DNA of 64,000 nucleotides, from positions 72,047 through 136,046 of the IMG/VR virus record IMGVR_UViG_3300021431_000082; one strand, given 5' to 3'. The notes below the pieces were generated by a model. That model was not told the origin of the DNA. It saw only the letters and a program-made list of their open reading frames with translations, and did not search any database. Shown here piece after piece: positions 1-64,000 of this stretch. The position numbers and the translations under genes were made by a program. This DNA is from a virus (lineage: Duplodnaviria; Heunggongvirae; Uroviricota; Caudoviricetes). Numbering within the stretch: position 1 is the first letter of the stretch; each line of letters opens with the position of its first letter.

Positions 1-633
1 TGATTTGTGATTAAGTTCCTTTACCTTTGCGCTCCAAGTTTTCCATGCTTCCTTAAATTCGCTTGCGGGTACAAGTATGATCGGAGTGTAATCATCCAAT
101 ACATACTTGACACCGTTCGCCTCCAGATACTTTTCCAGATCAGTCATAGGCGTTCGCCCTCATTCTCTTCCTGGAAATCTTCGTGAGGTTGGTCACACGC
201 TCATCATCGGGATCTCCGTAGGTGTGAATCTCCAGAAGATCAGGATCGCCAGACTTCTCATCCGTAACTAATGAAGAGATGATGTACTCCTTTCCATTCG
301 GCAGAGCGTAGGTGGTGATCACTCTCGGGTAATCATCCTGGCAGCAGTAAATGTTAATGGAATCTCCGTTTCTAAGCTCAAGCTTCTGCATCTTTGTCAT
401 GTTCGTTTCCTCCTTCATATTGATTGTATTTTATGTTCTGAATCACATATACCCAGGATAATCGTATCCATTCTTTCTTCTGAACTCTTCTTTCGCTTTG
501 TTATACTTCGCAATGTTCTTCTGCTTCTCATTTGCTTTATATGCAACCCAAGCCCAAAGCATAATCACACCGACGATGCCGCCGTTGAACAGCATCATCA
601 CACAAGATATTGCAATTAGTCCTACAATTTCCA

Positions 634-903
634 TTACGCCACCTCCTCTGTATACCCAATCTTACAATCTTCAAAGATACCATCCGAAAGCTGACCTTTG
701 AATTCAGCATCGCATTCAGCAGCCGTGTTCCTTGTGATTCTGATCAGGCTATAATCGTTCGTCCCTGTCTTATCGCTGTTCTCTACCTCGATGATCCTTA
801 CACCATCGCGTTCACAGCTGAAGTCGTACACATAAGACTCGTTGAAGCTTTCCTTCTGCCGATGGCCATCCATTCCGTAGACTTTCCATGTTCTTGTAAC
901 CAT
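634..903 (-). CDS. Conserved phage hypothetical protein (WKVYGxDGHRQ motif)
   Basis: 89-aa ORF with AAGGAGG RBS; motif recalled from gut phage early genes. Confidence 0.7.
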   Translation of the reverse strand: MVTRTWKVYGMDGHRQKESFNESYVYDFSCERDGVRIIEVENSDKTGTNDYSLIRITRNTAAECDAEFKGQLSDGIFEDCKIGYTEEVA

Positions 904-1056
904 TTCTACCTCCTTACATGCTCATGATCAGTGCCGCAATAACGTGTGCCCACATTGCAACGCCAACATGTTTCGCAAACTCTTTTCCATTTCCGGTGTA
1001 GCAGAATCCCATTACAACAGCTCCCATTAGTACGATCTTCAGCATGTTAATCCTCC

Positions 1057-1371
1057 TTATACAATATCCACATAGTGCCATCCGGTATATCTATCAACAC
1101 AATCCTCTGCGATGTCTTCCTTTGGATCATAGTAGCCAGTTCCAAAGCAGTGCGTTCCGAACAGCCGGTCAAGTCCGTGGTAGATCATGTCGGCCTGCTT
1201 CTCTTCGCTTACCAGAAGTTCATTACCGTCTGTCCACATCGACAGCGTTCCTTCCTTATTAAAAGAAGCCGCTTTCTCGATGATCCTCACAAACAGATCA
1301 GGATCTTCAAGACTCAGCGTCTTCTCTGCTTCTTCGCTTTTCAGCCAATCATTTAACTTATCCCACATCAT
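1057..1371 (-). CDS. Hypothetical protein
   Basis: 104-aa ORF, GGAGG RBS, overlaps neighbour by ATGA. Confidence 0.7.
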   Translation of the reverse strand: MMWDKLNDWLKSEEAEKTLSLEDPDLFVRIIEKAASFNKEGTLSMWTDGNELLVSEEKQADMIYHGLDRLFGTHCFGTGYYDPKEDIAEDCVDRYTGWHYVDIV

Positions 1372-1605
1372 ACGGCCTCCTTCTCAACAAACTCTCTCAG
1401 TTCATCCAGTGATAACTCTTTTACCTTCTTGTAGCAGACCGTCTTGGTCCAGGTGATATTCTTATTTGAAAGCATCTTCATAGCTCGCTTCTCAAGCCGC
1501 TTCCGTTCACACTGAATCCAGTAGTCATGTTCCAGCTTCTGGAGAAACGGGCAATTCTTTTCACAACACTTGTGTTCCTTGATTGCCGCCGCTGTCAGAA
1601 ATCCC

Positions 1606-1938
1606 TTATGCGCTTTGCTGTGACAGATTGCGCATGGCTTTTTTGCTCCTTTTGCAAAACTGATCTGCTTCATCCTTCGCCTCCTCCTTGATCTTTTTAA
1701 TCAGATAATCTCCGCTAACATTTGTCATTATCTTGAAGCGTTCGCTTCTGAAGAATTCTTCGATTTCATATACACCGGCGAGATACCCTGTCTTAAGATA
1801 CGTTCTGTAGTCTTCGACAGCTTTTTCTATAACTGCATTTGAAAGCAACTGAATCGTACTCATTCCCGGTGTATTATCGTAGATATAGTTGTATCTATAT
1901 ATAACATCCCTTCGTATCGTCTTATTTTTAAGTTTCAT
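1606..1938 (-). CDS. Conserved phage hypothetical protein (NAVIEKAVEDYR...FFRSE)
   Basis: 110-aa ORF, coupled to upstream gene. Confidence 0.7.
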   Translation of the reverse strand: MKLKNKTIRRDVIYRYNYIYDNTPGMSTIQLLSNAVIEKAVEDYRTYLKTGYLAGVYEIEEFFRSERFKIMTNVSGDYLIKKIKEEAKDEADQFCKRSKKAMRNLSQQSA

Positions 1939-2384
1939 CAGAATTCCCTTCCATAGATCACTCCGTCCGCCTCTGCCTTCCAGTAAAGTTCCTGCGTATT
2001 GTCTGAAGTATATTCTTTTGAGAATTCTTCGTAGTTTTCATATCCGGTCAGCTCAATATTCTCTTTTACCCAATCGACCGGCATGAGAACTTCCATATAA
2101 TTATCATCTCCGTACTTATCAGGGCGATCCCAGAAGTCGAGATTGTACAGGTCACGGTAACAGCCAATCCAAACCAGATTAGCCGGAGCCAGATCATAGC
2201 CTTTTACTTCTTTATCAGTCAACGGCTTCGTATATTCCAGAACACCCCATGCTTTCCAGTTGATACACGGCACATCAATTCGCTTATCGAAGTTATTAAA
2301 CCAAGCCGGCTTTCCGGGATAAGTTCCGATGCTCACAGGTCTCTGCGTAGAAAAGTAAAAGTTCATTTCAGTTCTCTTTTCCAT
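1938..2384 (-). CDS. Hypothetical protein with polyvalent-protein/DarA-like domain (STQRPVSIGTYP)
   Basis: 148-aa ORF; the motif resembles small domains of polyvalent anti-restriction proteins (from memory). Confidence 0.45.
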   Translation of the reverse strand: MEKRTEMNFYFSTQRPVSIGTYPGKPAWFNNFDKRIDVPCINWKAWGVLEYTKPLTDKEVKGYDLAPANLVWIGCYRDLYNLDFWDRPDKYGDDNYMEVLMPVDWVKENIELTGYENYEEFSKEYTSDNTQELYWKAEADGVIYGREF

Positions 2385-3038
2385 CTAATGTTATCATTAG
2401 TTTGTTAGGTTGTCAATCACTTCTATCTAATGTTGTTAGATCATGCTCGCTTCTGAAAGTATCCAAGCTTTAGCATCTTCCGAAAACTCAATCTTCCCGC
2501 TGTGTGTTCTTCTGTTCGGGCAGATGTATCTGTAAATGTTGGTTACATACCATCTTCCATGTACGTTCTCTGCGGTCCAATGTGTGGACTCAGGAGTGTA
2601 CTTGTACGAACTGGGAAATCTTTCTGCTCCATCCCAGTACACCTTGGTTCCGTTGAGTCTGCTCTTCGGTACGGCGATACCATTCAATGTTTCAATGATA
2701 TCCTTTGCCGTTACTACTCTTACCTTGCATCTTGCCTGCACCTCATCAAGCGCCTTCTGAAGTTTCTCTTCTGCCGTGATATTGATTTTCATTTTCTCTC
2801 TCCTTATGTAAGTTCGTAGGCTTCGATTGTATTTGTCAAATGGTAACAAGCGAATATGGCATAGAGGCCGTTTTGTCGTTTGTCAGCTTGACACGCCAGC
2901 CGTATCGGTTTTGAATGAGATATTCATTAATACGTTTGGCGTCACGATAAGCCGTGGAACGACTGCACCTGCCGAGGCTGACTTCACCAGACATGGCGAG
3001 TTCTTCTACTGTTAAAATAATGTCTAACGGTTCACACT

Positions 3039-3647
3039 TCATAATTCCTCCTTCATATAGTCAAGCGGATTCTCACCTTCAAACTCACACCACGCTTCAA
3101 ACGGTGCGATTTCCATTACGTTGTCAGGATCAGCATATTCATGCAGCCGCATCTCATCTACATCATTGATAAGTCCATAATAGAATAAGCCACAGATACA
3201 ACCGCATACCTGATCGATGGTATAGCCATTATCGAACATCTTGTCAATTTGCTTCTTGATCATTGGAAGAACCATGCAGGTGTAGTCAATGTAGTCAGGC
3301 TCTTCAAGGGGCCAGTCCTCAAAGAACAGATGAAGACCAAGCTCTTCGCATACACCCATCACTTCCTTTTTACTTGTATGCGTAAGCTCCATGACATCGA
3401 GATCTTTTCCGTGATACCAGTCGATGATCTTACGGGCAGCATCAACACCGATATCATCACCGAACAGCATGTTCAACCATGCGTACCGATCCGCATCAGA
3501 CAAATCCATTCCGTTGTCGTGCATCGCCATGTAATAAAAGGCTACGCCGGCATTGGGTAACTGGTCTACGATCTCACTTCCGATCTTGCTTACAAGCCAC
3601 TCTCTCTTATTCAATTTCCGTACCTCCTCACAAGTGTATCGAAACAC
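3039..3647 (-). CDS. Hypothetical protein
   Basis: 202-aa acidic ORF in operon. Confidence 0.75.
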   Translation of the reverse strand: MFRYTCEEVRKLNKREWLVSKIGSEIVDQLPNAGVAFYYMAMHDNGMDLSDADRYAWLNMLFGDDIGVDAARKIIDWYHGKDLDVMELTHTSKKEVMGVCEELGLHLFFEDWPLEEPDYIDYTCMVLPMIKKQIDKMFDNGYTIDQVCGCICGLFYYGLINDVDEMRLHEYADPDNVMEIAPFEAWCEFEGENPLDYMKEEL

Positions 3648-4076
3648 TTAACTGCATCTTCTATTCTAAGAAAATACTTCCAAACATACGGATTTCCACT
3701 CATGTCTTCCGACACCATCGGAGCAGCAGAAACATCGTAACCGCCATCTTCATTCTCCGTAAGCAGAATGCACATCTTTTTTACAATCTTCTTTTTAAGA
3801 CACGTTATCATTTAAGCCTCCTTACCTCAACCATAACTGCCTCATCTCCAAACTCTTCTTCCAAAGCAAGCTCGACTCCGATGTCAATGCACCGATCACC
3901 TTTAAAGTCTTTCTTCCATTTCTCTATCGCCGATCTCGCTCTTGTTTCCATCTCATCAAAACCGACAATAACCCATTCAGCAAAGATGATGTAGATGTCA
4001 AGACCAATATCCAGATCGGTTTCATCTTCATGTCCAGCTTCCGTCCACAGGTTTAAATACTCACCAACCGCAGCTT

Positions 4077-4391
4077 TCATTCTTCGTCCTCCTTAATCTC
4101 ATCACAGCCCCAGTCAATCAGAGCATCTACAACATCACTTCGCTTGTAATCAATCCTCTGTGTGTAACATTCGTCTCCAACATCACCCCAGATACGAAGA
4201 ACGACATCCTCTTCTGTCTGTCGTTCGGCTCTAAGGTTGGGATCTTCTGCAACCTCAGCCCCGGCAAGATCAATCTCCACATCGGTTCCCTTCGGAATAA
4301 AGTAGAGGTAGATACCAGGTGCTCCAGGAGCTCCGTTTACCTCTGCACAGATCGTTCCAGCACTCGTCTTAACTTCGATTTTCTTTTCCAT
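4077..4391 (-). CDS. Hypothetical protein
   Basis: 104-aa ORF in operon. Confidence 0.7.
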   Translation of the reverse strand: MEKKIEVKTSAGTICAEVNGAPGAPGIYLYFIPKGTDVEIDLAGAEVAEDPNLRAERQTEEDVVLRIWGDVGDECYTQRIDYKRSDVVDALIDWGCDEIKEDEE

Positions 4392-4393
4392 GA

Positions 4394-4792
4394 TTAGTCC
4401 CCCTCAAACATAAAGTCAACGCCATCGCTAACATCAAATCCTGCTGCTCTTAACCTCTGTACAACAATTGCGCCGGCCTCATCCTTGCTTGTAGCATCAA
4501 CATTAAAGCGAAGAATCGGTGCAACTTTTCCATAAAACTTTCGCTCGATACCAAAGAACTTGCTCAGGCGATCCAGGCCAAACTTCTCAATCTCTGTGAG
4601 ATAATCTGGCTCATACTCATCTTTATCCAATATCTCCCAGATCTTCTCGAATTCGACAGCAAGATCATATATCTCTTCGAAGATAACTCTCGAATCGAAT
4701 TCGCCGTCTGCTTTCTCTTTCAGTTCATATGCAATCAGAGTTAACTCAGATACGTTCTCTGCAACTTTCTTGCCGTTTATCTCGAAACCCAT
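4394..4792 (-). CDS. Hypothetical protein
   Basis: 132-aa ORF, GGAGG RBS. Confidence 0.7.
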   Translation of the reverse strand: MGFEINGKKVAENVSELTLIAYELKEKADGEFDSRVIFEEIYDLAVEFEKIWEILDKDEYEPDYLTEIEKFGLDRLSKFFGIERKFYGKVAPILRFNVDATSKDEAGAIVVQRLRAAGFDVSDGVDFMFEGD

Positions 4793-5808
4793 TTCCCTAC
4801 CTCCTTGATAAGCTCGTTTGCTTTTTCCATAAACTTATCATGCTCAGGATCATCCCAGCACTCACACTCATCAGCAATTTCCTTGAGCCAATCCAGAATG
4901 CTTTCGCTATCCTTGGCAAGCCCAGTCATAAAGTTCTCAATACCTTCTGCTCTTGATCTGAACGCATCGGCATAACCATACGGGTCCCAGTCGTCAGCGA
5001 AGTCATCAAGCTTAATCGCTAAAATAAACATCTTCCTCCACCTCCATCACTTCCGTATCCATTGTCTTCCAATCATTCAGATCATCGGTATCTGCATAGG
5101 CAAGCGCTTCTCTTTCGGCCTCTTCTTCCGTCTCCGCTTCAACCGGAATCCATGTTTCCACAACTGTTCTTACTCTAACCTGCCATGCTTTCATGCTCCA
5201 ACCGCTCCTTTCTCTCCGTAGATATGGAACACTTCGGTTTCCGGTGCCCACATTGCGTTGTAGTCGCTTTCATAAACAATCGCTTTGGCTTTTGCAATAG
5301 CCTCTTCCTCATTGTTCGCTTCGATTGTTACATCCATCAGACCGCTCAGCCTTATCGTCATGTTGTAAGTCATCAGTAGATCGCCTCCTTATCAATATCA
5401 TTTCCATTTGCGTCACGGAGTACAGCTACGTTCACTCTTCCTCCCATAAATAATTCCATTCTCTTTCTCCGATCTCGCTTTTGATCCGCTCAAACATCCA
5501 TACCTTTTCTTCTGCTGTCAGAGGAATTTCATATTCATCGTCTTCGGGGTAACAAGAACTACCGTTGCAGACGATGGCACAGAATGATGTCACCTCTTCC
5601 TGTGTAAAATACAGTTTAAAGTCATACCAACCATTAAGATCCATTTCGTCGTTCTCCATAAAGAACGTTGGGAGTCTTTTCGCTTTCCTGATTTCATCCA
5701 TCATATAATCAAGGTCTTTAGTATCTTCGATCCAGACATGAGCCTCATCCTCCTCATGCCGATCAAAATATGTTACAAAAATGGCATCGTTAATAAACTC
5801 CTTTGTCA

Positions 5809-6315
5809 TTACGCCACCTCTCTTTCTAACGGCACAAGTCCGATCTTTTCGCACAACTCTCTCACTTCATCATCAGTGAGAATTCGGTTTACCTTCATCT
5901 CGCCGCTGATGATCCACTCACCACGCATGGTGGCGGTAGTCTTGTAGCGGTAGAATCCATTGGGTACATACCGGAGACACTTATCTCTCGGAAGCTTACC
6001 CATGGAATTGACAAGCTCCTTAAGGTCTTCGCCACGATATTCCACCTCAGCCCAGACAGTTCCTTTCTTCATGTACTTCTGTCCATCCTTTCCCCGGCTG
6101 TAGATATGCTCTACATGAGGAGCGTCATCGTTTAGATGCCAGCCGGGACGATAAGCCAGGTCACCGAGTTTAGACTTGACATGCTTTCCATCTTCGGCTT
6201 TTGGACCTGCTTTCGCTTTCAGCCATACGCCAACTTCAATCGGCTCGTTTGCATATACATACAGTGGATACAGCACTCCATTCTTAATTCTGAACAGCTT
6301 CCATCCGATCATCAT
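5809..6315 (-). CDS. Conserved phage hypothetical protein (GxLAYRPGWH motif)
   Basis: 168-aa ORF; motif common in gut phages. Confidence 0.75.
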   Translation of the reverse strand: MMIGWKLFRIKNGVLYPLYVYANEPIEVGVWLKAKAGPKAEDGKHVKSKLGDLAYRPGWHLNDDAPHVEHIYSRGKDGQKYMKKGTVWAEVEYRGEDLKELVNSMGKLPRDKCLRYVPNGFYRYKTTATMRGEWIISGEMKVNRILTDDEVRELCEKIGLVPLEREVA

Positions 6316-6345
6316 TCTATCCTCGCTTTCTAATGTTGTTACATT

Positions 6346-6717
6346 TCAGCACATACCGTCCAGAACTATTTCTCCATTTTCATCCTTAACGGTATAACTG
6401 ATTAAATTCTCATCATCGCCAAGCATTCCGGCTGCAATCTCATAAGCCTCGTTCTCATCGAACGCGCTCACATCAAGCTCACCTCTGGTAGTGTATGAAA
6501 TTGTTACAGTGTACTTTCTTTTTAACGGAACGAGGTCGGCACCCCTTGCTACGTGGCCACAATTTACACACACCCATTCGCTGTTATCATCTTCGTCTTT
6601 GATTGTTTCGCTTCTCGTAACAGAGAGCTGTTTACCGTCACCGTCAACGAGCCATGTCTGATCGAGAATCGCACGGATATAGAAATGTTTTCCATTACAC
6701 ATCGGGCAAACCTTCAT
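6346..6717 (-). CDS. Zinc-ribbon protein
   Basis: CPMC...CVNC pairs, GGAGG RBS. Confidence 0.7.
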   Translation of the reverse strand: MKVCPMCNGKHFYIRAILDQTWLVDGDGKQLSVTRSETIKDEDDNSEWVCVNCGHVARGADLVPLKRKYTVTISYTTRGELDVSAFDENEAYEIAAGMLGDDENLISYTVKDENGEIVLDGMC

Positions 6718-6872
6718 ATGTTTTTACCTCCTTCTAATGTTGTTCCACTTTTCGCTTCGCCATCCTTACACCAGTCCCACGGTACTCTTACCCATCTGTC
6801 ACGGTCGCATCTGCCTACCACATAAGGGCTTTCTTTGTAATGAATGCAATCAATACAGTTGATCTTATCCAT
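6714..6872 (-). CDS. Small Cys-rich protein (MDKINCIDCIHY..., 52 aa; not in ORF track)
   Basis: GAGGTG RBS; its TGA overlaps the ATG of the next gene. Confidence 0.6.
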   Translation of the reverse strand: MDKINCIDCIHYKESPYVVGRCDRDRWVRVPWDWCKDGEAKSGTTLEGGKNI

Positions 6873-6887
6873 TGTTATCACCTCTTT

Positions 6888-7517
6888 CTAATGTTGTAAG
6901 AAATTTCCAATGATATTCCACCGGTACAGATCATCATCATAATCAATCCTACCTTCTCTTTCTCCGAACCACACGTCGGTTTCCTTATGATGGTTTGCAT
7001 CAAGATACGAATACATATCGTTAATAGTCGCCCGGTACGCATCACTATCGTCATCAAAACACGCAACTGCGAATTCCGTTTTCCCATCATCATGCCAATC
7101 TATGAGAATGTAAGGTTCGTTTCCTATCTCCCAAATCTCATAGGTAACCCAGTCATCATCGGAAGTGTAACGTGTTATGCCGCAACTAATACTCACGTCA
7201 CAGTGAATTCCTTTGAACTGATTTTCTACATACCCTACAGCCTGTTCTCTTGTATCGAAGATGCCGTACTTTAATTCACCGCGATTATCGCAGTCGTGCC
7301 CGACCATAAGATAACTTGTGACCCGCCTAACCAAGTTTCCATTCTTCCCAAGCTCACCTCTTATATAGTCATTGAAACACAAACCGTCACAACACTTCGG
7401 GTTTTCCATTGCGAACTTGTAGAAGTCTTTTCTTACCTCTTCGAGCGTCATAATTTCACCGGTTTCCTTGTTGTAATACTCTTCCATTTTGCCATCCTTT
7501 CCTATATCAGCTAACAA
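6888..7517 (-). CDS. Hypothetical protein ending at TAG
   Basis: About 200-aa ORF; start uncertain (probably MEEYY). Confidence 0.7.
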   Translation of the reverse strand: MLADIGKDGKMEEYYNKETGEIMTLEEVRKDFYKFAMENPKCCDGLCFNDYIRGELGKNGNLVRRVTSYLMVGHDCDNRGELKYGIFDTREQAVGYVENQFKGIHCDVSISCGITRYTSDDDWVTYEIWEIGNEPYILIDWHDDGKTEFAVACFDDDSDAYRATINDMYSYLDANHHKETDVWFGEREGRIDYDDDLYRWNIIGNFLQH

Positions 7518-9019
7518 ACGCCCGTTTGTCAGCCACCAAACTCACTTTCCATAGTGGCCATTAATGTTACGGTATCCATCTGCTTCAAGCTTCTCCCTCA
7601 GCATATCAACATCACGGCTGAGTTTCGCTTCTACTATTGTTGCACCTTCTGAGTATCCGCCATCCCAATTGACGAATGTTTTGGTCTCCGTATCAAACGC
7701 AACCATATTGTAGCTACCATCCTTACGGCAATGACTATAGTAGGCTACTTTGATTTTCATCTTTTCTCCTCCATAATTTTAGGGCCGTCATCGCCCCATT
7801 TGACCTGCAATTCATGGATATGCTTATTTTTTTAACTCCAGTATTGCATACCAAAAAGTGTCTGGTATCTGGTTGCACTCATGTAATTGCCTTCCAATCA
7901 GATACACTTTCGTTTCTGGATTTACATGAGAATACAAGATTTTTTCCAGTTCGGTTCTCATCTTTTTTCTCCCTCACAGCTTCTTTTGTTTATTTTATTC
8001 AGATGTCACGAGTTTCAGATTTATACATCCACCCCCACTTCTTTAAGCGTATAGTTTACGTTGGCCCAGTAGGCATCCCGGTAACTGTCACTTCTATCTA
8101 ATGTTTTCTCAAAGATCGGAAGAGCCTTAAGTGCGGTGTCTCTCTTCTCCACGGCAGACATCTCTTCTGGCATTCTGGATTCAAGGTCTTCAACTCGATT
8201 CCATTTCATGAACTCCAGACCAGCCTCGATCAGCTCTTCATCTGTCAACTTAAACTGTCTTCCATTTCTTTCGATTGTCATAACTCCTCCTCTTCAAACA
8301 TATTTCCGGGAATATAACTGTCTCCGTCAAAGTCAAACTCATGCTTGTGTTCCCCAATCCAACCATCACAGATTTCCACATCGTATGACTTCCGATGTTC
8401 AGCAAGCAGCTCCTGATACTCTTCTTCTGTTACTTCAAATGACACCCCAACCCTTGCCCAAAGTGTCCTCATTCTCAATCTCCTTTCTCGCTTTCCGTTT
8501 TTCCCTCTGCCTGTCGTAATCCTTTTCGCTTTTGTGGATTACGTTGGGCTTACTCCACTGACCTGCATTGATTGCTTCGCGCCTTGCTTCTTTACTTGGT
8601 TTCATTCCCGCTCCCCTTCCTGTATTTCAGCCACCAGAGTTCCGTTGTAGAGCAGTACTTGTAACCGTGTTCCTTGGCAATAGCCTTGCATTCTTCATAA
8701 GTCGGCTCAGTTTCTTTTTCGATGAAGACACACTCATCAATGTATGCTTCGCTGTTACTCATATCTAACTGCCAGGTTTTCATTTCAAACCTCCTTATGT
8801 GTTGTTGTTCCTCTGAAGCAGATGCTATAGATCACATCACCTTTGCGTTCCTCGTGCCAGTCACACTTCATATGCGGGTTGTCTTCTGCATGTTTGCATT
8901 CATCGCAGAGCATCATTTCTTCTCCGCAATCCTGACACCTAACGATATACCCGTCTTCTCCTGCGTTGTAGTTCTGGAAGAGATTGGGCCCATCACAATA
9001 TGGACAGGTTTCCACTGCC

Positions 9020-9550
9020 TCACTTACAACTATAATTCCCATACTGATTCTCCTTTCCGAAATATTTCTCCGCATACTCTTCTCCGTAGATTTTCTTGCA
9101 CTCGTTCTCATCCACATCGAAAGCAAACTTCAGAACAAACTCCATTTCCCTCATAAGATAGTGTTTAATAACACGATCTTCCTTATCAGTTGAAGCGAAG
9201 TAGCTGCGGACAGTGTTACGGTAACGGGACAAATACTCTTTTCGTTCGTCACGCCATGCAACTACGTGTCCCATGGCCTCATCAGGACTGCACTGCCAAA
9301 ACTTCTTATCATCTTCATCCCAGAAGTAATTTCCCTCGTAGTCTCCGTAATAGGAAACATACCCGGACACAATATGATCACCATCCTCTTTGACAATCTC
9401 TTCAAGGATGTCTTCGATGTCGCCGTACATCTCTTCAATCTCCAGCTCCGTTCCGATAAGTTTCATGTACCGCCGATTCTCTTCTATGATCTTCTGCGTC
9501 TTTCTTGATACCTCGGTGAACACGATGTTTCCATTATTTAAGACGTACAT
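9020..9550 (-). CDS. Hypothetical protein
   Basis: 176-aa ORF, AAAGGAG RBS. Confidence 0.7.
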   Translation of the reverse strand: MYVLNNGNIVFTEVSRKTQKIIEENRRYMKLIGTELEIEEMYGDIEDILEEIVKEDGDHIVSGYVSYYGDYEGNYFWDEDDKKFWQCSPDEAMGHVVAWRDERKEYLSRYRNTVRSYFASTDKEDRVIKHYLMREMEFVLKFAFDVDENECKKIYGEEYAEKYFGKENQYGNYSCK

Positions 9551-9565
9551 ATGTAATCTCCTTTC

Positions 9566-10141
9566 TTACCAACTTGATACATAGAGCACAACCCAGTTGT
9601 CGAAATCAGTTTCTTTTAACACCTTCTCAAGCGCCTCAATGGTATGATCAATATCTTCCATATAGTATTCGTCATATTCAGTACTACCAAAGAAGAATCC
9701 GCACTGTGTTGGCAAGAGTTTGTTTGCCAGCTTCGGATTATCCTTGACAAACTTACAGGTCGAAAGCAGATCTTCAAGCTGTTCCTTTTCAACCTCATAC
9801 ATGTTGCAATCATCCGTTCCACCTTGCACATTCTCGACAAACCACTTGTGGATCTGGTTCGCTTTTCTCCAGTATGCAATGTTCTGGAAAATAGTCTTGA
9901 AACCGTATTTGCGTTCCATATCCCACGAAGAGTAACGATGGATATATTCTGGCTTGTATACTTTTGTCAATTCTAGATCAACATCCTTGTAGTCAATGCC
10001 GCACCACTCCTTCATGGAGCGTTTCTTATATTTCTCTCCTCTCCCCTTAAAGCCAAAGTATTCATCCACATTACGAAGCTGTCTAAGCGTCACACCATCT
10101 CTCAGTTTCCTTACCTTATTAAGATACATATCAAGTCCCAT
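9566..10141 (-). CDS. Conserved phage protein (MGLDMYL...YWRKANQIHKWF family)
   Basis: 191-aa ORF with recognisable family motif. Confidence 0.8.
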   Translation of the reverse strand: MGLDMYLNKVRKLRDGVTLRQLRNVDEYFGFKGRGEKYKKRSMKEWCGIDYKDVDLELTKVYKPEYIHRYSSWDMERKYGFKTIFQNIAYWRKANQIHKWFVENVQGGTDDCNMYEVEKEQLEDLLSTCKFVKDNPKLANKLLPTQCGFFFGSTEYDEYYMEDIDHTIEALEKVLKETDFDNWVVLYVSSW

Positions 10142-10155
10142 TTTGTTCTCCTTTC

Positions 10156-10761
10156 TTAGATCGACTTGTACTTCGGCTCCTTTTTGTAGCCGTCAAACTT
10201 GTAAAACTCGCATTCGCTTACCTCGACTCCAAGCTGATCGGCAAGGTCTATCTTTATCTTCTCAGGGTCCCATTCACAGGAATACAGTGAAATTCTGGAG
10301 TCATCATCCTCAACGACCCACTCGCTTCCGTTGTTGAAGTAAGCGGTCTCGAACCAATCCACGAAATCACCACCCATGTATTCCGGGAAATAAATACGGT
10401 TCCATTCACCCTGGCAAGAACCATGAATTTCTCTCGTGCCGTAGTCCTCGCCCGTGATGGCAGAGAGTAATCTTGTGATGACATACTCATCACGGTAGCG
10501 GTACTCCCTCATGCAGGTAATAACCGATTCAAGATCGCTCGTCCTCTTAAAGCTGAAATGACTTTTGATGAACCCATCATCATAATCGTCTCTGATATAT
10601 TCAGCGATCTTTTCAGCCTGTCTAAAGGCTTCGCTTTTATGATCCCGGTAGTCATGGTTGCCAGTCACGCTCACATTCTCAAACTGCTCTCCCGTCTCAA
10701 AATCCAAATCGTCAATCGGGCTTTCCCTATGTTCCGGTGCGACTTCATAAAACTTAATCAT
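10156..10761 (-). CDS. Conserved phage hypothetical protein (IHGSCQGEW)
   Basis: 201-aa ORF, AAGGAG RBS. Confidence 0.75.
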   Translation of the reverse strand: MIKFYEVAPEHRESPIDDLDFETGEQFENVSVTGNHDYRDHKSEAFRQAEKIAEYIRDDYDDGFIKSHFSFKRTSDLESVITCMREYRYRDEYVITRLLSAITGEDYGTREIHGSCQGEWNRIYFPEYMGGDFVDWFETAYFNNGSEWVVEDDDSRISLYSCEWDPEKIKIDLADQLGVEVSECEFYKFDGYKKEPKYKSI

Positions 10762-11184
10762 TTTCCTTCTCCTTTCAGATTAAGCTCAGTGATTCCAAGC
10801 TGTTCGCGAGTTACCTTGTTTTCCATCCACAGAATTTTCTTATCCACATTCCATAAAACGCTTGCGCTTACTCCGATTAAGTCATCAGCCGTACCACCAG
10901 CGGTCACACTAATCCGTTCACCATTTTTGAATTTAATCGAAGTAGTGTACTCCCACAGGAATGTGTCTAGCTTTGGGTCGTTCTCCATGTTGAAATCTCC
11001 ATGGAGAATCCACTCATACTCAACTCCGTTTTCCTTCAGGATTTTTTCAATCCATTTGTGGGCAGTTCTCTCAACGAGTTCCATCGCCAACTTTTTATAT
11101 GTCATAGTTCTCCTTTCTGGCCTGTCTCATCAGTTGTGGTAGGCTATCTCCACAAGACCGGGAGTAATCCCGGTTTCGACTCGC

Positions 11185-11799
11185 TTATACCTTCTGTACT
11201 CCGTAAGCGCCGATAAGAAAGCAATCAGGGTTTCCCCACGGTCTCACTTCCTCAATATATACAAGTGTTTTAGATTCCTGTGTTTCATGTGGAGCAATCG
11301 CAAGCACTTTATATTTCTTGCTCGTGTCTACACGTTTTCCATGTGCATACATAGCAACCTTTATCTTATCGTCTACGTTCTCTGCAACCCATTTAGGATA
11401 GAATGGGAAAAGAGCACCCACATCGACTACCTCAACAATATCTCCTACACGGATTTCCTTTTCCGACAGCTTCTCTATCGCAACTTGGGCTGAAAGGTTA
11501 AGGTCATTGTCACATTTCACTTCTGCTTTTTCTCCAGAAATGAGGTTTTTGGCAACCATCTTGTAACCAAGCTTGGTCACCTGAATGGCAAACTCAGCCG
11601 GTTCAAGATCTTCATCAGACCACCACCATCCTACTCCGTCGTTTTCGTTCTGGTCTTCTTCCATCTGGTACGAATCTTCGTATTTGTATCTGATGGTCAT
11701 GACTCTCCCGAGCCACTTATCCATCTTTCCATTCGTATTCCACATGGTTCCCTTCCGTGCAACAATAACCTTATCACCAACTTCAAATCTCATTTCCAT
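11185..11799 (-). CDS. Hypothetical protein (SH3/KOW-like FEVGDKV repeats)
   Basis: 204-aa ORF; FEVGDKV and IRVGDIV segments. Confidence 0.65.
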   Translation of the reverse strand: MEMRFEVGDKVIVARKGTMWNTNGKMDKWLGRVMTIRYKYEDSYQMEEDQNENDGVGWWWSDEDLEPAEFAIQVTKLGYKMVAKNLISGEKAEVKCDNDLNLSAQVAIEKLSEKEIRVGDIVEVVDVGALFPFYPKWVAENVDDKIKVAMYAHGKRVDTSKKYKVLAIAPHETQESKTLVYIEEVRPWGNPDCFLIGAYGVQKV

Positions 11800-11876
11800 T
11801 TTGTCTTCTCCTTTTCTTTTGTTTATTCTGTATTAATTACTTGCCGGTATTACCCGACCGGCGGCGGGATAATTCC

Positions 11877-12809
11877 TTACGCAATTGCAAGGACAAGGTC
11901 TCTTGCCTGATCCAGAAGGTCATTTCCCTGAATCTGGTTTGCAAACCGGTTCTCTTTCCAGTTCTCTGTCTTTCTTACCGGCTCTGTGTGATCAACATAA
12001 TCGGCCACAGCATTGATGAGCCTTGCTCCGTTGAAGCCAAGACCCTGAAGGTCAGGAGCTTTCTGATACCGGAACTTCAGTTCAGCTCTCCTTTCCATCA
12101 CGGTATCAATCTGCCGAGGAGACATATCATCGTCTACCTTCATCAGAGCAGGCAGAATTACCTTGTCAAACTGAAGCGTGGAAATCTTAATCATTGCAAG
12201 CTTCTCCATTTCAGCGTTGAGAGCTTTCATATAGGTATCTGCAAGGCCGAGCACCTGTCTCGCCTCATCAATCTTGTTGTTAACACTTCCCTTATGGACA
12301 AAAGAAAAGCATCTTTTAGCTTTCTTAATGGCCATGTTAAGCGTATTGCTGCAAATGACTCTTACCAGAGTGACAGCTACCTTTACGGAGCCACTCCCAT
12401 CATGAGTGTTCATAAACACAACATACGGGATGGTTTCGTCTCCGAGGATCTTGTACTCGCCGGGTAAAATCCCTTCTACCCAGATCTTTTCTCCTTTGCC
12501 AAAATACCCGGCAGTCTCAAACTGCAATCCCATTCCGACGAGTTCGGTTGTGAATGCCAGCGCATCCGCATTCTGCACGATAGTGTACTGTTTCCCTACC
12601 ACGCCAAGCGGGACGTTTGTATCGTCCCTTACGGTTGCGAACTTATCCGGGATCACAATCCCATCGGTTGTCATGATAGTTTTCTTGACTACGTTATATC
12701 CGAGGCCGGCGATCCTCATAACCGCATCGCTATCTCTTGCTACAGACACATCAACTCCCTGTCCATCGTTATACTTCTTCCGTGCATCAAACATCTGAGT
12801 TGCGAACAT
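11877..12809 (-). CDS. DUF932 family phage/plasmid protein
   Basis: GVVGKQYTIVQN, HDGSGS, VRVICSNTL motifs; GGAGG RBS before MFATQ. Confidence 0.85.
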   Translation of the reverse strand: MFATQMFDARKKYNDGQGVDVSVARDSDAVMRIAGLGYNVVKKTIMTTDGIVIPDKFATVRDDTNVPLGVVGKQYTIVQNADALAFTTELVGMGLQFETAGYFGKGEKIWVEGILPGEYKILGDETIPYVVFMNTHDGSGSVKVAVTLVRVICSNTLNMAIKKAKRCFSFVHKGSVNNKIDEARQVLGLADTYMKALNAEMEKLAMIKISTLQFDKVILPALMKVDDDMSPRQIDTVMERRAELKFRYQKAPDLQGLGFNGARLINAVADYVDHTEPVRKTENWKENRFANQIQGNDLLDQARDLVLAIA

Positions 12810-12870
12810 TTTTCTACCTCCGTTTTCTTTTTGGTTTTTAGTTTGCTTTGTCAAGTTCCATATTCAGTTT

Positions 12871-13338
12871 TCACAGCAGGTTCTCAGGATCGGTGTCAAA
12901 TACGAAGCCTTCAAGTTCGGGCGACCACTTTCCACCCCTCGCTTTCAGCTCCGCTTTGACAGCGTTCATAGTCTCCACATCTACATCTGAGCAGATTGTC
13001 AGCTTGTAGCATGGAGTGACTACGTACTTAATCGGCGGCTTACTTTCCTGCCGCTTCGCTTCTGAGACAATATTCATCGCCTCGGCAACCGGGTCAAACT
13101 TCGGCTCGATGGGAATATCCACCATCTTATTTGAATTGAGCTTCAGCTTTTCCGGTCTCTTATACTCAGGAGGATTCCGCCTTGGCTTTTTTACAGGCTG
13201 AGCTTTAGCTTTCTGCTCGGCTTCGAACTCCCTGATATACCCTTCGAGTTCCGTTGAATTGTTGCGTTCAAGAATTTCCTGAATTTCGCTTTCAGGAATA
13301 CCCCACGATTCGAGCGCTTCTCTTGCTTTCTCTTTCAT
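12871..13338 (-). CDS. Hypothetical protein
   Basis: 155-aa ORF downstream of the motif-bearing promoter near 13390. Confidence 0.7.
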   Translation of the reverse strand: MKEKAREALESWGIPESEIQEILERNNSTELEGYIREFEAEQKAKAQPVKKPRRNPPEYKRPEKLKLNSNKMVDIPIEPKFDPVAEAMNIVSEAKRQESKPPIKYVVTPCYKLTICSDVDVETMNAVKAELKARGGKWSPELEGFVFDTDPENLL

Positions 13339-13403
13339 CTATCTCTCCTTTCTAACGTTATCTCGCTTGAGATAAAGTTATCATAGCTATCTAATGTTGT
13401 CAA

Positions 13404-14276
13404 TTACTTTTTTCTACCACCTACCTTTCTGAAATTCTCGTAAATTTCTCCAGCCGTTTTATGGGAATGTTTTCCGTAGCACTTGCCGCACTCATAACGG
13501 CATCCCAGACCGGCACAGTTGCTGACAATTTTTCCGTCATCTGACACCGTGAACGTCTTATCAACCCACGGATATATCTTTTTCACTTCCTCAAGCTTCA
13601 GGACGATGTTGAGAAACGGACTGCTCACAAGAAAGGTGGTTTTCTTCGGCCTCCCTACCACCTTAAGCGCCCTATCCCAGATGTTCGGGTTTTTGGTCCA
13701 AATAGAGAACCAAGTTCCCTTATTCTTTTCGAAGATGTGCAGGTAATTGATTGCGCAAAATACCGTTGCAACATCTCCAAATGCCTCGATACGGAAGATT
13801 TCATCCCTGATAACCGGAAGGTCTCCCTTATCGAGAATGCCAAGGTTTAGTACTGCGTGGTTCCATTTTAACCACATGCTCAAGCCCCACTTGTACCTGA
13901 GCTGCGCTCTTGCGTAACACCCGGAGCAAACAGATTTCTTAAGCAACATTCTCTTGTTGCAGAACACGTTATACGGAGCGTAGGTCGATATTGATTTGAC
14001 GTCCGCCATCTTCCCATTCTTCTCATGAATGGTAGTATGGATCGTGTCTTCCCTTTCCAAAAATTTGGAGGTAATCGGGCTGAGTCTAAGCATCGCCCGG
14101 TACACGATGAAATCCTCTCCCTTGGCGAACTCTCCTATAACAAGGGCGTCCCGGTATGAATTCACTTTCCGGGTGATGTCCGATTTACGCTTTGCGTTGT
14201 AGATAAGGCGCTCGCTTACTTCTACGAAACGCAAAGTCTCCTCGTCGAATCTTACAAATCTAATTTCCAACCTCAT
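13404..14276 (-). CDS. Gp88-like (radical-SAM-like, Cys-containing) phage protein
   Basis: C...CSGCYA, FRIEAFGD, WTKN and C-terminal CxxCxxCY motifs. Confidence 0.6.
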   Translation of the reverse strand: MRLEIRFVRFDEETLRFVEVSERLIYNAKRKSDITRKVNSYRDALVIGEFAKGEDFIVYRAMLRLSPITSKFLEREDTIHTTIHEKNGKMADVKSISTYAPYNVFCNKRMLLKKSVCSGCYARAQLRYKWGLSMWLKWNHAVLNLGILDKGDLPVIRDEIFRIEAFGDVATVFCAINYLHIFEKNKGTWFSIWTKNPNIWDRALKVVGRPKKTTFLVSSPFLNIVLKLEEVKKIYPWVDKTFTVSDDGKIVSNCAGLGCRYECGKCYGKHSHKTAGEIYENFRKVGGRKK

Positions 14277-14421
14277 AATGTTCTCCCTTCTGGGCAATCT
14301 TACCCTTAATAGTTTATTGGTTCAAAGAGAGGGATAAGCTTTTGCTTATAGCTTGCTTATCCCTTACGTTCAGCCAATAAATAGCGGTGAATATTTATTC
14401 AGTCACCGCTATCTAATGTTG

Positions 14422-15213
14422 TCAGCGATCAAGCCCCTTGCCGATTCCATTGCGGCGAAGGATCAGAGAGACATATGTCTGATTAATCCCGAAAACCTTC
14501 GCTATATAGCTCTGACTCTTCCCCTCTTCAACATAGAGGCGAATGATCTCTGCCTCCATTTCTTTTGTGACCATACCACGGTTTCCGTAAGCCTTTATAT
14601 TATTTCTCTTTAATACATGACCAACCGTTGTGCGGTGGACACCAAATTCCTCAGCAACGGTATATACATTATGTGTCTCTTCGTACCTTTTGATCATAGC
14701 CTCTTCATCATAATCTTTTATAACGAACTGTCTCATTCCGCGCTCTCTTTCCTTGTCAGCCATCCATTCCGTTGCGGCTTCGACAGCCTCCTCATCCATC
14801 CAGTACGGCAGAGAGTCTCCTTTGTACTCCGGGCATCCACTTAACTTTACAGTGCTGCGAGGAAGCTGAACGCAGTTGCCACGCTCGCAACCGTCTACCA
14901 TCTTGAAATACCCATTCAACCCTTTACCGCCAAGGGCCTTATAGATATCTCTTGCTAACCAGAACTGTTTCGTCTTGCCGTGGAAGGTATATGTAATACT
15001 CCACAGCTTGGAAGATCGCTTCTCTTCCTTGCTTTCTTTCGCTTTCATCAGTTCCATTGTCACAGTCTCAAGAGCCGCCTGCATCTTCGCGCTCTCCGCT
15101 TCCATTGCTTCCACAGTGATTTTTACTGAGGCAATCTGCTCTTTCAGGTTCTTGTGTGCCTTTGCGATTTCCTGAACCATAGCCTCAAGGTTTGCATTTT
15201 CAGTTCTTCTCAT
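14422..15213 (-). CDS. Coiled-coil plus tandem helix-turn-helix DNA-binding protein
   Basis: N-terminal heptads; two C-terminal HTHs (VAEEFGVHRTTV, IAKVFGINQTYV). Confidence 0.7.
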   Translation of the reverse strand: MRRTENANLEAMVQEIAKAHKNLKEQIASVKITVEAMEAESAKMQAALETVTMELMKAKESKEEKRSSKLWSITYTFHGKTKQFWLARDIYKALGGKGLNGYFKMVDGCERGNCVQLPRSTVKLSGCPEYKGDSLPYWMDEEAVEAATEWMADKERERGMRQFVIKDYDEEAMIKRYEETHNVYTVAEEFGVHRTTVGHVLKRNNIKAYGNRGMVTKEMEAEIIRLYVEEGKSQSYIAKVFGINQTYVSLILRRNGIGKGLDR

Positions 15214-15326
15214 AGTATTCTCCTTTTCTGTTCTCTCTAAGAGAACTTTAGTTTATTTCACTAAAACAGCCCAGTGGGAGTCGAACCCACTGAGCCGTGA
15301 TTTGCGTTATCGTCAAGCTTTCGCCG

Positions 15327-15812
15327 TTAGGCTTCTTCGATTGTCCATTTGCCCCGGAACACCGGGACATACGGATGGTCGCTCAGCCGCTCATCAGGAG
15401 TAACCTCATTTGCATTTACCTGGCGAATAATCTGTGTCAGGTCCTCTTTAGACATAAGTGACTTCGGAACTGCAAGCCACTCATGAATAGATGACGGTAC
15501 GAGGTAATACTTTCCGGCAAGCGCCTTAAGCACTCCCTTGTAGAAGAGCGCAATAGCACCATTCTTGCCATCACCAGTCGTAATGACCGGTGTTGTATTG
15601 GCTTCTGCCGTGTCAAACTCGTTGTTACCGGAGAGACGCTTCAGCATCTGTCCGATCCCAGCTTTTACCAAAGGATGAACCGCTTCCGTTGTCGCAATAT
15701 CACTCCACTTCGGGAGTGCTTTGTCATCTCTCGCCATCACAATATCTCCAGCGATGACGACGTATTTTGCACCATACTTTTCTGCCGTTACTTTGTTTAA
15801 AAGAATGTTCAT
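15327..15812 (-). CDS. DUF5688-like protein
   Basis: YLVPSSIHEWL...VNANEV..DERLSDHPY motif. Confidence 0.7.
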   Translation of the reverse strand: MNILLNKVTAEKYGAKYVVIAGDIVMARDDKALPKWSDIATTEAVHPLVKAGIGQMLKRLSGNNEFDTAEANTTPVITTGDGKNGAIALFYKGVLKALAGKYYLVPSSIHEWLAVPKSLMSKEDLTQIIRQVNANEVTPDERLSDHPYVPVFRGKWTIEEA

Positions 15813-16833
15813 ATTTTTCTCCTTTTTTATTTGAGGTTTACAAGTAAAATGGCCACGAACAGCAATGCGTTAACAGCAAAGCCACTCATGACCAAGTCAT
15901 CCATTGGATTTCCGGTTTGCGTTATCCAGTGATAGATACCGGATAACAAACCGGCCAGACAGACACACGGCATGGAAAGTACGATCAGTTCCATTGCTCG
16001 TACTCCTTGTACCACGCCGGCTGATATGTCTTCTCCATTTCTTTTTCGCCGAGAATATAGCGAAGTTCCTCCTTCGCTTTCTGGCGTTCATGGTTGCGCT
16101 CGATTGCTACTTTTAAATCAAATTCCCTTTTAGTCATGGTCTGCCTCCTTTCTGATCCGGTTCAGGATAGACTGAGCTGCCTTATAGTAAGAAACCTGCT
16201 GATCGATTGTTATATTCGGTTCGCTTGTCATCTTCATGTAATACTCATACCACATCATCATATCGCTCATCTTTTTTCTCCTTTCGCTTTAAGCCCTACG
16301 AATACCGCCTCTCGGCATCGCAGGAATGTCGTCTGTTCGCGGAATAAAAACAGGATCATGGAACGGTGACAGCTTCATCCATGATCCCCATTCTTCTTTT
16401 TTGATAGCTCCCTTGAACTCAGGGAGTTTGGGACGCACAACTCTAATTGTCATGATAATCTCCTTTCTCAGGATAAAATTGCCCTGATTGCTTCTAACTT
16501 GTCGGCAAGTTCGCCGACCTTTTGTCTCGCTTCCGTTCTCCCACGGAGCACGTTCTGATAGGCGCTCCAGTTCTCTTCTGCGGACTTATCCATATCCGCC
16601 ACCCGCTCTTTAAGCTCAAGATTTTCCTTGTTCAAAGTGCAGATAACAGGCAAAGCCGCAATAAGCCCCTTGGCGTACCTGGCACACCACCGGAACTTAT
16701 CCAGTTCCTCTGGATCATCCATATAAAGCGGCTCAATGTATGCCGCATACTCTTTTGCGCTGACTTCCTTTTCGGTTGTGTCAGCAATGTACAGGAATTC
16801 AGAGTACATCATTTTTTGTTGTCCTTTCCGTTT

Positions 16834-17190
16834 TCAGATTTCAGCCGGCTCGAACTTGTACCGGCGAACTACCTTCTCCGTTTTGTCCGGAGAGATTGAC
16901 GAGATTTCGACCGGGACATACCCGGCATACGTATACCCCATGGTGACCCGCTCCGTCCCCAACTTTCGGAAGAACGGGACGGCTTCAACTACGTTCATGT
17001 AGAATTCAGCGGAGACCGGTTCCATCTTCTCTTCTACAAGGACCCATTTCTTACCTGCCTTGTGGAACTTCTGGTTCCGTTCCACAATACCGGCATAGTT
17101 GAAAAGCCCGTAGGTCCCCGGGTAATTCTTCAATGACCACGGATAAGTTCCTTTGAACTCTGCGTAATTCATTTTTTCGCTCAGTTTCAT
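16834..17190 (-). CDS. Hypothetical protein
   Basis: 118-aa ORF with repeated leader cassette. Confidence 0.7.
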   Translation of the reverse strand: MKLSEKMNYAEFKGTYPWSLKNYPGTYGLFNYAGIVERNQKFHKAGKKWVLVEEKMEPVSAEFYMNVVEAVPFFRKLGTERVTMGYTYAGYVPVEISSISPDKTEKVVRRYKFEPAEI

Positions 17191-17258
17191 TTCAAACTCC
17201 CTTCTGGGTAATCTTGCCCGGTGAATTTATTGGTTTAAAAAAGGAGACAAGCTTTCGC

Positions 17259-17510
17259 TTATCTCCTGTTCATCTTCCCTAAGTCAGGGCAGGTGATACC
17301 GTAATGAGCGCAGAACGCTCTGATGTGACGTCTTGTGGTTGCGCTGTTTGCGTTCCCATCAGACACAAGCCTAGTGAAAACGCCGTTCTCGATCTTCGCC
17401 ACATCGGTTGCATAACTTCTCAGTGTGGCGATTCCGTTGTCCTCCGTCACAACGGCCTTCTTGTAGAAGGATTTTTTGTTGTCAATAGGTGTGATAAAAA
17501 ACTTCTTCAT
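17259..17510 (-). CDS. Conserved hypothetical protein (KSFYKKAVV)
   Basis: ORF with repeated leader cassette and GAAGGGAG RBS. Confidence 0.7.
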   Translation of the reverse strand: MKKFFITPIDNKKSFYKKAVVTEDNGIATLRSYATDVAKIENGVFTRLVSDGNANSATTRRHIRAFCAHYGITCPDLGKMNRR

Positions 17511-18094
17511 TTCAAACTCCCTTCCGGGCATTCAGCCCATTAAAGATTTATTAGGTCATGAAAAAGGACAAGCTTTTCGCTTGCCCTCAATCATCGCCCA
17601 ACAAATCAGACTTTGTTAGGTAAGGAGCTTATACAAATCCTCAGCGTTGTAAACGCAACCGCAGCACCTTACCTGATGATCTTTGCAGAATCCGGTCAGG
17701 TAATCCCGGATTTCGCTTGTAAACATCCCGGACAGACGAGGAGCAAAATACTCCTCAATCTGCCTTTCAGAAAAGAAGCGTTCAGTTTTCACTTGAACAC
17801 CTCCCTTTCGACCGCTAAAACGGCCTCTACGACTTCATCGGCTGACAGCTTTACCTTTTGGACAGCCGCCTCACCGGTAACAAGTTTGCGGATGACAGCA
17901 CGACGCTCCATGCCGTCCGCTCTCTGGATTTTTGCAACACGCTTTGCGTTGCTGGTAATAGCCATAACGAGACTTCTCATTACTCCTCCTTTTCCGACAC
18001 TCAGGCAGTCGGCTCCGTTGTTTAATTGCTCAAAGAAAGAGAGAAGGACGAACCTTCTCCCTAACTTTCGGCAATTAAATTGCCTTGAGGACAG

Positions 18095-18580
18095 TCAGTA
18101 TGACTGCCAATACATTTTGTCATACTCCTTTCTTGTGAGCACGACAAAGTCGTTCTTTTCTAACATGCGGATCGCCTCCGCACATTTGTCTCCCTTCTGG
18201 AATGTGGTGAAACGGTCGCACCGCATTCTCTTCTCAGACGGCGCGACTCGCTCAAAACCGGGGACAGGACACATGCCTACCACACGCCCAGGGTAAGCCT
18301 GAGCCGCCAGCATAGAACCAACAATGCGGAGCCTTTCAACCCCGTTTTCCTTGGCCCATGCTTCGATAGCCGCAAGGCGGGTTTTTCCTTCCTCACAGCC
18401 TATAAATTCCGTTGTTACGAGGTCAGAGTCGATCTCTGTTTCAACGGCTTTTGCGTTGACGAGATAGCCGGTGTCCGCAGGAATAGACACAAGAGTTCCA
18501 TCCAAATCCTGCATAGTGATTGCATGGGGCGTGGTGTTGACCACGCAAGTTCCGTTCTTAAAAGTGTATGCGTTATTCAT
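18095..18580 (-). CDS. Conserved phage hypothetical protein (VVNTTPHAITM)
   Basis: 161-aa ORF, AAGGGG RBS. Confidence 0.75.
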   Translation of the reverse strand: MNNAYTFKNGTCVVNTTPHAITMQDLDGTLVSIPADTGYLVNAKAVETEIDSDLVTTEFIGCEEGKTRLAAIEAWAKENGVERLRIVGSMLAAQAYPGRVVGMCPVPGFERVAPSEKRMRCDRFTTFQKGDKCAEAIRMLEKNDFVVLTRKEYDKMYWQSY

Positions 18581-18716
18581 AATTCCCCTTCTCTCACACT
18601 ATGGCAGTGAGCGCCGGTTTGCGTTGTCAGATTTTGCCCACTCTGCGTTTATCCTGACTTGTGACAGGCATAGGTTTCCCTATGGCCGCATTAGGCATGG
18701 GGATTTAGTCCCCAAG

Positions 18717-19304
18717 CTAAGGCCAGCGGACATATTTTATCTTCCGCTTCCCTTTCGGTGTAAACGGGTCAATTCCATACGCCTCAAGGGTATCAATAAT
18801 GAGATCAACAGCCGTCTCACGGCTGTTGTCACTACAAAACTCACGGGAGCCGAAATGTTCCTCGATCAAACACAGCATACCTTCCATTGTGTCGGAACAT
18901 CCGACTGAATAGTCGTAGTCCCCGCACAATTCACAGTATGCACTCCCGTCGTATCTGTCGATTGACCAATCTCCGAGATGCGTTGTATTCAGATAAAGTG
19001 TCATATTCCCCTCCCTTTCCGGGCGTTTTTCGCCCTTTAAATGTTTTTTGAGTTCCCTTGCATAAGGCTGAAAAATATCCTCGCCCAAATAAATCGGACG
19101 GATGCTGTCTTCATCCCATACAGAGTCATGACAGCACTCCGTCAGTTCCCTTCCATCCCCGGAAATCAGAGTTCCGTTGATGGACACAGAAAAAATAGCA
19201 GAGTCCGCACCAATGGACTCGCCATACTGAACGGCGTCTCCGTGGAACTCAAAGACACCGGAGACACGCAATACATCACCGGCCTTTCTGTACACTGCAA
19301 ACAT
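18717..19304 (-). CDS. Hypothetical protein (ends TAG; TAA four codons later)
   Basis: 195-aa ORF with leader cassette; an internal cassette near 19000-19035 suggests it may be two genes. Confidence 0.55.
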   Translation of the reverse strand: MFAVYRKAGDVLRVSGVFEFHGDAVQYGESIGADSAIFSVSINGTLISGDGRELTECCHDSVWDEDSIRPIYLGEDIFQPYARELKKHLKGEKRPEREGNMTLYLNTTHLGDWSIDRYDGSAYCELCGDYDYSVGCSDTMEGMLCLIEEHFGSREFCSDNSRETAVDLIIDTLEAYGIDPFTPKGKRKIKYVRWP

Positions 19305-20587
19305 TCTCTTCCTTTCCGGGCGTTCTTCGCCCTTTGCGTTTTATTGAATTGCTCAGAAAAAGGGACAAGGTTTTACCGTTAGGTTTTGCTTGTCTTCAAC
19401 GCTCAACGTTTTGGTATGTGCGCAGTTTTTTCCTCTACACAGATGTAGAGAGTATTACTTTCAAACTCGCACTTCTTCCATGGTTTACCTTTTACAGTAA
19501 TCCCTTTTGACTTGCACAGTCTTTTAAAAATCCGCCATGCAGTACAGTTCCCTTTTGGAATTACCTCGCAGCTTCCGTTCACCTCGATAACGAGGATTTG
19601 CATTTGTTCCCTTTTCATAACACAACATCGAACCAAAAGATCTTCTTTAAGATAGACCCAGCCGGTGTGTATTCCGTTTCCGGGTAGCAGAAATAGAGCG
19701 CAACGCCATCAATTGCGTTGCCACTCCCATAACGACATGCAGGATTAGTGTAGTATTCTGAATAACCTGCCTTTTCCGCAAGATCATCCAGATACTCGCA
19801 ATGCATGTAATATGCGTCGTTTACAGGGTTGTAGACCCCAAGCCTGTTTCGCTTGGAATTTTCATCGTAGTCGATACCTGCGCACTTAAGCGCAAGTTCC
19901 CTTAAATCCATCACGAATTCATTTTTCGCTTTTGTCATTTCGCCTTTCTCCTTTCGTCCATAATTCAATACCTTTTCGCTTGTATAACTCTGCCGATGTT
20001 GTGCTTCGGACGCAACATGTCCCTATAACTCTTCCGTTCCACACCATGACGCACTTGCGGAACTCCCTTGTAAAGCGTCGGTTCGTGACGTACTCTACAC
20101 CCTCGGACACAATTTCCATTGTGGCAAGGTCGTACTCCCGGTATTCGAGTTGCCTTCCGTGAATATGCGTTGCATCATACGACACCAGCGACTCACGGAC
20201 ATAGATTTTTACGGTCATTCTTCCACCTCATGGTAGTCCAGAATGCGCAGTTCCTCATGATCCCCGACACAGTAGCAAAGCAGGCTATCGCCCACTTCAA
20301 GCCCGTCGGCATATATTCCATATGCGTCTCCGGCGCTATCAACCAGAGACACATATTCCCCGGAAACATACGTCACCTGCATCTTTCTGAATGTGTACCC
20401 AGGGAATACATGTGACACAAAAATAGCGCCCACTACGAGCGCCACACACACAGTACGTTTCACGACTACTCCTCTCTGGGGTATACTTCACCCTTGGAAA
20501 ATTGTTGACGAGTTACAGAAATCCACAGGGTGGTTTTGCACCTACACCCATGGTGCCCTGTGGTCCTGGCTATCTAATGTTGTACCA

Positions 20588-21334
20588 TCACTTTGTGGTG
20601 ATGGTCTTTTTGCCGGTCAGCTCGTATTCGAGCTTACGGACGGGCAGAGCTTCGCAAGCTGTAGCCTGTCCGCACACCCGGTTCAGGAACGCCTCAAGGA
20701 ACGCACGTTCCCCGTTGTCCGTCACGGCGTACATCGCCTTGTCAAACTTCCGTGCGCCCTTAATTGCGGCCTTAAGGTAGTTCTTACCTGTGTTCGCACG
20801 AGTGCCGCCCACGTTCATCAGGTCAGCGACTCCAGCTTCGGACGGAAGGACTCCGCAGTCATACAGCCACTGCGTCACAACTCTTCGGTATCCGAAGACG
20901 TCCGCTTCAGAAACGGCGCGCTGATATGCCCCGAAAAGCCCATTGACTTTATGGGCATACTTAGTCTCAGAGCTGCACCACTTTCCTTCTTTGGTGATGT
21001 AAACAGTCCCGGCCTTGTTCAGCAATTCGAAAGCGGGCTTAGTTGCGGTCGCAAACTGCTCCTCTGCCGCCTTCTTCTCCGCCTTGAGTGCCTCAACCTT
21101 TTTGGTCAGCACCGTGACGGACGCCTTGACCTCTTCTTCGGTACGACCGCAGACCTCACCCTTGGAAATCTTGGCAAGGTCCTCAAGGTCAGTCTTTAAG
21201 CAGGCCGAGGTATTGCGCAGTTTTGCCCCCACTTTGTCAAGGTCGACAGCCAACACATCACGGGCGACAACGAACTTCGCCAGTGCTTCCCGGGTAGCCT
21301 TTGCCTCTGCGGTCTTGTAGTTATTGTTTCTCAT
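20588..21334 (-). CDS. Hypothetical protein, first gene of early arm
   Basis: 248-aa ORF, AAAGGAG RBS, biased codon usage suggesting high expression. Confidence 0.8.
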   Translation of the reverse strand: MRNNNYKTAEAKATREALAKFVVARDVLAVDLDKVGAKLRNTSACLKTDLEDLAKISKGEVCGRTEEEVKASVTVLTKKVEALKAEKKAAEEQFATATKPAFELLNKAGTVYITKEGKWCSSETKYAHKVNGLFGAYQRAVSEADVFGYRRVVTQWLYDCGVLPSEAGVADLMNVGGTRANTGKNYLKAAIKGARKFDKAMYAVTDNGERAFLEAFLNRVCGQATACEALPVRKLEYELTGKKTITTK

Positions 21335-22186
21335 GGTTACTCCTTTCTTTGGCGCTCTTCGCCATTAGACATTTTTATTGGTGGACTATTCCACCTATCC
21401 CACCATTTGGGAGTCGAACCCAATCCACCCTTGGAGCCTAACTCTCTATGGGTGTCTCACCGTTTGGGTATGGTAGTTTCGTGCGCTGATTCGGGTCGCC
21501 GGGTGACATTCAAGGCTGGTATCTCCCGGGTCACTCCCCTTGTACTCTACAGGTTCCTTCCATAGCCCATTGAGTTGGGTTAATGGGTACACTACCCCCT
21601 TATCCTTGAAGGGTAGACCTATGGTCATGGCGTTCTTTAATTATTCCAAAAATGGCTCGCTCGCATAGGTATGGAGTACGGCACGTTATGCGGTTTTCAA
21701 GGTTCAGGTTGACAGGTTGAGTCGTTGGCTTTTTTTGGCGTCACTTAATAAACGGTGTGCCGAAGCATTTTCCGTGAATGTGTACGTATACTTACGCATG
21801 GACGTACAAGTGGTGTGATGCCAAAGAACCTTTATTCGGAAAGCCTCCATCTTTCCCCCGTCCCGTCCGAGGCGTTCGCTGAATGCGGAACTTTTATCCC
21901 TCGGACAATTCGCACACTACACAGTCTGACCAAAAACACAACAATCTAAGAAACAAGCAGGATACAAGATTCGAAAACTAACAAATTATTGTTTTTTAGG
22001 GGTATTTATACCGGGTGGTTAAAAGTAAAAAACGGCTTAAATGCTGGGATGCGGCACATGTCGGTCTTTCCATACACTCACCAAAAAATCTCATTTTCTT
22101 TCCAAAATCCCCATCATTTGCTATAATTTCCCTAACTTTTCTTTCAAAACAATTCAAAAATCTAATTTTTTAAACGAGGAAAAATA

Positions 22187-22375
22187 ATGCCATTTAAAGA
22201 CGCCGAACTGGAATTAGATAGGATAAGACAGCTGAATAGAAATAGACAAAAGAGGTTCAGAGTAGACAAAAAGAATCTTAAGTTTTATATCGACAACGAA
22301 CTGTATAATGAGATCAAAGAATACTGTTCAGCGGCTAATACATCAATTCGACAGTTAATGCTGAATGCAGTTTGA
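22187..22375 (+). CDS. Ribbon-helix-helix regulator 1
   Basis: LKFYIDNELYNEIKEYC...IRQLMLNAV. Confidence 0.65.
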   Translation: MPFKDAELELDRIRQLNRNRQKRFRVDKKNLKFYIDNELYNEIKEYCSAANTSIRQLMLNAV

Positions 22376-22416
22376 GAATACATGGACAATCATCCAGTGG
22401 GCTAACGAGGAAATCA

Positions 22417-22655
22417 TGGATAATAAAGTCGAGATAAGCTTGGAAGAATATGAGAGATTAAAGCGTAACAATGACATGTTCGAAAAGGATCGTAATGCTA
22501 AACGGGAATACCAGCGGAAACTTAGCAGCATTGCGATTAGAGTTGACCCAAAGTTCTACCAACAGCTTCAAGAATATTCACTGGCAACCAACATTCCAAT
22601 TCGCCAATTAATACTTCAATCACTTGAGGAGTCATATGGGATTAGACGCACATAA
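22417..22655 (+). CDS. Ribbon-helix-helix regulator 2
   Basis: IAIRVDPKFYQQLQEYS...IRQLILQSL; GAGG RBS before MDNK (start approximate). Confidence 0.65.
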
Positions 22656-22806
22656 AAACTTCAAGAGTATATCAATCAAAGTTAACCCTGAGTATTACCG
22701 GCGACTCAGCGAATACTCACAGAAGAATGAGATTCCAATTCGACAGATGATACTCCAATCTCTCGATAAATACATGAAGGCCCATCCAGTTAAATCTGAG
22801 TCATAG
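22636..22806 (+). CDS. Ribbon-helix-helix regulator 3
   Basis: ISIKVNPEYYRRLSEYS...IRQMILQSL; GAGGAG RBS; first stop is TAG. Confidence 0.65.
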   Translation: MGLDAHKNFKSISIKVNPEYYRRLSEYSQKNEIPIRQMILQSLDKYMKAHPVKSES

Positions 22807-23029
22807 GTTTTACAAATACCGGATCGAAACCAGAATCTACAAGCTATAACCTCATCACCTGATTTCCCCTTTATCATTCTTACAGTCTGAATGTGTTAGC
22901 GGGCTAATCTGAGCTATCAGTTTAATCGACGATAAAGTCTAAAGCGGTGTGGCTATGAGTCTATCTATCGGTGAAAAGTCTAATGGCGAAAAATAATACT
23001 TGACAAGTTTTAAATCGTGTGGTATTTTA

Positions 23030-23290
23030 TTTTAATTATAATAAGACTCTAACTCAGATATAATTTTAATCTTAGTTAGAGTTTTAATTTTTGTATTTAG
23101 TATTTAATCTCAGATTAAAGTCTTATTACAATCAATGTATTAATATATTCAATCCAACTACGTTGGATTGAGTAGTATAGTTTATATTAGTTTAATCTGA
23201 GATAAGAGTCTTATTAAGATTAGTGTTTTAAAATGTATTAACCTATAAACTGTTAACTCAGATTAAATACTAGATACTATACTACTTGGC
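23030..23290. repeat. AT-rich direct/inverted repeat cluster, candidate replication origin or operator array
   Basis: CTCAGAT(TAA) at 23053, 23109, 23257 and inverted at 23192; palindrome AATCCAAC-TAC-GTTGGATT near 23150-23170; AGTAGTATAG/CTATACTACT at 23171/23277; lies near the strand switch. Confidence 0.55.
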
Positions 23291-23316
23291 CTCAGCCAAA
23301 AAATTCTTTTTAACGC

Positions 23317-23346
23317 TTGACAACATTAGATAGCCATGATACTATA
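23317..23346 (+). promoter_or_regulatory. Sigma70-type promoter containing the ACAACATTAGATAG motif
   Basis: TTGACA-17 nt-TACTAT upstream of the antirepressor gene. Confidence 0.7.
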
Positions 23347-23392
23347 ACCAAAACGGGCGACCAGCTCGTCTTTAATCTCCCAACAACATTAG

Positions 23393-24334
23393 TTGCCAAT
23401 GACACATACGGAGGATAACATGAACAACCTTACAACCTTTACTCACCCTGAGCTCGGATCAATGCGAGCGGTTAATAGCGGCGATATGCCCTGGTTCATC
23501 GGGAAGGATGTCGCAGAGAGACTCGGCTATTCAAATCCCTCTGACGCAATCTACAAACATGTCGATGAAGAGGACAAGCAGACCATCATGCTGGATATCG
23601 GGGCAGATATGCAAAACGCAGATGTGCCCAGCAAGTCTCTCGGGCAAACCAAAACAACAATCATCAACGAGTCTGGTGTGTATACTCTCACATTCAAATC
23701 GAAGCTGCCGCAGGCGAAGCGATTTAGGCGCTGGGTTACCTCTGAAGTCTTACCGGCGCTCAGGCGTAATGGTACCTACTCCATGACCAATGTCGATACG
23801 AACAAGGCTCTCATGGAAGCTGTCTCAATTATCAAAGCGCAGAACAAACTCATTATGGAGTCGAACAATCAGATGGGTATGTTAAAAGCACAGTACGCAA
23901 GACTGACTGACAGTATGGCAGATATTAATATAAGGCTCGATGCTCTCGGTAATATGGGGAATCGTCAGATCGATCTCCTCTCAGCATTAGTTAGCCATGA
24001 TAGCGCACCTGAAGCTGTTGCTGAAGTGGCCGTAACAACCAATACTAATATTCCTGAGTTTGCAGCTGAGCCTCTCGGAGTACGGGCAAGCGCAAAGGAA
24101 CTCGGAATGAAGCAGCGCGAGTTTGTCACCTGGATGATCTCTCATGGAGTATTCACCAGGAACAGATACGGGAATCTCTGTCTCACTGATAGATACGCCG
24201 ATTGTGAGAAGTCGTTCCAGGTATCGCACTTCAAGCGGTGGTACATGGAAGAGCCGGCTATCTCAGTTAAGATTACTGCAAGTGGACGTAGAGTTATCTG
24301 GAATGCAATCCAGTCTGAAAGGAGTGCTGCATGA
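23393..24334 (+). CDS. BRO-N / KilAC antirepressor-like protein
   Basis: PWFIGKDVA, INESGVY, FRRWVTSEVLPALRRNG; C-terminal ASAKELGMKQREF. Confidence 0.88.
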   Translation: MPMTHTEDNMNNLTTFTHPELGSMRAVNSGDMPWFIGKDVAERLGYSNPSDAIYKHVDEEDKQTIMLDIGADMQNADVPSKSLGQTKTTIINESGVYTLTFKSKLPQAKRFRRWVTSEVLPALRRNGTYSMTNVDTNKALMEAVSIIKAQNKLIMESNNQMGMLKAQYARLTDSMADINIRLDALGNMGNRQIDLLSALVSHDSAPEAVAEVAVTTNTNIPEFAAEPLGVRASAKELGMKQREFVTWMISHGVFTRNRYGNLCLTDRYADCEKSFQVSHFKRWYMEEPAISVKITASGRRVIWNAIQSERSAA

Positions 24335-24503
24335 TCAAGATTATAACTAACGTATCTGGAGACTGGTCAATATTAAAGGTTGATGGTTTTACTCGAAGTA
24401 ATCAATCTCTTGGAGTGCAGGAGTTTGTTGATCTGCTCAATTATCTCGGATACGATGTGCAGTTTGAAGTGATAACAGATGAAATGATGGAGGAATTAGC
24501 ATA

Positions 24504-24851
24504 ATGGAATTAAAGGAATTTGTAGAGGCTAAGAAGAGAATGTGCAATAAATATATTTGCAGCGAATGTCCTATGAGCTCCATATATTCAAACAATCAAT
24601 TTTCGTCGTGTCATGCCATCGTAATGAGTAATCCAGAAGCAGCCGATGAGATTGTTTCTAAATGGGCATCTGAGCATCCGATAAAGACAAACGCAATGAA
24701 GATCAAAGAGGTGTTTAACACGGATATTAAGGTCGTCGCTTTAAATCCTGATACATTCCTCGTAAGTATAAACTACGACAGTTCTAATGGGATCAAAGCA
24801 CTTAAGGCGTGGTTAGAATCTGAATATGTTGAACCACGGATCGAAAGATGA
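24504..24851 (+). CDS. Cys-containing hypothetical protein (paralogue A)
   Basis: MELKEFV..KRMC...CSECP...IVSKW. Confidence 0.75.
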   Translation: MELKEFVEAKKRMCNKYICSECPMSSIYSNNQFSSCHAIVMSNPEAADEIVSKWASEHPIKTNAMKIKEVFNTDIKVVALNPDTFLVSINYDSSNGIKALKAWLESEYVEPRIER

Positions 24852-24943
24852 GGTCATCAATATTTCTTCATTGACGAGGATTGGAAATACAAACCATAGA
24901 ACACAAATAGCATTATACCGAAAACAGATCAAAGGGGACATGC

Positions 24944-25924
24944 ATGAAGATTGTTAATACGCATACCGGAAAGATCTTTGTTGATCCAGACAGGAGACTT
25001 GAGTTTCTCGCTGTTGGTGATTACGGAAAGGAAGCCAATATCAAAGCTGACTTCCTCGGACTCACCAAAGAGATTTATGGCGTGACACATACAGATGTTG
25101 ATCTTAGCAAAAAATTTGTAGCGACCATTAGCACACAGAAGGGCTGTTTCATGAGATGTACATTTTGTGATTGCCCGAAGTACGGCTTCTACGGAAATGC
25201 ATCATTAGACGATTTGCGCTATGAAGTCGAGACAATACTACAGACTATTGGCGTAGACACAAAACGATTCAACCTACATTTTGCAAGAATGGGTGAACCC
25301 ACCTGGAACGAACATGTACTTGACTTTGCAAGAAACGATTTAATCCCACTGGTACGCAGCTATATTAAGGCTGACACTATTCATCCGGTGGTATCTACCA
25401 TGCTTCCAAAGTTTAACAAACGACTTACCGAGTTTCTTCTGGACTGGTGTGATATCAAAAACAATGTCTATCATGGGGAGGCCGGATTACAGTTCAGCAT
25501 CAACAGCCTAAATGAAAATCAGCGAAGCTTGCAGATGTCAGACCTTTCGCTCGGTTTATCCGAGATCTCTGCACTTGCTGACAAACTTCCGACTCCACTT
25601 GGAAGAAAGTACACACTTAACTTCGCAGTTACCAATGACACCATTCTTGATGCGAGGGCATTAGATGGTTTGTTCGATAAGGATAAATGGATTGTAAAGA
25701 TTACGCCAATCCATGAGACACATGCTGCAATTGAGAACGGCTTTGATACAGGTGATACATATACTGACTACAATGTGTACCGGAAATTTGAACAGCCGCT
25801 ACTCGATCTTGGTTGGGATGTGATTGTTTTTGTTCCGAGCAAAGAAGAAGACTCAGATAGAATTACTTGCGGCAATGCTTTGATAAGCGAAATGCGTGAG
25901 TCAGACATCAAGTCGGAGGATTAA
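24944..25924 (+). CDS. RlmN/Cfr-like radical SAM protein
   Basis: ISTQKGCFMRCTFC (CxxxCxxC), RMGEP, C-terminal TCGNAL. Confidence 0.85.
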   Translation: MKIVNTHTGKIFVDPDRRLEFLAVGDYGKEANIKADFLGLTKEIYGVTHTDVDLSKKFVATISTQKGCFMRCTFCDCPKYGFYGNASLDDLRYEVETILQTIGVDTKRFNLHFARMGEPTWNEHVLDFARNDLIPLVRSYIKADTIHPVVSTMLPKFNKRLTEFLLDWCDIKNNVYHGEAGLQFSINSLNENQRSLQMSDLSLGLSEISALADKLPTPLGRKYTLNFAVTNDTILDARALDGLFDKDKWIVKITPIHETHAAIENGFDTGDTYTDYNVYRKFEQPLLDLGWDVIVFVPSKEEDSDRITCGNALISEMRESDIKSED

Positions 25925-25927
25925 AGA

Positions 25928-26263
25928 ATGGAGTTCAAAGAATTTGTAAAAACAATGAAGAGAATGTGTGACAGGACAGGTGGTTGTGATAAATGCCCTT
26001 TAAATGCGCTTGCTTCAGACACAGTAATCTACTCATGTTTTCAAATTGTATATTTCAATCCTGAGAAGGCTGAAGAGATCGTTTCTAAATGGGGGTTTGA
26101 ACACCCATTGACAAACGCAGAAAGAATCAAAGAAGTATTTGGTTTGGACATTAGTGTTGATTTGTCTGATAACGGTGACTCCACTGTGAGAATTAACGGT
26201 AGTAGCTTTCGTGGAAATGAAAAGCTTAAAGATTGGCTTGAGGACAGATATGTTGAGATGTGA
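25928..26263 (+). CDS. Cys-containing hypothetical protein (paralogue B)
   Basis: MEFKEFV..KRMC...CDKCP...IVSKW. Confidence 0.75.
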   Translation: MEFKEFVKTMKRMCDRTGGCDKCPLNALASDTVIYSCFQIVYFNPEKAEEIVSKWGFEHPLTNAERIKEVFGLDISVDLSDNGDSTVRINGSSFRGNEKLKDWLEDRYVEM

Positions 26264-26430
26264 TCATGATTACCGTATGAACCGATGGCATATTACTCAT
26301 GGGCCAATTGGGAATGATCCAGCTTTTATCGAGATTGAATATAAATGTTCGAAGTGTGAGAAGCTGAAATATGAATACGATATCATCGCGAACTTAAACC
26401 ATTATTACATCATAAGCGAGGGGCGACTAA

Positions 26431-29187
26431 ATGCTCGATAAGCAAATTCACTGTTGGACAACAGACACCGGCAACTACTACACCGCCCATGAACGCAGGC
26501 TGCATAATTTGAATCAGCGATTTAGAACGGAGCGGAACCGGGTTGTTGAAGCCATTCGAAAGATTGAAGCTAATCTGGAATCACCGGATATATCTGACGA
26601 TGAAGCGGCATCTTTACATTCAAAGCTGAAGAAGCTTCAAGAAGTAAAGGAGATGAAGGTAACCGGGGCACATAAAAGTAAAGAGGCTCTCAAGCAGCTG
26701 ATTGCCAACCGGGTTAACCAAAACATCCTGACAAACGGACGAGACCATAAAAACGTCCTGGACGAATCAGGTCTCTCTCCATCTTCGGTGATTTCGGTAT
26801 TTGAATCTAACCTCAGTCGAATCATCGGAGCCAAGACGAATGAGTTTACCGATGATCTTATTACAGTTCAGATATATTACTACGAACTGTTTAAAGATCT
26901 TGCGTACTTCGGCTTCTGGTATCGAGGCGAACACTACGTTTACTTCTCATCTTCTGCCGGACAGATCAGACGTAAGAAGGCTGTCTTTATCAAAGAGTCA
27001 ACCTGGGAGCGGTGCCAGCGGACGATCATGTGTGGTCTTACCGTAGATACCATCAACGAACATGGCGGTTGCAACGCAAATAAATATTTAGCCTACCTGG
27101 CTTTGCAGAACTCTGCTACCGATCCATGGGAAGATTTCAACATTGATAAGTCAATCGTTATTGATGATTTCGAGACTGAAGTACTTGGAACCTTCGACAA
27201 TATCGACGATACGACTTACAAGGTTGAGCGTACTACAAACAAAGTTACGATCACGCATACTGACGGTGCTGGCATGATGCTTCCAAAGCTTGGACCGAAT
27301 CGAATGGTACGAGCTCCATTTGTTAAAGGGCTTCTTGGTGTATTTGACTTTCGGAAGTTCATTGAGGTTCATAACGGCTCGACTAAGATCACAGACATCT
27401 ATGGCAAGGAGCATGATCTTATTGCCGAAGACATTGAGGTGATCTTTACCAAGTCTCAGTTCAAGATGTGGAAGTACTACGATTCATGGGATCAGTACAA
27501 ACAGTTCTACCATGAGTTCGGATGTATGACCGGATACTGTAATCTTGAGCGGGAGCGAATTGCAAATAACCGGCTGACCTATCAGATGCTCCAGTCTCTT
27601 ACCGACTACACCGACGAAGAGTTCCAGATCATGGTTAGCGCATCGAACAACAAGCTTGAGAACCTTAGCTCTTCGGTAAAGAACATGCAGAGTGTCTTCG
27701 GTGCGACAATCTACAATCAAGACCCAACTCCATTCCAGGAGGCGATTAGGCTTTATCCTGAGTTACTGAACGATGAGTATACCAAGATCACAATCCGTGG
27801 AATCAAAGACAGTCTGGTTAAAGAGTATCGCTCCGGCAAGATTGATATCCGTGGTAAGTATACATTCGTCCTTCCTGACTTCTATGCCGCCTGTCAGTAC
27901 TGGTTCCTCGGTGACAAAGACCCGGAGGGGTTACTTAGGGACGGCGAAGTTTATACCAGGCTATTCCCGAACGACGAACGACTTGACTGCCTGAGAAGTC
28001 CACACCTCTATCAGGAACATGCAATCCGTTACAACCTTGCATATCGTGGTTGCGGTCAGCGTAGGGATCGTGCTGCTGAATGGTATACGACAAATGCAAT
28101 CTATACCTCGTGCCATGATCTGATCTCCCGTATTCTTCAGTTTGACTGTGACGGTGATACTCTTCTCGTGGTGGCAGATGAAAACTTTGTACGTATCGCC
28201 GCAAGGAACATGCGTGGTATCGTCCCGCTCTACTATGAGATGAAGAAGGCCGGATCTTCTCCGCTAAATCGTGAGACCATCTATGATGGATTGATTATGG
28301 CATTCCGACATTCCAACATCGGGATTTACTCGAATAGCATTTCGAAAATCAAGAATAGTCCTGAATTTTTGAGCGATGGTCCAGCCCATGATGAGGCTTT
28401 ATTAGCCATCAAGTTACTTACGCTTGAGAACAATTTTTGTATAGATGCCGCCAAAACTTTATACATGCCAGAGCGCCCAAAAGCAGAGCAGACAATGCTC
28501 TCCCGTTATACATCGGTCAAGTTGCCGGCGTTCTTCAAGTATGCAAAGGACAAGCGTGATGGTCAGGTGCTTCCACCGAATAACAGTTTGGTGAATCGGT
28601 TGTTTGACGCTATAGTTAATCCGAGGCTGAACTTCAGTAGGATTGGTGTTGGCAAACCGGATTGGAGACTATTAGTTTCTGATCCTGATATTGAAATGGA
28701 TCAGAGGGTGATTGATAGATATGCAGAGTTAAGCCGTGATTATCATCTCAAGATGAATCCGACGAATTACAATGCTGCTTATCTCGCCACTATGATCAAG
28801 AACGATCTTGAGCAATTCGGATATGACAGCTATCAGTTAGCAGACATGTTGGTAAGGCGTCTGTACTCTACAAACAATAGCCGCAAAGAAGTTCTGTGGA
28901 GAGTCTTTGGTAAAGAGATCCTGGAGCACATGCAGCAGAACATTCCAGCGCCAAAGACTCGTATAGTGCAATGCGTAGATTGTGGTGAGTATTTTGAGAC
29001 TGCTACTCGAAACGCTACGAGATGCCATGAGTGCCAGACAGAGTATCGCAAATTTCAGAAGCTATTAACAAAGCGAAACGCTACTATACACAAACACACA
29101 GATGGTCTTGTGATTCCACCAGATGTATTGGCACAGCTGAATGCTTGCAATGGAGACTTTAGTAATATGCCAATTATTACTCTGTAG
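26431..29187 (+). CDS. YonO-like single-subunit (double-psi barrel) phage RNA polymerase
   Basis: 918 aa; HTDGAGM, LRSPHL and catalytic QFDCDGD (DxDGD) motifs; C-terminal CxxC...CxxC. Confidence 0.85.
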   Translation: MLDKQIHCWTTDTGNYYTAHERRLHNLNQRFRTERNRVVEAIRKIEANLESPDISDDEAASLHSKLKKLQEVKEMKVTGAHKSKEALKQLIANRVNQNILTNGRDHKNVLDESGLSPSSVISVFESNLSRIIGAKTNEFTDDLITVQIYYYELFKDLAYFGFWYRGEHYVYFSSSAGQIRRKKAVFIKESTWERCQRTIMCGLTVDTINEHGGCNANKYLAYLALQNSATDPWEDFNIDKSIVIDDFETEVLGTFDNIDDTTYKVERTTNKVTITHTDGAGMMLPKLGPNRMVRAPFVKGLLGVFDFRKFIEVHNGSTKITDIYGKEHDLIAEDIEVIFTKSQFKMWKYYDSWDQYKQFYHEFGCMTGYCNLERERIANNRLTYQMLQSLTDYTDEEFQIMVSASNNKLENLSSSVKNMQSVFGATIYNQDPTPFQEAIRLYPELLNDEYTKITIRGIKDSLVKEYRSGKIDIRGKYTFVLPDFYAACQYWFLGDKDPEGLLRDGEVYTRLFPNDERLDCLRSPHLYQEHAIRYNLAYRGCGQRRDRAAEWYTTNAIYTSCHDLISRILQFDCDGDTLLVVADENFVRIAARNMRGIVPLYYEMKKAGSSPLNRETIYDGLIMAFRHSNIGIYSNSISKIKNSPEFLSDGPAHDEALLAIKLLTLENNFCIDAAKTLYMPERPKAEQTMLSRYTSVKLPAFFKYAKDKRDGQVLPPNNSLVNRLFDAIVNPRLNFSRIGVGKPDWRLLVSDPDIEMDQRVIDRYAELSRDYHLKMNPTNYNAAYLATMIKNDLEQFGYDSYQLADMLVRRLYSTNNSRKEVLWRVFGKEILEHMQQNIPAPKTRIVQCVDCGEYFETATRNATRCHECQTEYRKFQKLLTKRNATIHKHTDGLVIPPDVLAQLNACNGDFSNMPIITL

Positions 29188-29231
29188 ACAAGTTAAAAAA
29201 AATCCTAATTATTTAGATTTATCAGACGCTG

Positions 29232-29255
29232 AAAAGGGGTAAAAACGCCCCTTTT
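29232..29255 (+). terminator. Intrinsic terminator after RNAP gene
   Basis: AAAAGGGGT-AAAAAC-GCCCCTTTTT. Confidence 0.6.
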
Positions 29256-29524
29256 TGGCAAAATTTAGACACGTTAAGGAATCACACCAAAGCACTCCGC
29301 AGTTACATCACTGCGGCATATGAATGCCATGGCAGATGGCTTAATCTGCTAATCTGAAGAACTGGAGAATAGAATGCTTCAAATTGACAAACGCGAGACT
29401 GACTACATGAGAGCGCATGGGGTCTATGTCTCAATGACAAACCGTGGTAAGCGTGGTCGAACCAAGCACTACTACCTTACCGAGTCCATGAAGAATATGA
29501 AGATGCATCGGAGGTACATGGAGA

Positions 29525-30733
29525 GTGAATCTGAAAAAGCTACCCAGTGAAAACGAAGTGCAGTATATCTGGAGGCTATCATCTGCTAAAGGTAGTGGTC
29601 TCCTTGACATGAGCTGGCACGATCTATAGATGATCCTTAACGAGGAGCTGGGTTATGACAACTCCGAAAGCGTCTATCGTAAACAGTATGCCGCTGCCAA
29701 GAAGCTTCTTGATGGTGGATGTTTTCCTCGTATCGGTGATGAGTATCTCAAGGAGCTTGAGGCTAAGAAACATGCGCTTGAGGCTGAGCGCCAGAAACTC
29801 TTTGCCACAAAGGTTGAGTACAATCGTCAGGTAAGACAGGATAGCCGGCAGGAACTCTTTTATCAAAATATCGCTGATCATATCGAAAAGATCAACCCGC
29901 CAGTTCGTGAATACTGCTATGGTGGCGGTGGATTTGAAAATGATAAAGAGTATGTTCTCACCCTATCCGACATTCATGCCGGTGCAAAGTTCGAGACTGC
30001 TACAAACTCTTACTCTCTCGATGAAGTTGCCGCTCGCTTCGGAGTCCTCATTGATTCTGTGGATAGCTACGTTCACAAAGAGAATGTGACAAACCTGAAA
30101 GTTCTATGTCTTGGAGATACGATCCAGGGAATCCTGCGTGTATCCGACCTACAACTCAATGAGACATCGATTGTATATGCGACCGTATACATTGCTAAGG
30201 CTATCGCTGAAACTCTTAACGAGATTTCGAAGTGGTGTACCGTTGACTACTATCATGTACCGTCGGCTAACCATACACAGATTCGTCCGCTCGGAACCAA
30301 AGCAAGCGAACTGAAGAATGAGGATATCGAATATATCATCGGTAACTATATCAAAGATGCGCTTTCGTCCAATGTCCGCATCAATGTCCACCTGAACTTT
30401 GATAAAGAGTACATTGAAGTCCCGATCTTTGATGAAACTGCCATAGCTATGCACGGTCATCAGGTCAAAGATGTAGTTGATACTGTAAAGACGCTTGGGT
30501 TTGTTAATCGTAAATTCTATACCGCAGCTTTCCTCGGACATTATCATTCGTCAGGTCGTACTGTTGCCGGTGAAGATGGAACCAAGGACATCGAGGTTAT
30601 TGTCTGTCCGAGCTTTGTCGGTAGCGATCCGTACAGCGAAAGCTTGTTCAAGGGTGCAAGACCTGCCTGCGGTATGTATATCTTTGATAGGACCTACGGT
30701 TTGATCCGTACCGATAAATTTGTTTTAACGTAA
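29525..30733 (+). CDS. Metallophosphoesterase (402 aa; in-frame TAG at 29627)
   Basis: GTG start; LSDIHAG, LGDTIQG, HGHQ, GHYH motifs; the N-terminal QYIWRL...W segment continues through TAG. Confidence 0.85.
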
Positions 30734-30756
30734 TCTATGAAATGGAGTAAAAAGGA

Positions 30757-31056
30757 ATGAACGAAGCTGGATTTAATAACGTCCAGGTACTTCAGGAGGA
30801 GCTTCGACTACGTGGCTTTAAGATGAAGCAGGAAGACGTTAAGGAAGTGTATCTGGCTTTCTGTGATATGATTCGAGATTTTGCAAGGAATGGTTTCGAG
30901 CTAAACTTCCCAAACATCGGAAAGTTTGTAATCGTAGAACATAAGCCAAGGCAGCTCATCAGTAATCTGACTGGCGAAGTTACCGAACTCCCGTCAAGGA
31001 AGAAGCTTAAGTTTAGGCCGAGCAAGAAAATCAATGACATGATTAACCGGAGGTGA
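30757..31056 (+). CDS. HU-like DNA-binding protein
   Basis: FPNIGKF...RQLISNLTGE...KFRPSKKI. Confidence 0.8.
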   Translation: MNEAGFNNVQVLQEELRLRGFKMKQEDVKEVYLAFCDMIRDFARNGFELNFPNIGKFVIVEHKPRQLISNLTGEVTELPSRKKLKFRPSKKINDMINRR

Positions 31057-31061
31057 TTCAC

Positions 31062-32378
31062 TTGGGACGCCGGCCAAAAGCTGAAGCCATCTCGGCTATC
31101 ACAGGATATGCTCAGATAGATACAGCAAAGAATAATATGATAGCCCAGTTTGATCGTATGAAACCGAGAGATCAACTGGACTTCTTAAAGCGTATTGGCG
31201 TTGGCGTTTCTGAATTTCATCCGGTACAGTAGTTCGCTACCTGTGCAAGATGTGGCGAAGTAAAGCCGACAACTGAATTTTATACCAGTACTGAGACTGG
31301 AGTAGCTTCACATATCACGCCGATATGTAAGGCTTGCGCCAAGATTGTTTCATGCGGTATGGACATGAACGGTAATATTCTGCCGCCATCCAAGGCCAGT
31401 ACGATTAATGCAATGGAATGGTTGCGTAAGCCATTCATTGAATCGGTTTATTCACAAAGCATTGCAACCGCCAACAATGGCGGGAAGCTAAATGCTTTTG
31501 ATACATACATGCAGCAGATCTCACGACAGACTTATGTCGGGCAGAACTTCCGCGCTAACTCTGATTTCTACAATGTCAACAAGCCAGTTGTACTTGAGGA
31601 AGAAGAAGCGCCAAAGATGGCACCGATCAATGAGGATGCTGCAAAAGCTTTTGAGAAAAACAAGATTGACTGCCAGCGGCTGCTTGGATATCTCCCATAT
31701 GAAAATGAGGACTCATCCGATCAGCCTTATTTATATGCAGATCTTGTCAACTTCCTTGGTTCTGTCGAGGATGTAACTGAGAACTTCATGCGTGTACAGA
31801 CTATGGTCGGTATCGTCAGGTGGTATCTTCAGATCACAAAGATTGACAACCAAATCGCAAAGCTATCACAGCAGAGCATGGAAGCAAATATGGCAACGAT
31901 TAAAGGTCTCCAGCAAACTAAAGCACAGATCGTTGACACCATATCTAAATCAGCAGATGACTCCAAGATATCATTGAAGTCGAACCGGGATAATATCAAA
32001 GGCTCGAATACATTCACTGGTAAGCTGAGTAAGCTCAGAGACCTGAATCTTCGGGCAAGCTACGTCAACGGCTTCGATTTGGAGACCTGCAAAGCAATGC
32101 AACAGGTGGCGGATATATCTGATGCCGCCATTCTTAAACAGCTTAACCTTGATGAATCTGAGTGGTCCGATATGGTGGCTGAGCAGCGTAAGATGATTAC
32201 CAAGCTCACCGAGGAATCACACAGTTATCAGGAGGCTGCTCGACTAATACTGAAAGAGAACTTAGACCTTCGGGATACATTAAAAGATCATGGACTGCTC
32301 AACGAGGAAGCGTTAACCGACCTTGATGAGATAGTCACGAAGTATTGGGATAACGATGACGGAAGTCCTGAATCCTAA
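31062..32378 (+). CDS. Putative terminase small subunit / packaging protein (438 aa; TAG at 31230)
   Basis: TTG start after GGAGG; CxxC...CKAC zinc motif; directly upstream of TerL. Confidence 0.7.
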
Positions 32379-34446
32379 TATCTACAACGACGATATAGCC
32401 CAGAGATGTGTGTATGGCGCTGAGTTTGTGCGTAAGCTGCTCGGCGTTGAGCTTGGATGGGAAAAGATATACGAACGCCCTCCCGCTCTGTTGATGACAC
32501 ACAAACAGCTCGAAGGGTTTATCAAGCTGTAGCAACAACGTGACTATTACCAACAGAACCCCGTTAAGTTTGTCGAAGATTTCTTTCAGATTCAGTTGAT
32601 TGATTCCCAGGCTTATCTATTTCAGATGGCCTGGATTACACCAAGAGTTATTATCCTTGCAAGCCGTGGATACGGTAAGTCTCTGTTTATCGATCTATTT
32701 ATCATGACTAAACAGATGCTTGCTTCTGAGCCATGGACTTGCGCTATCGCGGCTGGTTCTTCTGACCAGTCGAATACAACCTTTAAGAAGCTCGAAGATA
32801 TTGCCTACGACCGTATCGATTCAATGATCGGTTCGAACGGTAAAATCTTCCGCGAAGAAATTGTTATACCAAACGCCAACGGTGATGGATTCAACCATAA
32901 CCCCTCCAGTTTCTCGTATCGTCTATATAACGATTCAGAAACGAACACCGTCAACTCCAACGTCGATAAGAACAGAGGTAAGCGTAAGCGAGCTGTCTTC
33001 TTTGATGAATCTGGTTTCCTGGACGCCGATCTCGTTCAGGTCTACAGCGCATTTGCAATCGTTGAAAAAGGATTCAAGACTGGATTTGATTCTGACGGTA
33101 ACGCTATTGATATGGTGCGGCTCAGGGCACTCCCACCTGAAGTCCCGAACCAGATCATTAACGTATCGTCCGCTTCGAATACGGACACTGACTTCTATGC
33201 TAAGTATCGTGACTACTCCAAGCGCATGATTATGGGTGACAGATCATTCTTTGTGGCTCATATTGACTGCGATCTTGTTATGAAGCCTACGGTACATGGT
33301 AAGCGAATGAGTGCGCTGTTATCCAAAGACACCATTGATGCAGCTATGCGTACAAACCCTGAGAAAGCTCGACGCGAGTATTACTGTCAGTTCACATCTG
33401 ATGCCGGCGCTAATGCTATCATCAGGCGTGGAGTCATTACCCGTAATGAGAAGACCTATAAACCGATCCATGAGAATTCAGACAATTCCGGTGGATGGGT
33501 AATCTGTTACGACCCGGCAAGAAGTCGAGATAACTCGATTATCTTAGCCGGTCAGATTTATGACTCTCCTACTAATGACGGTAAGATGGAAAAGTGCGGA
33601 AGGATTGTTGAGTGCGTCAACCTGCTTGATGTCGGTAAGAAGATCCGAAGTCCTATGCAGACGCCAGATCAGATTGAATATCTGAAGCAGCTGATTGTTG
33701 CTTTTAACGGTGATGCAGATGGATATGGAAATCTGTACGGAGTCTATATCGACGCAGGATCAGGTGGAGGCGGAGTTAATATCGCTGACTACCTGATGGA
33801 TGATTGGTATGACAAGGCCGGTAACTTTCACCGTGGTTTAATTGACGAGGAGTATTCCGAAGAGTACGTCAAGAAATTCCCGAATGCAGTCCGTGGCAAA
33901 CTGCACTTACTCTCCCCAAGTAAGTACAAGTCTGACATGTATGAAGCCCTCATTGAACTGTTCAATCAGAATAAGATTAAGCTGACAACCACATATGATG
34001 GAAGCGGTCAGTTAACAGTCTTCAATACCGAAGCTATTGACCTCGCTGCCGAAACCAAGAAGATCAGCGCAAAGCTTAAGAGGGAACAGCTTAAGCCAGA
34101 GGAATTCGACGCCAGATTGCAAGAGGAATTAGACAAAGCTCAAAACGTCAACTTAACCGTGGCCAAACTTGACTGGCTTGACGAGCTGTCACTTACAAAC
34201 ATAGACGCAATGAAGGAAGAGATAGTCAACATGGTGCGTATTAGTCGCGCTTCAGGCAAAGACTCTTTTGAGCTTACGCCTGAGAAGCAGAATAAACTCC
34301 ATGATGACCGAGCTTACTGTTGTGCTGAGTTTGCGTATGCTCTCATGTCAGCAAGACGAGCTCATTTAACCGAACGTAAGGTAACACAACCATAGACCCT
34401 CATTGACCGGATGTCAGTGAGAAAACCTCAAATATACAGGAGATAA
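32356..34446 (+). CDS. Terminase large subunit (696 aa; TAG at 32530 and 34393)
   Basis: ASRGYGKS Walker A, FFDESG Walker B, YDPARSRD and LHDDRAY nuclease motifs. Confidence 0.92.
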
Positions 34447-34452
34447 GGAATT

Positions 34453-34647
34453 ATGACTATTAATATTTCTGAGATGGATAGAATTGCCGCTAAGCTGAAG
34501 GATGCCAAGGGTTCTAAGAACTATGAGAACGTGCTTCAGAAGTACACTGGTCCTGGAACCGGCCTGGTTTGGGATGAGGATGCTGAGAAGCTGAACATCG
34601 CTTCCGACTGGTACGCTGATGCTAACGGAGATATTGTCCGTAGATAA
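34453..34647 (+). CDS. Hypothetical protein
   Basis: 64-aa ORF, AAGGA RBS. Confidence 0.6.
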   Translation: MTINISEMDRIAAKLKDAKGSKNYENVLQKYTGPGTGLVWDEDAEKLNIASDWYADANGDIVRR

Positions 34648-34701
34648 TTTTAAGATACCGGGGCGGCTTATGTCGCCCCTATTACTTTAAGGAGGCCGCA
34701 A

Positions 34702-36210
34702 TTGGCTAGAAGAACTGTGGCTGCGGCTTCATCGCCGGGAACTGAATTAAGGTAGGTAGCTGAACTTCGAGAGTGGTTTAAGAAAACGGTAGAGTCAATG
34801 GGATCACTGAGGCTGATTGATCTCTCAAAGAACACAACTCGCCGCTACGGAAAGATCACTATCGAAAAGCTCCGCCAGTATTTTCAGAACCCATATCGGT
34901 ATCAGACCGAACTGATTAAAGCCGCTCAATACTTTTATCGGACGAACGCTGTGTTCCAGGCTTTAGTCCAGTACTTTGCTACTATGTTTGTGCCTGATGC
35001 AAGGAGCGTCATTCCACGTTATAACCTTGCCAAGCGTACAGCTGGTGCTGACAGTAAGGTAATCAAAGCTTACTATCAGACGCTTGATGAAATCGAAAAG
35101 CTTGATCTTCTTGCTAACTTTACCAAGATGCTGGTTGACGCATGGACTTGCGATGTAGCGTATGGCGTCCTGTATCGTGATGATACTGGTGCTTTTATAC
35201 TTCCACTTGATCCAGAGTATTGCCGTATCTCCGGTATGAACCCGGACGGTACATTTACTTTCGCCTATAACATGGATTACTTCCTCGGCAGCAACGAGTA
35301 TCTGCTCGACTACTTGGGCGAACCGTTCGTCTCCATGTATCGTGATCGTGGAGATTCAAAGTGGGTGAATGTCCCAAGTAATGTCGGGGTTGTTATCAAG
35401 ATCAACACAAACGACCCGCTTCTCATTATGCCTCCGTTTGCCGGATTGTTCTCAAGTTTAATTCAGCTGTCAAACCTTGAGGACATCCAGGATACAAAGG
35501 ATGCGCTAAGTGCATATAAGATTCTGGTTGCTAAGGTTCCACTTCTTGATTCCAAACTCCCAGATGATTTTGCCGTTGACATTGATACCGCTGAGAAATA
35601 CTGCAAGAAGATTGAGCAGAACCTGATGGAGCAGATTGGATTTGTCATGTCTCCCGGTCTTGATCTGGATGTTCTCGATGTTATGGAAGATGGCACTTCG
35701 GAAGTTAACCGCATCAATCAGGCGCAGAGCAATATCTTTGACAAAGAAGGAGTTCCGCTTCTCGACGCTAAGAACATTACAAGCTCTACCGCATGGAAGC
35801 TTATATCTATCTATAACACGAGACGAGCACTCTCCACTACTCTTCCGCAAATTCAGGCATTTGTGAACCGCTGGCTCCAGGACAAGATTGGACCTAACGC
35901 GGCGAAAGTGGTTTTCCACCTCACCTCTCCATACCTTCTCGACACCTTCCGTGAGCAGATTAAAGATTCTGCTACTCTTGGTATGCCTGTGAAGTTACTT
36001 CTCAATCAGCTTAATGGCGTGAGCGAGATCGACACTCTCAGGATGAACAAGCTTGAGATCGAAGAACTTGGACTGCATAAGGCGTTTATTCCACTCTCCA
36101 CTTCTTATACACAAAGTACTGATGCTGCCGATCCGATTGAAGGTGGAGCGCCAACTAAGATCGAGGTTACCGATAAAGGCGAAGAAAGTCGAGACGGTAA
36201 AGAGCAATGA
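34702..36210 (+). CDS. Portal protein (502 aa; TAG at 34753)
   Basis: TTG start after AAGGAGG; position after TerL; PLDPEYCRI and PLSTSYTQS motifs. Confidence 0.85.
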
Positions 36211-36383
36211 AGCAGTTATTTATTAAGACAAGAGACAAAGGAACGGCTGACAAGCTGAAAGAACTCGGCTTTAAAGTCATTAGCGAGTCTGGCGGAATGT
36301 GGACGTTTCTGAACGACTCCACGATTCGTTTTGACGCTGATGGTAATAAGAAAGCCGTGTACAGCGATAGGATCGAAATCTAA
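36207..36383 (+). CDS. Small conserved head-region protein (58 aa)
   Basis: MKQLFIKTRDKGTADKL...; overlaps both neighbours. Confidence 0.7.
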   Translation: MKQLFIKTRDKGTADKLKELGFKVISESGGMWTFLNDSTIRFDADGNKKAVYSDRIEI

Positions 36384-37879
36384 TGAGAAAACTTATGACA
36401 CTTGATGACCTGTATAGCTTCTACTCTCAGCAGGCCGTATCTGCCAACTTCAGTGTGGATATGGACCATCCTGCGATTGCGGTTGCTGTACCTGGCCGAC
36501 TTACTTACGAGGAGGACGCATAGCAGTTCGGACTTACTCCGGTTGTACTGAATGCGTGTCACACCGGTAAGAATCTCAACCAGTCTCGCATTTCCAAGGA
36601 GACGATGGAGGAGGCGCTACCCTCATTCAGGAATCGCCCGATTCTCGGCTATATCTGGAAGGACGAGGATGGCAATCCGCAGTTTGATTCTCACAACATG
36701 CATCAGGATGAAGATGGGGCTATTGTTTATGACGAACAGCCTATCGGACATATTCGTGAAAACAGTGACGTTCATCTTGAGTATGACGAAGCTGAGGATA
36801 AATATCGTGTGATCGCAGATGGATTTATCTACGATGATTACACGGATGCGGTTGAGATTCTTAAGCGTGAGACACAGTGTGATGTTTCTGTGGAACTTGC
36901 AGTCCTCGACCTTTCATACTCCGCTGAAGAGCGTGTTCTCGACATCAATAAGTTCATCTTCACCGGCGTTACGATTCTCGGTAAGGATGAATAGACCGGT
37001 GAAAAAGTCAATCCTGGAATGGAAGGGTCTAACATCACCGCTTTTGAAAACGGGAATGTAATTACAATTGATGCGTCTAAAATATCTAGCGGTACTATCG
37101 TTGCTAATAACACCGCCCAGTTTACGACGATCAATATAAACGAAAATCAAGGAAAGGAGGGGGATGCAACAGTGGATGACGTAAACATGAACGCTCAAAC
37201 CACTGAGGGGGGATCTACCGTTGATACCACTCCTTCTGCGGTTCGTGCGTATAGTGTTGTTGTTGATGGCGAAACCCACAACTTTGAACTGACGCTCGGT
37301 GACATTCAGTTCGCTCTCAACCGTCTTGTCAATGAGACCTACGGCGAGGCGGACGATTGCTACTATGATGTCGAAGTTTACCCTGATTCCAGTACCGTTG
37401 TTATGTACAACTGGTGGATCGGCAATGAGGGTTATCGTCAGAGCTTTGAGTCCGACGAGGAAGGTAACTACTCTCTCACCGGCGAGCGTGAGGCTGTCAA
37501 GCGTGTCTGGATTACTGAAGCTGAGGAACAGCAGATTGATGCTGACCGCCAGTCTAAGGCAGACCTTGAAGCTCAGCTCGAAGAGATCAAAGGGCAACTC
37601 GCTACATATCAAGAAGCTGAAGCTAAGGCACAAAGACAGGCTGTGATTGAAAGTGAAGATTTCGCTGTCATCGCTGACACTGAGGAATTCCAGGCTATCG
37701 TCGCTGAGATCGACAACTATTCTGTGTCTGAGCTTGAAGATAAGCTGAATACTCTTCTACTCAGCTATGCAAAGAAACAGTTCGCCGCTAATAAGCCAGA
37801 GGCTAAGCCTGTGGTGCAGTTTGCTGTGAACGACAAACCTACCAAGAAGTCTCCGTACGGCGGACTCTTCAAAGACTAA
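36383..37879 (+). CDS. Prohead protease/scaffold (498 aa; TAG at 36521 and 36992)
   Basis: ACHTGKNLN, NRPILG, SVEL, FTGVTILG...PGMEGS; acidic coiled-coil C-terminus; joins three ORF-track fragments. Confidence 0.85.
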
Positions 37880-37902
37880 TTTAATTTAAGGAGATTAAAA
37901 GA

Positions 37903-38379
37903 ATGACTAATATTGAAGCATTCCTTGCCTCCGTCAGTAAGCACGCAGTCGCTGAGTAGACCAAGATTAAGGCTACCGAGTGCGGCCACATGTTCAATCT
38001 GAAGGCAGACAAGGATTATGACAATGGTGTTGTTGTTGCTAAGAATGCTTATCTTGAGGGCGATATCTATTCCATCAAGGATTCCACCGACTTTGCTGGA
38101 ACGATTGTTGATATCGCAGCTAATGGCAACTTCATCGTGCATGTTACCGATCCTGGTGATGGCCTGCTTGTTCTGACCCCGCCGCTGGCATATGTGACCG
38201 AGCCTGCTCGTTTCGCTGCCGAGGATCAGTTCTACAACGCTAAGGATTCCATCATGAGAGCTTACGAGCTTGTTAAGGATGATGAGTTCGCTGTTTCTGC
38301 TGAAGGTTTCGATACGACCCCTTCCAAGGGACAGACTGTTACTGTTACTGCTACCACCCGTAAACTCCATACGGCATAA
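37903..38379 (+). CDS. Capsid decoration/auxiliary protein (158 aa; TAG at 37957)
   Basis: AAGGAG RBS; HAVAE*TKIKAT, DYDNG, RAYEL...DEFAVS motifs. Confidence 0.8.
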
Positions 38380-38399
38380 TCCAGAGGAGGTAAAAGATT

Positions 38400-39503
38400 A
38401 TGAGAATTACGTTTGATCATGAAGTAATCTCCTCTGTTTTTGAGAACGAGGAGCAGTTCGAGGGCTTTAAGTCCCTGATGTTTGAAGCTGGCATGAAGAA
38501 CTTCAGCGAGGCTTCTATGACTATCGCCAAGGCTAACGCTAAGATCCGTGACATGTTCACAGAGATGACTGGCCTTGAAGTCGGCAAGAAGCATACGAGA
38601 ACTGAAGTGCGTAGAGCTATCCGCAGAATGCAGAATGATCCGGTTTGCTTCGACCTTATGGAAGAGGTTCTGGATCAGATCATCACTACCGGTTGGAATG
38701 AGAATCCGTGGTTCAACGAGTTTGTTGAGAAGAGAAATCCTGCGCTTGGTGATTCCATCGTATTTACGACAGAAGATGATACTGTCCTTTCTGTCGAGAA
38801 GGTTGCTGGGAATCATCACGATCTACGCAGACAGCGCCTTGGCGTTGGTTCTCATGTAACTCCGACGACCGCTTGGTATGGCGTTAAGGTTTATGCTGAG
38901 TTCGAAAAAATTCTTACCAACCAAGAAGACTGGAGCAAGCTTGTCTCTAAGGTTGCTGAGGCGTTCGTGAAGTTTGTTATTGACTTCACCTATTCCGCTA
39001 TCGGTCAAGCTACTACCAAGATGGCTACCGAGGCTAAGTTCCACAATACCGGATCTCTGTCCTATGCTAACGTCATTGCTCTTGCCGGCGAGGTTGAGGC
39101 TGTGAACCAGGGTTGCGAAGTCGTGATCATGGGTACCAAGACCGCTCTTGCTAACCTGTATGCGATTGCTCCGGCTCAGTGGATTTCCAACGAGATGCAG
39201 CAGGAGCGCAATCAGACTGGTAAGCTTGGCATTTGGCAAGGCTACAGACTGGTTGAGATTCCGAACGGTTACACCGATAAGACTCTGACCACGAAGCTTG
39301 TTGCTGACGATCAGATCCTGTTCATCCCGGTTAGCGCCGATATGAAGCTTGTCGCTATGATCGATGAGGGTGATGGTGTTATCACCGAGATCAATGATCA
39401 GGCTGTCCATATGGATATGACCTACGATTACGAGTATCAGCGTAAGATGGGCTTTGCTCTTCTGCTTCGTAGGAAGTTCGGTGTCTGGACTTCTATTGTC
39501 TAA
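38400..39503 (+). CDS. Major capsid protein (no TAG)
   Basis: 367 aa; strong codon bias; position after protease and decoration genes. Confidence 0.85.
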   Translation: MRITFDHEVISSVFENEEQFEGFKSLMFEAGMKNFSEASMTIAKANAKIRDMFTEMTGLEVGKKHTRTEVRRAIRRMQNDPVCFDLMEEVLDQIITTGWNENPWFNEFVEKRNPALGDSIVFTTEDDTVLSVEKVAGNHHDLRRQRLGVGSHVTPTTAWYGVKVYAEFEKILTNQEDWSKLVSKVAEAFVKFVIDFTYSAIGQATTKMATEAKFHNTGSLSYANVIALAGEVEAVNQGCEVVIMGTKTALANLYAIAPAQWISNEMQQERNQTGKLGIWQGYRLVEIPNGYTDKTLTTKLVADDQILFIPVSADMKLVAMIDEGDGVITEINDQAVHMDMTYDYEYQRKMGFALLLRRKFGVWTSIV

Positions 39504-39559
39504 TTACAGCGGGGCGGTGAATAACCGCCCCTTTACTTTTATGGAGGATAAAAAGGAAA

Positions 39560-40105
39560 ATGCCAAGAAAGGCTAAACCGGCTACTGATAAAGTTGCCGC
39601 TCCAATTGAGACGCCTGTTGTGGAAGTTCCCCAGGTTAAGGAGTATCAGCCGTATGATCTGATTCCGTGCCAGTCTCTTACGAGCGGCGAAATGTTTTAT
39701 AACAGCCCGAAGTCAAATACCATGTACAAATGGGATGATAACGGAGCCATCATTGATGTAACCTATGAAGACCTGATCGCTATGAAGCAGTCTCACTCTG
39801 AACTGATGTACCGCCCTTGTTTCATGATTATGGATAAGGAACTGCTTGCTCAGCCGAGATGGATGGATATCGCTAAAATTTACAGCGGTTATGACATCAT
39901 ATCTCTGAGTGACGCAGAGAAGGTTATCAATCTGGACGTTAACTCCCTAAGTAAGGCTCTTAATCGGCTTACACCGGCAATGAGAGCCGTCATTTGCAAT
40001 ACTGCCGCAGACATGATCGAGAAGGGTACTCTTGATTCAATTGCGAAGATCAAGGCTATCGACGAAATCTGCGGAACGGAACTGTACACCCTTGCCTTCA
40101 AGTGA
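39560..40105 (+). CDS. Head-completion region protein
   Basis: 181 aa; ends LDSIAKIKAIDEICG. Confidence 0.7.
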   Translation: MPRKAKPATDKVAAPIETPVVEVPQVKEYQPYDLIPCQSLTSGEMFYNSPKSNTMYKWDDNGAIIDVTYEDLIAMKQSHSELMYRPCFMIMDKELLAQPRWMDIAKIYSGYDIISLSDAEKVINLDVNSLSKALNRLTPAMRAVICNTAADMIEKGTLDSIAKIKAIDEICGTELYTLAFK

Positions 40106-40113
40106 GGTGAGTA

Positions 40114-40575
40114 ATGTTACAGCTGACGTACAACGAGATTTACAGCTCGTTCTTCTCGAAGGTAGAATCGTATGACCTCGCATAGATGGTCGAGGAACAA
40201 GCAAAAGATATGATGTCTGAGTGGCTCCACTCCGTAGCTGTTAATCCCAGAGTATTCAAACTGCTGTCAGACTTTGAGCTTGATGATGAAATCGGAAGAT
40301 TCAGATTCCAGCTTAAGCGGACAAGTGGTTTTGATGCTGTGGATAAGGGCTACATGAAGGATGTGCTTGCTACCGGTGTGGCTCTTAAGTGGGCTGAACC
40401 TAAGTATGCTTCGGCACTGAACGTCAGCCAGGTATTCGGATAGTCTGAAGTATCATACTATTCACAGGCAAATCACATCAATGCGGTAAAGGAAATGGTT
40501 AGCGATTTGGAAGCTCGCTTCGCTAAACTGATCAGGGACTATGGAACCTACAACAACCGTTATATTGACGGATAA
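40114..40575 (+). CDS. Head-tail adaptor (153 aa; TAG at 40183 and 40441)
   Basis: YNEIYSSF at N-terminus, YSQANH motif after second TAG. Confidence 0.8.
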
Positions 40576-40888
40576 ATACGGAGCTGGATTTACTCCTGAG
40601 CAACTGGAGAAAGAACTGGAATTTCTACACAAAGAAGTTCACCGTCTACTCTATGGTAAGGAGAATGATGATCCAAAGCTACCGATTTATTTTGATAAGC
40701 TTCAGCGGATGTTAGCTGGCCTGAACGAGCTACTGGCCTGTCCGCCTGAACTTGTCAGTCTGATGAGCGACATTGAGTAGGCTCGTATCGAAGCGGCTAA
40801 TCCCGACTTTGATCATGAGGCTTATCGGCGACTGATACTTGATTCTCATTCAATACTCGACAGGATGTTTGGAGGTGTTGAAAAATGA
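40541..40888 (+). CDS. Neck-region hypothetical protein (115 aa; TAG at 40778)
   Basis: Read-through gives ...YRRLILDSHS and a TGA overlapping the next ATG. Confidence 0.75.
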
Positions 40889-42030
40889 TCACACTTCTGG
40901 ATAATCAAACTCGACTTATGAATGGGTTTCAGGGAAAAGCGCACGAATCGCAATCAGACATGGTTCTTGAAGCCACCTGGGGACGCAATGGTTCTGACAA
41001 GGTAGCGTATATATATGACTACTTCCATGATGACCAGCCCGATCTTGCTTAGGGTATGAGCTATTCGCAGTACACCACAAAGACAAAGATCGACATCAGA
41101 TATAATCTGACCGCTAAGGCATCACTTGCGAAAGACCAGAACGAATCTCATATCATGTTCCGACCGAGCGTTGAGCGTAAATTAACCAACACTTGGCCAC
41201 TCGATTACTACCCTACATCGTTCGGGAAGAACGCAGAGTTCCCCGTGGGGCTTTTTATTGATATCCCCGATAATAGAAATATCTATCGCAAATGGTTAAT
41301 ATGTGACCGGACATACTCCGAATCATATGTCTACTATCTAATTCTCCCGTGTAATTATTATTATACATGGGTGAAGGATGATAAGACATATGGCATGTGG
41401 GGTGTGGCACGTATCCAAAATTAGTACAATAGCGGTACGTGGAGAGCCAATATTACAAGTACTGTAGAAAACCAGGATCTTGGTTGGCTCCCAAATAACA
41501 GTTACACAAAGACTATTTTTTACGACACTAGGTTCGCTATTTGTGATGATATGCCTGAACCGATTGTTTGGAAATGTTCCAAAGTATCGACTGTACATCC
41601 GTTCGGGATCTACAAACTGACATTCTATCAGGATCGCTTTAATGCAGAAACTGATAAGTTTGTCGATGGCTTTTGGTACTGTGACTACAATCGGCAGAAC
41701 ATATCCAAAGAGCCTACGACTGAAATTACTCGTGTAGTGAGACTAACGCCAAGCTCCGGGCAATACAACATCCGCTCTGGACCTTATTCAAAAACTCTTG
41801 CTGCCACCATCATTGAGGATGGAGTAGACTTGACAGATAAGGCACATACCTATGGATGGCAATGCTTCATCGGAGATCAAAATGTCACTGGCGAACTAAC
41901 TCCTACTTACGATGGAAATAAAGTCACCCTTCACATGGAAAGCTATGATCACATTGGCGAGACGCTTCGTGTGGAAGTTCTCGTTGATGGTAAAGATAGC
42001 GCAACTATCGAACTGGAGGTGATCGCTTGA
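40885..42030 (+). CDS. Head-closure/neck protein (381 aa; TAG at 41050 and 41422)
   Basis: FPVGLFIDIPD, WLI, ILPCNY, QN*YNSG; joins two ORF-track fragments. Confidence 0.82.
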
Positions 42031-42623
42031 CGCTTGCTGAACGCAAAGTATTTTACAAAGACGAGATTGAACGCCTCCGCAATCTTACACAAATTACTCA
42101 GCATGAAAACATCAACTATAAGGAGAAGATCAAACATGTTCTCCTAAATAGTAAAGAACTTCTCTACGCTCTCAACAACACTGAGTTTGAGGGAAAGGAT
42201 GCCACCGCTGCTGATTACTTTGGTGTAAATATCCTGCCGTATATTATTGATCCGAATACCAGGCATATTGATCGGACCACAATTATGTACGACACAATCC
42301 ACTCAACTTACGCCGCTTATAATCCTGATGCTATCAAAATCCAGTATCTTCGTTTTTTAATTCTCGTACCACCGGCTGAGGCTATTGATACTCTTACCGG
42401 GATTCCAAGGCATGATCTGGTTGGGGCGATTATCGCAGACATGTTTGCCGGCACTAATATCTTCGGATGTCAGTGTAGGCAAATTGATGACAAAGGCGGA
42501 TCGACCGATTAGATGTTTATTTCTCGTGATATGTGGTTTGAGATTCATGCTCCTAACAACCGGATACGAGATGGAAAATTCATGCAGAATATTGTCAGGT
42601 CTGATTATCCTGGCAAACCGTAA
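42027..42623 (+). CDS. Tail completion protein (198 aa; TAG at 42510)
   Basis: ILPYII, RHDLVGAII; read-through ends at TAA overlapping the next ATG. Confidence 0.75.
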
Positions 42624-43366
42624 TGGCAGAGAAATTAAAACTGGAAATTGATGAGCTGAAGCTTTATTTCGGCTACGACTATCATGTCGGAAACATTACG
42701 ATACATCAACCCACTATGGGTCAGATTATCGACTATGGCGAACGTGAATACTATTCAATGGTTCATTGCCTAACATCAATCCCAAGTGACGCTAAATAGC
42801 TGTTATGGGAAAGCGGGATTGATTACTGTAAGATTAGCGATTTTGAGTACTTTATTCATATGACTCGGAACCTTTCTCAAGAGCAGACGAGTGTCCTTCT
42901 GGGCGACTTGGATTTGTCGAAGATGAATGTATATAAGAAGGATGAGGATCTGTTCCTTGTTGATGAAGAGCGTGGTCTCATCATTGATAAGATGGTTCAT
43001 CTTAATATTGCTACATACCTTCGTATGCTCCACAACATTAAGACCAAACCGGAGAAAACTAAGAGTAAAATTATCCGTGATATTCTTATAGAAGATGATA
43101 AGCGGAAGCGTGAACTTCACAAAGATGATGAGTACCAATCTGCTCTTCTGCCTATGTTTTCAGTGCTTGTAACTTCTGGGATCTATCGGAAGGACGAACT
43201 GAAACAGGTTGGGCTATATGAATTTTTTAATACAGTTAACCGTTTACCGATGTTAAAAACTGCTGCGGCGGTAATGAACGGTCTTTATTGTGGTTTTGCG
43301 GACTACAGTAAGAACCGTGCAATACTCGACCAGGCAAACATTTACCGGGATATTCCCAAAAACTAA
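42623..43366 (+). CDS. Conserved tail-region protein (247 aa; TAG at 42797)
   Basis: ITIHQPTMGQIIDYGEREYYS...IPSDAK*LLW...ISDFEYF. Confidence 0.82.
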
Positions 43367-43384
43367 TCATGGAGGAAATACAAA

Positions 43385-44200
43385 ATGATTCTGAAGAATC
43401 TAATGATCGACCGTGTTATCGACCTTACCGACTACGACAGATAGACCGGCCTTCGTCGTTTCACGCTGCCTGAAGTTCAGGACTTCTAGATCAACGTGAC
43501 GACTCAGGAAGACGAGATCACCGATGCTACCGGTTCTCCGATTGCTATTCTTGAGTCCGCTAAGTCCGCTGAGTTCTAGGGCAACTCTTCTTTCACCAAC
43601 CTTGAGCTGCTTGCTTATCAGTCTGCTGCCGATGACAACATCCTTACCAAGGATATCAACGGTATGGAGATCATCGAGGTGCTAACCATTACAGATGGTA
43701 AGGCTACCCTATCTCATACTCCTGTCGGCACGACTGGTAGCGAAATCGAGTATGTCTATGTTCGTAACTCCGATGGTACGAATGGTGACTACATGGAGCA
43801 GAGCACCGAGGCTGCTGCTGCCACTGCTACTGCGAAGGCTAAGTTCTCTCTGAGCGGTAAGGAACTGACCTTCGATAGCTCTCTGAATGGTACTTCCATC
43901 TATGTTGACTACAAGTTCAATGCCACCTCTGGTATGTACTTTGAGTCTCTGGATGATAAGTTCACTACCTCTTCCAAGATCGTTGTCCGTGTCCTTTGCA
44001 GAAACGTCTGCGATGATAACATGGTCACCGTGCTTGCTATCGTCTGCGAGAACGCTAAGCTGGCTTCCGCATTCGATCTGAGCTTCGCAAGATCTGAGAC
44101 TCATCCGTTCACCTATCGAGTCATGCCTGCGTACTGCGGCACTTCCGGTAAGTCTCTGTACAAGATCTACGTGCTTGATACTGACGACTACAACGAGTAA
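43385..44200 (+). CDS. Major tail (tube) protein (271 aa; TAG at 43442, 43487, 43577)
   Basis: GGAGG RBS; strongly biased codons; ends HPFTYRVMPAYC...LYKI. Confidence 0.82.
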
Positions 44201-44207
44201 TAAAAAA

Positions 44208-44235
44208 TGAGGAGGAGCTTCGGCTCCTCCTCTTT
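44208..44235 (+). terminator. Intrinsic terminator
   Basis: GAGGAGGAGC-TTCG-GCTCCTCCTC followed by T-rich tail. Confidence 0.75.
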
Positions 44236-44255
44236 CTCATAAAGGAGACAGACGA

Positions 44256-44639
44256 TTGGCTAAATATAAGATCTGTCCTGTTTGCGGCGGTAAGTTCAAG
44301 ACATGTACCACCTGTGAAAGTTCTTCTGCTCCATCATGGAAGAAACACTCTGATTCCTTCGAGCACTACGATATTTATACGACGGTTATCCTGTATACAC
44401 GCAATCAGCTTACGAAGGAAGAAGCAGCTGAACGACTGAGCCAGTATCCTAAGAAAGGGTATCTTGAATCTGTTCAGAAATTTGTTGATGAGATTTTTAA
44501 GACCGATGAGGTCGCTGAGACTACGAGTGAAAATATCGAAACTTCAATCGAAGTCTCTGACGCAGCTCCTGACGAGGATGCTGTTGAGACGCCAAAGAAG
44601 CGTCGCCGCAATAAAGGAATTGTGTTTGGTCAGGATTAA
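44256..44639 (+). CDS. Zinc-finger hypothetical protein
   Basis: CPVCGGKFKTCTTC; TTG start. Confidence 0.7.
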   Translation: MAKYKICPVCGGKFKTCTTCESSSAPSWKKHSDSFEHYDIYTTVILYTRNQLTKEEAAERLSQYPKKGYLESVQKFVDEIFKTDEVAETTSENIETSIEVSDAAPDEDAVETPKKRRRNKGIVFGQD

Positions 44640-44680
44640 ACACAATTCTGGCCAAATTTTTTTACGAGGATAAAAAGGAA

Positions 44681-44926
44681 ATGAATCCAAAGCTAGTCTA
44701 CTCACGTATGTTTCATGCAACATATGACACGAGTAAATGCGTCCGGGTTGTGAACCCATCTCAGATGTAGTTCTATCTTGAGAATGACGCTATGCCGAAA
44801 GATATTTATATCACAAAAAATTTCAAGACCGATAGAGATATGGTAGTTATGGTCTTTGATCGGAATGAAACCGCTGAGTTATATAAGCAGTGGGAATCCA
44901 ATAGAAAAGAGGTTGTAACCGCTTGA
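44681..44926 (+). CDS. Small conserved protein (81 aa; TAG at 44768)
   Basis: VRVVNPSQM*FYL...DIY...VMVFDR.ET.ELYKQW. Confidence 0.72.
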
Positions 44927-46110
44927 AATTTTATGACACCTGTGCGCTGCTCCACCTGCAAGATAAAGTCTTCAGTGAGCCGTTTGCCATTTCTTCTGTG
45001 ACAATTCAAGAACTTGACAACATCAAAGAGAATCGTGCCAAAGATCCTCATGTGAAGTATACCGCCAAGAACGTATCCAGGTTGCTCAGATCGCATCTCT
45101 GTGAATATGAGGTAGTTCGTTACATCAAGCCGATGATGCCGTATGGTATTGACGAGACACCAGATAACATGATAATCGCTTGTGCTAAATCTTTGGGTGA
45201 TGTCACATTTGTTACTGAGGATGTTAATTGCTATCTTACCGCCGTTAATGTGTTCGAATTGAATGCAGAGTTTGTGGTTGATGACAAAGAAGATTATAGT
45301 GGCTTTGTCGAACTAAATCTTACAGATGAAGAACTCGCCGATTTTTATTCCAACCCACATCTTAACAAATGGGATGTACCGAAAAATGGGTATGTTGTTG
45401 TCAATGGTGGAATTGATGTACGGAAGTGGAATGGATTTGATTTTGTCGCGCTGAAGGAAAAGATCCCGAAGACAATGCAGTTCGGCACAATAAAGGCTAA
45501 AGATGTGTATCAGCGAATGGCAATTGATAGCATCTATACAAATCAGTTGACAATGATCAAGGGCCATGCTGGTACTGGCAAAACACTGCTTGCGCTTGCT
45601 GCTCTGTTTGCCATGTTGGAGAAGCATGATATTGATAAGATCATCGTCTTCTGTAATCCTGTGGCAACGGCATATAGTGCAAAGTTGGGTTTCTACCCAG
45701 GCACTAAGGATGATAAGCTTCTTGACAGCACGATTGGTAATATCCTTTCCTCTAAGCTTGGGGATCAACAGGGTGTTATCAGATACATTGAGGATGGCAA
45801 ACTACAGTTACTGCCCTTCTCTGATATTCGTGGCTTTGATACATCTGGCATGAAAGCCGGTATCCTGATCGAGGAAGCTGAGAATCTTGATATAAGCTTA
45901 ATGAAGTTGGCGCTTCAAAGAATCGGCTCAGATTCACGTTGTATCATTGATGGCGATTACGAAGCACAGGTTGACTCGGAACAATACGCCGGCGCTAATA
46001 ATGGAATGCGTCGTGCTTCAAAAGTTTTCAGAGGCAAGTCCTGCTATGGCGAAGTTGAACTTCAGATCATCTATCGCTCTGAGATCGCAGAGATTGCTGA
46101 GGAAATGTAA
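44923..46110 (+). CDS. phoH: PIN-PhoH family ATPase
   Basis: N-terminal YDTCALL PIN domain; GHAGTGKT Walker A; IRG; EEAENL. Confidence 0.9.
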   Translation: MKFYDTCALLHLQDKVFSEPFAISSVTIQELDNIKENRAKDPHVKYTAKNVSRLLRSHLCEYEVVRYIKPMMPYGIDETPDNMIIACAKSLGDVTFVTEDVNCYLTAVNVFELNAEFVVDDKEDYSGFVELNLTDEELADFYSNPHLNKWDVPKNGYVVVNGGIDVRKWNGFDFVALKEKIPKTMQFGTIKAKDVYQRMAIDSIYTNQLTMIKGHAGTGKTLLALAALFAMLEKHDIDKIIVFCNPVATAYSAKLGFYPGTKDDKLLDSTIGNILSSKLGDQQGVIRYIEDGKLQLLPFSDIRGFDTSGMKAGILIEEAENLDISLMKLALQRIGSDSRCIIDGDYEAQVDSEQYAGANNGMRRASKVFRGKSCYGEVELQIIYRSEIAEIAEEM

Positions 46111-46129
46111 ATAGGAGTAAAAAGGAATA

Positions 46130-46783
46130 ATGCAAATTAAGAATGATATTGGACTAATCCCGGTAACTGAAGTTGGTGCTCTTCCACCTGAAGCCAATAT
46201 GCAAATCCCAGACCCTGATCTGCTGAACTATTACAGGCTCGCTAAAGAGCGGGTCTATTTTATTGACTTCGAGATTGATGGAACACTTATGTCTCTTATC
46301 AAGGAGATTATCAGAATTAACATGGAAGACATGGGTAAGCCGGTCGAGGAGCGAATTCCGATTGTATTCCCGATTCTATCTTATGGTGGGGATCTGGATG
46401 TGACCTACACCTTCATCGACACATGTGCCATGAGCAAGACGCCAATCATCACAGTTAACATGGGCGTGGCCATGAGTGCTGGTGTACTACTGCTTCTTGC
46501 TGGGCATAAGCGTTATGCGTTAAAGCATTCTGATGCTATGATTCATTCTGGTTCTGGTGGAATGGAAGGAACATTTGAGCAGATGGAAGCCAGCCAGAAT
46601 TTTTATAAAAGCCAGATTGCAAAGATGCGTGAGTATATTCTTGACAGGACAAAGATTGATCCGAAGGTATTCAATCGTAAGAAGACTAAGGATTGGTATA
46701 TAAGCGCTAACGAACAACTTGAGCTTGGAATCGTAGATTGCATCGTCGATGACTTAGACGAGGTGTTTGCAGTTGGAGTTTAA
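46130..46783 (+). CDS. clpP: ClpP-like serine protease
   Basis: ILSYGGD, GVAMSAG (Ser), AMIH (His), WYISANEQLELGIVD. Confidence 0.85.
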   Translation: MQIKNDIGLIPVTEVGALPPEANMQIPDPDLLNYYRLAKERVYFIDFEIDGTLMSLIKEIIRINMEDMGKPVEERIPIVFPILSYGGDLDVTYTFIDTCAMSKTPIITVNMGVAMSAGVLLLLAGHKRYALKHSDAMIHSGSGGMEGTFEQMEASQNFYKSQIAKMREYILDRTKIDPKVFNRKKTKDWYISANEQLELGIVDCIVDDLDEVFAVGV

Positions 46784-47237
46784 ACTTATATCTTTTGACT
46801 GTAATTCATATGATACTGGATTTGCAGTATTTAAGCATGGCAAGCTTATTAAGTAGGGTGTGCTTAGTGAAAGACCAAAAAGTAAAAAGCCAAAAGCTCG
46901 ACTAGACGGTATGATATCGCAGATATATCAGAAAATTATTGATGAACATGCGAATATTGTTGTTGTTGAAGATGAGGTTGTTGGAGAAAACATACACGCA
47001 ACTGTTGTTTTATCAAAAATAATTGGTGCAATTATAGGGAAGTGCATAGAGTTGAATATTCCATATTTGTGCTATGCACCGTCTCAATGGAGATCAAAAC
47101 ATGGTATTCAGGATAGCAAGGCTAAACGCCAAGAGCTAAAGCGAATGGCCATCGATAAAGTTAAAGAAATTTATAATTCTGACGTGTCAGACGATGAGGC
47201 TGAAGCAATCCTTATTGGAGCCGCCTGGTATTTATGA
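46773..47237 (+). CDS. RuvC-like Holliday junction resolvase (154 aa; TAG at 46854)
   Basis: ISFDCNSYDTGFAV, VVVED, DDEAEAILIG; the first catalytic Asp lies upstream of the TAG. Confidence 0.82.
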
Positions 47238-47258
47238 TATCATAATAGGTAGAAAGGG

Positions 47259-47633
47259 GTGCATATGCTTACACAAGTTTATTCGTCTCCACCTACCGAG
47301 ATCATTTCGGACGTATATAGTCCGACGTTTAAACGAATGCTTAGATGCCGTTGGGATACCGGATCACCAAAAACGTATTTCAAGTTGACGCCGTTCTTTA
47401 CTAAGGCATCCAATGGTCTGTCTGCGCTTGATACCAAGCACGGGATTATACAGGCAAACAGATATGATATTGTACTACAACCAGATCCAACTGGGAAACC
47501 GGTTGAGGTCGAGGCTCTCGGAATAACAAAGCTAAAAGATGTTGATTGTGTTATCGGTATGGACGTGATAGGCCGAGGTGATTTCACAATCGTTATGAAC
47601 AAAGGCTCTATATACTTTAGATTTATATTTTAA
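47259..47633 (+). CDS. Retropepsin-like aspartyl protease
   Basis: WDTGS and VIGMDVI motifs. Confidence 0.7.
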   Translation: MHMLTQVYSSPPTEIISDVYSPTFKRMLRCRWDTGSPKTYFKLTPFFTKASNGLSALDTKHGIIQANRYDIVLQPDPTGKPVEVEALGITKLKDVDCVIGMDVIGRGDFTIVMNKGSIYFRFIF

Positions 47634-47673
47634 TTCAGGCTGCTCTCGGGTCAAACCAGGGCAGCTATTTCTT

Positions 47674-48243
47674 TTGGAGGAAATGGAAATGAAACTAAAT
47701 GCTTTTCTTAAAGAATACGATGCACTAAAAGAGAACGAACAGGACGCATTTCTTCGGTCACATATCAAGAGAACATATGTGCCGTTTATGGAAAAGAATA
47801 ATATGGCAGAGCGAGCTGCAAAGGCAAGCTGTGTCTTTGACGATAGATATGATCCACACTCTTCTATTTTCAGAATGTTTAAGATGCTCGATATGATCGA
47901 GGCATATACTGACATTCAGTTTGATAGGATTAAAGATGGAAAGACTCTTGTTGACAAGATTTATGATGAGTTTCAGATGAGAGGATTGTTTGATAAGCTT
48001 GAATCTGAACTCTCGATCCGAGAAAAATACGAACTTGATATTGTGTATATGGACACACGCGTAGATCTTGGGGAAAGGATGACATCAAACTATGCGATGA
48101 TGGAGAAGTTTGTAGAAAGAGTTGAGGATATTATTGGTGTGATTGGTAATTCAGTGAACGACGCTTTAGAGAAGGCCGCTAATAGTGGATTGATAAATGA
48201 TATTATAGATAGTGTACAGTCTAAATATGAAATTGATTCTTAA
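47674..48243 (+). CDS. Putative tail assembly chaperone
   Basis: 189 aa; IKRTYVPFMEK motif; position upstream of TMP. Confidence 0.6.
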   Translation: MEEMEMKLNAFLKEYDALKENEQDAFLRSHIKRTYVPFMEKNNMAERAAKASCVFDDRYDPHSSIFRMFKMLDMIEAYTDIQFDRIKDGKTLVDKIYDEFQMRGLFDKLESELSIREKYELDIVYMDTRVDLGERMTSNYAMMEKFVERVEDIIGVIGNSVNDALEKAANSGLINDIIDSVQSKYEIDS

Positions 48244-48264
48244 TAATGATTTGTGCGGATTTAA

Positions 48265-48298
48265 CAAATTGACGGAGAATATCACTCCGTCAATTTGC
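48265..48298. terminator. Bidirectional terminator
   Basis: AAATTGACGGAG-AATATCA-CTCCGTCAATTT between convergent genes. Confidence 0.7.
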
Positions 48299-48302
48299 GA
48301 TT

Positions 48303-48971
48303 TCAAATATTTATCAAAGAAAATAGCATGTGTATTATACCGGTTTTGTTGATTGTCATTTTGTCTATTTTGAGAAAGTTGATTGGTATATTATAATATT
48401 GAAATTCTTTTGAATCTTTGATAATTTTTAATGCATCCATAATTATTTGTTTTTGATAGTGTATCGCCACTTTCTTTTGATTGCTATATGATAATAATAC
48501 ACTTATAAATGCATCAATTTCAATATAGTCAAAACCGACTTTTTTATCGACTCCTGTGCTCTGTCTAATTTCAGGTTCTCCAAAATATTTTACCAAGGCT
48601 TTATATTCGGAATTGCCGCAATATGAACAAAGTTTCGCCGCTTGTGTTCCAGTCATTCCGTCTTCAATCGTGTCCATTAACATCCATAACATTAGCGGAC
48701 TAACATTTTTATTAATGCGCCTTTTTAACCCAATGGCAATTTCATTAATCGGTGGAGGTACTTTTATATCCCAATTGTATTTAGATATGAATTGAGGAAG
48801 TAAATCCTTGCTTTCTTTATGAAATGTAATTCTGTTGCTGCCCAAGTCGTATCTAAAAGTTTTTCCACCACATTTAATATCAGCATATATAAATTGGTCT
48901 TTTACAGCCTTGATAAAAATATATTTTCTAATCATTGAATTATATAGTATTGGAGGTAATTTTGAGTACAT
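48303..48971 (-). CDS. AT-rich antisense accessory protein of unknown function
   Basis: 222-aa ORF opposite to the late operon. Confidence 0.65.
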   Translation of the reverse strand: MYSKLPPILYNSMIRKYIFIKAVKDQFIYADIKCGGKTFRYDLGSNRITFHKESKDLLPQFISKYNWDIKVPPPINEIAIGLKRRINKNVSPLMLWMLMDTIEDGMTGTQAAKLCSYCGNSEYKALVKYFGEPEIRQSTGVDKKVGFDYIEIDAFISVLLSYSNQKKVAIHYQKQIIMDALKIIKDSKEFQYYNIPINFLKIDKMTINKTGIIHMLFSLINI

Positions 48972-49343
48972 CAGAGTTTATAAATAAGTATAGCATATAT
49001 AAAACAGATTCTAATCGAGAATAGTTTCTTTAGTCAACGATTAAAAGAAGTTACGTCCCACTTCTGGAAAAAGTAGATATATGTCAAAGCATTAAAAAGA
49101 ATACAGAATGTATTACAAGCGTTCCAAAAAGCATTGCTTCATATGTTATGTTTTTGTTATTCATTATAGATAGCTATACATCTATTAATATTAATTTTCA
49201 ACAAGAGCGCTTATTTTCTGAATATGATTTATTAAGGGCGAATGGTGTTATATCACTATTGCTTGGTTTTATAAGTGAGGAAGAAATATCCGAATTTAAT
49301 TTAATTATGGATGCTATTAATGATAAGGAATGCGGAGTTATTT

Positions 49344-50039
49344 ATGGGGAAAAAGACACACCTATCACTTAATGTTCCGGTTAATATGCAGTAGCTTAAT
49401 TGGGGAAAGGATGTTCTTAAATCATATTTACATAATGCGAAAATAATATACAAACGGGAACATAAAAGTTTATTAAAAGAGATTGAGGCGCATGGGCGAA
49501 AGATCTATGATCTAGTGATAGCAGAATATTATGCTTCGTACACTCCTAAATATTATGACAGACACTATACTACTCCAGGTCATCATCCAGGCTTTAATCT
49601 TTATAGAGCTAATAATTTTATTATTGATGAAGAAAATATAGTCTCATATGATTTTAACTCATAGTATATGAATTTATTACCATATTATTCATTTTGGCAA
49701 AAGAAAAATTATAATGATGGAAATGGTTTTGTCAAAAGGGGATATGGACGATTCAAAGTATTTTTAATGGTGTTAGCTGGAAAAAGAAAGTTCCCACAGT
49801 GGGCAAAAGACGAAGATGGAAATTTCAAAAAGGATGATGATGGTAAGCGTTATGTGGTTGTTACTGAGAAGTAGTATAGTTTTAAAGTACCATATGGGCC
49901 ATTACACAAAACATTCTCTGGCAAGCCATATCAAATACTAAATGAAGCGGCTGAGCGCCTTGTTTTATATTATAATCGAGAACTTATAAAAAGAATAAGA
50001 GAAGGCATTGAAGGATTAGAAGTAAGGTGGGTTAAATAA
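49344..50039 (+). CDS. Pre-tape-measure hypothetical protein (231 aa; TAG at 49392, 49662, 49872)
   Basis: Open through three TAGs; YYASYTPKYYDR motif; TAA lies 2 nt before the TMP start. Confidence 0.7.
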
Positions 50040-50041
50040 AT

Positions 50042-53000
50042 ATGGCGGATCTTAAATTTTCATCTAAAAGCAAGATGTTAGATATGGATGCCATTACAAA
50101 GAGCATTGAAAACACAGTATTATCGTAGTTTCAAAAGCTTACGTCCAATCTACAAAAAGAATTAAAACTAGAGTTAGAGGTACCTATTGAGTTCACAGAA
50201 CAGAAGAAAAGTCTAAACAAGTAGATTAGTAATCTACAAAGGTAGATTGATAACTCTCTGTAGGATGTTCGATAGGAACTTCAAAAAAGCATTGAAGATC
50301 GGTGGAAATTCAATCGTACCGGAAAATATGGCACGAACAAAAAGAATCAACCAATAAATCTTAGTGATTATACTAAGATGGTTGATATCAGAGACTATAA
50401 AAACAAGCGCCTCGAAATGATTAAGCAATTAGCTGATATTACAGATGATGGGATCAAATTAAAAGATCCAAAAAATCTACATCAGCTAGTTCAAAATATA
50501 AAAGCTTACGAAGAAGCTTTGCGCAGATTACATGAACTTTCTGCACAGAGAAATATGAAGTATAAGCCTGATGAGGGCGAGCTTAATTTTGAACAATTAT
50601 TTCCAGGGTATAAGCTCTCGGGTGATATGCAAGCAAATGCAGACGCAATGGCAAAATCCTTTGCAACTGCATATAAGACGTCGTTGCAATCAGAATTAGA
50701 AAGCAAAAAAAATGAATTATCCAATATATTGCTTGATATTAATAGAGCTGTTGCAAGAAGCGCAAGCAAACAAGAAGGCGTTGGGTATGAATATGATCAG
50801 AAGGCGTATGAAAAAGCGGTAAAAGCTAGGGAGGACGCCCAGCTTCGCATTGATCATAGCGAAGCTCAGATTGAAAACTCTATCAGAGATGAGATTAATG
50901 CGTATATAGAACTTGAACGAAGGCTGAATAGTCCTGACCTAGATTAGAACAGTGCGCTTTATGAAGATCTGGCTGATCGCGAAGATAATAGTTTGGCGCG
51001 ATTAAAAAGAGCGATTGAACTAATTGATAAATATAAGATTGAAATTCCAGAATTAACAAAGGTCTACAATGAAAATTGGAATCTGAGTGGAGAGACACTT
51101 GGCGATCTTATTCGTGAAAACGTAGACGGTTTCGATTAGAACACTTCGTTCTTAAGTGGTTTTGAAAAAGATGCCGAAAGGGCAAAATCAGACTGGATAA
51201 AAGCAAATAGAGATGTTGATACAGCAAAGTAGTATCTTGATTCTTGGAAGGACTTATTACTTCAGTTAAAAGATACTGATCAGATGCAAGAAGCCGTTGA
51301 TAATATTTAGAAAGAAAAGATTGATTCTGAATTACGATCTTTAAGAGAAGAAAATGAACGGCTCTCTTAGCGTATCCAGGTTTTAGAGGATGAACTGAAT
51401 ACATTTCAAAACGAAAATGTATATAACGATACTGGTTATCATGATGCTCAGGTAAATACTGTAGCAAAATCTGAAGATACGCATTCTCTTGATGCTGAAA
51501 TAGATGATGTCAATTTATTAAACAATGCGATAAAAGATGTCATCAGCTCAATTCATAGCAAAACTGAGGCGTTCGGATCAGAACGTGATAGTGTTGTAAA
51601 CTGGCTTGATGATGAAATAGAAAAAATAGATGAGCTATCTCGAAAGGCTGATAGAGTCACACCAGATCTTTCTTTAAATAATGGTGGCGAGCTTGTAAAT
51701 AACAGCACTGCGAATGGTAATTCATTTTCTGCTTTGCAAGACTCGGTCTCTTCTGTTACTTAGAGTGTCATACGATTTGGAGAAGCTGTTGATACGGCGT
51801 CGCAAAAGCTCGGTAATATTAAAACCAAAAATGCGTCCAGTCCAAAAGAAAGTTCATAGTCCGATTTTGAAAAACGTGTGGCATCTGCGGCCAAAGCCCT
51901 TAACAATTAGACAAACCAGTTTATTTAGGGCGTTGATGTTATTGTTAAAACAGAAGAAGAATATCAGCGGTTGAGCCGCAAAAGTAATCGCTCAAGTAAG
52001 GAAAACACCAAGCTTAATACTTTATTAAATGAACGAGCCGCCGCTCGTGATCGAATGGATAGGAACCATGTTGACCACGAAACATTTATGGCACAGCGCG
52101 AAAGGATGGAATCAGCGTCAAGGCGTGCCGCATAGGCGATTCAAGAAGAAGTCAGAGCAGAACGCGAACTTGCCAAAGCTGAAGCGGAGCAAGCAGAACA
52201 GGCAAGAATTGCAGCTCAAGCTAAAGAAGAAAAAGCGAAACGTGACGCCGCCGCAAAAGTTGAACAAGAAAGACAGGCAGAGCTTGCGGAAACTTATAAA
52301 AAGTTTGACTACCTTGAAAAGAATATGAACCGATATGTTCAGGGTACTCTGCTTGGCGATTCTGGCGATGACTGGGATGACTTTTCAAAGAATTTTGAGG
52401 AGACGTTGGCGTTTGCCAAGAATCTAAAAGCTGATACAGTAGGCATTATTGAAGCTAAAAGGAAATTAAATAATGCCGAGGAAGAGGCGTATCTTAATGC
52501 CGAAATTGAAAACGGAGTTCGTCTTGAGCAGCAACGTGTTAATCTAATTGCCCAGGCAAAAACCGAGAGAAAAAATGAAGCGGATGAGCTTGTGAAAATG
52601 GATCAGGATATTGGTCGAGCTTTTGCCACAAATACCTCGTCTAAATCCGCTAAAGATTCATATAGTATTTTTGCCAGTACCGGCATGATAGACGAACAAG
52701 CCACAGAAGAAAAAGAATGGCTTGCAAAAATATCTGAATATCAAGATTTACAATCAAAGATTTCGGATCTCTTATCAAAACAAGCAACGGTTGGATTGAC
52801 GCCAAATCAATCATAGAAGCTCGATGATTATCGTGATAAGCTTGCCAGCCTTGAATTAGCCTTTGATGATCTGGAAGATGGCGTTTTAGTCTCTGATAAA
52901 GTAAAAGATGCGGTAAATAACATGGCTGCGTCTGGAGAAAGGGATATAACTTCATATAATAAAATTCTTAGTGAGTTTAATAAGAATTTTGCTTTTGTCC

Positions 53001-56000
53001 AGAAGCTTTCAAATGGGAGTGAAGACAGCATTAAGGAAGCCCTCCGGCAATATATAGAAGATAATGGTGGACGGGATTTAAAGAACTTCACTGGTGTTGG
53101 CACAAAGAATGGAGTATCAAATTTTACCGCAGAATTTACCGGTGCTGATGGCGCAATCAAGAAATTAAATGCCTCTTTAAACACTACAGATAATACACTG
53201 CGTGGTGTTGTTAAGTCTGGAAGGAGTACTGGATAGTTCTTTAGCGAACTTGTTGATACAATCTCTAATAAGTGGAGATCATTTATTGGTTATCTGTCTA
53301 CGCAGGTAACTGTTATGCAACTCTGGGGGATCTTAAAACAAGGTATTGCAGTAGTTAAAGAACTTGATTCTGCATTTGTAGAATTAAAACGTATTTCAAA
53401 TGATTCCGCTTCTGCCCTTGAGGACTTTAGAAAGAGATAGTTCGAACTTGCCGATACTGTTGGCACTACATCTGCAACGATTATAAATGCTGCCACGGAG
53501 TGGGAACACCTTGGCTATAGCATTAAGGAAGCTGAGGAGCTTGCAAAGACGTCAGCTATCTACAAAAATATCGCTGATGGTATGACTAGTGACTCTGAGG
53601 CAACCGAAGATCTCGTCAGTATTCTTAAGGCATACAACTTCGAGGCTAACCAAGCAATGGATGTTACCGATGCTCTTATTGCGACATCCAATAACTATGC
53701 GGTAACCGCTGCTGATATCGGTAATATTCTTAAGCGCTCTTCTGCTGCTCTTGCTATGGGTGGTAACTCATTCGAGGAAACCGTAGCTCTTGGTACGGCG
53801 ATGAACGAAGTGCTTCAGTCGGCAGAAGTCGCCGGCTCAAGTTTGAAAGTTCTTTCTCTCCGTCTCCGTTCAAGTAAGACCGAGCTTGCAGAAATGGGTG
53901 AAGAGACCGACAATCTTGTTGAGTCTACGCCAAAGCTTAGGACGCAGATCAAGGCTCTAACAAAAGGTTTTGATATCCTTGGTTCTGATGGTAAAACGAT
54001 AAAGAGCACGTATGAAATAATGAAAGGTATTGCGGCAGTCTGGAAGGATATGTCAGACGTAGATCAAGCCGCACTCCTTGAACTTATAGCCGGTAAGACT
54101 CGTGCACAAGGCGTGTCAGCACTTTTGAGTAACTGGTCCCAGGTTGACGAGGTCCTTAAAACCATTGCCGAAGACGAAGGTACCGCTCTTAGGAATAATG
54201 AGGCGAAGCTAAATACAATACAAGGTAGGCTTACAAAACTTACAAACGCAAGTCAGAAACTCGCATCTGATGCGCTAAATACCGAACTGATTAAAGATTT
54301 TATTAGTGGCGTAACTGGAGCGGTAAACGCTTTAGACACACTCATTCAAAAGATCGGTATCCTTCCAACTGCTGCTGGAGCAATCGGTCTCGGTACAACA
54401 TTTACAAAAGGCGGAGGTCAGCTCAATCAGAGCTCATATCCTAAATGGATGAAATCCTACAAGGCCCCCGGCATAGTGCGTGGTAACACGAAACAAGTTC
54501 ATGCGTTCTAAAGATTTATGCTATAAGAAACAGACCTAGCGGGTACTAGGTCTGCTCACAGGGATCATCCAAGTACAAAGTACTTAAGAAGATCATAAAT
54601 AACACAGGCGATAATACCGCACACGATATTAAACGCCGCAGACTATAGAAGCTATCTCAATAGCATTTACCTCCTTCCAAGCAACGCTTATCAGTTACAG
54701 GAGGCATTATAGCATAAATCTTCAGAGCACATGAGCGAGGCTATGCGTAGTTAACCCGACGAAACTAGCGGACTGATCATCCGCTCTATCAATAGCAAAT
54801 TGATTTAAGACTGGGACATGCAAAGCATTTACATGCGGAGCATTATCAGCAGCGAAGCCATCTTATGATGGAACGTCCAGAGACTATAATGTCGGTGTGG
54901 AGCCGCTTGAATTGCGAACTTCATAAAGGGATAGTCCAAAGAATGTGTAACACACATGATCCAGGTATCGGAACCTGCAAACAAATCCGAGTTTGTTTGT
55001 AATCAACATTCATGCGGATTTATGTTGATTATCTTTAGCAAGATATGCAAATATTTTATTGCGTATATTGTCACACAGGATAAGTCGTAGAACACGGCTA
55101 AGTTAAATTCTATGAAAAGATATAGAGAACTCAAACAAGGGCACGAGAACTAATCTCCTGCCATATTATTATCCGAGTATTTGGCCGCTTTCAAACCGAG
55201 TATTTGTCAGAACTTGCTTCCGCAGTTATTACACTTATACGTCTTCCCTACATCTCCCATTCCAAAGATACCGAATATCCCTATCTTCGCAGCTTTCCCA
55301 ACGGTGGAGAGCTTTTTTAAATCCGTAGAACCGCAGATGGGACAATGGGGAATGTGGGTGGGTTGAGGCTGTGTAAGTTTTTTAACTCGTTCTTCAGCAT
55401 CATCCCATTCTTTTTTATTTTTTGCATCTGCTATTGCTTTAAGTTGTTTAAAGTACTCTGTTTCACCATCGTGTATAATATGTTCTTCGATATATTTATC
55501 TTTTTCGTCTTTTGGAAGTTTAAACCATGCGACAGTATCGTATTCAAATATATCCCATACATGATGACACACAGGGCAATGATCTGATTTTGCGAAAGCT
55601 TTTAACGCCATACTACCGCACCTTTTACAAAAGACTAATTTTGCTTCATCCATTATAAACCTCCTTATATGTATGGTTCTTTGATATTGTATCATGTTTT
55701 TGCTTGTAGGTGGCATTCTCAACGCTTATAAGAACCGTAATCCAAAGGGTGGTACTACTAATCTGTTTTAGACAGATATGTTTTCCGATGATCAAAAATC
55801 TAGCATACAGTTCATGAAAGACAATGATCTGTTAACGAAGGAAAACATAGATCATTTGACCGAGTTTAACAGTGCTCAAAAGGAAGTTCTTGAACTGATG
55901 GGCAAAAAAGACATCGGTATGGAAGAAGCCATCAAAGAACTTGGTGAGTCTGCTCAAGAGTCTGGTGGATTACTCCAACTCTTTAAAGAAAAAGGTGTTG

Positions 56001-59000
56001 ATGCATTTAAAGCCGTTGGTCTTGCGATTGGCAACATGTTAGCTGCCGCAACAATCTCCTTCCTTGCAACACAGGCCATGGCGTTTATTGACGAGTGGAT
56101 CAACCACACCAAGAATCTGAATAATTCCGCCAGGGAATTCGGCGCTCAGATGAAGCGCACTGAGTCTGATATAGATTCATATGGTGAAAGAATCGCCGCC
56201 CAGAAATCTATCATTGAAGACAATAAGTCTTCTATTGAAGATGTCACAACCGCTCGGGCTGAGCTCTATAAGATTCAGTCTGAGATGATTGCCGCATATG
56301 GTGGCGAAGGCGAATCTATCAAAGCTATTACTGATGCTATTAACGGACAGAATGACGCTCTCGACAAGAACATTGAGAAGCTAAAAGAACAACAGCATCA
56401 AAAGGCTATTGAAGATTTTAATAAAGAGAACGATGACTGGCGTAAGGCGACAGTACGTTAGATGAAGAATGCGACTATGACAGATGATGGCGTGATAATT
56501 CCATCAACCATGACTGCTTTTGAAGAGTTTATGGATAATATGGAGAATTATCAAGTTAATCTGTCCGCAATAAACGACGCATTACCCGAGAAAGAATTCC
56601 AAGACGTTATCAAAAAACATGCGGATCAAAATGACTGGACTGATTTATCTTCCGCTGTTGGAAACGTCAATCAATTCGTCAAGCTATATGATGAATTAAT
56701 GGATACGGCTAGTATGCTGCGTGATTCATCAAACGGTGGAATCAGTCAAGATAGATACGATTATATATCAAAGTATATAACGCAGTTGAGTAAGCCGGCT
56801 AGGGATACAGCATAGAGCAATCGTGATCTTTATGAACAGGAGATGCTTCATCAGATCCGTTAGAGAAAGGATCTTAACGATAGGTATTCAGACCTATCTG
56901 ACCTTTATGGTAAGTATCTCAAAGCGGATACAGCGGAGTTACAGCACGAAGTCTATGAAGCATATTCTGCCGCAGTTAAACAGATAGCCGACGATAAATC
57001 AATTAGTTATGGCATACGACAGCAGTTCCTGAGTCTGTATCCAGATTTAAAGGCAGAGGCGGACAAGTGGACATTCGAGGTAAACTTTAAAGCCAATAAA
57101 GATGGACTGCGTGACGAAATACAGAAACAGATTGATGCAATATCTGCTGCGATTGGTCATGCTGTAACTCAAGAAGAATTAGATCATTGGGACGATTCCC
57201 AATATGACGCTATCGCAAATTCAGCTTATAGTAATTACGCCAGGACGCTTTCACAAAACGGAATATCATCCGTACAAACTGGGAATGCTATCGCTGTTGA
57301 ACAAGGTGTATTAGATACAAATACTACTGGCGCTTTAAAAGATTTTATCGAAAAGAAAGCCCCTGGGGCAATTAACGATGTCGATAAAAACCTAATCGCA
57401 GCTGTAAAGGATGTAAAAAATTTCCAAAGTGCTTTTACCAGAGCTTGGAATAAAATTGGCAAAGATGTTCCGAATGACGGGCAAAAGGTAAACGTCGCTT
57501 TAAAGCTAATGGCCAGAGAAGCCGAAAGCACAGCAAAGACCACAGAGAAAGAACTCAGTGGCATGGATCTTTCCGACGTTGCCAAGCATCTCACAAAACT
57601 AGGCGATGTTTATGACAAGCTTAAAAAAGATGGCGAAGTAAAATGGAACACTATTGATACCAAGGATTTCAAAGAATCCTTTGGCGACATTAAAGATGAA
57701 ACTGGTGAATTCCAAAAAGCATGGGATAATTTTCATCAGATTTTAAGTTCCACACCTAACGATACGAAAGCTGTACAAGATGCATTTGATACTCTTGCGA
57801 GTTCGTATGTTTACAATTCTGATTGTATGCAAATGCTCAATGAGAATAACAAAGATCTTGTTATTGGTATGTTGAGCGATAATGGTGTAGCAAATGCGGC
57901 AGATGTTGTTAATGATGCATTAAATCGTAAAGCTGCGGCGGCTGAATACGATGCATTTAGTGAGGATCTCCTGGCACAAAAAGGTGTTGATCTCGCTAAT
58001 GTAAGCGGCGAAAGCGCAACTGCTACACTTGAAGAAGCGACAGCCTTTTTAAAATAGGCTGGTTATGCCGAAGAAGATCAGGCGGCAATTGCACGGCTCA
58101 TCCTTGAACAGTGGGCTCTTAACGGATAGCATATCGACACATCTGATAATTGTAATGCACTTGCTGATCTTGCGTAGATGGCTGGGGTTGCTGCCTCTTA
58201 GATCATAGCATTAAACAACGCTATGGCCGGTGGAACTACATCTGCATCGTAGGCGTCTGGTGGGAACTTCGCCATGCTGAACAATGGCGTAGATTCACAA
58301 AAAGCCAACCAAGAATATCAGAAAGCTTAGAGAGAATATGAAACTAAAAAAGCGCTTGAAGATATTCGACAAGCCAGAGAAAACATACGCTTTAAAGGTA
58401 GCGGTGGATCTGGTAGTGGCGGTGGCTCTGGCGGTGGTGGCGGGAACAAAGAACCGTCCAAAACCGACAAAGAATTCGACTACGTCAACCGTGCTCTTCA
58501 GATCATGCAAGAGCAAAATGATGAACTCCGTGAAAAGGTAGACAATCAGTACGTCATCCTCCAAGATGCCCAGGATAATCTCGCCGAATTTACATCTGCA
58601 TCTGATAGCCTGAACGAAGCAGAAACTAAACTCACCAGTCTCGGCGTTGATACAAAGACTGACGACTTCAAAAACTTTATCGCCACTCTCGATGAAGTCC
58701 AACAAGTCAACGATGAGATGAACCAGATGATCGACGATACCCCAGGATATGTATTGCCTGCCGGTGATACATTCGCAAAGGTTGAAGCCGAGAATTATGG
58801 TGATCTCATTGAAGCCGCAAGAGAATACAAGTCTGCTCTTGGTGACGTTGAGAAAGCCAAAGAGAAAGTCAACAGCAAAACTCTTGATGAGAATGGAACC
58901 GGTCAGCTTACATTCATCAAACAGCTTCAGGAATCAGACAAGAAACTGATTGAAGCCTACGAACACGCCGCTAATTCTTATAGTACCGAATGGGAAGAAT

Positions 59001-61453
59001 ATAAGAAAAAGATCGAAGAAGCCTTTAAGGAAGACGGTCGTGGCGAAAAGTATATCCAGGATATCATGTATGGTAATCTCGATCCCGAAGAATGGGAGCG
59101 GATGATCACATATGATTCCAATAACCAAGCCGAAAAGGATAAGGTCGAACTGCTTGAGCGTGGTCAGACAGCCTATGACCATCAGAAAGAATCACTGAAG
59201 TCCATGCGTGAATGGCAGACGAAGCTTAACGAGGATGTTCAGAAAGAATATGAAATGCGTCTGAACATTGTCAAGGCTGAGATGGTCGCCATTGAATCCC
59301 GTATGAACGAAGCTCAGCATGATCTTGATATGAAGGAAATCCTTGGTGAGGTCGTGCAGGAAGCTGATTATCAGCGGTTGATTGGAATCTCTCAAGAGCA
59401 GGTCTCTAACTACGAGAAACAGCTGAGCGTTCTTAAGGAGCAGCTTGGTACTCTCGATGAAGGTGAGCAAGCCTGGTATGACTGCAAGTCTCAGATCGCT
59501 GACTGTGAACAGAGCATCCGGGATTGTGTAAAACAACAGGCCGAATGGAATGATACCATTCTGAGAATGCCGGTTGAGAACATCTCCCGCTTCCTCGGTT
59601 TAATCCAGAATCTCGGACAAACTCTTGAGAACTGGTTATCCGTAAATGATGCCAAGGGTATTGCCCAGACTGCCGAGCAGATCATGACATCATGGACCAC
59701 AGCTTATGATCAGATTGCTGATGATGAACTCGGATTAATGAAGCAGCTGGAAGATTACCAGGATTTGCTCGAAAATTATGATCTCGGATAGAACAAATTT
59801 TCTGAGGTAAGTGACGAGATTCAGAGTGCTCGTGATTCTGTTGAGTCTCTGGTCGAAAAGATGATCGAGTTGAATAAGCAACTGCTTACTCTTCCGATTG
59901 ATAAGATCGCTGAGATGACCACATATCTTGATGGTACTCTCTCCGACCTACAGACGGTTCAGTCCGAGCATGAGACGGCGATCAACACCGTTATCGAACT
60001 GATTACCAAAGAGCAAGAAAAGCTTGAAGACGAATATACCAAACTTGAAGAGTCAATACAAAAGCAGATCGAACCACTACAAGATCAGCTGGATACATTG
60101 CAGAAAGCAAATGATGCCCGTGATCGTGAATTGGCAGTCGAACAGGCTTTATACGAACTGGAAAAAGCTCGTGAGCAAAAGACAGTCCAGGTCATCCGTA
60201 ATGGTCGTGTCGAATACGCAGCCGATGAATCGGCAATCAGGGACGCCCAACAAGGTTATGATGATGCGGTTTACAATAAGCTTACCGGAGAACTCCAAGA
60301 TAAGATCGACGAACTGAACGACTCTCTTGAGAAATCTCGTAAGTCAACCGACGATCAGGTTAAAGCTCTCGAAGACCTCAAGAAGGAAAGATGGGAAACC
60401 ATCATGCCAGATACTGAGCGTAATCGTAACGAAGAGATAACCTCTCAGTTCTTTAAGGATATGTTTGGAGTTACTAACTGGAAAGAACTGGTGCTCGCCG
60501 GCAAGGACGCAAACGGTAACTACGCAGATGAAGCTATCTATCAGGGAACTCGTGCTAGTTACGAACAGAACTCTGTACAGATGCGTGATACCCAGCGTCA
60601 AATCGATGCTAACAATCTGATCACAGATTAGCTGACCAGACTCGTTGAAGATTTCCAGGCTGACCGGATTACGTCAGAGCAACTCTTCGCTAAAGTGTCC
60701 ACGCTTATGAGCTTTGTCAAAGATGGAATCATTACCGGACAAGAGCGGCTTGAGAACACTCTCTCACTCGGTGATTACTCCACTCTCGGTGCTGCATTAA
60801 AGGGAGCCGTAGAACAACGTGGAAGCCAGATCGAACTGTTCGGAGAAAACCTTAAGGTTGCGACTGATAACCGGAATAAGGTCAATGCTCTCATTGGAAA
60901 ATGGGATAACTTTAAAGTTTGGTACGATACAACATACAAACAGCTTTATGAACAATATAGGAAGATTGACTTCATCGGCGACTATGTGAAGAATATCTCC
61001 GACCATATTGATGATGACGATGATGAAAGGGGACCAGGGACTGTTTTTGAAAGTTCATCACGAGACCCTGAAGATTATCGTGGAGACGCCAGTTATAATG
61101 ATGTTGGACATTATTCTGATGGCCTTGAAAAAGGAGCTATTGGAAGTTTAACTCCATCTGATCGGTTCAAAGCCATCCAAGCACTCGGTCTTCGCAAACT
61201 CGATCCCGATGAATTCCCCGCCATTCTCCATCTCGGTGAAGGAGTCATCAATCCTCGTCAGCAATCCACCATGCTCGATAACATGCGTCAGGCTCTTGCT
61301 CTTGGAGGATCAGGAACCGGAGCTGTCATCCAGATGTCCTTCGGAGATATTAGTCTTCCATCTGTAACCAATGGTCAAGACTTTGCGGAATCTCTGGCTG
61401 TGCAATTCCAGCCGGCGATGAACCAGGTCTTCTCAAAGATCTTCAGGCGTTGA
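50042..61453 (+). CDS. Tape measure protein (about 3,375 aa after splicing; 30 in-frame TAG; one intron)
   Basis: One reading frame throughout. TMP core ELDSAFVELKRIS...LGYSIKEAEELA...ATEDLVSILKAY...AVGNV-type helices; Gly/Ser linker at about 58395-58445; C-terminal EFPAILHLGEGVIN. Confidence 0.85.
54419..55702 (+). ncRNA. Group I intron in tape measure gene (boundaries are a prediction)
   Basis: Q-like ATCAGCAGCGAAG near 54845; R-like CCAGAGACTA 54877-54886; S-like AAGGGATAGTCC near 54926-54937; P7 GACTA/TAGTC; P3 CCGAC (54756)/GTCGG (54891); P8 TGTGGAG/CTTCATA; TAA at 54509 otherwise closes the frame. Confidence 0.75.
55207..55653 (-). CDS. Zinc-ribbon membrane-associated protein inside the intron
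   Basis: AAGGAGG RBS before MDEAK; four CxxC pairs; HCPICGSTDLKKLS...IGIFGIFG...YKCNNCG. Confidence 0.8.
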   Translation of the reverse strand: MDEAKLVFCKRCGSMALKAFAKSDHCPVCHHVWDIFEYDTVAWFKLPKDEKDKYIEEHIIHDGETEYFKQLKAIADAKNKKEWDDAEERVKKLTQPQPTHIPHCPICGSTDLKKLSTVGKAAKIGIFGIFGMGDVGKTYKCNNCGSKF

Positions 61454-61478
61454 CAATCTTCCACTGTCACACTATAAT
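61450..61478 (+). promoter_or_regulatory. Consensus sigma70 promoter for putative antitoxin sRNA
   Basis: TTGACA-17 nt-TATAAT. Confidence 0.85.
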
Positions 61479-61484
61479 ATAAAT

Positions 61485-61585
61485 GAAAAAGGTGTCACCG
61501 TGAAGCAAGCGGTTAGCCCTAGTCACAAAGTTTCATTCCTAAAGAATGACCGCTCAGTTTTGCAGGCCGAGGCGGTCATTTTTGT
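61485..61585 (+). ncRNA. Putative type I antitoxin sRNA
   Basis: About 100 nt between the consensus promoter and the terminator AATGACCGC...GCGGTCATTTTT; convergent with toxin ORF. Confidence 0.6.
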
Positions 61586-61656
61586 ATGGTCTCAATAACC
61601 TCTTTCAAGGCTACGAGGATAAGCAGTACGAACATAAGTTCACACACTTCAATCAT
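61576..61656 (-). CDS. Type I toxin-like hydrophobic peptide 1 (MIEVCELMFVLLILVALKEVIETIQK)
   Basis: GAAAGGAG RBS; own promoter TTGCCA-17-TATAAT at 61759-61731; single TM segment. Confidence 0.7.
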   Translation of the reverse strand: MIEVCELMFVLLILVALKEVIETIQK

Positions 61657-61892
61657 ACGCAGCTCCTTTCTGGCCTCCGAAGAGTCCTAATCAGAGCTAA
61701 CCGCCTACCGTTTTGGTGACACCCTTTGACATTATAGCTGATGCTTTTCGCATTGGCAACCTCTGCCGCACATATCGGGCGGCCAGTCCTGGGCAAGACG
61801 GTAAACTACCCAATCAAACCTACCACACCCCGGCAATAACTTCCTATATTGCAAGAGACAAAGGAACGGCGTCAACACAGAACTAACGTGAA

Positions 61893-61973
61893 TTAATCTT
61901 TTAAGTAATCGAGAACAGATACAAGTAGCTGTAACTACATAAGTATCACGCCAAGAAAAGCATAATCGATCAT
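61893..61973 (-). CDS. Type I toxin-like hydrophobic peptide 2 with in-frame TAG (MIDYAFLGVILM*LQLLVSVLDYLKD)
   Basis: AAAGGAGGTG RBS; TAG at 61935-61937; TAA stop; TGGTATAAT promoter near 62032-62040. Confidence 0.68.
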
Positions 61974-62111
61974 ACACATCACCTCCTTTAAAACATACAA
62001 GGAGAGCTCTGGTGGTGTGGTAGGTCTTTATATTATACCACCTGTCCTTTATTGGATGGGTGGTCTTTTATTGCTAACAAATGTTTATTTGTTGGTTAGG
62101 AGAAAAAGGAA

Positions 62112-62318
62112 TTGATTAAATGTAACGAATGCGAATACGGAGACAATTGTCCGTGTGGCTACAGCTATTGTAATGCGGCCTGTCTGACAATTCAAAAGCT
62201 GAAGCGACACACATGTGGAAAATGCTATTGGTACTCCGATGTCGGCGTTGAATGCTGTGAACATGAACACGATCCTACCACCTATGATTCACCGGCATGT
62301 AAATATTTCGAGGAATAA
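62112..62318 (+). CDS. Small Cys-rich protein
   Basis: 68 aa, multiple CxxC; TTG start. Confidence 0.6.
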   Translation: MIKCNECEYGDNCPCGYSYCNAACLTIQKLKRHTCGKCYWYSDVGVECCEHEHDPTTYDSPACKYFEE

Positions 62319-62319
62319 A

Positions 62320-62535
62320 ATGGATATTTCAACGAACATTTCATACGATCCCAGTGTCTGCGAACACTGTTTTAATAATCCAAAGAACAACCCAAATGCA
62401 AGTGGTATCTGCTGTTGCTCTCTTCCGTATATGACGAGGACGGGTTTGCCTTCGTATTAGACTTCGACCTCAACAGACTATAAGGTCAACAGCGGCGTTA
62501 CTAATATTAACATTACTAATACATGTATAACTTAA
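62320..62535 (+). CDS. Small Cys-rich protein with Ser/Thr-rich tail (71 aa; TAG at 62458)
   Basis: CEHCFNNP...ICCCSLP; read-through ends at TAA abutting the next RBS. Confidence 0.65.
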
Positions 62536-62547
62536 GGAGAAAAAGGA

Positions 62548-62802
62548 ATGAATAAGAACTACGAAGCTTTTAGAAATAACCTGATGTACACCATGAGATC
62601 AAGCGGCCTTGAGTTCGGCGCTATGTACTACATCTTCAAGGATGTCCTTGGGGAACTTGAGCGTATGTACTCCAATGCGATTCAGCAGGAAATGGATGCA
62701 GAGGCTCAGGCACAGCGTGAGGCCGAGGAGCAGGCAAAGGCCGAGGAGCAGGCAAAGGCTGAAGCTGACGCTGGAGCCGAGGACGAATCCGTTGATCTCT
62801 AA
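62548..62802 (+). CDS. Conserved hypothetical protein with EEQAKA tandem repeat
   Basis: 84 aa; 18-bp repeat twice near 62722-62759. Confidence 0.7.
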   Translation: MNKNYEAFRNNLMYTMRSSGLEFGAMYYIFKDVLGELERMYSNAIQQEMDAEAQAQREAEEQAKAEEQAKAEADAGAEDESVDL

Positions 62803-63058
62803 TACAGAACTTATCCAACAAATAGCCGAGACCATCACTGAGACAATCCGTAAAGCTTTGAACACTGAAGGCGAGTATGACCGAACCTATACCGCCACTG
62901 TGATAGAAAAGATTGGGCGAAGTAAATACACCGTCGAATATAACGGCGGTCAACACACCGCTCAATCTTCTATCACCCTATCTGAAGGTGATATTGTCCG
63001 AGTGTGTCTCCCACGTAACGATGAGTCTGAACTATTTGTTGTTATGAAAGTGAGCTAA
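62792..63058 (+). CDS. Baseplate/spike-region OB-fold small protein
   Basis: TTG start; YDRTYTATVI...YTVEYNG...GDIVRVCLP. Confidence 0.7.
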   Translation: MISNTELIQQIAETITETIRKALNTEGEYDRTYTATVIEKIGRSKYTVEYNGGQHTAQSSITLSEGDIVRVCLPRNDESELFVVMKVS

Positions 63059-63059
63059 A

Positions 63060-64000
63060 ATGCAAGCTTCTATTTACCCTATAACTCCATTCGATGCTAC
63101 GAAGGGTACAGTCGTTCATTATGGTTGGAACGGAATTCAGACCCAGGTTGCCATCACTATCAAAGATGAGAATGGTGAAACCGCACATAGTCATTCCGTC
63201 CGTACTAACCTGAAGCAGATCGCAATACCCGGCAACGAACTTACGAATGGTAAGACATATACAGCTTACATTACAATCACAGACGCAAGCAACAGAACCA
63301 ATGATAATGCAGATACCGGTATTTCATTCTTATGTCGTGAGACCCCTAGGTTTGAATTTGACTGGGTTGGGACTGGCGCTAAAGAAACGAACGGTGTCTA
63401 TTATCTGAATGCTTATTCGTTCAACTTTAATGTCGCATACTCCCAGAACAATGGAGAGAGACTAACCTCATGGCAGATGACACTGTATTCTTCCGACAGA
63501 ATTCAGCTGTCTACTTCAGGTATCATATACAATCCCACATACACAGAAAGCGGAGGAGTTGTTTCCTCTAACCTTTCCTATCAGTTCTCAGGCTTTGGAG
63601 ACCGTGGTAACTACTACATCCGGGCTGAAGGTCGAACTCAAAACGGGATTGAAGTTGATACCGGCTATATTGAGATATCATCCAACTATGCTTCCAAGTC
63701 GATCTTCTCCATGCTTAAGGCTGAGAATGTCCCGGAAGACGGAAGGATATATATCAAGTCTGATATTATCTCTGCGGTATGTAAGGTCTATCACAAAGAA
63801 GAGCCTGAAGACGTTGAGGTTCCAGAAAAGGAGCTAGAGGAAAGAGGACTGCTTCTTAACGGTGACTACATTAATCCAGATACTAATACAGTCACTACCG
63901 GCAATCACGCCCTGATCCTACCGGACGATTATTACATGGTCATTGATGAAGGATTCCAACTTGGAACTTTCTCCAATACTCTCCTCTTCATTGATCCCAA
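63060..64000 (+). CDS. Tail/baseplate protein, 5' part (runs off window)
   Basis: Open frame from ATG 63060 to the end; IYPITPFDATKG, beta-rich Ig/FN3-like sequence. Confidence 0.75.
   Translation, partial: MQASIYPITPFDATKGTVVHYGWNGIQTQVAITIKDENGETAHSHSVRTNLKQIAIPGNELTNGKTYTAYITITDASNRTNDNADTGISFLCRETPRFEFDWVGTGAKETNGVYYLNAYSFNFNVAYSQNNGERLTSWQMTLYSSDRIQLSTSGIIYNPTYTESGGVVSSNLSYQFSGFGDRGNYYIRAEGRTQNGIEVDTGYIEISSNYASKSIFSMLKAENVPEDGRIYIKSDIISAVCKVYHKEEPEDVEVPEKELEERGLLLNGDYINPDTNTVTTGNHALILPDDYYMVIDEGFQLGTFSNTLLFIDP

Follow-up and report, generated by a model that had tools for sequence, protein, structure and literature searches.

The SPbeta-like genome and its late genes

The window (the whole stretch of 64,000 nucleotides analysed here) is part of a 152-kb record of an SPbeta-like phage from gut or rumen. 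The ends of the record overlap by 126 nt, so that it closes on itself and its gene inventory is therefore probably complete. A megablast search of GenBank phages with 13.8 kb of the phage DNA returned no match. Membership among the SPbeta-like phages follows from a YonO-type RNA polymerase and from the order of the Yon/Yom structural genes, both of which are present: the polymerase shares 39% identity with that of Bacillus phage SPbeta and its relatives (phi3T, SPR, Goe11), and the precomputed Pfam domains YonJ, YonG, YonD, YonB, YomU and YomW, read on homologues in the closely related loci L002, L005 and L006, stand in the same order as in SPbeta. The large genome and the very long tape measure gene are further likenesses to this group. 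A local Pfam copy gave zero matches to ten late proteins from the window; the PHROG families did match. The following features were recognised, with TAG read as a sense codon:

26431..29187, + strand: YonO-like single-subunit RNA polymerase gene (tblastn ~39% identity over 94% to yonO of SPbeta-group phages; Pfam RdRP, 31.3 bits)
29525..30733, + strand: exonuclease (phrog_284, E=6e-46, residues 30-391 of 402); GTG start backed by GGAGGT
31062..32378, + strand: YonG-like gene with TAG 31230; Shine-Dalgarno (SD)-backed start at 31062; Pfam YonG_N on the L002 homologue
32323..34446, + strand: large terminase with in-gene TAGs 32530 and 34393 (phrog_2, E=2e-25, residues 75-681 of 707)
34702..36210, + strand: portal protein with TAG 34753, codon 18 (phrog_2739, E=2e-74, residues 45-500 of 502)
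36383..37879, + strand: YonD-like head protein with TAGs 36521 and 36992 (phrog_3313, E=4e-49; Pfam YonD_N on the L002 homologue)
37903..38379, + strand: head-module gene with TAG 37957, codon 19 (phrog_4147)
38400..39503, + strand: YonB-like structural gene without TAG (phrog_4088, E=1e-64)
40114-40575, 40541-40888, 40885-42030, 42027-42623 and 42623-43366, + strand: five overlapping neck/tail genes, with 7 TAGs (40183, 40441, 40778, 41050, 41422, 42510, 42797)
43385..44200, + strand: YomU-like tail tube with TAGs 43442, 43487 and 43577 (phrog_2729, residues 5-257 of 271; Pfam YomU_Tube on the L002 homologue)
44681..44926, + strand: small gene with TAG 44768, a TAG also in L002 and L003
46773..47237, + strand: RuvC-like Holliday junction resolvase with TAG 46854, codon 28 (phrog_827, E=3e-18, residues 4-151 of 154); SD-backed start at 46773
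48962-49372 and 49344-50039, + strand: two genes 5' of the tape measure gene with SD-backed starts and 5 TAGs (49022, 49031, 49392, 49662, 49872)
50042..54511, + strand: tape measure protein part 1, 18 in-frame TAGs (Pfam PhageMin_Tail, E=2e-22, residues 1135-1351)
54512..55693, no strand assigned: insert in the tape measure gene, with a minus-strand zinc-ribbon ORF (55207-55722)
55694..61453, + strand: tape measure protein part 2, 12 in-frame TAGs; aligns to a 3971-aa ORF of the relative G004
62215..62535, + strand: small conserved gene with TAG 62458, aligned in L106, L107 and L108

The YonO-like polymerase gene marks a boundary, and the recoded block begins directly after it. It contains no internal TAG and ends in TAG (codon 919 of 921), with a back-up TAA two codons on. 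Within the late block, the YonB-like gene is joined by further TAG-free genes at 39560-40105, 44256-44639 and 46130-46783.

TAG as a sense codon of the late module

Our data confirm that the virion (late) genes use TAG as a sense codon, throughout the late module as the initial annotation had claimed, and not in the early module; the trick is known from other phages. When genes were re-called with TAG as sense, the fraction of 29525-62535 covered by + strand ORFs (100 aa or longer) rose from 0.644 to 0.892, and the ORF count fell from 32 to 29. Control recodings with TGA or TAA as sense reached only ~0.77, and did so via many extra ORFs (57 and 51, respectively). The first tape measure ORF runs for 1489 codons with its 18 TAGs and without TAA or TGA, the second for 1919 codons, and in the other two frames of both regions TAA and TGA make up 3.6-11% of codons. 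Across ~10,000 codons of recoded genes the interruptions are TAG only, never TAA or TGA, as had been proposed. Read-through does restore full-length late genes, since PHROG alignments run across the TAGs of the exonuclease, terminase, portal, tube-like and RuvC-like proteins. In most genes a Shine-Dalgarno-backed start lies 5' of the first TAG, and in the neck/tail genes at 40114-43366 the stops overlap the next starts; both had been described initially.

The number of in-gene TAGs amounts to ~56, close to the ~55 of the initial annotation, whose 30 TAGs in the tape measure gene stand. Its other two figures were revised on recount: for 29.5-50 kb, 25 TAGs spread over 16 genes replace 23 in 15, and downstream of the tape measure gene a single one (62458) replaces two, the second being located in a very small ORF that was not counted. 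TAGs at 32332, 44902, 46734 and 46755 sit 5' of likely true starts and were likewise not counted as in-gene; the first of these is probably upstream of the terminase start.

Genome-wide, 49 late + strand ORFs contain 91 in-frame TAGs versus 9 in 69 early minus-strand ORFs, which corresponds to 4.3 versus 0.65 per 1000 codons. Early ORFs (n=81) terminate in TGA (46), TAA (32) or TAG (3). The in-frame TAGs of early genes are mostly artefacts of ORF extension.

The tape measure gene is split by the insert at 54512..55693. Part 1 aligns to the tape measure ORFs of G002, G004, G005 and G007, and both halves share the same frame and match the single 3971-aa ORF of G004. The second half has no Shine-Dalgarno sequence. 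These observations make it plausible that the insert is an intron, as had been suggested initially; Rfam, however, gave no match anywhere in the window, nor any for 54300-55800 even at E<=1, which leaves a group I reading unsupported and the insert a candidate intron. The zinc-ribbon Pfam matches of its ORF are weak.

The suppressor tRNA and the meaning of TAG

An 87-nt tRNA with the anticodon CUA is encoded outside the window, at genome position c[51797-51883], in a tRNA array among minus-strand genes, and was found by both ARAGORN and Rfam (52 bits). No second CUA tRNA was detected by ARAGORN with introns allowed, no other copy by a degenerate pattern scan of IMG/VR, and no theta or HDV-like ribozyme by a scan of the array. 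Judged from its structural and identity elements, the tRNA(CUA) is of the serine type: it possesses a long variable arm (class II; 6-bp stem, loop of 4 nt), carries G73 as discriminator base along with the pairs G1-C72 and C11-G24, and has almost the same D-arm as the tRNA-Ser(UGA) that the phage itself encodes. In this phage and the relative G002, all Ser tRNAs carry G73 and all Leu and Tyr tRNAs carry A73. Over the full length, the tRNA(CUA) and the tRNA-Ser(UGA) are 66% identical and have no close sequence relation, and position 2-71 is U2-A71 in the former and C2-G71 in the latter. In most bacterial tRNA-Ser, G2-C71 is conserved, which makes U2-A71 a point against serine identity, but with C2-G71 in its tRNA-Ser(UGA) the present phage family departs from this E. 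coli rule. Plain pairwise identity to other tRNAs did not discriminate the isotype. The label tRNA-Pyl, which ARAGORN gives to any CUA anticodon, would call for a short variable loop, a compact D-loop and pylS/pylBCD genes, and was rejected on the long variable arm, the normal D-arm and the lack of a class-II synthetase core in the genome; Pyl, Sec, Leu and Tyr readings of the TAG in the window were rejected on tRNA features and log-likelihoods.

The phage genome lacks release factors RF1/RF2 (PF00472, PF03462), the class-II synthetase core (PF00587), the SerRS N-domain (PF02403) and GlnRS/GluRS (PF00749). Because the phage has no synthetase gene, its tRNA(CUA) is presumably charged by the SerRS of the host, an enzyme that ignores the tRNA anticodon (PMC9976931). 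The initial annotation had proposed a search of the rest of the genome for a CUA tRNA and for an RF2 or synthetase gene; only the tRNA was found there. In E. coli, supD (serU) is an amber suppressor, a tRNA-Ser with the anticodon CUA that arose as a laboratory or spontaneous host mutation. The likeness lies in a serine tRNA that reads UAG, which works because SerRS ignores the anticodon; the difference is that in the present phage a conserved viral gene encodes the suppressor, and ~90 codons of essential genes rely on it.

Alignments point to the same residue. Opposite the TAGs of the window, five close relatives most often have serine codons. Serine is the maximum-likelihood residue in each of these loci (L002, L004, L106, L107, L108), which are not fully independent of one another, with summed log-likelihoods relative to Ser of -33 for Ala, -39 for Thr and -40 for Gln. 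Against ~80 distant loci, 18-19 TAG columns again favour Ser, with Gln 6.8-7.6 lower; in distant homologues alone, Ser differs from Thr or Ala by only 1-2 log-likelihood units. The portal codon 34753 is TCG in L002 and L003, the terminase codon 34393 is TCG in L004, the tail tube codon 43577 is TCC in L002, and at 37957 relatives show TCT or AGC (Ser) or TAG (column: P 45, S 21). Serine codons also occupy the neck/tail TAG positions in close relatives; serine is found in 61 of 70 relatives at column 41422, and it also leads columns 42510 (S 32, N 10, T 7) and 40441 (S 37, G 26). In the tape measure gene, close relatives have serine codons at 58055, 58127, 58199, 59789 and 60629. Elsewhere, terminase column 32530 contains A 47, S 4 and C 2, codon 62458 is TCA in L106, TAG in L107 and CAG in L108, and tape measure columns show no Ser enrichment against distant relatives of 20-30% identity (3 S and 2 Q in 45 residues), a comparison that proved uninformative. 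The residue test does not default to serine, because the same procedure picks Glu from the 62 columns of G001 (Gln -25.7) and Tyr from the 25 columns of G002. Taken with the tRNA, these alignments make serine, brought in by the suppressor tRNA that the phage encodes, the most likely meaning of TAG here. We found no published report of TAG read as serine in phages.

A proposed late-gene gate and its alternatives

The TAGs outside the tape measure gene cluster in codons 17-70, which hold 16 of 25 versus an expectation of 25.6% (p=6e-5 in a binomial test; p=2e-4 in a Fisher test against Ser codons), and none lies before codon 17. A follows TAG in 49 of 97 cases versus a background of 33% (chi-square p=3e-4); after true TAA/TGA stops, the next base is T in 26 of 53. 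Amber suppression is reportedly most efficient before A, a result attributed to work by Bossi in 1983 and by Miller and Albertini in the same year. Position and A context would fit a translational gate on the late genes, the gating role as such being deduced from codon position only.

We consider it likely that this is a two-code phage, in which a serine-type suppressor tRNA decodes the late TAGs and may thereby gate the late genes. No sense TAG occurs in its early and middle genes (the minus-strand genes and the + strand block that ends with the YonO-like polymerase gene), and an unmodified standard-code host could translate them. The late block with its in-frame TAGs starts at 29525, runs past the end of the window and then, the record being circular, into the tail-fibre and lysis genes. 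In these genes the phage tRNA(CUA), presumably charged by a host seryl-tRNA synthetase that does not read the anticodon, would decode TAG as serine in competition with host RF1. Because most TAGs outside the tape measure gene sit at codons 17-70, synthesis of each late protein would end in a short stub whenever suppressor tRNA is scarce. Late transcription by the YonO-like polymerase and the supply of suppressor tRNA might then jointly gate the synthesis of virion and lysis proteins.

Other explanations were weighed. TAG might be glutamine, as in translation table 15, with the tRNA(CUA) charged by GlnRS: no other TAG reassignment has been reported for phages whose code departs from that of their host (Borges et al. 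preprint; phAss-1 paper), Gln codons do occur opposite some tape measure TAGs in close relatives (3 of the aligned residues in L106, 3 in L107, 1 in L108), and 24 of 67 relatives show Q at column 40183. However, Gln lies 40 log-likelihood units under Ser in the close relatives and 7-8 under in the distant ones, and opposite the non-tape-measure TAGs of L002-L004 Ser codons occur 11 times and Gln codons never. The class II tRNA(CUA) is moreover unlike the phage's own 73-nt tRNA-Gln(UUG), and the variable-arm loop of 4 nt indicates that this arm is not a copy of an anticodon hairpin. We therefore regard glutamine as very unlikely. Less probable still is that the host itself reads TAG as sense and the phage merely follows it. 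Altered-code hosts do exist for some phages, e.g. with code 25 (Borges et al. preprint), but the early genes are essentially free of TAG (a few end in it), the phage carries its own tRNA(CUA), and 68 of 85 related loci, some flagged as Firmicutes proviruses, have no in-frame stops.

Hardly any weight attaches to the view that the TAGs are sequencing or assembly errors, or that the late genes are decaying pseudogenes, and we found no point in its favour. Assembly error is excluded because four or five independent assemblies carry the same TAGs: L001 has all 16 aligned TAGs, L002 has 10 of them and L003 has 8 (the last two loci come from different data sets), and L107 has 5; the exonuclease TAG at 29627 (codon 35), for instance, is kept in L001 and L002. 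The exclusive use of TAG and its positional and context biases likewise argue against decay. A deliberately partial decoding, in which host RF1 and the suppressor tRNA compete to give a mixture of stubs and full-length products, and the number of TAGs sets protein dose, is improbable but less so than the preceding readings. The lack of an RF2 or anti-RF1 gene is in its favour, as is the uneven load of the structural genes, several of which (YonB-like included) are TAG-free whereas the tape measure gene has 30; the excess of A as the next base suggests selection on suppression efficiency. On the other hand, thirty TAGs in the essential tape measure gene would all but abolish the full-length product if suppression fell much short of complete. 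Partial decoding would be a refinement of the two-code model, and both could hold together.

Comparison with other recoded phages

The serine-type system resembles that of the code 15 gut phages with suppressor tRNA(CUA), i.e. the crAss-like, Lak, Garnet/Topaz/Agate and phAss-1 phages (doi 10.1101/2021.08.26.457843; PMC10607447; PMC9523058), in that only late structural and lysis genes carry in-frame TAGs, the standard code is kept in early genes, the phage encodes a tRNA(CUA), the host is presumably standard-code, and a regulatory role in late genes has been proposed. It differs in its lineage, an SPbeta-like siphovirus of Firmicutes without an RF2 gene, and in the residue, which is glutamine in code 15 and here, by alignments and tRNA type, points to serine. 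Only TAG-to-Gln and TGA-to-Trp reassignments were observed by Borges et al. in their 2021 preprint (doi 10.1101/2021.08.26.457843), and published surveys, which report no others in phages with a code unlike that of the host, argue from these two that GlnRS and TrpRS lend themselves particularly well to exploitation. A serine suppressor would be another route used in nature, and may be the easiest of all because SerRS ignores the anticodon. For annotation, table 11 breaks the late genes, and table 15 inserts Gln, which across this genome would be the wrong residue at ~90 sites, among them those in the terminase, portal, tail tube and tape measure proteins. The tRNA(CUA) could be a natural candidate for amber-suppression tools in Firmicutes.

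Unlike the related standard-code loci (the above-mentioned 68, out of 85 related loci, that lack any in-frame stop in the aligned genes), the lineage of the window has added amber recoding of the late module. It is not alone: in related lineages, the same residue test gives Glu (G001), Tyr (G002) and Leu (L029), and on a portal tree the recoded lineages are scattered among standard-code relatives. G001 carries a class-I tRNA(CUA); none was found in G002. We lean slightly towards the view that the meaning of amber is not fixed in this phage family, and that recoding had repeated origins via different captured suppressor tRNAs, which would create private late-gene codes with a TAG gate ~20-70 codons into the genes. 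If the Glu, Tyr and Leu readings hold, amber meaning would evolve repeatedly within one phage family, which bears on code change and on incompatibility between phages; a private late code could block recombination with, or exploitation by, co-infecting relatives. Ser, Glu, Tyr and Leu each have codons one base from TAG.

In-frame TAG codons of the late genes

Past 29.5 kb of the window, the plus-strand genes are broken when read with the standard code (table 11), and the fragments fuse when TAG is read through. The initial annotation had proposed that TAG is a sense codon throughout the late (structural) module, and re-calling the genes on this basis bears it out: when TAG becomes a sense codon, the share of 29525-62535 taken up by plus-strand ORFs (100 aa or longer) goes up from 64.4% with table 11 to 89.2%, with 29 ORFs in place of 32 and a longest ORF of 1919 codons in place of 599. 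Read-through of TGA or TAA, used as controls, raises coverage to only about 77%, and this through many extra ORFs. In most late genes a strong Shine-Dalgarno motif precedes a start codon upstream of the first TAG, and PHROG or Pfam matches span TAGs in the exonuclease, terminase, portal, tube-like protein, RuvC-like resolvase and tape measure protein. The two tape measure ORFs contain 18 TAGs in 1489 codons and 12 in 1919 codons, without a single TAA or TGA, which make up 3.6-11% of codons in the other frames. Our recount gives 25 in-gene TAGs in 16 genes at 29.5-50 kb, another 30 within the tape measure gene and a single one at 62458, in close agreement with the earlier figure of about 55; TAGs at 32332, 44902, 46734 and 46755 lie upstream of better-supported starts and were left out.

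Assembly error as the source of these codons is ruled out by the presence of the same TAGs in independent assemblies. All 16 aligned TAGs are kept in L001, an independent IMG/VR contig, 10 and 8 in L002 and L003 (two assemblies of one relative, ~80-93% identity), and five in L107, a near-identical ENA contig.

An insert of 1.18 kb (window 54512-55693) interrupts the tape measure gene in frame; it carries an antisense ORF:

Window 55207-55722, minus strand (antisense): zinc-ribbon ORF

Both halves match one 3971-aa ORF of a relative (G004). At this same junction another relative, G007, shows a ~1.9-kb gap; in G006 a 2.2-kb insertion sits at another place in the gene. The split has no match among Rfam intron models. 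In two standard-code loci (L005, 9836-12485; L006, 8062-10711) the YonB-like head gene is found as pieces of 144 aa and 199 aa around a GIY-YIG/NUMOD3 homing endonuclease gene, which suggests that this gene has acquired either an intron or an inserted free-standing endonuclease; in L005 an IS605 OrfB/TnpB-like gene also adjoins the YonG-like gene.

The amino acid at TAG and the suppressor tRNA

The annotation had also recommended a search of the remaining genome for a tRNA with CUA anticodon and for a release factor or synthetase gene. The first is present, outside the window, in a minus-strand array of ten tRNAs (genome 50.0-52.5 kb); no release factor and no seryl- or glutaminyl-type synthetase gene was found in the genome.

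Genome c[51797-51883], minus strand: tRNA(CUA), ARAGORN; Rfam 52 bits

ARAGORN labels this tRNA Pyl, from the anticodon alone. It is 87 nt long, with a 6-bp variable arm and a 4-nt loop, G1-C72, C11-G24 and discriminator G73, and its D-arm is almost the same as in the phage's own tRNA-Ser(UGA). The Ser tRNAs of this phage and of the related G002 all have G73, and their Leu and Tyr tRNAs all have A73. The textbook serine element G2-C71 is missing from tRNA(CUA), as it is from the undoubted tRNA-Ser(UGA). The identity of serine tRNAs is known to reside mainly in the long variable arm, and the anticodon plays no part in it (PMC9976931). Also outside the window lies a tRNA-like gene (genome c[52363-52435]; L109 3364-3436) with an 8-nt anticodon loop, ARAGORN anticodon 'gggt' and an Rfam tRNA score of 36 bits, which could be a four-base decoder or a decoy. 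Just upstream of the array (L109 3903-3987, minus strand; genome ~52902-52986) there is a sub-threshold match to the Rfam RNA RAGATH-27 (51 bits, gathering score 76).

Alignments of relatives agree with the tRNA type, that is, with serine INDEPENDENTLY. Opposite the window's TAGs outside the tape measure gene, L002, L003 and L004 have either TAG or sense codons, the latter being Ser (TCG, TCT, TCA, TCC, AGT, AGC) 11 times and never Gln. A likelihood test was run per locus with substitution tables drawn from the same alignments, and L106, L107 and L108 were added to L002 and L004 to cover the tape measure region; Ser was the best residue in all five of these close loci, with Ala, Thr and Gln 33, 39 and 40 log units lower in sum. 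Close relatives do have Gln opposite some tape measure TAGs. Across about 80 distant IMG/VR loci (portal ~35% identity), Ser is best over 18-19 columns and Gln is 6.8-7.6 lower, Ser being inseparable from Thr or Ala at this distance. Single columns range from S in 61 of 70 relatives (41422) through S 32, N 10, T 7 (42510) and S 37, G 26 (40441) to A 47, S 4 (32530); tape measure columns give no residue signal against distant relatives. As a control, the identical procedure returned Glu, Tyr and Leu for three other recoded relatives (G001, G002 and L029). Alignments and tRNA type alike indicate that TAG is read as serine in this phage.

As the annotation had stated, stop-codon recoding of lytic genes is established for gut phages. 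TAG in their late genes is known to be recoded with the help of a phage-encoded suppressor tRNA, and the published cases are TAG to Gln, including crAss-like phages and phAss-1 (PMC10607447; PMC9523058). For phages with a code unlike that of the host, Borges et al. (doi 10.1101/2021.08.26.457843) state that TAG-to-Gln and TGA-to-Trp were the only changes in their data, and annotation tools offer only table 15 (TAG as Gln). Our full-text literature search found no serine reassignment of TAG in phages. Late-gene TAGs and a suppressor tRNA are shared with the known cases; the apparent reading as serine instead of Gln sets this phage apart from them.

Amber recoding among related phages

The related 112-kb phage G001 is heavily recoded (e.g. 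G001:75239-93121): its ORFs of 150 aa or longer contain 321 TAGs, and a tape measure ORF of 5960 codons accounts for 132 of these. Its TAG is best read as Glu (62 columns, Gln -25.7), and its tRNA(CUA) at c[26061-26133] is a class-I tRNA of 73 nt with C at position 33. In G002 (129 kb, CheckV 100% complete) in-frame TAGs are sparse, 1-3 per gene, and align with Tyr (25 columns, Phe -15.9); its 13 tRNAs include tRNA-Tyr(GUA) and none with a CUA anticodon. For L029 (IMG/VR 3300021387_001657), Leu is best over 16 in-frame TAG columns (Met -3.1, Gln -21.8), and the window itself has Leu at seven of these. In the aligned genes, in-frame stops are absent in 68 of 85 related loci. In the portal tree the Ser clade (the window, L001 and L002/L003, with L004 as sister) stands apart from the lineages with Tyr, Leu or Glu, and these are individually placed among standard-code relatives. 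This points to several independent origins of amber recoding, with apparently different meanings.

A putative translational gate in an SPbeta-like phage

The final 126 nt of the 151,909-bp record (genome 151784-151909) repeat its nt 8-133; the contig, of which the window is bases 72047-136046, thus closes on itself, and the record is therefore probably complete. From about window 21 kb the minus-strand genes point leftward, and from about 22 kb the plus-strand genes point rightward, the latter including:

Window 26431-29187: YonO-like RNA polymerase, 918-aa product, ~39% identity over 94% of its length to YonO of SPbeta-group Bacillus phages

This polymerase, the Pfam domains YonJ, YonG, YonD, YonB, YomW and YomU found in conserved order on homologues in close relatives, and a portal with 25-29% identity to those of large Bacillus, Lactococcus and Brevibacillus siphoviruses place the phage, by homology, among the SPbeta-like phages of Firmicutes; the metagenomes that yielded it are of gut or rumen type.

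Late plus-strand ORFs contain 91 in-frame TAGs genome-wide (49 ORFs, 4.3 per 1000 codons), as against nine in 69 early minus-strand ORFs (0.65 per 1000), which are mostly ORF extensions beyond the real stop; the stop codon of early ORFs is TGA in 46 cases, TAA in 32 and TAG in three. Since the plus-strand genes are free of TAG from 22 kb through the polymerase gene, recoding begins exactly with the late, presumably YonO-dependent, genes; late genes of SPbeta are reportedly transcribed by YonO (Forrest et al. 2017). The stop codon of the polymerase gene itself is TAG, with a TAA two codons further on (window 29185-29196), and termination of this gene would therefore be safe with or without an active suppressor.

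Given that the genome has no release factor or Ser/Gln-type synthetase gene, tRNA(CUA) would depend on a host enzyme for its charging and would have host RF1 as its competitor. SerRS is the one synthetase for which an anticodon change costs nothing. This explains how serine amber suppressors can work, among them E. coli supD, the counterpart of the role proposed here for tRNA(CUA). Genome-wide, A follows 49 of the 97 in-frame TAGs in late ORFs (51%; background 33%, p=3e-4), and it is in this 3' context that amber suppression classically works best; T follows 26 of 53 true TAA/TGA stops (49%). Of the 25 TAGs outside the tape measure gene, 16 fall at codons 17-70 and none earlier (binomial p=6e-5; Fisher versus Ser codons p=2e-4), and seven first TAGs of late genes (window 29627-49392) lie at codons 17-24. 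The A after TAG and these codon positions suggest that selection acts on read-through. An early TAG would yield only a short stub when the suppressor is missing, and we infer that the TAGs may form a translational gate on late genes, added to late transcription. The late module crosses the record junction into large tail-fibre ORFs, e.g. genome 1836-9431 with 16 TAGs.

Follow-up and report, generated by a model that had tools for sequence, protein, structure and literature searches.

Clustering of in-frame TAG codons near the starts of late genes in a sparsely recoded phage suggests selection on where translation would abort

Introduction

Phages with recoded late genes include crAss-like, Lak, Garnet, Topaz, Agate and Jade phages (Borges et al., bioRxiv 10.1101/2021.08.26.457843; Peters et al., PMC9523058) and Phass-1 (PMC10607447). 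Their recoding was proposed to prevent untimely synthesis of late proteins (bioRxiv 10.1101/2021.08.26.457843; PMC9523058; PMC10607447). In phages with a code unlike that of the host only changes of TAG to Gln and of TGA to Trp have been reported (bioRxiv 10.1101/2021.08.26.457843). The published analyses were made at the level of genes, i.e., which gene families prefer the recoded codon, whereas we consider its position within genes; no analysis of TAG position within genes was found in the literature on recoded phages.

The phage record analyzed here is 152 kb and uses Shine-Dalgarno (SD) sites of the Firmicutes type. The window, a stretch of 64,000 nucleotides, is part of this record. In-frame TAG confined to structural and late genes, early genes that avoid TAG and a phage tRNA(CUA) are features shared with the known recoded phages.

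Results

Genetic code and suppressor tRNA

TAG is a sense codon in the plus-strand late genes, and recoding is sparse with 4.2 TAG per 1000 late codons. Homology was found to continue across the in-frame TAGs of conserved late genes, both in alignments with non-recoded relatives and in PHROG profiles, as expected of a recoded phage. Late genes were delimited by TAA or TGA, and none of the 48 curated late genes ends at TAG. The early and replication genes avoid TAG; the long minus-strand open reading frames (genome ~18-93 kb) are almost free of it in frame, and under the standard code they stop at TGA (71), TAA (37) or TAG (5).

UAG is most likely decoded as Ser in the late genes. In 19 of the 33 variable TAG columns a Ser codon takes the place of TAG, compared to 4 for Gln, and five TAG columns correspond to a conserved Ser in non-recoded relatives, four of them start-proximal (invariant or nearly so) and one internal. 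A tRNA(CUA) gene was identified by ARAGORN at genome position c[51797-51883], outside the window and within the early-strand block; its long variable arm and G73 make it Ser-type. Genetic code 15, in which TAG is Gln, does not fit, since the tRNA(CUA) is Ser-type and Ser rather than Gln prevails in the TAG columns. A search of the record, estimated to be 83% complete, for release-factor and aaRS genes gave no match to PF00472 or PF00587. A phage-borne release factor or aaRS is not obligatory in recoded phages.

Late genes and their TAG codons

Gene starts were chosen on the basis of SD sites, coupling between genes and homology. The genes considered individually are the following (window coordinates):

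29525..30733, + strand, exonuclease (SbcD/Mre11-like), 402 codons; sole TAG at codon 35 (29627-29629), ATG directly after
31062..32378, + strand, putative TerS, 438 codons; sole TAG at codon 57 (31230-31232)
32356..34446, + strand, large terminase (TerL, PHROG 2), 696 codons; TAG at 59 (32530-32532) and 680 (34393-34395)
34702..36210, + strand, portal (PHROG 2739), 502 codons; sole TAG at codon 18 (34753-34755)
36383..37879, + strand, head-module gene (putative protease), 498 codons; TAG at 47 (36521-36523) and 204 (36992-36994)
37903..38379, + strand, pre-capsid gene (putative decoration), 158 codons; sole TAG at codon 19 (37957-37959)
38400..39503, + strand, major capsid gene, 367 codons; no TAG
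40114..40575, + strand, putative adaptor, 153 codons; TAG at 24 (40183-40185, then ATG) and 110 (40441-40443)
40885..42030, + strand, putative neck, 381 codons, strong SD; TAG at 56 (41050-41052) and 180 (41422-41424)
42623..43366, + strand, gene 42623, 247 codons, start overlapping the upstream stop; sole TAG at codon 59 (42797-42799)
43385..44200, + strand, virion structural (tail) gene (PHROG 2729), 271 codons; TAG at 20, 35 and 65 (43442-43444, 43487-43489, 43577-43579)
44681..44926, + strand, gene 44681, 81 codons, SD present; TAG at 30 (44768-44770)
46773..47237, + strand, RuvC-like resolvase, 154 codons, TTG start with SD GAGGTG; TAG at 28 (46854-46856)
49344..50039, + strand, pre-TMP gene, 231 codons; TAG at 17, 107 and 177 (49392-49394, 49662-49664, 49872-49874)
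50042..54418, + strand, tape-measure (TMP) gene exon 1; five TAGs at 29, 61, 68, 74 and 78 (50126-50275)
55703..61453, + strand, probable TMP exon 2, not a separate gene start; 12 scattered TAGs

With the curated starts, the TAG positions and gene lengths given in an initial annotation of the window were reproduced in every gene it had named, from the exonuclease gene to TMP codon 29, as was the absence of TAG from the major capsid gene. The names TerS, protease, decoration, adaptor and neck are putative labels of that annotation.

The exonuclease gene has a GTG start with the SD GGAGGT, and the putative TerS and portal genes have TTG starts with GGAGGTG and AAGGAGG, respectively. Gene 37903 has a strong SD. 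The TerL start ATG 32356 is without SD; alternative GTG starts would move the TAG still earlier. No homologues were found for the pre-TMP gene, and its start, chosen by the SD GGAG, is less certain. The pre-TMP and TMP starts were supported by SD and coupling only.

PHROG 284 matches residues 30-391 of the exonuclease, PHROG 3853 residues 6-145 of the putative adaptor and PHROG 827 residues 4-151 of the RuvC-like protein. The only PHROG match of the putative TerS is a weak hit to endonuclease VII; upstream of its TAG the substitutions by codon position are 9:7:46. The PHROG 3313 match of gene 36383 begins at residue 52, while the next possible start is only at codon 75. Non-recoded relatives align from residue 4 of the exonuclease (Ala in the TAG column) and residue 11 of the portal. 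Relatives align from residue 1 of gene 36383 (Ser or Asp at codon 47) and across both TAGs of TerL, with Ala at 59 and A/Y/H/S at 680. The column is invariant Ser in non-recoded relatives for codon 19 of gene 37903 (12 relatives), codon 59 of gene 42623 and codon 180 of the putative neck gene, and codons 35 and 65 of the tail gene align with conserved Ser.

The open reading frame 55694-61453 is probably TMP exon 2, and its TAG at codon 26 is therefore not start-proximal. There is no SD at ATG 55694, and when joined the exons form one uninterrupted frame of 3375 codons; an Rfam search gave no hit for the proposed intron. The exons were merged into one gene for the analysis. In exon 1 no TAG follows codon 78 until codon 302, and beyond this TAGs are scattered and roughly even.

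Position of TAG within late genes

The sample comprised the 48 curated late genes with 88 in-frame TAGs; 28 of the genes carry TAG. The clustering near starts that the initial annotation had described was confirmed: codons 2-65 hold 29 of the 88 TAGs compared to 13.8 expected among Ser and TAG sites (p<1e-5), and the first TAG lies at codon 65 or earlier in 24 of the 28 TAG-bearing genes compared to 11.9 expected (p<1e-5). A threshold-free test of TAG position gave z=-5.2, and the bias was significant at every cut-off tried from 20 to 150 codons. It was replicated in genes outside the window, which the initial annotation had not covered (10 of 11 compared to 5.2 expected, p~0.001).

The density profile is step-like. 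No TAG was found in codons 2-7 of the 48 genes, where ~3.5 would be expected at the rate of the following zone (P~0.03). The zone opens at codon 8, with ~8-14 TAG per 1000 codons in most bins of codons 8-80, and beyond it the density is flat at ~2 per 1000. Two giant TAG-rich genes, the TMP gene with five TAGs in codons 29-78 and a gene of 2531 codons with TAGs at 22, 29 and 71, have a 6-9-fold 5' peak above a flat internal density; they carry TAGs out to codon 2318 and ~3100. The step-like profile and the giant-gene peaks fit a fragment-length threshold or a positive 5' component and not a length-proportional cost. Start-proximal TAGs are distributed among genes in an approximately Poisson manner, with a slight excess of exactly one. 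TAG is absent from 20 of the 48 late-strand genes, which comprise 7358 codons and would be expected to hold 31 TAGs; among them are the capsid, PhoH-like and ClpP-like protease genes. The accumulation of TAG in codons 8-80 suggests selection on where translation would abort.

Retention in relatives and alternative explanations

Relatives were found with the major capsid gene as query, and the recoded ones are ~80% identical. The oldest TAGs are concentrated near gene starts: of the 10 columns in which every recoded relative has TAG, 9 are start-proximal, compared to 12 of 34 variable columns (Fisher p=0.003). From the window to relative L023, 12 of 15 5' TAGs were retained compared to 2 of 5 internal ones, with only 53% identity at four-fold sites. 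The exonuclease TAG35 and portal TAG18 are retained in L001, L023 and L018, TerL TAG59 and both TAGs of the putative adaptor gene in all recoded relatives, TAG19 of gene 37903 in six of six, TAG20 and TAG35 of the tail gene in all relatives (TCT or TCC at codon 65), and TAG30 of gene 44681 and TAG28 of the RuvC-like gene in L023 and L026. The major capsid gene is free of TAG in all recoded relatives too.

Whether related recoded phages keep a 5' TAG at shifting positions was a check proposed by the initial annotation. A 5' TAG is kept, but mostly at the same site and with few shifts. Genes that lose it usually carry another TAG. TAG57 of the putative TerS gene is retained in L023 and replaced by TTT in L018, whose TAGs are at 8, 11, 83 and 270; L018 has TCG at codon 47 of gene 36383; TAG59 of gene 42623 is retained in L023 and L020, while L026 has TCA and a new TAG at 191; and the sites of the putative neck gene move (L023 24; L020 280; L026 184, 303 and 329). 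Lineage-specific TAGs are mildly 5'-enriched (7 of 24 compared to ~5.4 expected, hand count).

These data bear on an explanation by passive tolerance, in which suppression is incomplete, selection removes TAGs whose aborted products would be long, harmful or costly, TAGs within the first ~80 codons persist as nearly neutral, and the phage does not use the aborts. We regard this as unlikely, yet to be taken seriously. In its favor, old TAGs lie near starts and young ones are spread almost uniformly, per-gene counts are near Poisson, and TAG is absent from the capsid gene, which presumably has the highest expression among late genes. By our estimate the ~80% retention of 5' TAGs is what neutral escape from TAG to TCG gives at Ser-constrained sites, and neutral persistence at such sites could account for the retention in relatives. 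However, a cost growing with length does not predict the 5' peak of the giant genes on their flat density. Moreover, tolerance explains retention but not the gain of TAG at conserved Ser near starts: among columns with conserved Ser in relatives, TAG occupies 4 of 9 start-proximal but only 1 of 35 internal sites.

A few start-proximal TAGs could instead have been fixed by accident in the ancestor of a small clade and then inherited, with no position-dependent selection. Most 5' TAGs are indeed common to the relatives by descent, and Phass-1 has no clear bias. Against this, ~30 independent sites in 24 genes, those outside the window included, are biased alike, chance placement was rejected (p<1e-5), and internal TAGs turn over faster than 5' TAGs. 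We consider such an accident improbable.

Relaxed N-terminal constraint was the alternative named in the initial annotation: TAG, as a nonsynonymous novelty, would build up at sites open to any residue. Among non-recoded relatives, conservation is somewhat lower over the first 65 codons (top-residue frequency 0.64 compared to 0.75, and more gaps). Nevertheless, the bias is independent of site conservation. The 5' effect across conservation strata has an odds ratio of 9.4 (p=1.5e-6) and is present in each stratum, most strongly where conservation is intermediate or high. In a logistic fit the 5' term is 2.35 +/- 0.55 while that of conservation is not significant (-0.38 +/- 1.14). Four start-proximal TAGs (37903:19, 42623:59, 43385:35 and 43385:65) also lie in invariant or near-invariant Ser columns. 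This alternative is therefore largely refuted and has very little probability left.

A generic 5' codon ramp or AT-rich bias, by which all rare or AT-rich codons would be enriched near starts and TAG among them, is barely credible. TTT and AAA show a mild enrichment (z 3.2 and 2.6, respectively), but TAG has a stronger 5' enrichment than any other codon (z 5.4), far above the other rare codons CCC, CGG, CGA, TGC, CGC, AGG and TCG (z -0.8 to 2.1). The enrichment is specific to in-frame TAG, with z 6.2 compared to -0.2 and -0.5 out of frame.

TAG-as-sense reading frames might overrun the true start, early TAGs being upstream stops. This does apply to some frames that were left out (24881 with TAG at 10 and 44890 with TAG at 5) and to the initial codons of the TerL frame, likewise left out, and it might be suspected from the ATG directly after five start-proximal TAGs. 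As the cause of the bias, however, it is excluded by homology and by the pattern of substitutions at third positions. Non-recoded relatives align across the early TAGs, and PHROG matches span six first TAGs (putative decoration, adaptor and neck genes, gene 42623, tail and RuvC-like genes); in two more genes, TerL and gene 36383, they begin upstream of the next possible start codon after the TAG. SD sites precede the long, upstream starts. Upstream of the first TAG, substitutions fall mostly on third positions (98:41:415 by codon position), and this bias is found on both sides of TAGs. Even in the worst case, with every TAG at codon 25 or earlier counted as upstream of the true start, 18 of 23 genes compared to 9.3 expected have an early first TAG (p=5e-6).

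Discussion

The initial annotation had held that a 5' bias matched by other rare or AT-rich codons, or lost on controlling for site conservation, would speak against its proposal of selection for an early abort signal. Since neither was found, and relaxed constraint is disfavored, selection tied to early translational abort at UAG is the best reading. Ser would come from the phage-encoded Ser-type tRNA(CUA), with the host SerRS charging it, and selection may have set where in genes UAG can sit, i.e., codons ~8-80. Where release factor 1 rather than the suppressor reads an early UAG, the ribosome would abort with a short, unfoldable peptide. Such an abort would waste little, would give no fragment that poisons assembly and would leave the rest of the mRNA untranslated. 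In about half of the late genes, among them nuclease genes, terminase and portal, start-proximal UAGs could thereby serve as an inexpensive checkpoint or throttle that depends on the suppressor, with late-gene output following the suppressor level. We infer the competition with release factor 1, the harm of long fragments and any role in timing. To the explanation as a whole, from Ser-read UAG over selected position to checkpoint or throttle, we assign a probability of about 0.55.

The checkpoint is supported by the size of the bias, its replication outside the window, the shape of the profile, the specificity for TAG and the start-proximal kept columns. Counting against it are the near-Poisson counts, the neutral-like retention, the mild 5' excess of lineage-specific TAGs, the location of the tRNA gene among early-strand genes, the lack of an identified release-factor or aaRS gene and the nearly flat profile of Phass-1. 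With 20 of 48 late-strand genes without TAG, the capsid gene included, any checkpoint is not general. The proposal of an early abort signal is supported in part, namely for abort-linked selection. Its temporal gate, in which the early UAG would terminate translation until the suppressor is expressed and be read through afterwards, is hypothetical and is not favored by the TAG-free late-strand genes, the place of the tRNA gene, the near-Poisson counts, the neutral-like retention or the weak bias of Phass-1.

Compared to Phass-1, an independent TAG-recoded phage, recoding is sparser here. The Phass-1 profile is nearly flat and its bias weak (36 compared to 27-30 expected, p=0.03-0.06). Whereas the reassignments reported previously were TAG to Gln and TGA to Trp, TAG here aligns with Ser and the tRNA is Ser-type.

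Tuller et al. reportedly described in 2010 a ramp of rare codons, in which codons that are decoded slowly are overrepresented over some tens of codons at the beginning of genes. Here the enrichment is in one codon, a reassigned stop, and no ramp is seen for the other rare codons. Newton, Beckwith, Zipser and Brenner are said to have observed in 1965 a gradient of polarity in operons of E. coli mutants, in which a nonsense codon near the start affects downstream expression hardest. If such a gradient applied here, early UAGs would be the tightest off-switch.

The ciliates Condylostoma and Parduczia reportedly have stop codons with position-dependent meaning, as described by Swart et al. and Heaphy et al. 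in 2016. In ambiguous-code ciliates the uneven distribution of reassigned stops results from competition between termination and sense reading. The phage shares with them reassigned stops that are unevenly spread along genes. However, those of the ciliates are depleted just before the true stop and double as genuine stops, whereas those of the phage are enriched near the start and terminate no late gene.

Genome setting and reading of TAG

The source of the window (bases 72047-136046) is a single linear virus record of 151,909 bp, estimated to be 83% complete. In-frame TAG was found to be almost absent from the minus-strand genes, which occupy the window's initial ~22 kb as well as the region upstream, and to be the sole interruption of the plus-strand genes from ~23.4 kb on, past the window end and round to the record start. 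GGAGG-type Shine-Dalgarno (SD) sites were clear upstream of starts. The host is probably a Firmicute, since the closest named relatives of the capsid protein (~28-30% identity) belong to large siphophages of Bacillus, Lactococcus (949 group), Clostridioides and Alicyclobacillus.

No tRNA genes were found within the window. A tRNA cluster elsewhere in the record includes an 87-nt tRNA(CUA) gene (genome c[51797-51883], ~20.2 kb before the window start), the putative suppressor, which is located among the early-strand genes. Its variable arm is long and paired, its discriminator is G73, and its D-arm resembles that of the tRNA-Ser(UGA) encoded by the same phage. A promoter and terminator scan around the cluster gave scores no better than shuffled sequence.

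A metagenome scan identified six recoded relatives with 77-90% capsid identity (L017-L020, L023, and L026) and two near-identical pieces (L001 and L029). Four-fold sites were 44-53% identical between the window and the recoded relatives. Within this clade, Ser codons were the alternative to TAG in 19 of the 33 variable columns and made up 45 of 91 cells, compared to a background Ser frequency of 7.4%; Gln was the alternative in four of the 33. In five TAG columns the non-recoded relatives had Ser without, or almost without, exception. Because of the alternation with Ser and the Ser-type tRNA, TAG is likely to be read as Ser and not as Gln.

Early TAGs lie within coding sequence

Reading TAG as sense allows open reading frames to run upstream of the true start. 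Such extensions were trimmed from the reading frames at 24881 (TAG at codon 10; genes and frames are named by their start in the window) and 44890 (TAG at codon 5), and a few initial codons were removed from the TerL frame (32356). As controls we used 15 IMG/VR relatives with ~40% capsid identity and the standard code (L002-L016); not being recoded, they inform on starts, residue identity and conservation, but not on shifting 5' TAGs.

A start artefact was rejected for the genes discussed here on the basis of alignments, PHROG matches, SD sites and substitution pattern. The non-recoded relatives align from residue 4 of the exonuclease (29525) and residue 11 of the portal protein (34702), over both TAGs of TerL, and over every early TAG of the 36383, 37903, 40114, 40885, 42623, and 43385 genes. 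A Pfam search of ten late proteins returned no family for any of them, and PHROGs were used instead; the profile matches cover six first TAGs, and in the cases of the 36383 gene and TerL they start ahead of the earliest start codon after the TAG. The long starts have a strong SD site or overlap the upstream stop, and comparable sites are absent after the TAGs. When the window was compared with four recoded relatives, substitutions at codon positions 1, 2, and 3 were distributed as 98:41:415 upstream of the first TAG and as 882:461:3438 downstream. This shared third-position bias indicates that the segments upstream of the TAGs are translated in that frame. With the curated starts, all TAG codon positions listed in the initial annotation were reproduced. 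Because of start-proximal TAGs, gene callers that use the standard code will truncate N-termini or pick wrong starts in such phages.

Size of the 5' bias

The curated set comprised 49 late genes, of which 30 lie in the window and 19 beyond it, after which the two reading frames of the tape-measure gene (TMP) were merged, because they are joined in frame without a stop and the second lacks an SD site:

50042-54418 and 55703-61453, plus strand: TMP, taken as one gene

The bias tests were significant with the TMP frames merged or separate. The interval 54419-55702 contains a TAA at 54509-54511, where the TMP frame stops, and the same frame resumes at 55703. A minus-strand reading frame (55207-55722) lies between the two TMP frames, and an Rfam search between them detected no group I intron at E<=0.01.

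The initial annotation had proposed that in-frame TAGs cluster in the first ~60 codons of late genes. Permutation against synonymous codons, with the 88 TAGs drawn as a random subset of the Ser and TAG sites within each gene, bore this out: 29 of 88 TAGs fell in codons 2-65 against 13.8 expected (p<1e-5), and the first TAG did so in 24 of 28 TAG-bearing genes against 11.9 expected (p<1e-5). Uniform and Gln-based nulls gave the same answer, as did cut-offs from 20 to 150 codons, and a threshold-free statistic gave z=-5.2. As the pattern had been chosen after the window was viewed, the genes outside it provide a fair replication; here the first TAG lay within 65 codons in 10 of 11 genes against 5.2 expected (p~0.001). 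In the worst case, with all TAGs within 25 codons of the start taken to lie upstream of the true start, 18 of 23 genes still showed the pattern (9.3 expected, p=5e-6). The start-proximal bias is thus well supported as an observation. The profile shows no gradient but a zone, with a step near codon 80.

TAG density in late genes by codon position (TAGs per 1000 codons)
Codons 2-7: 0
Codons 8-20: 14.4
Codons 21-35: 12.5
Codons 36-50: 4.2
Codons 51-65: 11.1
Codons 66-80: 8.3
Codons 81-500: about 2

Specificity for frame, codon and position

TAG topped all 62 codons for enrichment near starts (z 5.4), followed by TTT (3.2), CTG (2.7) and AAA (2.6), so the bias was not matched by other rare or AT-rich codons; the other rare codons (CCC, CGG, CGA, TGC, CGC, AGG, and TCG) ranged from z -0.8 to 2.1. 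TAG trinucleotides in the two other frames showed no enrichment (z -0.2 and -0.5; 6.2 in frame). This specificity places the effect in translation and not in base composition or a DNA motif.

Nor did the bias vanish when site conservation, scored among the non-recoded relatives only, was controlled for. The first 65 codons were slightly less conserved (0.64 vs. 0.75), and the 5' excess of TAG held in all three conservation strata (Cochran-Mantel-Haenszel odds ratio 9.4, p=1.5e-6). A logistic fit gave a 5' term of 2.35 ± 0.55 and no contribution from conservation (-0.38 ± 1.14). In columns that keep Ser in the relatives, TAG was present at four of nine start-proximal sites, compared to one of 35 internal sites (Fisher p=0.004).

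The base at position +4 was more often G at 5' than at internal TAGs, in small numbers. ATG directly followed 8 of the 88 TAGs (5 of the 35 start-proximal ones), compared to a frequency of 2.1% for ATG; internal TAGs were also enriched. The start-proximal TAG-ATG sites are:

Window 29627-29632, plus strand (exonuclease)
Window 40183-40188, plus strand
Genome 136593-136598
Genome 147729-147734
Genome 149158-149163

The Met after the exonuclease TAG is not conserved in L023. The excess may reflect an effect of context on suppression, or restart sites for reinitiation.

Conservation of TAGs among recoded relatives

Ten TAG columns were kept in every available member of the recoded clade, and nine of these are start-proximal, compared to 12 of 34 variable columns within 65 codons (Fisher p=0.003).

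TAG codons kept in every available member (all plus strand)
Exonuclease: 35
TerL: 59
Portal: 18
37903 gene: 19
40114 gene: 24 and 110
Tail gene (43385): 20 and 35
44681 gene: 30
RuvC (46773): 28

From the window to L023, 12 of 15 start-proximal and two of five internal TAGs were retained. TAGs private to single relatives were mildly start-enriched (7 of 24 against ~5.4 expected, by hand count). Older TAGs near starts and younger ones spread along genes are the signature of position-dependent survival. Shifts in TAG position were seen in some genes: in the 40885 gene the window has TAGs at codons 56 and 180, L023 at 24, L020 at 280 and L026 at 184, 303, and 329; in the 36383 gene L018 has TCG in place of TAG 47, keeps 204 and adds 248; in the 42623 gene L026 has TCA in place of TAG 59 and a TAG at 191. 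For the most part, orthologues have their 5' TAG at an unmoved position.

Window genes without TAG were TAG-free in all relatives (capsid, 30757, 39560, 44256, PhoH-like 44923, ClpP-like 46130, and 47689). Several non-recoded relatives (L009-L016 and L030, locus positions ~8300-12100) have a major capsid gene in pieces that are separated by additional reading frames, and the capsid protein matches are confined to residues 3-284 or 133-366; introns or inteins that carry homing genes are a possible explanation.

Giant genes, TAG-free genes and terminal TAGs

Two giant genes, the TMP and a 2531-codon late-strand gene with 16 TAGs (genome 1836-9431), carry TAG at flat density up to codon ~2300-3100, yet have a 6-9-fold peak in codons 22-78. 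A 2444-codon late-strand gene outside the window (genome 140193-147527) has none. TAG was absent from 20 of 48 late-strand genes (7358 codons, 31 TAGs expected), which may form an expression class of their own or have been acquired recently from a phage with the standard code.

Two TAGs lie close to C-termini, at codon 919 of 921 in the 26431 gene (window 29185-29196) and codon 680 of 696 in TerL (window 34393-34446). Both products would have nearly the same end with or without suppression, and the TerL relatives align past the TAG. A low-GC island (window 48000-50000; 31% vs. ~44%) within the plus-strand late block, before the pre-TMP gene, contains a TAG-free minus-strand reading frame (48303-48971) that is possibly an acquired accessory gene.

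A possible checkpoint or passive tolerance

At the level of sequence, these observations demonstrate selection that is sensitive to the reading frame, to the codon and to how far it lies from the start. Its simplest cause would be what follows from termination at UAG where RF1 beats the suppressor. Classically, polarity follows a gradient in which nonsense codons near the start affect downstream genes most strongly. Termination within ~80 codons would cost little, yield a peptide too short to fold or poison assembly, and leave the message untranslated.

In a passive explanation, early UAGs would simply be the only harmless ones. Against it, the giant genes show their 5' peak despite tolerating TAGs far downstream, which a cost growing with length does not predict, and start-near conserved Ser sites were preferentially converted to TAG. 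Alternatively, early UAGs would be kept since output then depends on the suppressor, as a gate or a throttle. We lean toward this active explanation because of the giant-gene peak, the converted Ser sites, and an early TAG in all four nuclease-type genes (exonuclease, the 438-codon 31062 gene with its endonuclease VII-like match, TerL, and RuvC).

The translational gate of the initial annotation is retained as position-dependent selection and not as a general gate, in view of the TAG-free late genes and the near-Poisson start-proximal TAG counts per gene. Retention of 5' TAGs at about the level that neutral TAG-to-TCG escape allows also counts against a general gate, as do the early-strand location of the tRNA gene and the weak bias in Phass-1 (below). 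An early-abort design is moderately supported, while a temporal gate is unproven. A bolder reading, with a probability of roughly 0.4, is that the start-proximal ambers constitute a positively selected, suppressor-tRNA-dependent checkpoint in about half of the late genes, in which case the ~8-80 zone would reflect the length of released chains unable to fold or poison assembly. If so, a recoded phage would here, for the first time at the level of sequence, give evidence of exploiting termination at a reassigned stop and not just tolerating it.

Comparison with known recoded phages

The deposited annotation of Phass-1 (PMC10607447), an independent phage with far heavier recoding, is fragmented by TAG, and we therefore made our own SD-based gene calls. 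Phass-1 had 36 start-proximal TAGs against 27-30 expected (p=0.03-0.06), whereas the same automatic procedure detected the bias in the focal genome (p~3e-4). Generality is the caveat on the 5' pattern: it is clear in the focal clade and weak in the one independent phage tested, where the density profile is flat. Three tRNA(CUA) genes were found for Phass-1 (L032, OQ749652, c[62442-62532] and c[62536-62610]; L033, c[105744-105820]), one of 91 nt with an extra paired arm, and more than one kind of suppressor may be active.

Recoding of stop codons in late genes with a phage suppressor tRNA is established, with a proposed role in blocking premature synthesis of late and lysis proteins, and published analyses have addressed which genes prefer the recoded codon (10.1101/2021.08.26.457843; PMC9523058). 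We found no statement on the position of recoded codons within genes in the Borges preprint, Peters et al. or full-text literature searches. A position bias specific to frame and to one codon is another kind of evidence than gene-level preference. It implies that, during infection, termination at these codons is frequent enough to be exposed to selection, and it offers a concrete handle in a gene whose UAG is placed at codon 20 or 300 or exchanged for a serine codon. Gln is the reading reported for TAG in phages in the surveys consulted (10.1101/2021.08.26.457843), and the checkpoint, if true, sits in a TAG-to-Ser code absent from those surveys.

Follow-up and report, generated by a model that had tools for sequence, protein, structure and literature searches.

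Serine as the predicted reading of in-frame TAG codons in the late genes of a ruminant-gut siphophage

The late genes of a large phage from ruminant guts (sheep, goat) are interrupted by many in-frame TAG codons, which raises the question of what TAG encodes there. We examined this in a 64,000-nucleotide stretch of the phage genome (IMGVR_UViG_3300021431_000082:72047-136046), here called the window, and positions refer to the window unless given as genome positions. The genome is ~152 kb, siphovirus-like and 83% complete (CheckV estimate), and the phage is a relative of SPbeta/949-type Firmicutes phages, not a Bacteroidota phage; a search of the genome contigs found no prophage relative. An earlier sequence-only reading had proposed that TAG encodes serine rather than glutamine and that this code is undescribed. 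TAG=Ser is indeed in no NCBI genetic code table, and the literature that we searched describes only TAG=Gln for phages, namely code 15 in the crAss-like, Lak and phAss-1 gut phages (bioRxiv 10.1101/2021.08.26.457843; PMC9523058; PMC10607447). Our analysis predicts serine, with a probability of roughly 0.88, based on two independent lines of evidence: codon-level comparison with relatives, and the architecture of the phage's suppressor tRNA, which is type II with G73.

In-frame TAG in the late genes is a sense codon. Curated + strand genes between 24881 and 62535 (11,422 codons) contain about 60 in-frame TAGs (60-62), and the TAG-bearing genes include conserved ones for packaging, head, neck and tail, from terminase to tape measure. 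When TAG is read as sense, fragments fuse into two long ORFs, one of 1489 aa with 18 TAGs and one of 1919 aa with 12, and neither contains TAA or TGA. With equal chances for each stop codon, finding only TAG among the 30 stops of these frames would have a probability of ~5e-15. TAG positions are kept in a near-identical contig (L001) and in diverged recoded relatives (L028-L031), and the TAGs at 41050 and 42797 are unchanged in the RNA-library contigs that cover them. Minus-strand genes at 1-21,400, modelled for this count as greedy ORF calls, almost lack in-frame TAG, and at most two of them end in TAG. The sequence-only reading cited eleven sites, ten of which (37957, 40441, 41422, 42797, 43487, 43577, 46854, 53438, 59789 and 62458) are + strand TAGs in the frame and peptide context it gave. 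The eleventh, 61935, is CTA on the + strand and thus TAG when read on the minus strand, where it falls within a small ORF of hydrophobic character (61893-62027 being the open stretch).

The major capsid protein gene (38400-39503, +) is free of TAG and thereby provides a contrast within the window. Using this protein as the query, we found standard-code relatives with ~40% identity to it, whose aligned genes lack in-frame TAG. In well-aligned TAG columns, serine in these relatives comes from both TCN and AGY codons. The family motifs which the sequence-only reading cited mostly hold. At the TAG at 41422 in a neck protein (phrog_5251; 40885-42030, +), 15/15 relatives, covering all lineages, have Ser (AGT or TCT) and natural strain X5 has TCG. 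Similarly, all relatives have Ser (TCC, AGT, TCT, TCA) at 42797 in a tail-module protein (phrog_4051; 42623-43366, +). For the small head protein (phrog_4147; 37903-38379, +), four of five lineages have Ser at 37957 (AGT, TCA, TCT, AGC) and the remaining one has Pro. The tail tube or major tail protein (phrog_2729; 43385-44200, +) carries TAGs at 43442, 43487 and 43577. Three of four lineages have Ser at each of the latter two, although the alignment at 43487 is poor; one lineage has Thr at 43577 and one has Gln at 43487.

Two large tail genes add to this pattern. The first part of the tape measure protein (50042-54511, +; 18 TAGs; PF10145 in homologues) has a conserved C-terminal part in which the TAGs at 52814, 53234 and 53438 are opposite Ser in relatives or strain X4, while TAG columns in its coiled-coil part are unalignable. 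The proposed Ser at 53438 is found in relative L027, in strain X4 (TCT) and in distant tape-measure proteins. In the 1919-aa tail protein (55694-61453, +), which some relatives carry as a fusion with the tape measure, the TAGs at 58127, 59789 and 60629 are opposite Ser (TCG, TCT, TCC) in well-aligned relatives, with L017 and L028 providing the Ser expected at 59789. A tail-module protein with no family match (49311-50039, +; TAGs 49392, 49662, 49872) has Ser opposite 49392 in relatives, or TAG in recoded ones, and the TAG at 40778 in a small neck protein (40541-40888, +) is opposite Ser, Thr or Ala.

Elsewhere the columns are less favourable to serine. The neck/connector protein (phrog_3853; 40114-40575, +) has TAGs at 40183, where relatives have Leu/Glu and no Ser, and at 40441, where the Ser motif of the sequence-only reading is not supported and relatives have Gly or Asp. 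Support is weak at 46854 in a RuvC-like Holliday junction resolvase (46719-47237, +), with one lineage showing Ser, a second showing His and two recoded relatives showing TAG; the other TAGs of this gene, 46734 and 46755, are probably upstream of its start. In a head-module protein (phrog_3313; 36383-37879, +), which sits where Bacillus phage Kirov has its prohead protease, relatives have Ser/Asp/Met at 36521 and His/Asp at 36992. A tail or neck protein (42027-42623, +) has Thr or Asn in relatives at 42510, and the TAG at 44768 in a small protein (phrog_31036; 44681-44926, +) is uninformative because relatives show Gln, Tyr or Ala. Alignment is poor at 41050, the other TAG of the phrog_5251 neck protein, where two lineages have Tyr, and also at 62458 in a small Ser/Thr-rich ORF (62215-62535, +), where one relative has Gln and one has TAG.

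Upstream of the head genes, the TAG at 24908 is codon 10 of a late gene of unassigned function (phrog_24834; 24881-25924, +) and may be upstream of the real start, and the portal protein (phrog_2739; 34702-36210, +) has its TAG at 34753, upstream of the matched region, so its true start may be 34798. A large protein of unassigned function (phrog_8308; 26431-29196, +) has a TAG at 29185, two codons ahead of TAA; this TAG may act as a leaky terminator that the TAA backs up. In an exonuclease (phrog_284; 29525-30733, +), homology reaches upstream of the TAG at 29627, where Ala is invariant in relatives. The terminase large subunit (phrog_2; 32323-34446, +) has TAGs at 32332, at 32530 (Ala in 5/5 lineages) and at 34393 (Tyr/Ala/His/Ser/Glu among relatives). 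In total, Ser is the majority residue at 8/31 testable TAG sites. True Ser codons at the same divergence have a self-fraction of 0.30, so this matches the rate for genuine Ser codons, yet it also means that most single sites are uninformative.

We pooled the sites in an empirical likelihood calibrated with the window's own sense codons, and over all identity bins Ser scored best, followed by Ala (-44 log units), Thr (-55), Gln (-56) and Tyr (-187). In columns with a local identity of ≥0.5, 20/35 residues were Ser, with Ala 36 and Gln 59 log units below it. We also surveyed the tail tube family using 130 representatives of its 50%-identity clusters. Column 43577 contained 62% Ser and 28% Thr with no Gln, column 43487 contained 42% Ser, 25% Thr and 10% Gln, and column 43442 contained 20% each of Thr and Ser and 2% Gln; Tyr was at 0% in all three. 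The test can also be run in reverse, taking TAG columns of relatives (45 columns, 40 window positions) and reading the window's residue opposite each: Ser 13, Thr 10, Asp 6, Ala 5 and Gln 0. In this direction the likelihoods of Ser and Thr tie, and Gln is 37 log units worse. The enrichment for Gln or Tyr that the sequence-only reading had named as a refutation is not seen; what the TAG columns favour is Ser, along with Thr and Ala, which commonly replace it.

The second line of evidence is a tRNA with a CUA anticodon, located 20 kb upstream of the window (genome 51797-51883, minus strand; 87 nt by ARAGORN). It belongs to an array of ten tRNAs, which shares its strand with the minus-strand genes that mostly lack TAG. 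The tRNA-CUA recurs in a second tRNA array of different composition with only two substitutions, both in loops. The tRNA is type II with a canonical 7/5 cloverleaf, and its alignment to the Rfam tRNA model RF00005 spans the whole molecule (52 bits, Infernal). Its variable arm has a 6-bp stem and a 4-nt loop, and the variable-region insertion of 16 nt (Infernal) equals that of the phage's own tRNA-Ser(UGA), which its D-arm also resembles. In both the ARAGORN and Infernal alignments, a G at the discriminator position (G73) directly follows the 7-bp acceptor stem. G73 is present in three of four reference tRNA-Ser genes (the exception being the tRNA-Ser(UGA) of Bacillus phage BcoS-136, with U73), while A73 occurs in the two tRNA-Tyr genes compared and in the tRNA-Leu of the phage itself. 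Global alignment of the tRNA-CUA scored 22 against tRNA-Ser(UGA) vs 1 against the phage's own tRNA-Gln. The genome thus carries a suppressor with a Ser-type body (long variable arm, G73), which the sequence-only reading had suggested looking for, rather than a Gln-type one. One feature departs from the E. coli SerRS identity element G2:C71: the 2:71 pair of the tRNA-CUA is U:A. The tRNA-Ser(UGA) of the phage itself has C2:G71 at this position, and the host may therefore not follow the E. coli rule. ARAGORN labels any tRNA with a CUA anticodon as tRNA-Pyl, but true tRNA-Pyl is compact with a very short variable loop and is accompanied by PylRS and pylBCD genes; the long variable arm here is incompatible with it, and the genome had no tRNA-synt_2b match.

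Glutamine, as the only TAG decoding reported for phages in the literature found, is the obvious rival, and Q is printed at the TAG columns of the closest database homologues. However, the underlying contigs read TAG and give those proteins only when translated with TAG=Q, so this Q is an artefact of gene callers having assumed table 15. The sequence-only reading had cautioned that several coiled-coil contexts of the tape measure read like Gln, and its poorly aligned TAG columns do lean that way, but the lean is confined to local identity <25% (the lowest bin) and therefore reflects composition, not homology. Some relatives have Gln codons opposite the TAGs at 50222, 50243, 51368 and 51761, including one relative each at the well-aligned sites 51368 (CAG) and 51761 (CAA). 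Against glutamine are its deficit in well-aligned columns, its absence from the reverse test even though TAG to CAG is a single transition, its low frequency at the three tail tube columns (0-10%, with none at the best conserved of them), and a suppressor quite unlike the 73-nt tRNA-Gln(UUG). We consider it very improbable. Other small residues are hardly credible: Thr ties with Ser in the reverse direction and Ala is invariant at 29627 and 32530, but both are far below Ser in the forward likelihood. tRNA-Thr and tRNA-Ala are also type I, and tRNA-Ala requires G3:U70, whereas the tRNA-CUA has G3:C70 and a long variable arm.

Tyrosine would follow if the suppressor had derived from tRNA-Tyr by a G34 to C34 change, as in E. 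coli supF. Bacterial tRNA-Tyr is likewise type II, the anticodon arm of the tRNA-CUA is identical at 16/17 positions to that of the BcoS-136 tRNA-Tyr(GUA), its blastn matches among cultured phages are solely tRNA-Tyr genes of jumbo phages, and some relatives have Tyr opposite 41050, 34393 and 44768. However, five tRNA-CUA genes of type I, from viral contigs unrelated to this phage, have the same anticodon arm, so it tracks UAG reading and not amino-acid identity. The G73 and 6-bp variable stem also contrast with the A73 and short arms of both tRNA-Tyr examined (a 3-bp stem in relative G004, no clear stem in BcoS-136). Together with the likelihood and the tail tube columns, this makes tyrosine extremely unlikely. 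A different kind of rival is mixed decoding, in which TAG is partly Ser and partly stop or a second residue (via near-cognate tRNAs), so that every late gene would give both shortened and complete proteins at a controlled ratio. Consistent with it, no phage factor acting against release factor 1 was found in the genome, TAG is absent from the genes for ClpP and for the capsid protein, the most abundant protein of the virion, many TAGs are within the first 60 codons of their genes, and two are 2-3 codons before TAA or TGA, resembling leaky terminators. Comparative data do not measure suppression efficiency. With 18 TAGs in one essential tail gene and 12 in another, however, hardly any full-length product would be made if suppression were inefficient. 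We regard mixed decoding as quite unlikely.

Decoding of TAG as serine would work as follows. Bacterial SerRS recognises the long variable arm and G73 and is blind to the anticodon, so host SerRS would be expected to charge the phage-encoded tRNA-CUA with Ser. The phage genome (83% complete by CheckV) had no match to the RF-1 release-factor domain or to tRNA-synt_2b, the class II synthetase core of the family that includes SerRS, which is consistent with host SerRS being used. The charged tRNA would then compete with release factor 1 at UAG. We take the TAG-poor minus-strand genes to be early genes. TAG-bearing late messages would give truncated products until the tRNA builds up, and recoding may therefore double as a timing gate. 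Such a gate has been proposed for TAG=Gln phages. We think it probable that a clade of large ruminant-gut siphophages stably uses TAG=Ser, decoded by a purpose-built mosaic tRNA. In this tRNA a body of Ser type, with G73, a long variable arm and a D-arm like that of tRNA-Ser, would be joined to the kind of anticodon arm found in UAN-reading tRNAs and amber suppressors. If TAG is Ser, current databases mistranslate this phage's proteins, and some share of 'code 15' phage proteins would show Gln where the virion has Ser.

Like code 15 phages, this phage concentrates in-frame TAGs in late structural genes, has its own tRNA-CUA and keeps its early module largely TAG-free, and it may plausibly use recoding to time the translation of late genes. 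It differs from them in the inferred residue (Ser, not Gln), in its type II suppressor with G73 and in its SPbeta/949-type rather than Bacteroidota-phage kin. E. coli supD (su1), a laboratory point mutant, is a tRNA-Ser with a CUA anticodon that inserts Ser at amber codons with moderate efficiency, and it functions because SerRS does not read the anticodon. Our tRNA-CUA shares that combination of Ser body and anticodon, but it is a natural conserved gene serving ~60 codons in the window alone, with a Tyr-like anticodon arm not derived from tRNA-Ser(CGA). In Candida-clade yeasts, which read CUG as Ser (NCBI table 12), an anticodon-blind SerRS and a Ser-body tRNA with a foreign anticodon likewise allow reassignment. 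There, however, a sense codon is affected in a eukaryotic nucleus, whereas here a stop becomes sense in a virus, probably conditional on infection stage. Acidobacteria also have natural tRNAs with Ser identity and non-Ser anticodons, the allo-tRNAs, which are proposed nonsense/missense suppressors with an 8/4 or 9/3 acceptor/T-stem (PMC5389517). The tRNA-CUA differs from these in its canonical 7/5 structure and in being matched by genome-wide in-frame TAG use.

The phage genome is a single viral contig of 151,909 bp, and the window is its positions 72047-136046. Minus-strand genes fill window positions 1-21,400, and a plus-strand late module begins at ~23,400 (exonuclease, terminase, portal, head, capsid, neck, tail tube, PhoH, ClpP, RuvC, tape measure). 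Its gene order is that of SPbeta/949/Tsamsa-type Firmicutes phages, with a protein identity of only ~28%. Translation with table 11 breaks the late genes into fragments, which TAG read-through fuses, e.g., into a 1489-aa tape measure ORF with 18 TAGs (50042-54511, +) and a 1919-aa ORF with 12 TAGs (55694-61453, +). There are 60-62 in-frame TAGs per 11,422 late codons, and the probability that all 30 stops in the two giant frames would be TAG is ~5e-15 if the three stops are taken as equally likely. That TAG is a sense codon in the late genes is practically certain. The sequence-only reading, which proposed that TAG encodes Ser, had cited eleven TAG coordinates; ten are exactly as cited, but at 61935 the TAG belongs to the minus strand. 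It lies in a putative short hydrophobic ORF (61893-62027, -), with the TAG in mid-helix (GVILM-TAG-LQLL) and no homologues.

Comparators were found by scanning viral contigs with the capsid protein, which gave 15 relatives (~150 kb, three lineages) and one near-identical fragment. In-frame TAG is absent from the aligned structural genes of these 15 relatives, so they are usable as standard-code comparators, and because the aligned residues were taken from their DNA, the comparison is not circular. With the first relative set, TAG sites in the small head protein (37957), neck protein (41422), a tail-module protein (42797) and the tail tube protein (43487 and 43577) have Ser at every locus, with both TCN and AGY codons used. 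Relatives carry Ser or Thr at 40778 and Ala at 29627 and 32530; the remaining window TAG sites have mixed residues, with Gln just once in a weak alignment. Adding lineages brought three exceptions, all from one standard-code genome (G005): Pro at 37957, Gln at 43487 and Thr at 43577. TAG in this phage is an in-frame, conserved sense codon at positions where relatives have Ser or common Ser replacements. A decent comparator was available for 31 TAG sites, with Ser the majority residue at eight of these and Gln at one. Genuine Ser codons retain Ser at ~30% at the same divergence, so eight of 31 is the rate that Ser predicts. The 1919-aa protein has one weak match in five standard-code relatives, in which the tail end of the late module is not conserved. 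Among cultured phages, Alicyclobacillus KKP_3916, Lactococcus phiL47, Bacillus BcoS-136 and Kirov, and Brevibacillus Sundance are related too remotely to help: no more than five TAG columns were reached by tblastn, and none of these was conserved (Arg/Val/Lys, Asn, Lys, Asp, Ala).

We also used a Codetta-style likelihood, in which every one of the 20 amino acids of the window proteins is given the residue distribution seen opposite it in the relatives, and TAG-aligned residues are scored by the distribution under which they are most probable. The score is therefore calibrated on the same alignments. With the first relative set, log likelihoods relative to Ser (0) are -12 for Thr, -13 for Ala and -30 for Gln. 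With lineages added and columns binned, those of local identity ≥0.5 have Ser in 20 of 35 (Ala -36, Gln -59), and all bins together again place Ser best (Ala -44, Thr -55, Gln -56, Tyr -187), which is the outcome that a Ser assignment called for in a tabulation of TAG columns. The reverse direction used TAGs in four TAG-recoded relative contigs (L028-L031), giving 45 columns at 40 window positions. Opposite these TAGs the window has Ser 13, Thr 10, Asp 6, Ala 5, Lys 3, Gly 3, Leu 2 and Gln 0 times, and the likelihood is equal for Ser and Thr, with Ala at -16 and Gln at -37. Under code 15 (TAG=Gln), TAG<->CAG would be the commonest "synonymous" swap, as it needs a single transition. Thr or Ala as the meaning of TAG would suit individual sites and, for Thr, the reverse direction, but the bins taken together make either very improbable.

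The tail tube protein was searched exhaustively against 1.84 billion cluster representatives, which gave 370 matches, 130 of them aligned. Among these 130, column 65 (43577) is 62% Ser and 28% Thr with no Gln or Tyr, column 35 (43487) is 42% Ser, 25% Thr, 12% Asn and 10% Gln, and column 20 (43442) is 20% Thr, 20% Ser, 13% Ala and 2% Gln. At ordinary Ser codons of the query, no column exceeds 31% Ser; columns 65 and 35 surpass them all.

Gln is the meaning that TAG has been taken to have in recoded phages, and a large protein database seems at first to favour it. It holds many full-length homologues of both giant tail proteins, and the closest print Q at TAG columns. The contigs behind these homologues yield the proteins solely when translated with TAG as Q, i.e., the gene caller assumed table 15, and the Qs are TAG codons and no evidence for Gln. 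We therefore discarded these homologues as Gln evidence and trusted only Ser and other non-Gln residues from such proteins; among more distant tape measures, genuine Ser occurs at columns such as those of 53438 and 53234. Gln is also favoured in the <25% local identity bin, and in that bin alone, which bears out a caveat in the sequence-only reading that tape-measure coiled coils look Gln-like: these regions are unalignable and rich in Gln, Glu and Lys. Given its absence from all 45 reverse columns and its likelihoods of -37 and -56, we regard Gln as most improbable, and the two tests that define code 15, aligned residue and tRNA type, both give a non-Gln answer here.

Outside the window, ARAGORN calls ten minus-strand tRNAs (genome 49999-52522), including one with anticodon CUA (genome 51797-51883, -). 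A serine-bodied tRNA-CUA with a long variable arm and G73 had been predicted, and this gene, upstream of the window, has that form. The tRNA spans 87 nt; its acceptor stem has 7 bp, the discriminator is G73, and the variable arm consists of a 6-bp stem and a loop of 4 nt. The D-arm is almost identical to those of the phage's own 88-nt tRNA-Ser(UGA) and the tRNA-Ser(UGA) of Bacillus phage BcoS-136. Infernal aligns it to RF00005 over its full length (52 bits) with G at the discriminator and a 16-nt variable-region insertion, likewise present in the tRNA-Ser(UGA). The gene is conserved: one contig (L063) has a near-identical array that includes it, and another metagenome contig (L064) has a differently composed array in which it carries two substitutions, both in loops. 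This conserved tRNA-CUA has Ser-type architecture, on which grounds pyrrolysine, ARAGORN's label for it, was rejected. Searching five standard-code genomes (G001-G005) with it gave short arm-level matches only and no orthologue.

The anticodon arm is what might suggest Tyr. It is identical at 16 of 17 positions to that of BcoS-136 tRNA-Tyr(GUA), the sole difference being G34 -> C34, and blastn matches to cultured phages are 5' halves of tRNA-Tyr genes only. Yet five tRNA-CUA genes of type I, on viral contigs unrelated to this phage, share the arm (TCAGACTCTAAATCTGA), so it tracks UAG reading and not amino-acid identity. Both tRNA-Tyr genes examined have A73 and a variable stem of ≤3 bp, and in the alignments Tyr is excluded by its -187 log units and its 0% share of the tail tube columns, leaving it a very small chance. 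We read the tRNA-CUA as a probable mosaic of a Ser-type body and an anticodon arm optimised for UAN codons. Himeno and colleagues are said to have found in 1990 that E. coli tRNA-Tyr gains Ser acceptance in vitro when given G73 and a longer variable arm. The scan of viral contigs for the arm gave no further type II G73 suppressor, and several of its matches were coding or aberrant. Taking alignments and tRNA together, we put the probability that TAG encodes Ser in the late genes at approximately 0.88; mixed or partial decoding is improbable, though less so than any other single amino acid.

No phage release factor, seryl-tRNA synthetase or class II synthetase core was found in the 83%-complete genome, so the host SerRS would be used. 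Being blind to the anticodon, it would charge the tRNA-CUA, which, if abundant, would outcompete release factor 1 at UAG. Decoding may also be gated in time, with the tRNA array expressed from the largely TAG-free strand and the TAG-bearing late genes read afterwards. Several features fit this idea: the array is on the strand of the largely TAG-free minus-strand genes, capsid protein and ClpP have no TAG, many late genes have one within their first 60 codons, and two gene ends have TAG followed by TAA or TGA 2-3 codons on (29185-29196, +; 18705-18719, -). Such ends may let translation stop in the standard way early on and, late in infection, add a short extension that contains Ser. A Zeta crAss-like phage has a like pattern, with TAA directly after an ORF-end TAG (PMC12386605), and a timing gate has been put forward for TAG=Gln phages (bioRxiv 10.1101/2021.08.26.457843).

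The phage is present in gut runs of sheep, goat and other animals from twelve studies, including metatranscriptomes of the probable source sample. In the parts covered by contigs of the RNA library, TAG is unchanged at 41050 and 42797, which argues against editing, with DNA carry-over possible. Among the variants listed, two TAG sites are readable in strain loose-end consensus, and divergent strains, a different one for each site, have a Ser codon there: CAG AAT TCG TAT AAC AGT over TAG 41422 (consensus string at 41409) and CAG TCT TTT GAG CTC over TAG 53438 (consensus string at 53429). With three TAGs in the tail tube protein and the phage in these sheep and goat gut samples, the Ser assignment is directly testable. 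The host was sought via prophage relatives in genome contigs, and none was found.

Stop-codon recoding is known in phages, with TAG taken as Gln and TGA as Trp, and this system works like the known ones, aligned residue and tRNA type apart. Once a gene caller detects TAG recoding it translates with table 15, so Gln already stands at each TAG site in the public protein sequences of this clade, and any protein-level check becomes circular when homologues "confirm" Gln. Wrongly Gln sites would be ~7.5% of putative Ser positions in the window late genes, distorting alignments and structure predictions and hiding peptides from metaproteomic searches. The NCBI code tables (Biopython copy) assign five amino acids to TAG (Gln, Leu, Tyr, Glu, Trp), and Ser is not among them. 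Our literature search, in a full-text collection with few subscription journals, found phage TAG only as Gln, or as "unknown" in early Lak work, so an earlier report may exist; one group assigned Gln in a different phage by tRNAscan isotype and TerL alignment. A natural TAG=Ser would, if true, be a new entry among genetic codes. In yeasts, CUG=Ser is a reassignment enabled by an anticodon-blind SerRS, and the phage would be the second natural case.

Several minor observations concern tRNA-like genes. At the array (genome 49500-53000; locus L037) are a tRNA with an 8-nt anticodon loop (L037:2864-2936, -; ARAGORN "gggt", Rfam 36 bits) and a 90-nt tRNA-like gene with 36 nt in place of the anticodon arm (L037:1191-1280, -; Rfam 45 bits, not called by ARAGORN). 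Two viral contigs, 155 kb and 204 kb long, carry an element resembling a tRNA, with the CUA anticodon arm described above, a normal T-arm, an aberrant 5' half and no ARAGORN call (L045:1480-1600, L056:1880-1990). The metagenome of the standard-code relatives also contains a 149-kb contig with a 76-nt type I tRNA-CUA that has this arm (L047:2281-2356).

Other observations concern gene structure. The tape measure and 1919-aa ORFs are a single fused protein in some relatives (database proteins P0103, 3023 aa, and P0104, 3155 aa, each with PF10145 and the C-terminal part). Here (54512-55693) and in L028-L030, a spacer of 1.2-2.6 kb separates them and contains a minus-strand ORF (55207-55722); Rfam matches neither an intron nor any other RNA family in the window or, at E up to 1, in 54300-55800. 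Recoded relatives have a ToxN-family toxin gene (PF13958; L030:8961-9437, L031:925-1401) between the tape measure's two parts, an abortive-infection-type toxin within a phage tail module. In nine relatives (L009-L016) the capsid match is split, with residues 3-284 or 133-366 only, which suggests that an intron, intein or homing-endonuclease gene has been inserted into these capsid genes. Sheep and goat strains have extra DNA of 1443 letters at 40449-40461 and 1536 letters at 44898-44924, and a 447-letter stretch (46707-47155) swapped for 441 different letters; these may be mobile endonuclease cassettes, since L028 has an RRXRR/HNH gene in the corresponding region.

Follow-up and report, generated by a model that had tools for sequence, protein, structure and literature searches.

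An endonuclease-less group I intron as a probable cargo bay within the tape-measure gene of a stop-codon-recoding phage

The stretch of DNA analyzed here (the window, 64 kb) is part of a 152-kb virus record whose late-strand genes bear in-frame TAG codons and whose genome encodes a tRNA with a CUA anticodon. Three tyrosine recombinases are also encoded, which makes lysogeny plausible, and relatives come from gut Clostridia; we regard the phage as probably temperate, TAG-recoding and of Clostridia type. Its tape-measure protein (TMP) gene is seen as two frames (50042-54511 and 55694-61453) with another gene, here called the cargo gene, between them. Exon 1 (50042..54418, plus strand) comprises 1,459 codons, including 18 in-frame TAG, with a PhageMin_Tail domain near its end, exon 2 (55703..61453, plus strand) carries 12 in-frame TAG, and the joined exons encode 3,375 aa with no stop. 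These 30 TAG codons, a rate of 0.0089 per codon, would block the TMP under the host code. Code 15 was used only for opening frames and does not imply that TAG is read as Gln; the TAG positions of the TMP align with Ser 15 times, Ala 9 times and Gln 8 times, and the inserted residue may be Ser instead of Gln. The CUA suppressor tRNA, located outside the window (G000:C1:51797-51883, minus strand), has a long variable arm, a G discriminator and a Ser-like body. Upstream of the TMP gene, the late operon holds a TAG-free antisense gene of 222 aa (48303-48971, minus strand) with no Pfam or PHROG match, and downstream of it lie two RBS-led, 26-codon hydrophobic ORFs, one with a TAG at codon 13 (61893-61973, minus strand) and one with no TAG (61576-61656, minus strand).

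Sequence comparison indicates that the TMP gene is very probably split by a group I intron of 1,284 nt (54419..55702, plus strand) with the cargo gene inside it. The 5' splice site follows U54418 and the omega-G is 55702, while a TAA (54509-54511) inside the P2 extension terminates the unspliced exon-1 frame. An internal guide sequence (54456..54470, plus strand) forms two helices with the exons. P1 (6-7 bp, covarying in relative L009) involves the last nucleotides of exon 1 and has a wobble between U54418 and guide G54464 at the cleavage point; P10 (8 bp here and 9-10 in L009 and L014) takes in the first 8 nt of exon 2. These 8 nt are invariant and guide-complementary, and divergence begins immediately after them. 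In an unbiased scan for P1 plus P10 over all in-frame site pairs, 54418|55703 ranked top with a score that 0 of 40 shuffles reached, and the homologous junction was likewise picked in four relatives (L008, L009, L010 and L014); for distant intron families the scan is indecisive, and the 3' ends given for them are approximate. Joining at the same junctions restores the TMP frame in seven relatives, whose introns (1,587-2,654 nt) mostly have lengths that are not divisible by three, among them 1,856, 2,009, 2,654 and 2,410 nt. One further relative, L130, has an uninterrupted, intron-less TMP gene that is 79% identical where exon 1 ends and remains colinear over the junction; our custom intron model finds no match in it. 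The guide pairings, the restored frame and the colinear L130 allele together fix both splice sites. A search of viral contigs for the spliced junction returned 20 matches, none of which encodes a TMP.

The ribozyme core (P3-P4-P6-P6a-P7-P8; 54756..54937, plus strand) is followed by J7/9, the P9.0 partner, which lies opposite a U-run, and by P9-region hairpins conserved among close relatives (54938..55075, plus strand). Canonical Q, R and S elements are present, and the intron region has a far more stable predicted fold than its shuffles (z of -9.5). Core helices are paired in 94.9% of cells, versus 30-48% for slid controls, and 13 of 31 pairs show two-sided changes, values that are not a probability since they derive from seven related sequences, the same ones used to draw the structure. 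P3 is 95% paired and P6, P6a and P8 are 100% paired with two-sided changes; P4 is irregular (75-86%), interrupted by extra hairpins inserted in its 5' strand. P7 has a bulge, and its guanosine-binding pair G54882-C54936 is invariant in 7/7 sequences, with neighboring pairs that covary. Rfam, in gathering and E-value modes, gave no match at the intron or core, and a custom covariance model was applied in its place. A peripheral P2 extension (54499..54734, plus strand) forms a 28-bp inverted-repeat stem around a 180-nt antisense mini-cassette. The intron contains no TnpA/TnpB genes or IS ends, and its only ORFs encode 148 and 33 aa. In another locus (L003:34-4200), the TMP gene has several group I introns at other sites, with sense-strand ORFs of 305 and 374 aa that are endonuclease-like by position.

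The 148-aa ORF is the cargo gene (55207..55653, minus strand; ATG start, TGA stop, no TAG), which encodes a double zinc-ribbon protein. As originally predicted, it is a minus-strand gene within the intron: it runs from 55653 to 55207, between the end of P7 (54937) and omega-G 55702, and the mapped splice sites place the gene, its promoter and its terminator between P9 and omega-G. Its predicted expression signals (55660..55694, minus strand) were also found as proposed, with an AAGGAGG RBS at 55666-55660, a 6-nt spacer and an extended -10, TGATACAAT, at 55694-55686, 8 nt inside the 3' splice site. This -10 was not called by a plain consensus promoter scan; an extended -10 directly within the intron's 3' end, with its TG 6-15 nt from omega-G, nevertheless recurs in eight different alleles of varying sequence, and this kept position argues for a promoter beyond chance. 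A longer TTG start at 55722 was rejected, as it lies upstream of the promoter and within exon 2. A terminator-like hairpin 3' of the gene (55130..55162, minus strand) is kept in four relatives and is stronger in L009, so that the predicted transcript would start near 55679 and end at the hairpin near 55135, covering neither the 3' splice site and P10 nor the ribozyme core. The gene is indeed TAG-free and could be expressed under the standard code, but this state is uninformative: at the TMP rate about 1.3 TAG would be expected in 148 codons, and the probability of none (~0.27) is not beyond chance. On the plus strand, a terminator-like hairpin with a T-run (55291-55313) beats synonymous shuffles (0/20); it is confined to a homogenized block of the cargo gene in this clade and counts as one occurrence, not a general feature. 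It could insulate sense-strand cargo from exon 2, or make TMP read-through dependent on a late polymerase.

The cargo protein has a zinc ribbon at each terminus, joined by a helical linker, and two CxxC...CxxC motifs in all. A zinc ribbon with a hydrophobic C-terminal hairpin had been anticipated; there are in fact two ribbons, and in the C-terminal one the cysteine pairs are separated by an amphipathic, Gly-rich loop, which constitutes the hydrophobic part (best 19-residue Kyte-Doolittle value 1.12) and is not a clear transmembrane hairpin. This layout of the C-terminal ribbon resembles that of LITAF proteins, although the LITAF family gave no match. The structure model has a pLDDT of 82, with residues 118-134 under 50. 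Foldseek searches of PDB, BFVD and VIA-wide yielded no characterized fold (best structural scores Z 3.7, E 0.26), the one strong BFVD match being another uncharacterized phage protein, and Pfam, NCBIfam, PADLOC and PDB provided no function. The protein belongs to PHROG 3845, which has no annotated function, and its homologs are uncharacterized phage and Bacillota proteins in which the Cys, Gly, Pro and Lys residues of the zinc ribbon are invariant. The C-terminal domain is fused to varied, unrelated N-termini, which suggests a modular and probably membrane-associated anchor. We found no family, fold or paper connecting the protein with superinfection exclusion.

Comparison between alleles revealed that the cargo gene is a mosaic. 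Its last 150 nt, encoding the C-terminal zinc ribbon (55207..55356, minus strand), are 93-97% identical between alleles that are otherwise ~45% identical; against L010 or L014, identity is 95-97% in this block, where 41-45 of 48 codons are unchanged, and 45-46% in the 5' part, which is saturated at synonymous sites. DNA homology to three alleles stops at 55356-55382, which marks the crossover boundary, and TMP identity between the window and L014 is 98% in exon 1 and 44% in exon 2. The simplest reading of these alignments is that repeated homologous exchange in the 3' block may have reassorted both cargo and TMP halves. Beside an inserted protease gene, L008 (6960-7030) retains 20 nt left over from the end of a second, L014-type zinc-ribbon gene, together with sequence downstream of it. 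Neither this mosaic nor the TAG-bearing mini-gene described next figured in the original prediction.

The 33-codon ORF (54565..54666, minus strand; alternative TTG start at 54660) occupies, with its signals, the loop of the P2 extension. It encodes a hydrophobic, type-I-toxin-like peptide (33 aa, 17-residue hydropathy 2.16) and has TAG at codons 5 and 8, such that the host code would yield a product of 4 aa. An RBS (54676-54669) and a perfect extended -10 (54714-54706) precede it (54669..54714, minus strand), and a terminator hairpin with a U-tail follows (54527..54557, minus strand). Such units were present in 7/7 complete introns examined in this clade, with three in L008 and two in L014, one of the latter in the P6a loop. 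They represent four unrelated peptide types, all with a TAG at most 8 codons from the start, for a chance expectation of ~0.06-0.10 per gene, and the window and L014 share both TAGs despite changes in neighboring codons. The L010 mini-peptide is truncated, and the small hydrophobic ORFs in the introns of L072, L075 and L120 have no TAG. A TAG within the first eight codons would leave the mini-genes readable only under the phage code, and the likeliest reading of this layout is gating by the suppressor tRNA; they may alternatively be inactivated old toxins or, in those types that have a downstream ATG, be translated by re-initiation there. As candidate sources of an antisense RNA antitoxin, the left stem arm of the mini-cassette has an inward-facing mirror -10 (5/6), and the intron RNA is complementary in its own right. 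An anti-SD pairing found upstream of the mini-gene probably precedes the start site and is taken to belong to the intron stem.

The prediction that cargo would vary among related phages was evaluated on 80 loci fetched via alignments of the cargo family, a survey thus ascertained through the zinc-ribbon family, which spans about 20 phage lineages with many near-duplicates. In 64 of the 80, the cargo gene lies antisense, with TMP exon 1 on one side and a large ORF downstream on the other. Of the 16 exceptions, several are contig ends or represent these introns in a different layout, and some family members occur outside introns or on the sense strand. Many loci have a detectable group I core, and in distant ones P7 covaries by inspection. 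The gaps between exons measure 1.8-9 kb and hold up to eight genes, forming 79 clusters. Variable cargo was found, often of defense type as expected for a safe harbor: annotated genes include AbiQ/ToxN (E 4e-29), GmrSD/NsnA, PD-T4-2, NYN/Csx1-like and Schlafen-AlbA proteins, as well as antirepressors, a retropepsin and IS605 TnpB-like genes, although the majority of cargo in relatives has no defense annotation. Within the closest clade, extra cargo is always on the sense strand, namely ToxN (L009, L014, L143 and L145), a protease (L008) and an uncharacterized gene (L010), and the window allele lacks any such extra gene. In about 20 lineages the zinc-ribbon gene occupies the 3'-most cargo position, and its cysteines and its promoter, RBS and terminator persist even between alleles whose synonymous sites are saturated.

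Several loci depart from this arrangement. Family members on the TMP strand, one inside the intron (L109:9986-10417) and one before an unsplit TMP gene (L115:3781-4176), indicate that the antisense orientation is usual but not obligatory. In L137 (3238-4438), a 76%-identical cargo gene with the promoter and 3' splice-site motif is flanked by a same-strand gene and DNA methylases instead of TMP exon 2, as would be the case for a cassette that has moved elsewhere. In L051 (566-4316), up to seven zinc-ribbon family genes are interleaved with short TMP exon-2-like fragments, which suggests that the 3' cassette may have been duplicated repeatedly.

We consider it probable that an endonuclease-less group I intron acts as a cargo bay within the essential TMP gene. 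Late lytic transcription would run through the intron, from which the ribozyme would excise 1,284 nt, with boundaries placed by comparison, to give the 3,375-aa TMP. Cargo genes would form separate opposite-strand units driven by host-type extended -10 promoters and insulated by terminators; their own promoters would make them expressible while the TMP gene is silent, and they are probably expressed in the lysogen. The zinc-ribbon gene would be the resident 3'-most cargo, which needs no recoding. Based on its amphipathic loop and the neighboring cargo, our favored though tentative reading of its product is a lysogen-expressed, membrane-associated accessory factor with a possible role in lysogen immunity or defense. 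The conserved 3' block would serve as a homology arm, at which crossovers could swap the cargo N-terminus, promoter and TMP exon 2 against exon 1, the ribozyme and the other cargo, consistent with the mosaic observed. The P2 and P6a stems house mini-genes whose early TAG would permit translation only with the phage suppressor tRNA. A more elaborate and rather doubtful scheme is a two-code module, in which the TAG-free zinc-ribbon gene would act in the lysogen, and the membrane peptides, transcribed constitutively but blocked by amber codons, would turn toxic only in the presence of a CUA suppressor tRNA. They would then either sense and abort superinfection by a recoding phage or time lysis, and the complementary intron RNA would be their antitoxin during the phage's late transcription.

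Other explanations of the locus were weighed against this cargo bay. The intron could splice while its cargo is a neutral hitch-hiker, with silent insertions piling up and the zinc-ribbon gene giving no benefit to the lysogen, as the fast cargo turnover, including IS605 TnpB-like and antirepressor genes, the leftover zinc-ribbon gene end in L008 and the truncated L010 mini-peptide might indicate. We judge this unlikely because the zinc-ribbon gene keeps its cysteines and expression signals despite synonymous saturation, as well as its 3'-most position across lineages. Absence of splicing, which would make the TMP halves separate proteins, the ribozyme a relic and the cargo an ordinary intergenic moron, has in its favor an in-frame ATG or TTG that opens the exon-2 frame (55694 here) and a core unrecognized by Rfam. 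Yet no Shine-Dalgarno sequence precedes this frame start, the invariance of exon 2 ends with its guide-complementary 8 nt, the core is intact and covarying, and an unsplit homolog exists, all of which renders this explanation very unlikely.

The remaining two explanations concern what the cargo gene does to its host intron. Antisense transcription had been proposed to dampen TMP expression; in the lysogen, such transcription across the intron might act on expression or on splicing, and a polymerase bound at a promoter 8 nt from omega-G would overlap the DNA of the 3' splice site, where late transcription could run into it. The predicted RNA (~55679 to 55135), however, spares P10, P9.0, omega-G and the core, which weakly contradicts this proposal; the TMP is already blocked under the host code by its 30 TAG codons, and the promoter is accounted for by the gene it drives, so that we see dampening as highly improbable. 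Finally, a Cys-rich product encoded in the P9 region, a typical position for such genes, and the existence of an intron-less allele could point to an atypical or decayed His-Cys or HNH homing endonuclease that mobilizes the intron. Against this, the HNH, His-Cys, GIY-YIG and LAGLIDADG families have no match in 25 cargo homologs, there is no conserved His/Asn catalytic set, the gene is antisense, and its conserved domain is joined to unrelated N-termini. With no nuclease family matched among these homologs and the gene inside the spliced segment, the original view that the cargo is something other than a homing endonuclease holds, and the endonuclease explanation is extremely unlikely.

Group I introns of phages have been known as selfish elements that carry homing endonucleases or transposases, and in our literature search no paper described introns serving as accessory-gene bays. 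The TMP genes of Bacillus cereus group prophages carry group I introns TMP-IVS1, -2 and -3, of types IA1/IA2, with an endonuclease gene, a remnant or nothing (Tourasse and Kolsto 2008, PMC2504315). The window intron shares with these its host gene class, in-frame insertion, early intron stop and a general lack of homing endonucleases, but differs in its intact, separately promoted, opposite-strand non-mobility genes, its extra P4 hairpins and a stop 93 nt in (PMC2504315). IStrons are group I introns fused to IS605/IS607, with TnpA/TnpB and IS ends as payload in the sense direction (PMC10690162); they have in common with the window intron a Clostridia-type ribozyme and a large non-endonuclease payload in the 3' part that is spliced out, whereas the latter has no transposase, a fixed site and variable accessory genes as payload (PMC10690162). 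The mini-gene is akin to Fst/Ldr type I toxins in its ~33 aa, single hydrophobic helix, short tail and own promoter and terminator, and the L009 peptide type fits their motif with PxxxG and a conserved Trp (PMC7472228). The window peptide, unlike Fst/Ldr, has NxxxG and Tyr in place of the P/D/S/TxxxG motif and the conserved Trp that precedes a charged tail, matched no family model and is stopped under the host code by its in-frame TAG (PMC7472228). Stop-codon recoding has been described in gut phages as a gate on late genes, with a recoded intron endonuclease and lysis genes reported (Borges et al., 10.1101/2021.08.26.457843). Here too, TAG is confined to late-strand genes and the phage has a CUA tRNA, but recoding in the window intron affects antisense mini-genes that have host-type promoters and lie in intron stems beside TAG-free cargo (10.1101/2021.08.26.457843). 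With their amber-blocked frames, the mini-genes would allow the idea that such recoding gates toxic genes to be tested directly and on a small scale.

Phage morons and defense hotspots are variable, defense-enriched promoter-gene-terminator units exchanged via conserved flanks. The site in the window resembles them in its self-contained, variable and defense-enriched units that recombine in conserved flanks, but this hotspot lies within one essential gene and is removed at the RNA level, with the coding end of the cargo as one homology arm. Introns hosting exchangeable accessory and defense genes within an essential virion gene would represent a different use of splicing, and the crossover point would reassort two TMP halves. 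The cargo intron would also account for the annotation of many Clostridia-phage TMPs as a pair of genes, and would provide a fixed, easily mined site for the discovery of new defense genes. The window itself contains a retropepsin-like (DTG) protease gene (47259-47633, plus strand), and a similar family is found as intron cargo in L008 (6437-6832, minus strand) and six other loci.

Follow-up and report, generated by a model that had tools for sequence, protein, structure and literature searches.

In phages that have recoded a stop codon, the recoded stops are concentrated in late genes, and it has been proposed from genome statistics that they delay lysis or late genes until the code switch (10.1101/2021.08.26.457843). 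For other TAG-recoded phages, reading of TAG as Gln has been reported (10.1101/2021.08.26.457843). In par-type toxin mRNAs, the 5' end and SD are sequestered by intramolecular pairing (PMC7472228). The bsrG/SR4 module of SPbeta has a convergent type I layout with a shared terminator, as does cassette A discussed below (PMC4147584). The general idea that recoded stops delay membrane-active late proteins is already published; its application to type I toxin-like cassettes was not found in the literature searched, and a full-text search combining type I toxin-antitoxin systems with amber suppression returned no relevant paper.

The window analyzed here is a stretch of 64,000 nucleotides from a virus record of 151.9 kb. 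A small cassette (cassette B) lies between its tail genes, on the strand opposite to them, and adjoins a second one (cassette A). The open reading frame of cassette B (ORF B) most likely represents a real gene for a small protein. Our preferred reading, to which we give a probability of roughly 0.55, is that B is a genuine and conserved TAG-interrupted toxin-like gene, the full product of which needs the Ser-type suppressor tRNA of the phage, and that it is part of a mobile type I-like array.

This reading depends on TAG being a sense codon, a premise of the sequence-only reading that holds: the late genes are rich in in-frame TAG and the genome encodes a tRNA(CUA). When TAG is read through, the pieces of the tape-measure gene fuse into frames of 1489 codons (18 TAG) and 1919 codons (12 TAG), and TAG is a sense codon in most of the large late-gene frames of this phage. 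The tRNA with anticodon CUA is part of a tRNA array in the genome:

G000:C1:51797-51883, minus strand: tRNA(CUA), 87 nt, outside the window

The variable arm of this tRNA is long, its discriminator base is G and its D-arm closely resembles that of the phage's own tRNA-Ser(UGA). These three traits are serine identity features. In an alignment of the tape-measure C-terminus from twelve related phages, TAG columns are most often opposite Ser codons (four columns almost purely Ser, one mixed Ser/Thr, one Ala and two Gln). Because the tRNA(CUA) looks to be of the Ser type and the TAG columns are mostly Ser, this phage group probably reads TAG as Ser and not as Gln. The genome also contains three tyrosine-recombinase genes (Phage_integrase family; G000:C1:18351-20435 and 68848-69357), so a temperate lifestyle is plausible.

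Comparison with relatives, which were found via homologues of the flanking proteins, identifies the 580 nt between the tape-measure stop (61453) and a terminator hairpin as accessory DNA. The hairpin and the content of this interval are as follows:

62037..62064, plus strand: terminator hairpin of the tape-measure operon (terminator scan), directly 3' of the tape-measure stop in L011, L013 and L022
L011, L013 and L022: nothing between the tape-measure stop and the terminator
L012, L017-L021, L023 and L024: no cassette, the match to the window being the tape-measure end only
L010: cassette A only, with its junction at about 61818 / 62037
Window: cassettes A and B
L006, L009 and L014: cassettes A and B and a third cassette, C, of 290 nt

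Cassettes are gained or lost as blocks of 220-360 nt. The C-terminus of the tape-measure protein is 93% identical to that of the window in L009 and 68% in L014. As the array is 94% identical in L014 despite this 68% protein identity, the cassettes evidently move between phages. Five independent metagenome contig ends fall within or just beside the array (window 61940-62100; L004, L005, L007, L009 and L010), which is what presence or absence of cassettes at the population level would do to assemblies. A profile scan of metagenomes found six related loci (L019-L024), all without cassettes, and a profile scan of viral contigs found distant loci only. No relatives turned up when viral contigs were scanned with single proteins, namely the C-terminus of the tape-measure protein and the Cys-rich protein downstream, and neither blastn of the locus nor tblastn of the tape-measure C-terminus gave a match among 50,697 phage records.

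Cassette B is a compact expression unit spanning 62040 to 61818 on the minus strand. The sequence-only reading described it as a 26-codon hydrophobic ORF with TAG at codon 13, a strong RBS and an extended -10 box, and all of these are present. Its elements, in the order of transcription, are as follows:

62040-62032, minus strand: extended -10 box TGGTATAAT, with a predicted transcript start at about 62025
62014..62025, minus strand: 5' arm of an inverted repeat (mRNA sequence ACCTACCACACC), opening the predicted B transcript
62006-61999, minus strand: anti-SD stretch CTCTCCTT in the leader, paired with the SD in the predicted fold (window and L009)
61989-61981, minus strand: RBS AAAGGAGGT, with GGAGG 8 nt 5' of the ATG
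61973..61893, minus strand: ORF B, 26 codons plus TAA, read as MIDYAFLGVILM-(TAG, probably Ser)-LQLLVSVLDYLKD
61973-61971, minus strand: start codon ATG, followed by 12 sense codons (MIDYAFLGVILM)
61937-61935, minus strand: in-frame TAG, codon 13, seen in the window, L006, L009 and L014
61895-61893, minus strand: stop codon TAA, preceded by the post-TAG half of 13 sense codons (LQLLVSVLDYLKD)
61818..61829, minus strand: 3' arm of that inverted repeat (mRNA sequence GGTGTGGTAGGT), 64 nt past the stop codon and also the left boundary of cassette B

The B promoter is absent from the list of a simple sigma-70 scan because it has no good -35 element. The -10 box is kept in L009, L014 and L004. The RBS is invariant across five copies except for A to G at the third base in L014 and L004. 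The L006 copy has a degraded -10 box (TGGAAAAAT), an 8-nt deletion in the leader and a 14-nt insertion in the 3' UTR; relatives with the 8-nt deletion still have the CTCC of the anti-SD stretch. On the plus strand, a 32-codon hydrophobic ORF with a GTG start (62017-62115; AAGGAG 12 nt upstream) overlaps both the tape-measure terminator hairpin and the B promoter. It is probably a chance frame.

With TAG read, peptide B has an 18-residue hydrophobic stretch (residues 4-21) between D3 and D22, whereas the 12-residue stub is too short to span a membrane. Judged by its sequence, B would be a small (<60 aa) hydrophobic membrane-spanning toxin only if the TAG is read through. Peptide B has no match in Pfam, PHROGs or PDB. 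Its best library match is the TisB profile (NCBIfam NF011340; E-value: 0.018, 15.1 bits), far under the curated 53-bit cut-off, and B is accordingly not placed in this family. BLASTP of B against TisB translated from E. coli K-12 gives 11/20 identities, with LQLL..VL.YLK in common. Shuffle tests of this similarity give p-values of 0.0004 (entire peptide) and 0.0006 (post-TAG half). The TisB-like part of B (the post-TAG half, aligned with the C-terminal half of TisB) exists only after read-through. The pairwise similarity is real but short, and is treated here as a resemblance in design and not as family membership; convergence is as likely as common descent.

The TAG is not private to the window, since each of the other three complete copies (L006, L009 and L014) has it too. 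Among the copies found, none has a sense codon at position 13. Searches with degenerate back-translated patterns gave 0 matches for peptide B in viral contigs and genome contigs and 0 matches for peptide A in genome contigs. ORF B is identical in the window, L006 and L009. The L014 copy has three changes, at codon 14 (TTA to CTG) and codon 15 (CAG to CAA), all of which are synonymous and lie just past the TAG. Taken together, ORFs A and B (162 nt) have 0, 0 and 4 changes in L006, L009 and L014, respectively, with 4/4 synonymous; the surrounding 427 nt of non-coding DNA have 44, 9 and 34 changes (2-10% of columns).

Synonymous-only change past the TAG is the most direct sign of ribosomes reading on. 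Codons 14-15 allow six transitions, of which exactly three are synonymous, and these are the three observed; by our calculation, the chance of this is about 1 in 20. Since the other copies are identical, the coding signal comes from three substitutions in one divergent copy (p of about 0.05 if transitions only are considered). Several points count against it. There are only four complete copies, three of them ORF-identical, and an open frame of 13 codons past a TAG is not unlikely by chance. In addition, a small GUAG/CUAC hairpin has all three substituted sites in its loop, which makes constraint on the RNA another possible explanation. In this small sample, the TAG is kept in 4/4 copies and the frame downstream of it appears to be under coding constraint, as would be expected of a recoded gene.

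The leader motif CCTACCACACC (62024-62014), said in the sequence-only reading to recur inverted at 61819-61829, is part of a perfect 12-nt repeat with 100% complementarity; by our estimate, a stretch of 750 nt would contain about 0.02 such pairs by chance. In all four variants, the minimum-energy fold pairs the 5' arm with 61829-61818. The first 13-16 nt of the predicted mRNA are paired to the 3' arm and the SD is paired as well, and both features persist despite the 8-nt leader deletion and 14-nt 3' UTR insertion found among the variants. For the window, the fold has a z-score of -3.0 (mononucleotide shuffles). On this predicted fold, the B mRNA would be kept inert by sequestration of its SD and 5' end, as in type I systems. 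The copies of B show no compensatory change or covariation in the repeat: L014 has one A-U pair changed to G.U and one terminal pair lost.

The repeat had been taken to allow either 5'-3' pairing within the mRNA or an antisense RNA. The first is present in the predicted fold of the four variants. For the second, promoter and terminator scans of the plus strand opposite B found neither element for a B-specific antisense RNA. The best -10-like hexamer there (TATATT, 61845-61850) was seen by eye, is listed by no tool and is altered in L006. The small RNA of cassette C shows marginal pairing with the B start region (p about 0.05), and cassette C is absent from the window. A genome-wide search for a complement of the B start region gave nothing convincing, and a permissive Rfam scan of 61300-62300 found no relevant family. 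In the 3' UTR of B, 19 nt (61855-61873) match exactly the antisense strand of a late ORF (36229-36247; E-value: 1e-4 within the genome), so the B transcript could pair with that late mRNA. This ORF has 58 codons (36207-36383) and is translationally coupled to its neighbours. The 19-nt segment differs in L006.

The neighbouring cassette A is as it had been described, with an ORF, a near-consensus promoter, a convergent promoter on the plus strand and a common terminator:

61731..61759, minus strand: promoter of toxin A, TTGCCA-17-TATAAT, 11/12 matches
61656..61576, minus strand: ORF A (MIEVCELMFVLLILVALKEVIETIQK), 26 codons, hydrophobic, without TAG
61542..61583, both strands: bidirectional terminator common to the toxin A mRNA and the antisense RNA (scan, inverted repeat I7 and folds)
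61450..61478, plus strand: promoter of the convergent small RNA of A, TTGACA-17-TATAAT, 12/12 matches

In sequence, cassette A resembles the classical type I modules of Gram-positive bacteria. ORF A is identical in L006, L009 and L010 and has one synonymous change in L014. The terminator scan found no minus-strand terminator belonging to cassette B itself; B therefore probably reads into cassette A and ends at the terminator of A. ORF A is thus probably co-transcribed downstream of B, and the terminator at 61542..61583 probably ends a B-A transcript as well as that of A. The small RNA of A would overlap such a read-through transcript at the common terminator. Outside the terminator overlap, its pairing with the mRNAs of A and B is no better than that of shuffled RNA. 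Direct DNA alignment gives no support for paralogy of A and B: in register, their DNA is about 42% identical (hand count), MAFFT left the two ORFs out of register, and the likeness is one of design. A shifted 18-nt repeat (D2) linking A and B is probably due to chance.

Two further cassettes have a similar design:

L009:5636-5926, L014:5621-5912 and L006:986-1278: cassette C, absent from the window
54666..54565, minus strand: cassette D, in a tape-measure intron, 33 codons with TAG at codons 5 and 8

In L006, L007, L009 and L014, toxin C starts with GTG-TAG, five bases past a GGAGG box. Under the host code this is a start-stop pair; with read-through, the frame encodes a 29-residue hydrophobic peptide. 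The promoters of cassette C are convergent and of the extended -10 type, its terminator is bidirectional (L006, L009 and L014), and its small RNA pairs with the toxin leader and start region (-40.7 kcal/mol, versus -22.4 +/- 3.6 kcal/mol for shuffled RNA). In L014, cassette C differs by one synonymous and two non-synonymous changes, which counts against the preferred reading. Between L006 and L009, the terminator hairpin of C shows a hairpin-loop inversion: its top in the one is exactly the reverse complement of its top in the other. Cassette D has an extended -10 box, a strong RBS and a terminator, and shows a weak match to phrog_34536 (PHROGs; E-value: 2.3e-4). The D toxin promoter AGATTTATGCTATAAT has an inverted copy, AGATTTATGCTATAAG, just past the D terminator (window 54480-54760), suggesting that D, like cassette A, has a convergent antisense promoter. 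Peptides A, B, C and D have no Pfam match even at E <= 10; they contain neither proline nor a PXXXG(C) motif and so do not fit the Fst/Ldr profile. One more hydrophobic ORF, of 37 codons and also with its TAG at codon 13 (genome 55522-55635), has neither promoter nor terminator and was dropped.

The four tiny ORFs contain 4 TAG in 114 codons, about 8x the late-gene density of 0.42% (P = 0.0015). Set against roughly 1.7% per triplet in random non-coding DNA (our estimate), their density of 3.5% was judged no higher than expected; enrichment alone therefore proves little. The early positions of the TAGs (codons 2, 5, 8 and 13) fit a gate that would leave only harmless stubs.

The same locus can be read in other ways. 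Cassette B may be a decaying orphan in which the TAG is a nonsense mutation that disarmed a toxin without an antitoxin, the remnant travelling with the adjoining cassette A. The absence of an antisense promoter and a terminator of its own would be explained in this way, as would the damaged -10 box, leader deletion and 3' UTR insertion of L006; L010, with A and without B, indicates that B is dispensable, and the near-identity of the copies may stem from recent spread and not from selection. Yet a codon that is sense in most large late frames would not be disabling once the suppressor tRNA is made, and a remnant would not be expected to have only 0-3 changes in 81 nt, all synonymous, beside non-coding DNA that differs in 2-10% of columns. 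The post-TAG half is also still TisB-like, and cassettes C and D combine early TAGs with intact expression signals. Decay is a somewhat unlikely account of cassette B.

Alternatively, the unit may be a non-coding RNA or a small mobile cassette in which the ORF is incidental. As the left repeat arm is at the cassette boundary seen in L010, the repeat might mark the cassette ends (61818 and 62025) instead of forming a clamp; its lack of compensatory change and the gain and loss of cassettes in blocks agree with this, and the 19-nt match to the late-gene antisense strand hints at a role at the RNA level. An incidental frame, though, would hardly have a strong RBS at ideal spacing from its ATG, hydrophobicity throughout, the 26-codon length of ORF A, a TisB-like sequence and, counted together with ORF A, four changes that are all synonymous. 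No Rfam family matches the region either, and we find this account improbable. Finally, translation could simply end at the TAG, as it would on host ribosomes, with the 12-codon frame serving as a short upstream ORF that tunes toxin A on a B-A transcript; the lack of a terminator between B and A makes co-transcription possible. This leaves 13 post-TAG codons that are open, hydrophobic, TisB-like and synonymously constrained without an explanation, and L010, which lacks B, has a complete and conserved cassette A. Such a role for the stub is very improbable.

Under the preferred reading of B as a TAG-interrupted toxin-like gene, expression might proceed as follows. A leftward B mRNA would be made from the host-type extended -10 promoter. 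As the predicted fold suggests, and as type I toxin mRNAs do elsewhere, this mRNA would have its 5' end clamped to a 3' segment and its SD paired. A ribosome using the host code would halt at UAG13 and release the 12-residue stub. With the phage serine-type tRNA(CUA) present, the full 26-residue hydrophobic TisB-like peptide would be made, and this peptide may insert into the membrane and depolarize it. Transcription would read from B into A, making use of the terminator and antisense RNA of A.

A bolder extension is that cassettes B, C and D are toxins that sense a change of the genetic code, being transcribed from host-type promoters, silent while UAG is a stop and firing when a UAG-decoding tRNA appears. 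We regard this as doubtful and put it forward as a speculation. If true, the toxins would be silent in, for example, a lysogen and would fire at the phage's own induction, aiding shutdown or lysis; they could also fire on entry of another TAG-recoded phage, causing exclusion by abortive infection. This would amount to a toxin-antitoxin-like switch with the codon itself as the lock. The proposed lock is found in the smallest possible targets, membrane-toxin-like genes of 26-33 codons with type I regulatory RNA features, and early TAGs are found in three of this lineage's four cassettes. A single peptide, a single codon and a single tRNA would together form a compact system for testing whether recoding gates toxic proteins, and the same system could show whether such cassettes sense the suppressor tRNA. 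With this locus, type I-like cassettes join the accessory cargo of recoded phages, and the code that it suggests is TAG-to-Ser, as opposed to the reported TAG-to-Gln.

Compared with described systems, this phage resembles the recoded phages of Borges et al. (10.1101/2021.08.26.457843) in having in-frame recoded stops in late genes and a phage-encoded suppressor tRNA, and it shares with their proposal the idea of membrane-active or lysis proteins that cannot be made before the code changes. It differs in that the putatively gated genes are type I toxin-like ORFs of 26-33 codons with host-type promoters, antisense to the late operon. Some of these cassettes have antisense RNAs of their own, and the suppressor looks serine-type and not glutamine-type.

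Among type I systems, par (Fst, RNA I/RNA II) of Gram-positive plasmids and mobile elements (PMC7472228) is like cassette B in its small hydrophobic toxin and sequestered 5' end and SD, the latter being predicted for B. It is like cassette C in its convergent promoters, bidirectional terminator and two pairing regions that derive from direct repeats and cover the start site. In contrast to par, no convergent RNA, terminator of its own or direct repeats DRa/DRb were found for B, which thus departs from the Fst/Ldr layout; ORF B also needs stop-codon read-through, and the PXXXG(C) motif is absent from A-D. The bsrG/SR4 module shows that type I cassettes occur on a large temperate phage, SPbeta, and the 3' overlap of its toxin mRNA and antisense RNA is as in cassette A. 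No sequence similarity to it was detected, the cassettes described here are in the tail-gene region between the tape-measure stop and the terminator, and three of the four toxins carry in-frame TAG. TisB, a 29-residue membrane-depolarizing type I toxin of E. coli (NF011340; PMC4147584), resembles B in length, design and the C-terminal LQLL..VL.YLK. The tisB/istR-1 locus differs in being divergent and LexA-controlled, and its host group is probably different from that of this phage.
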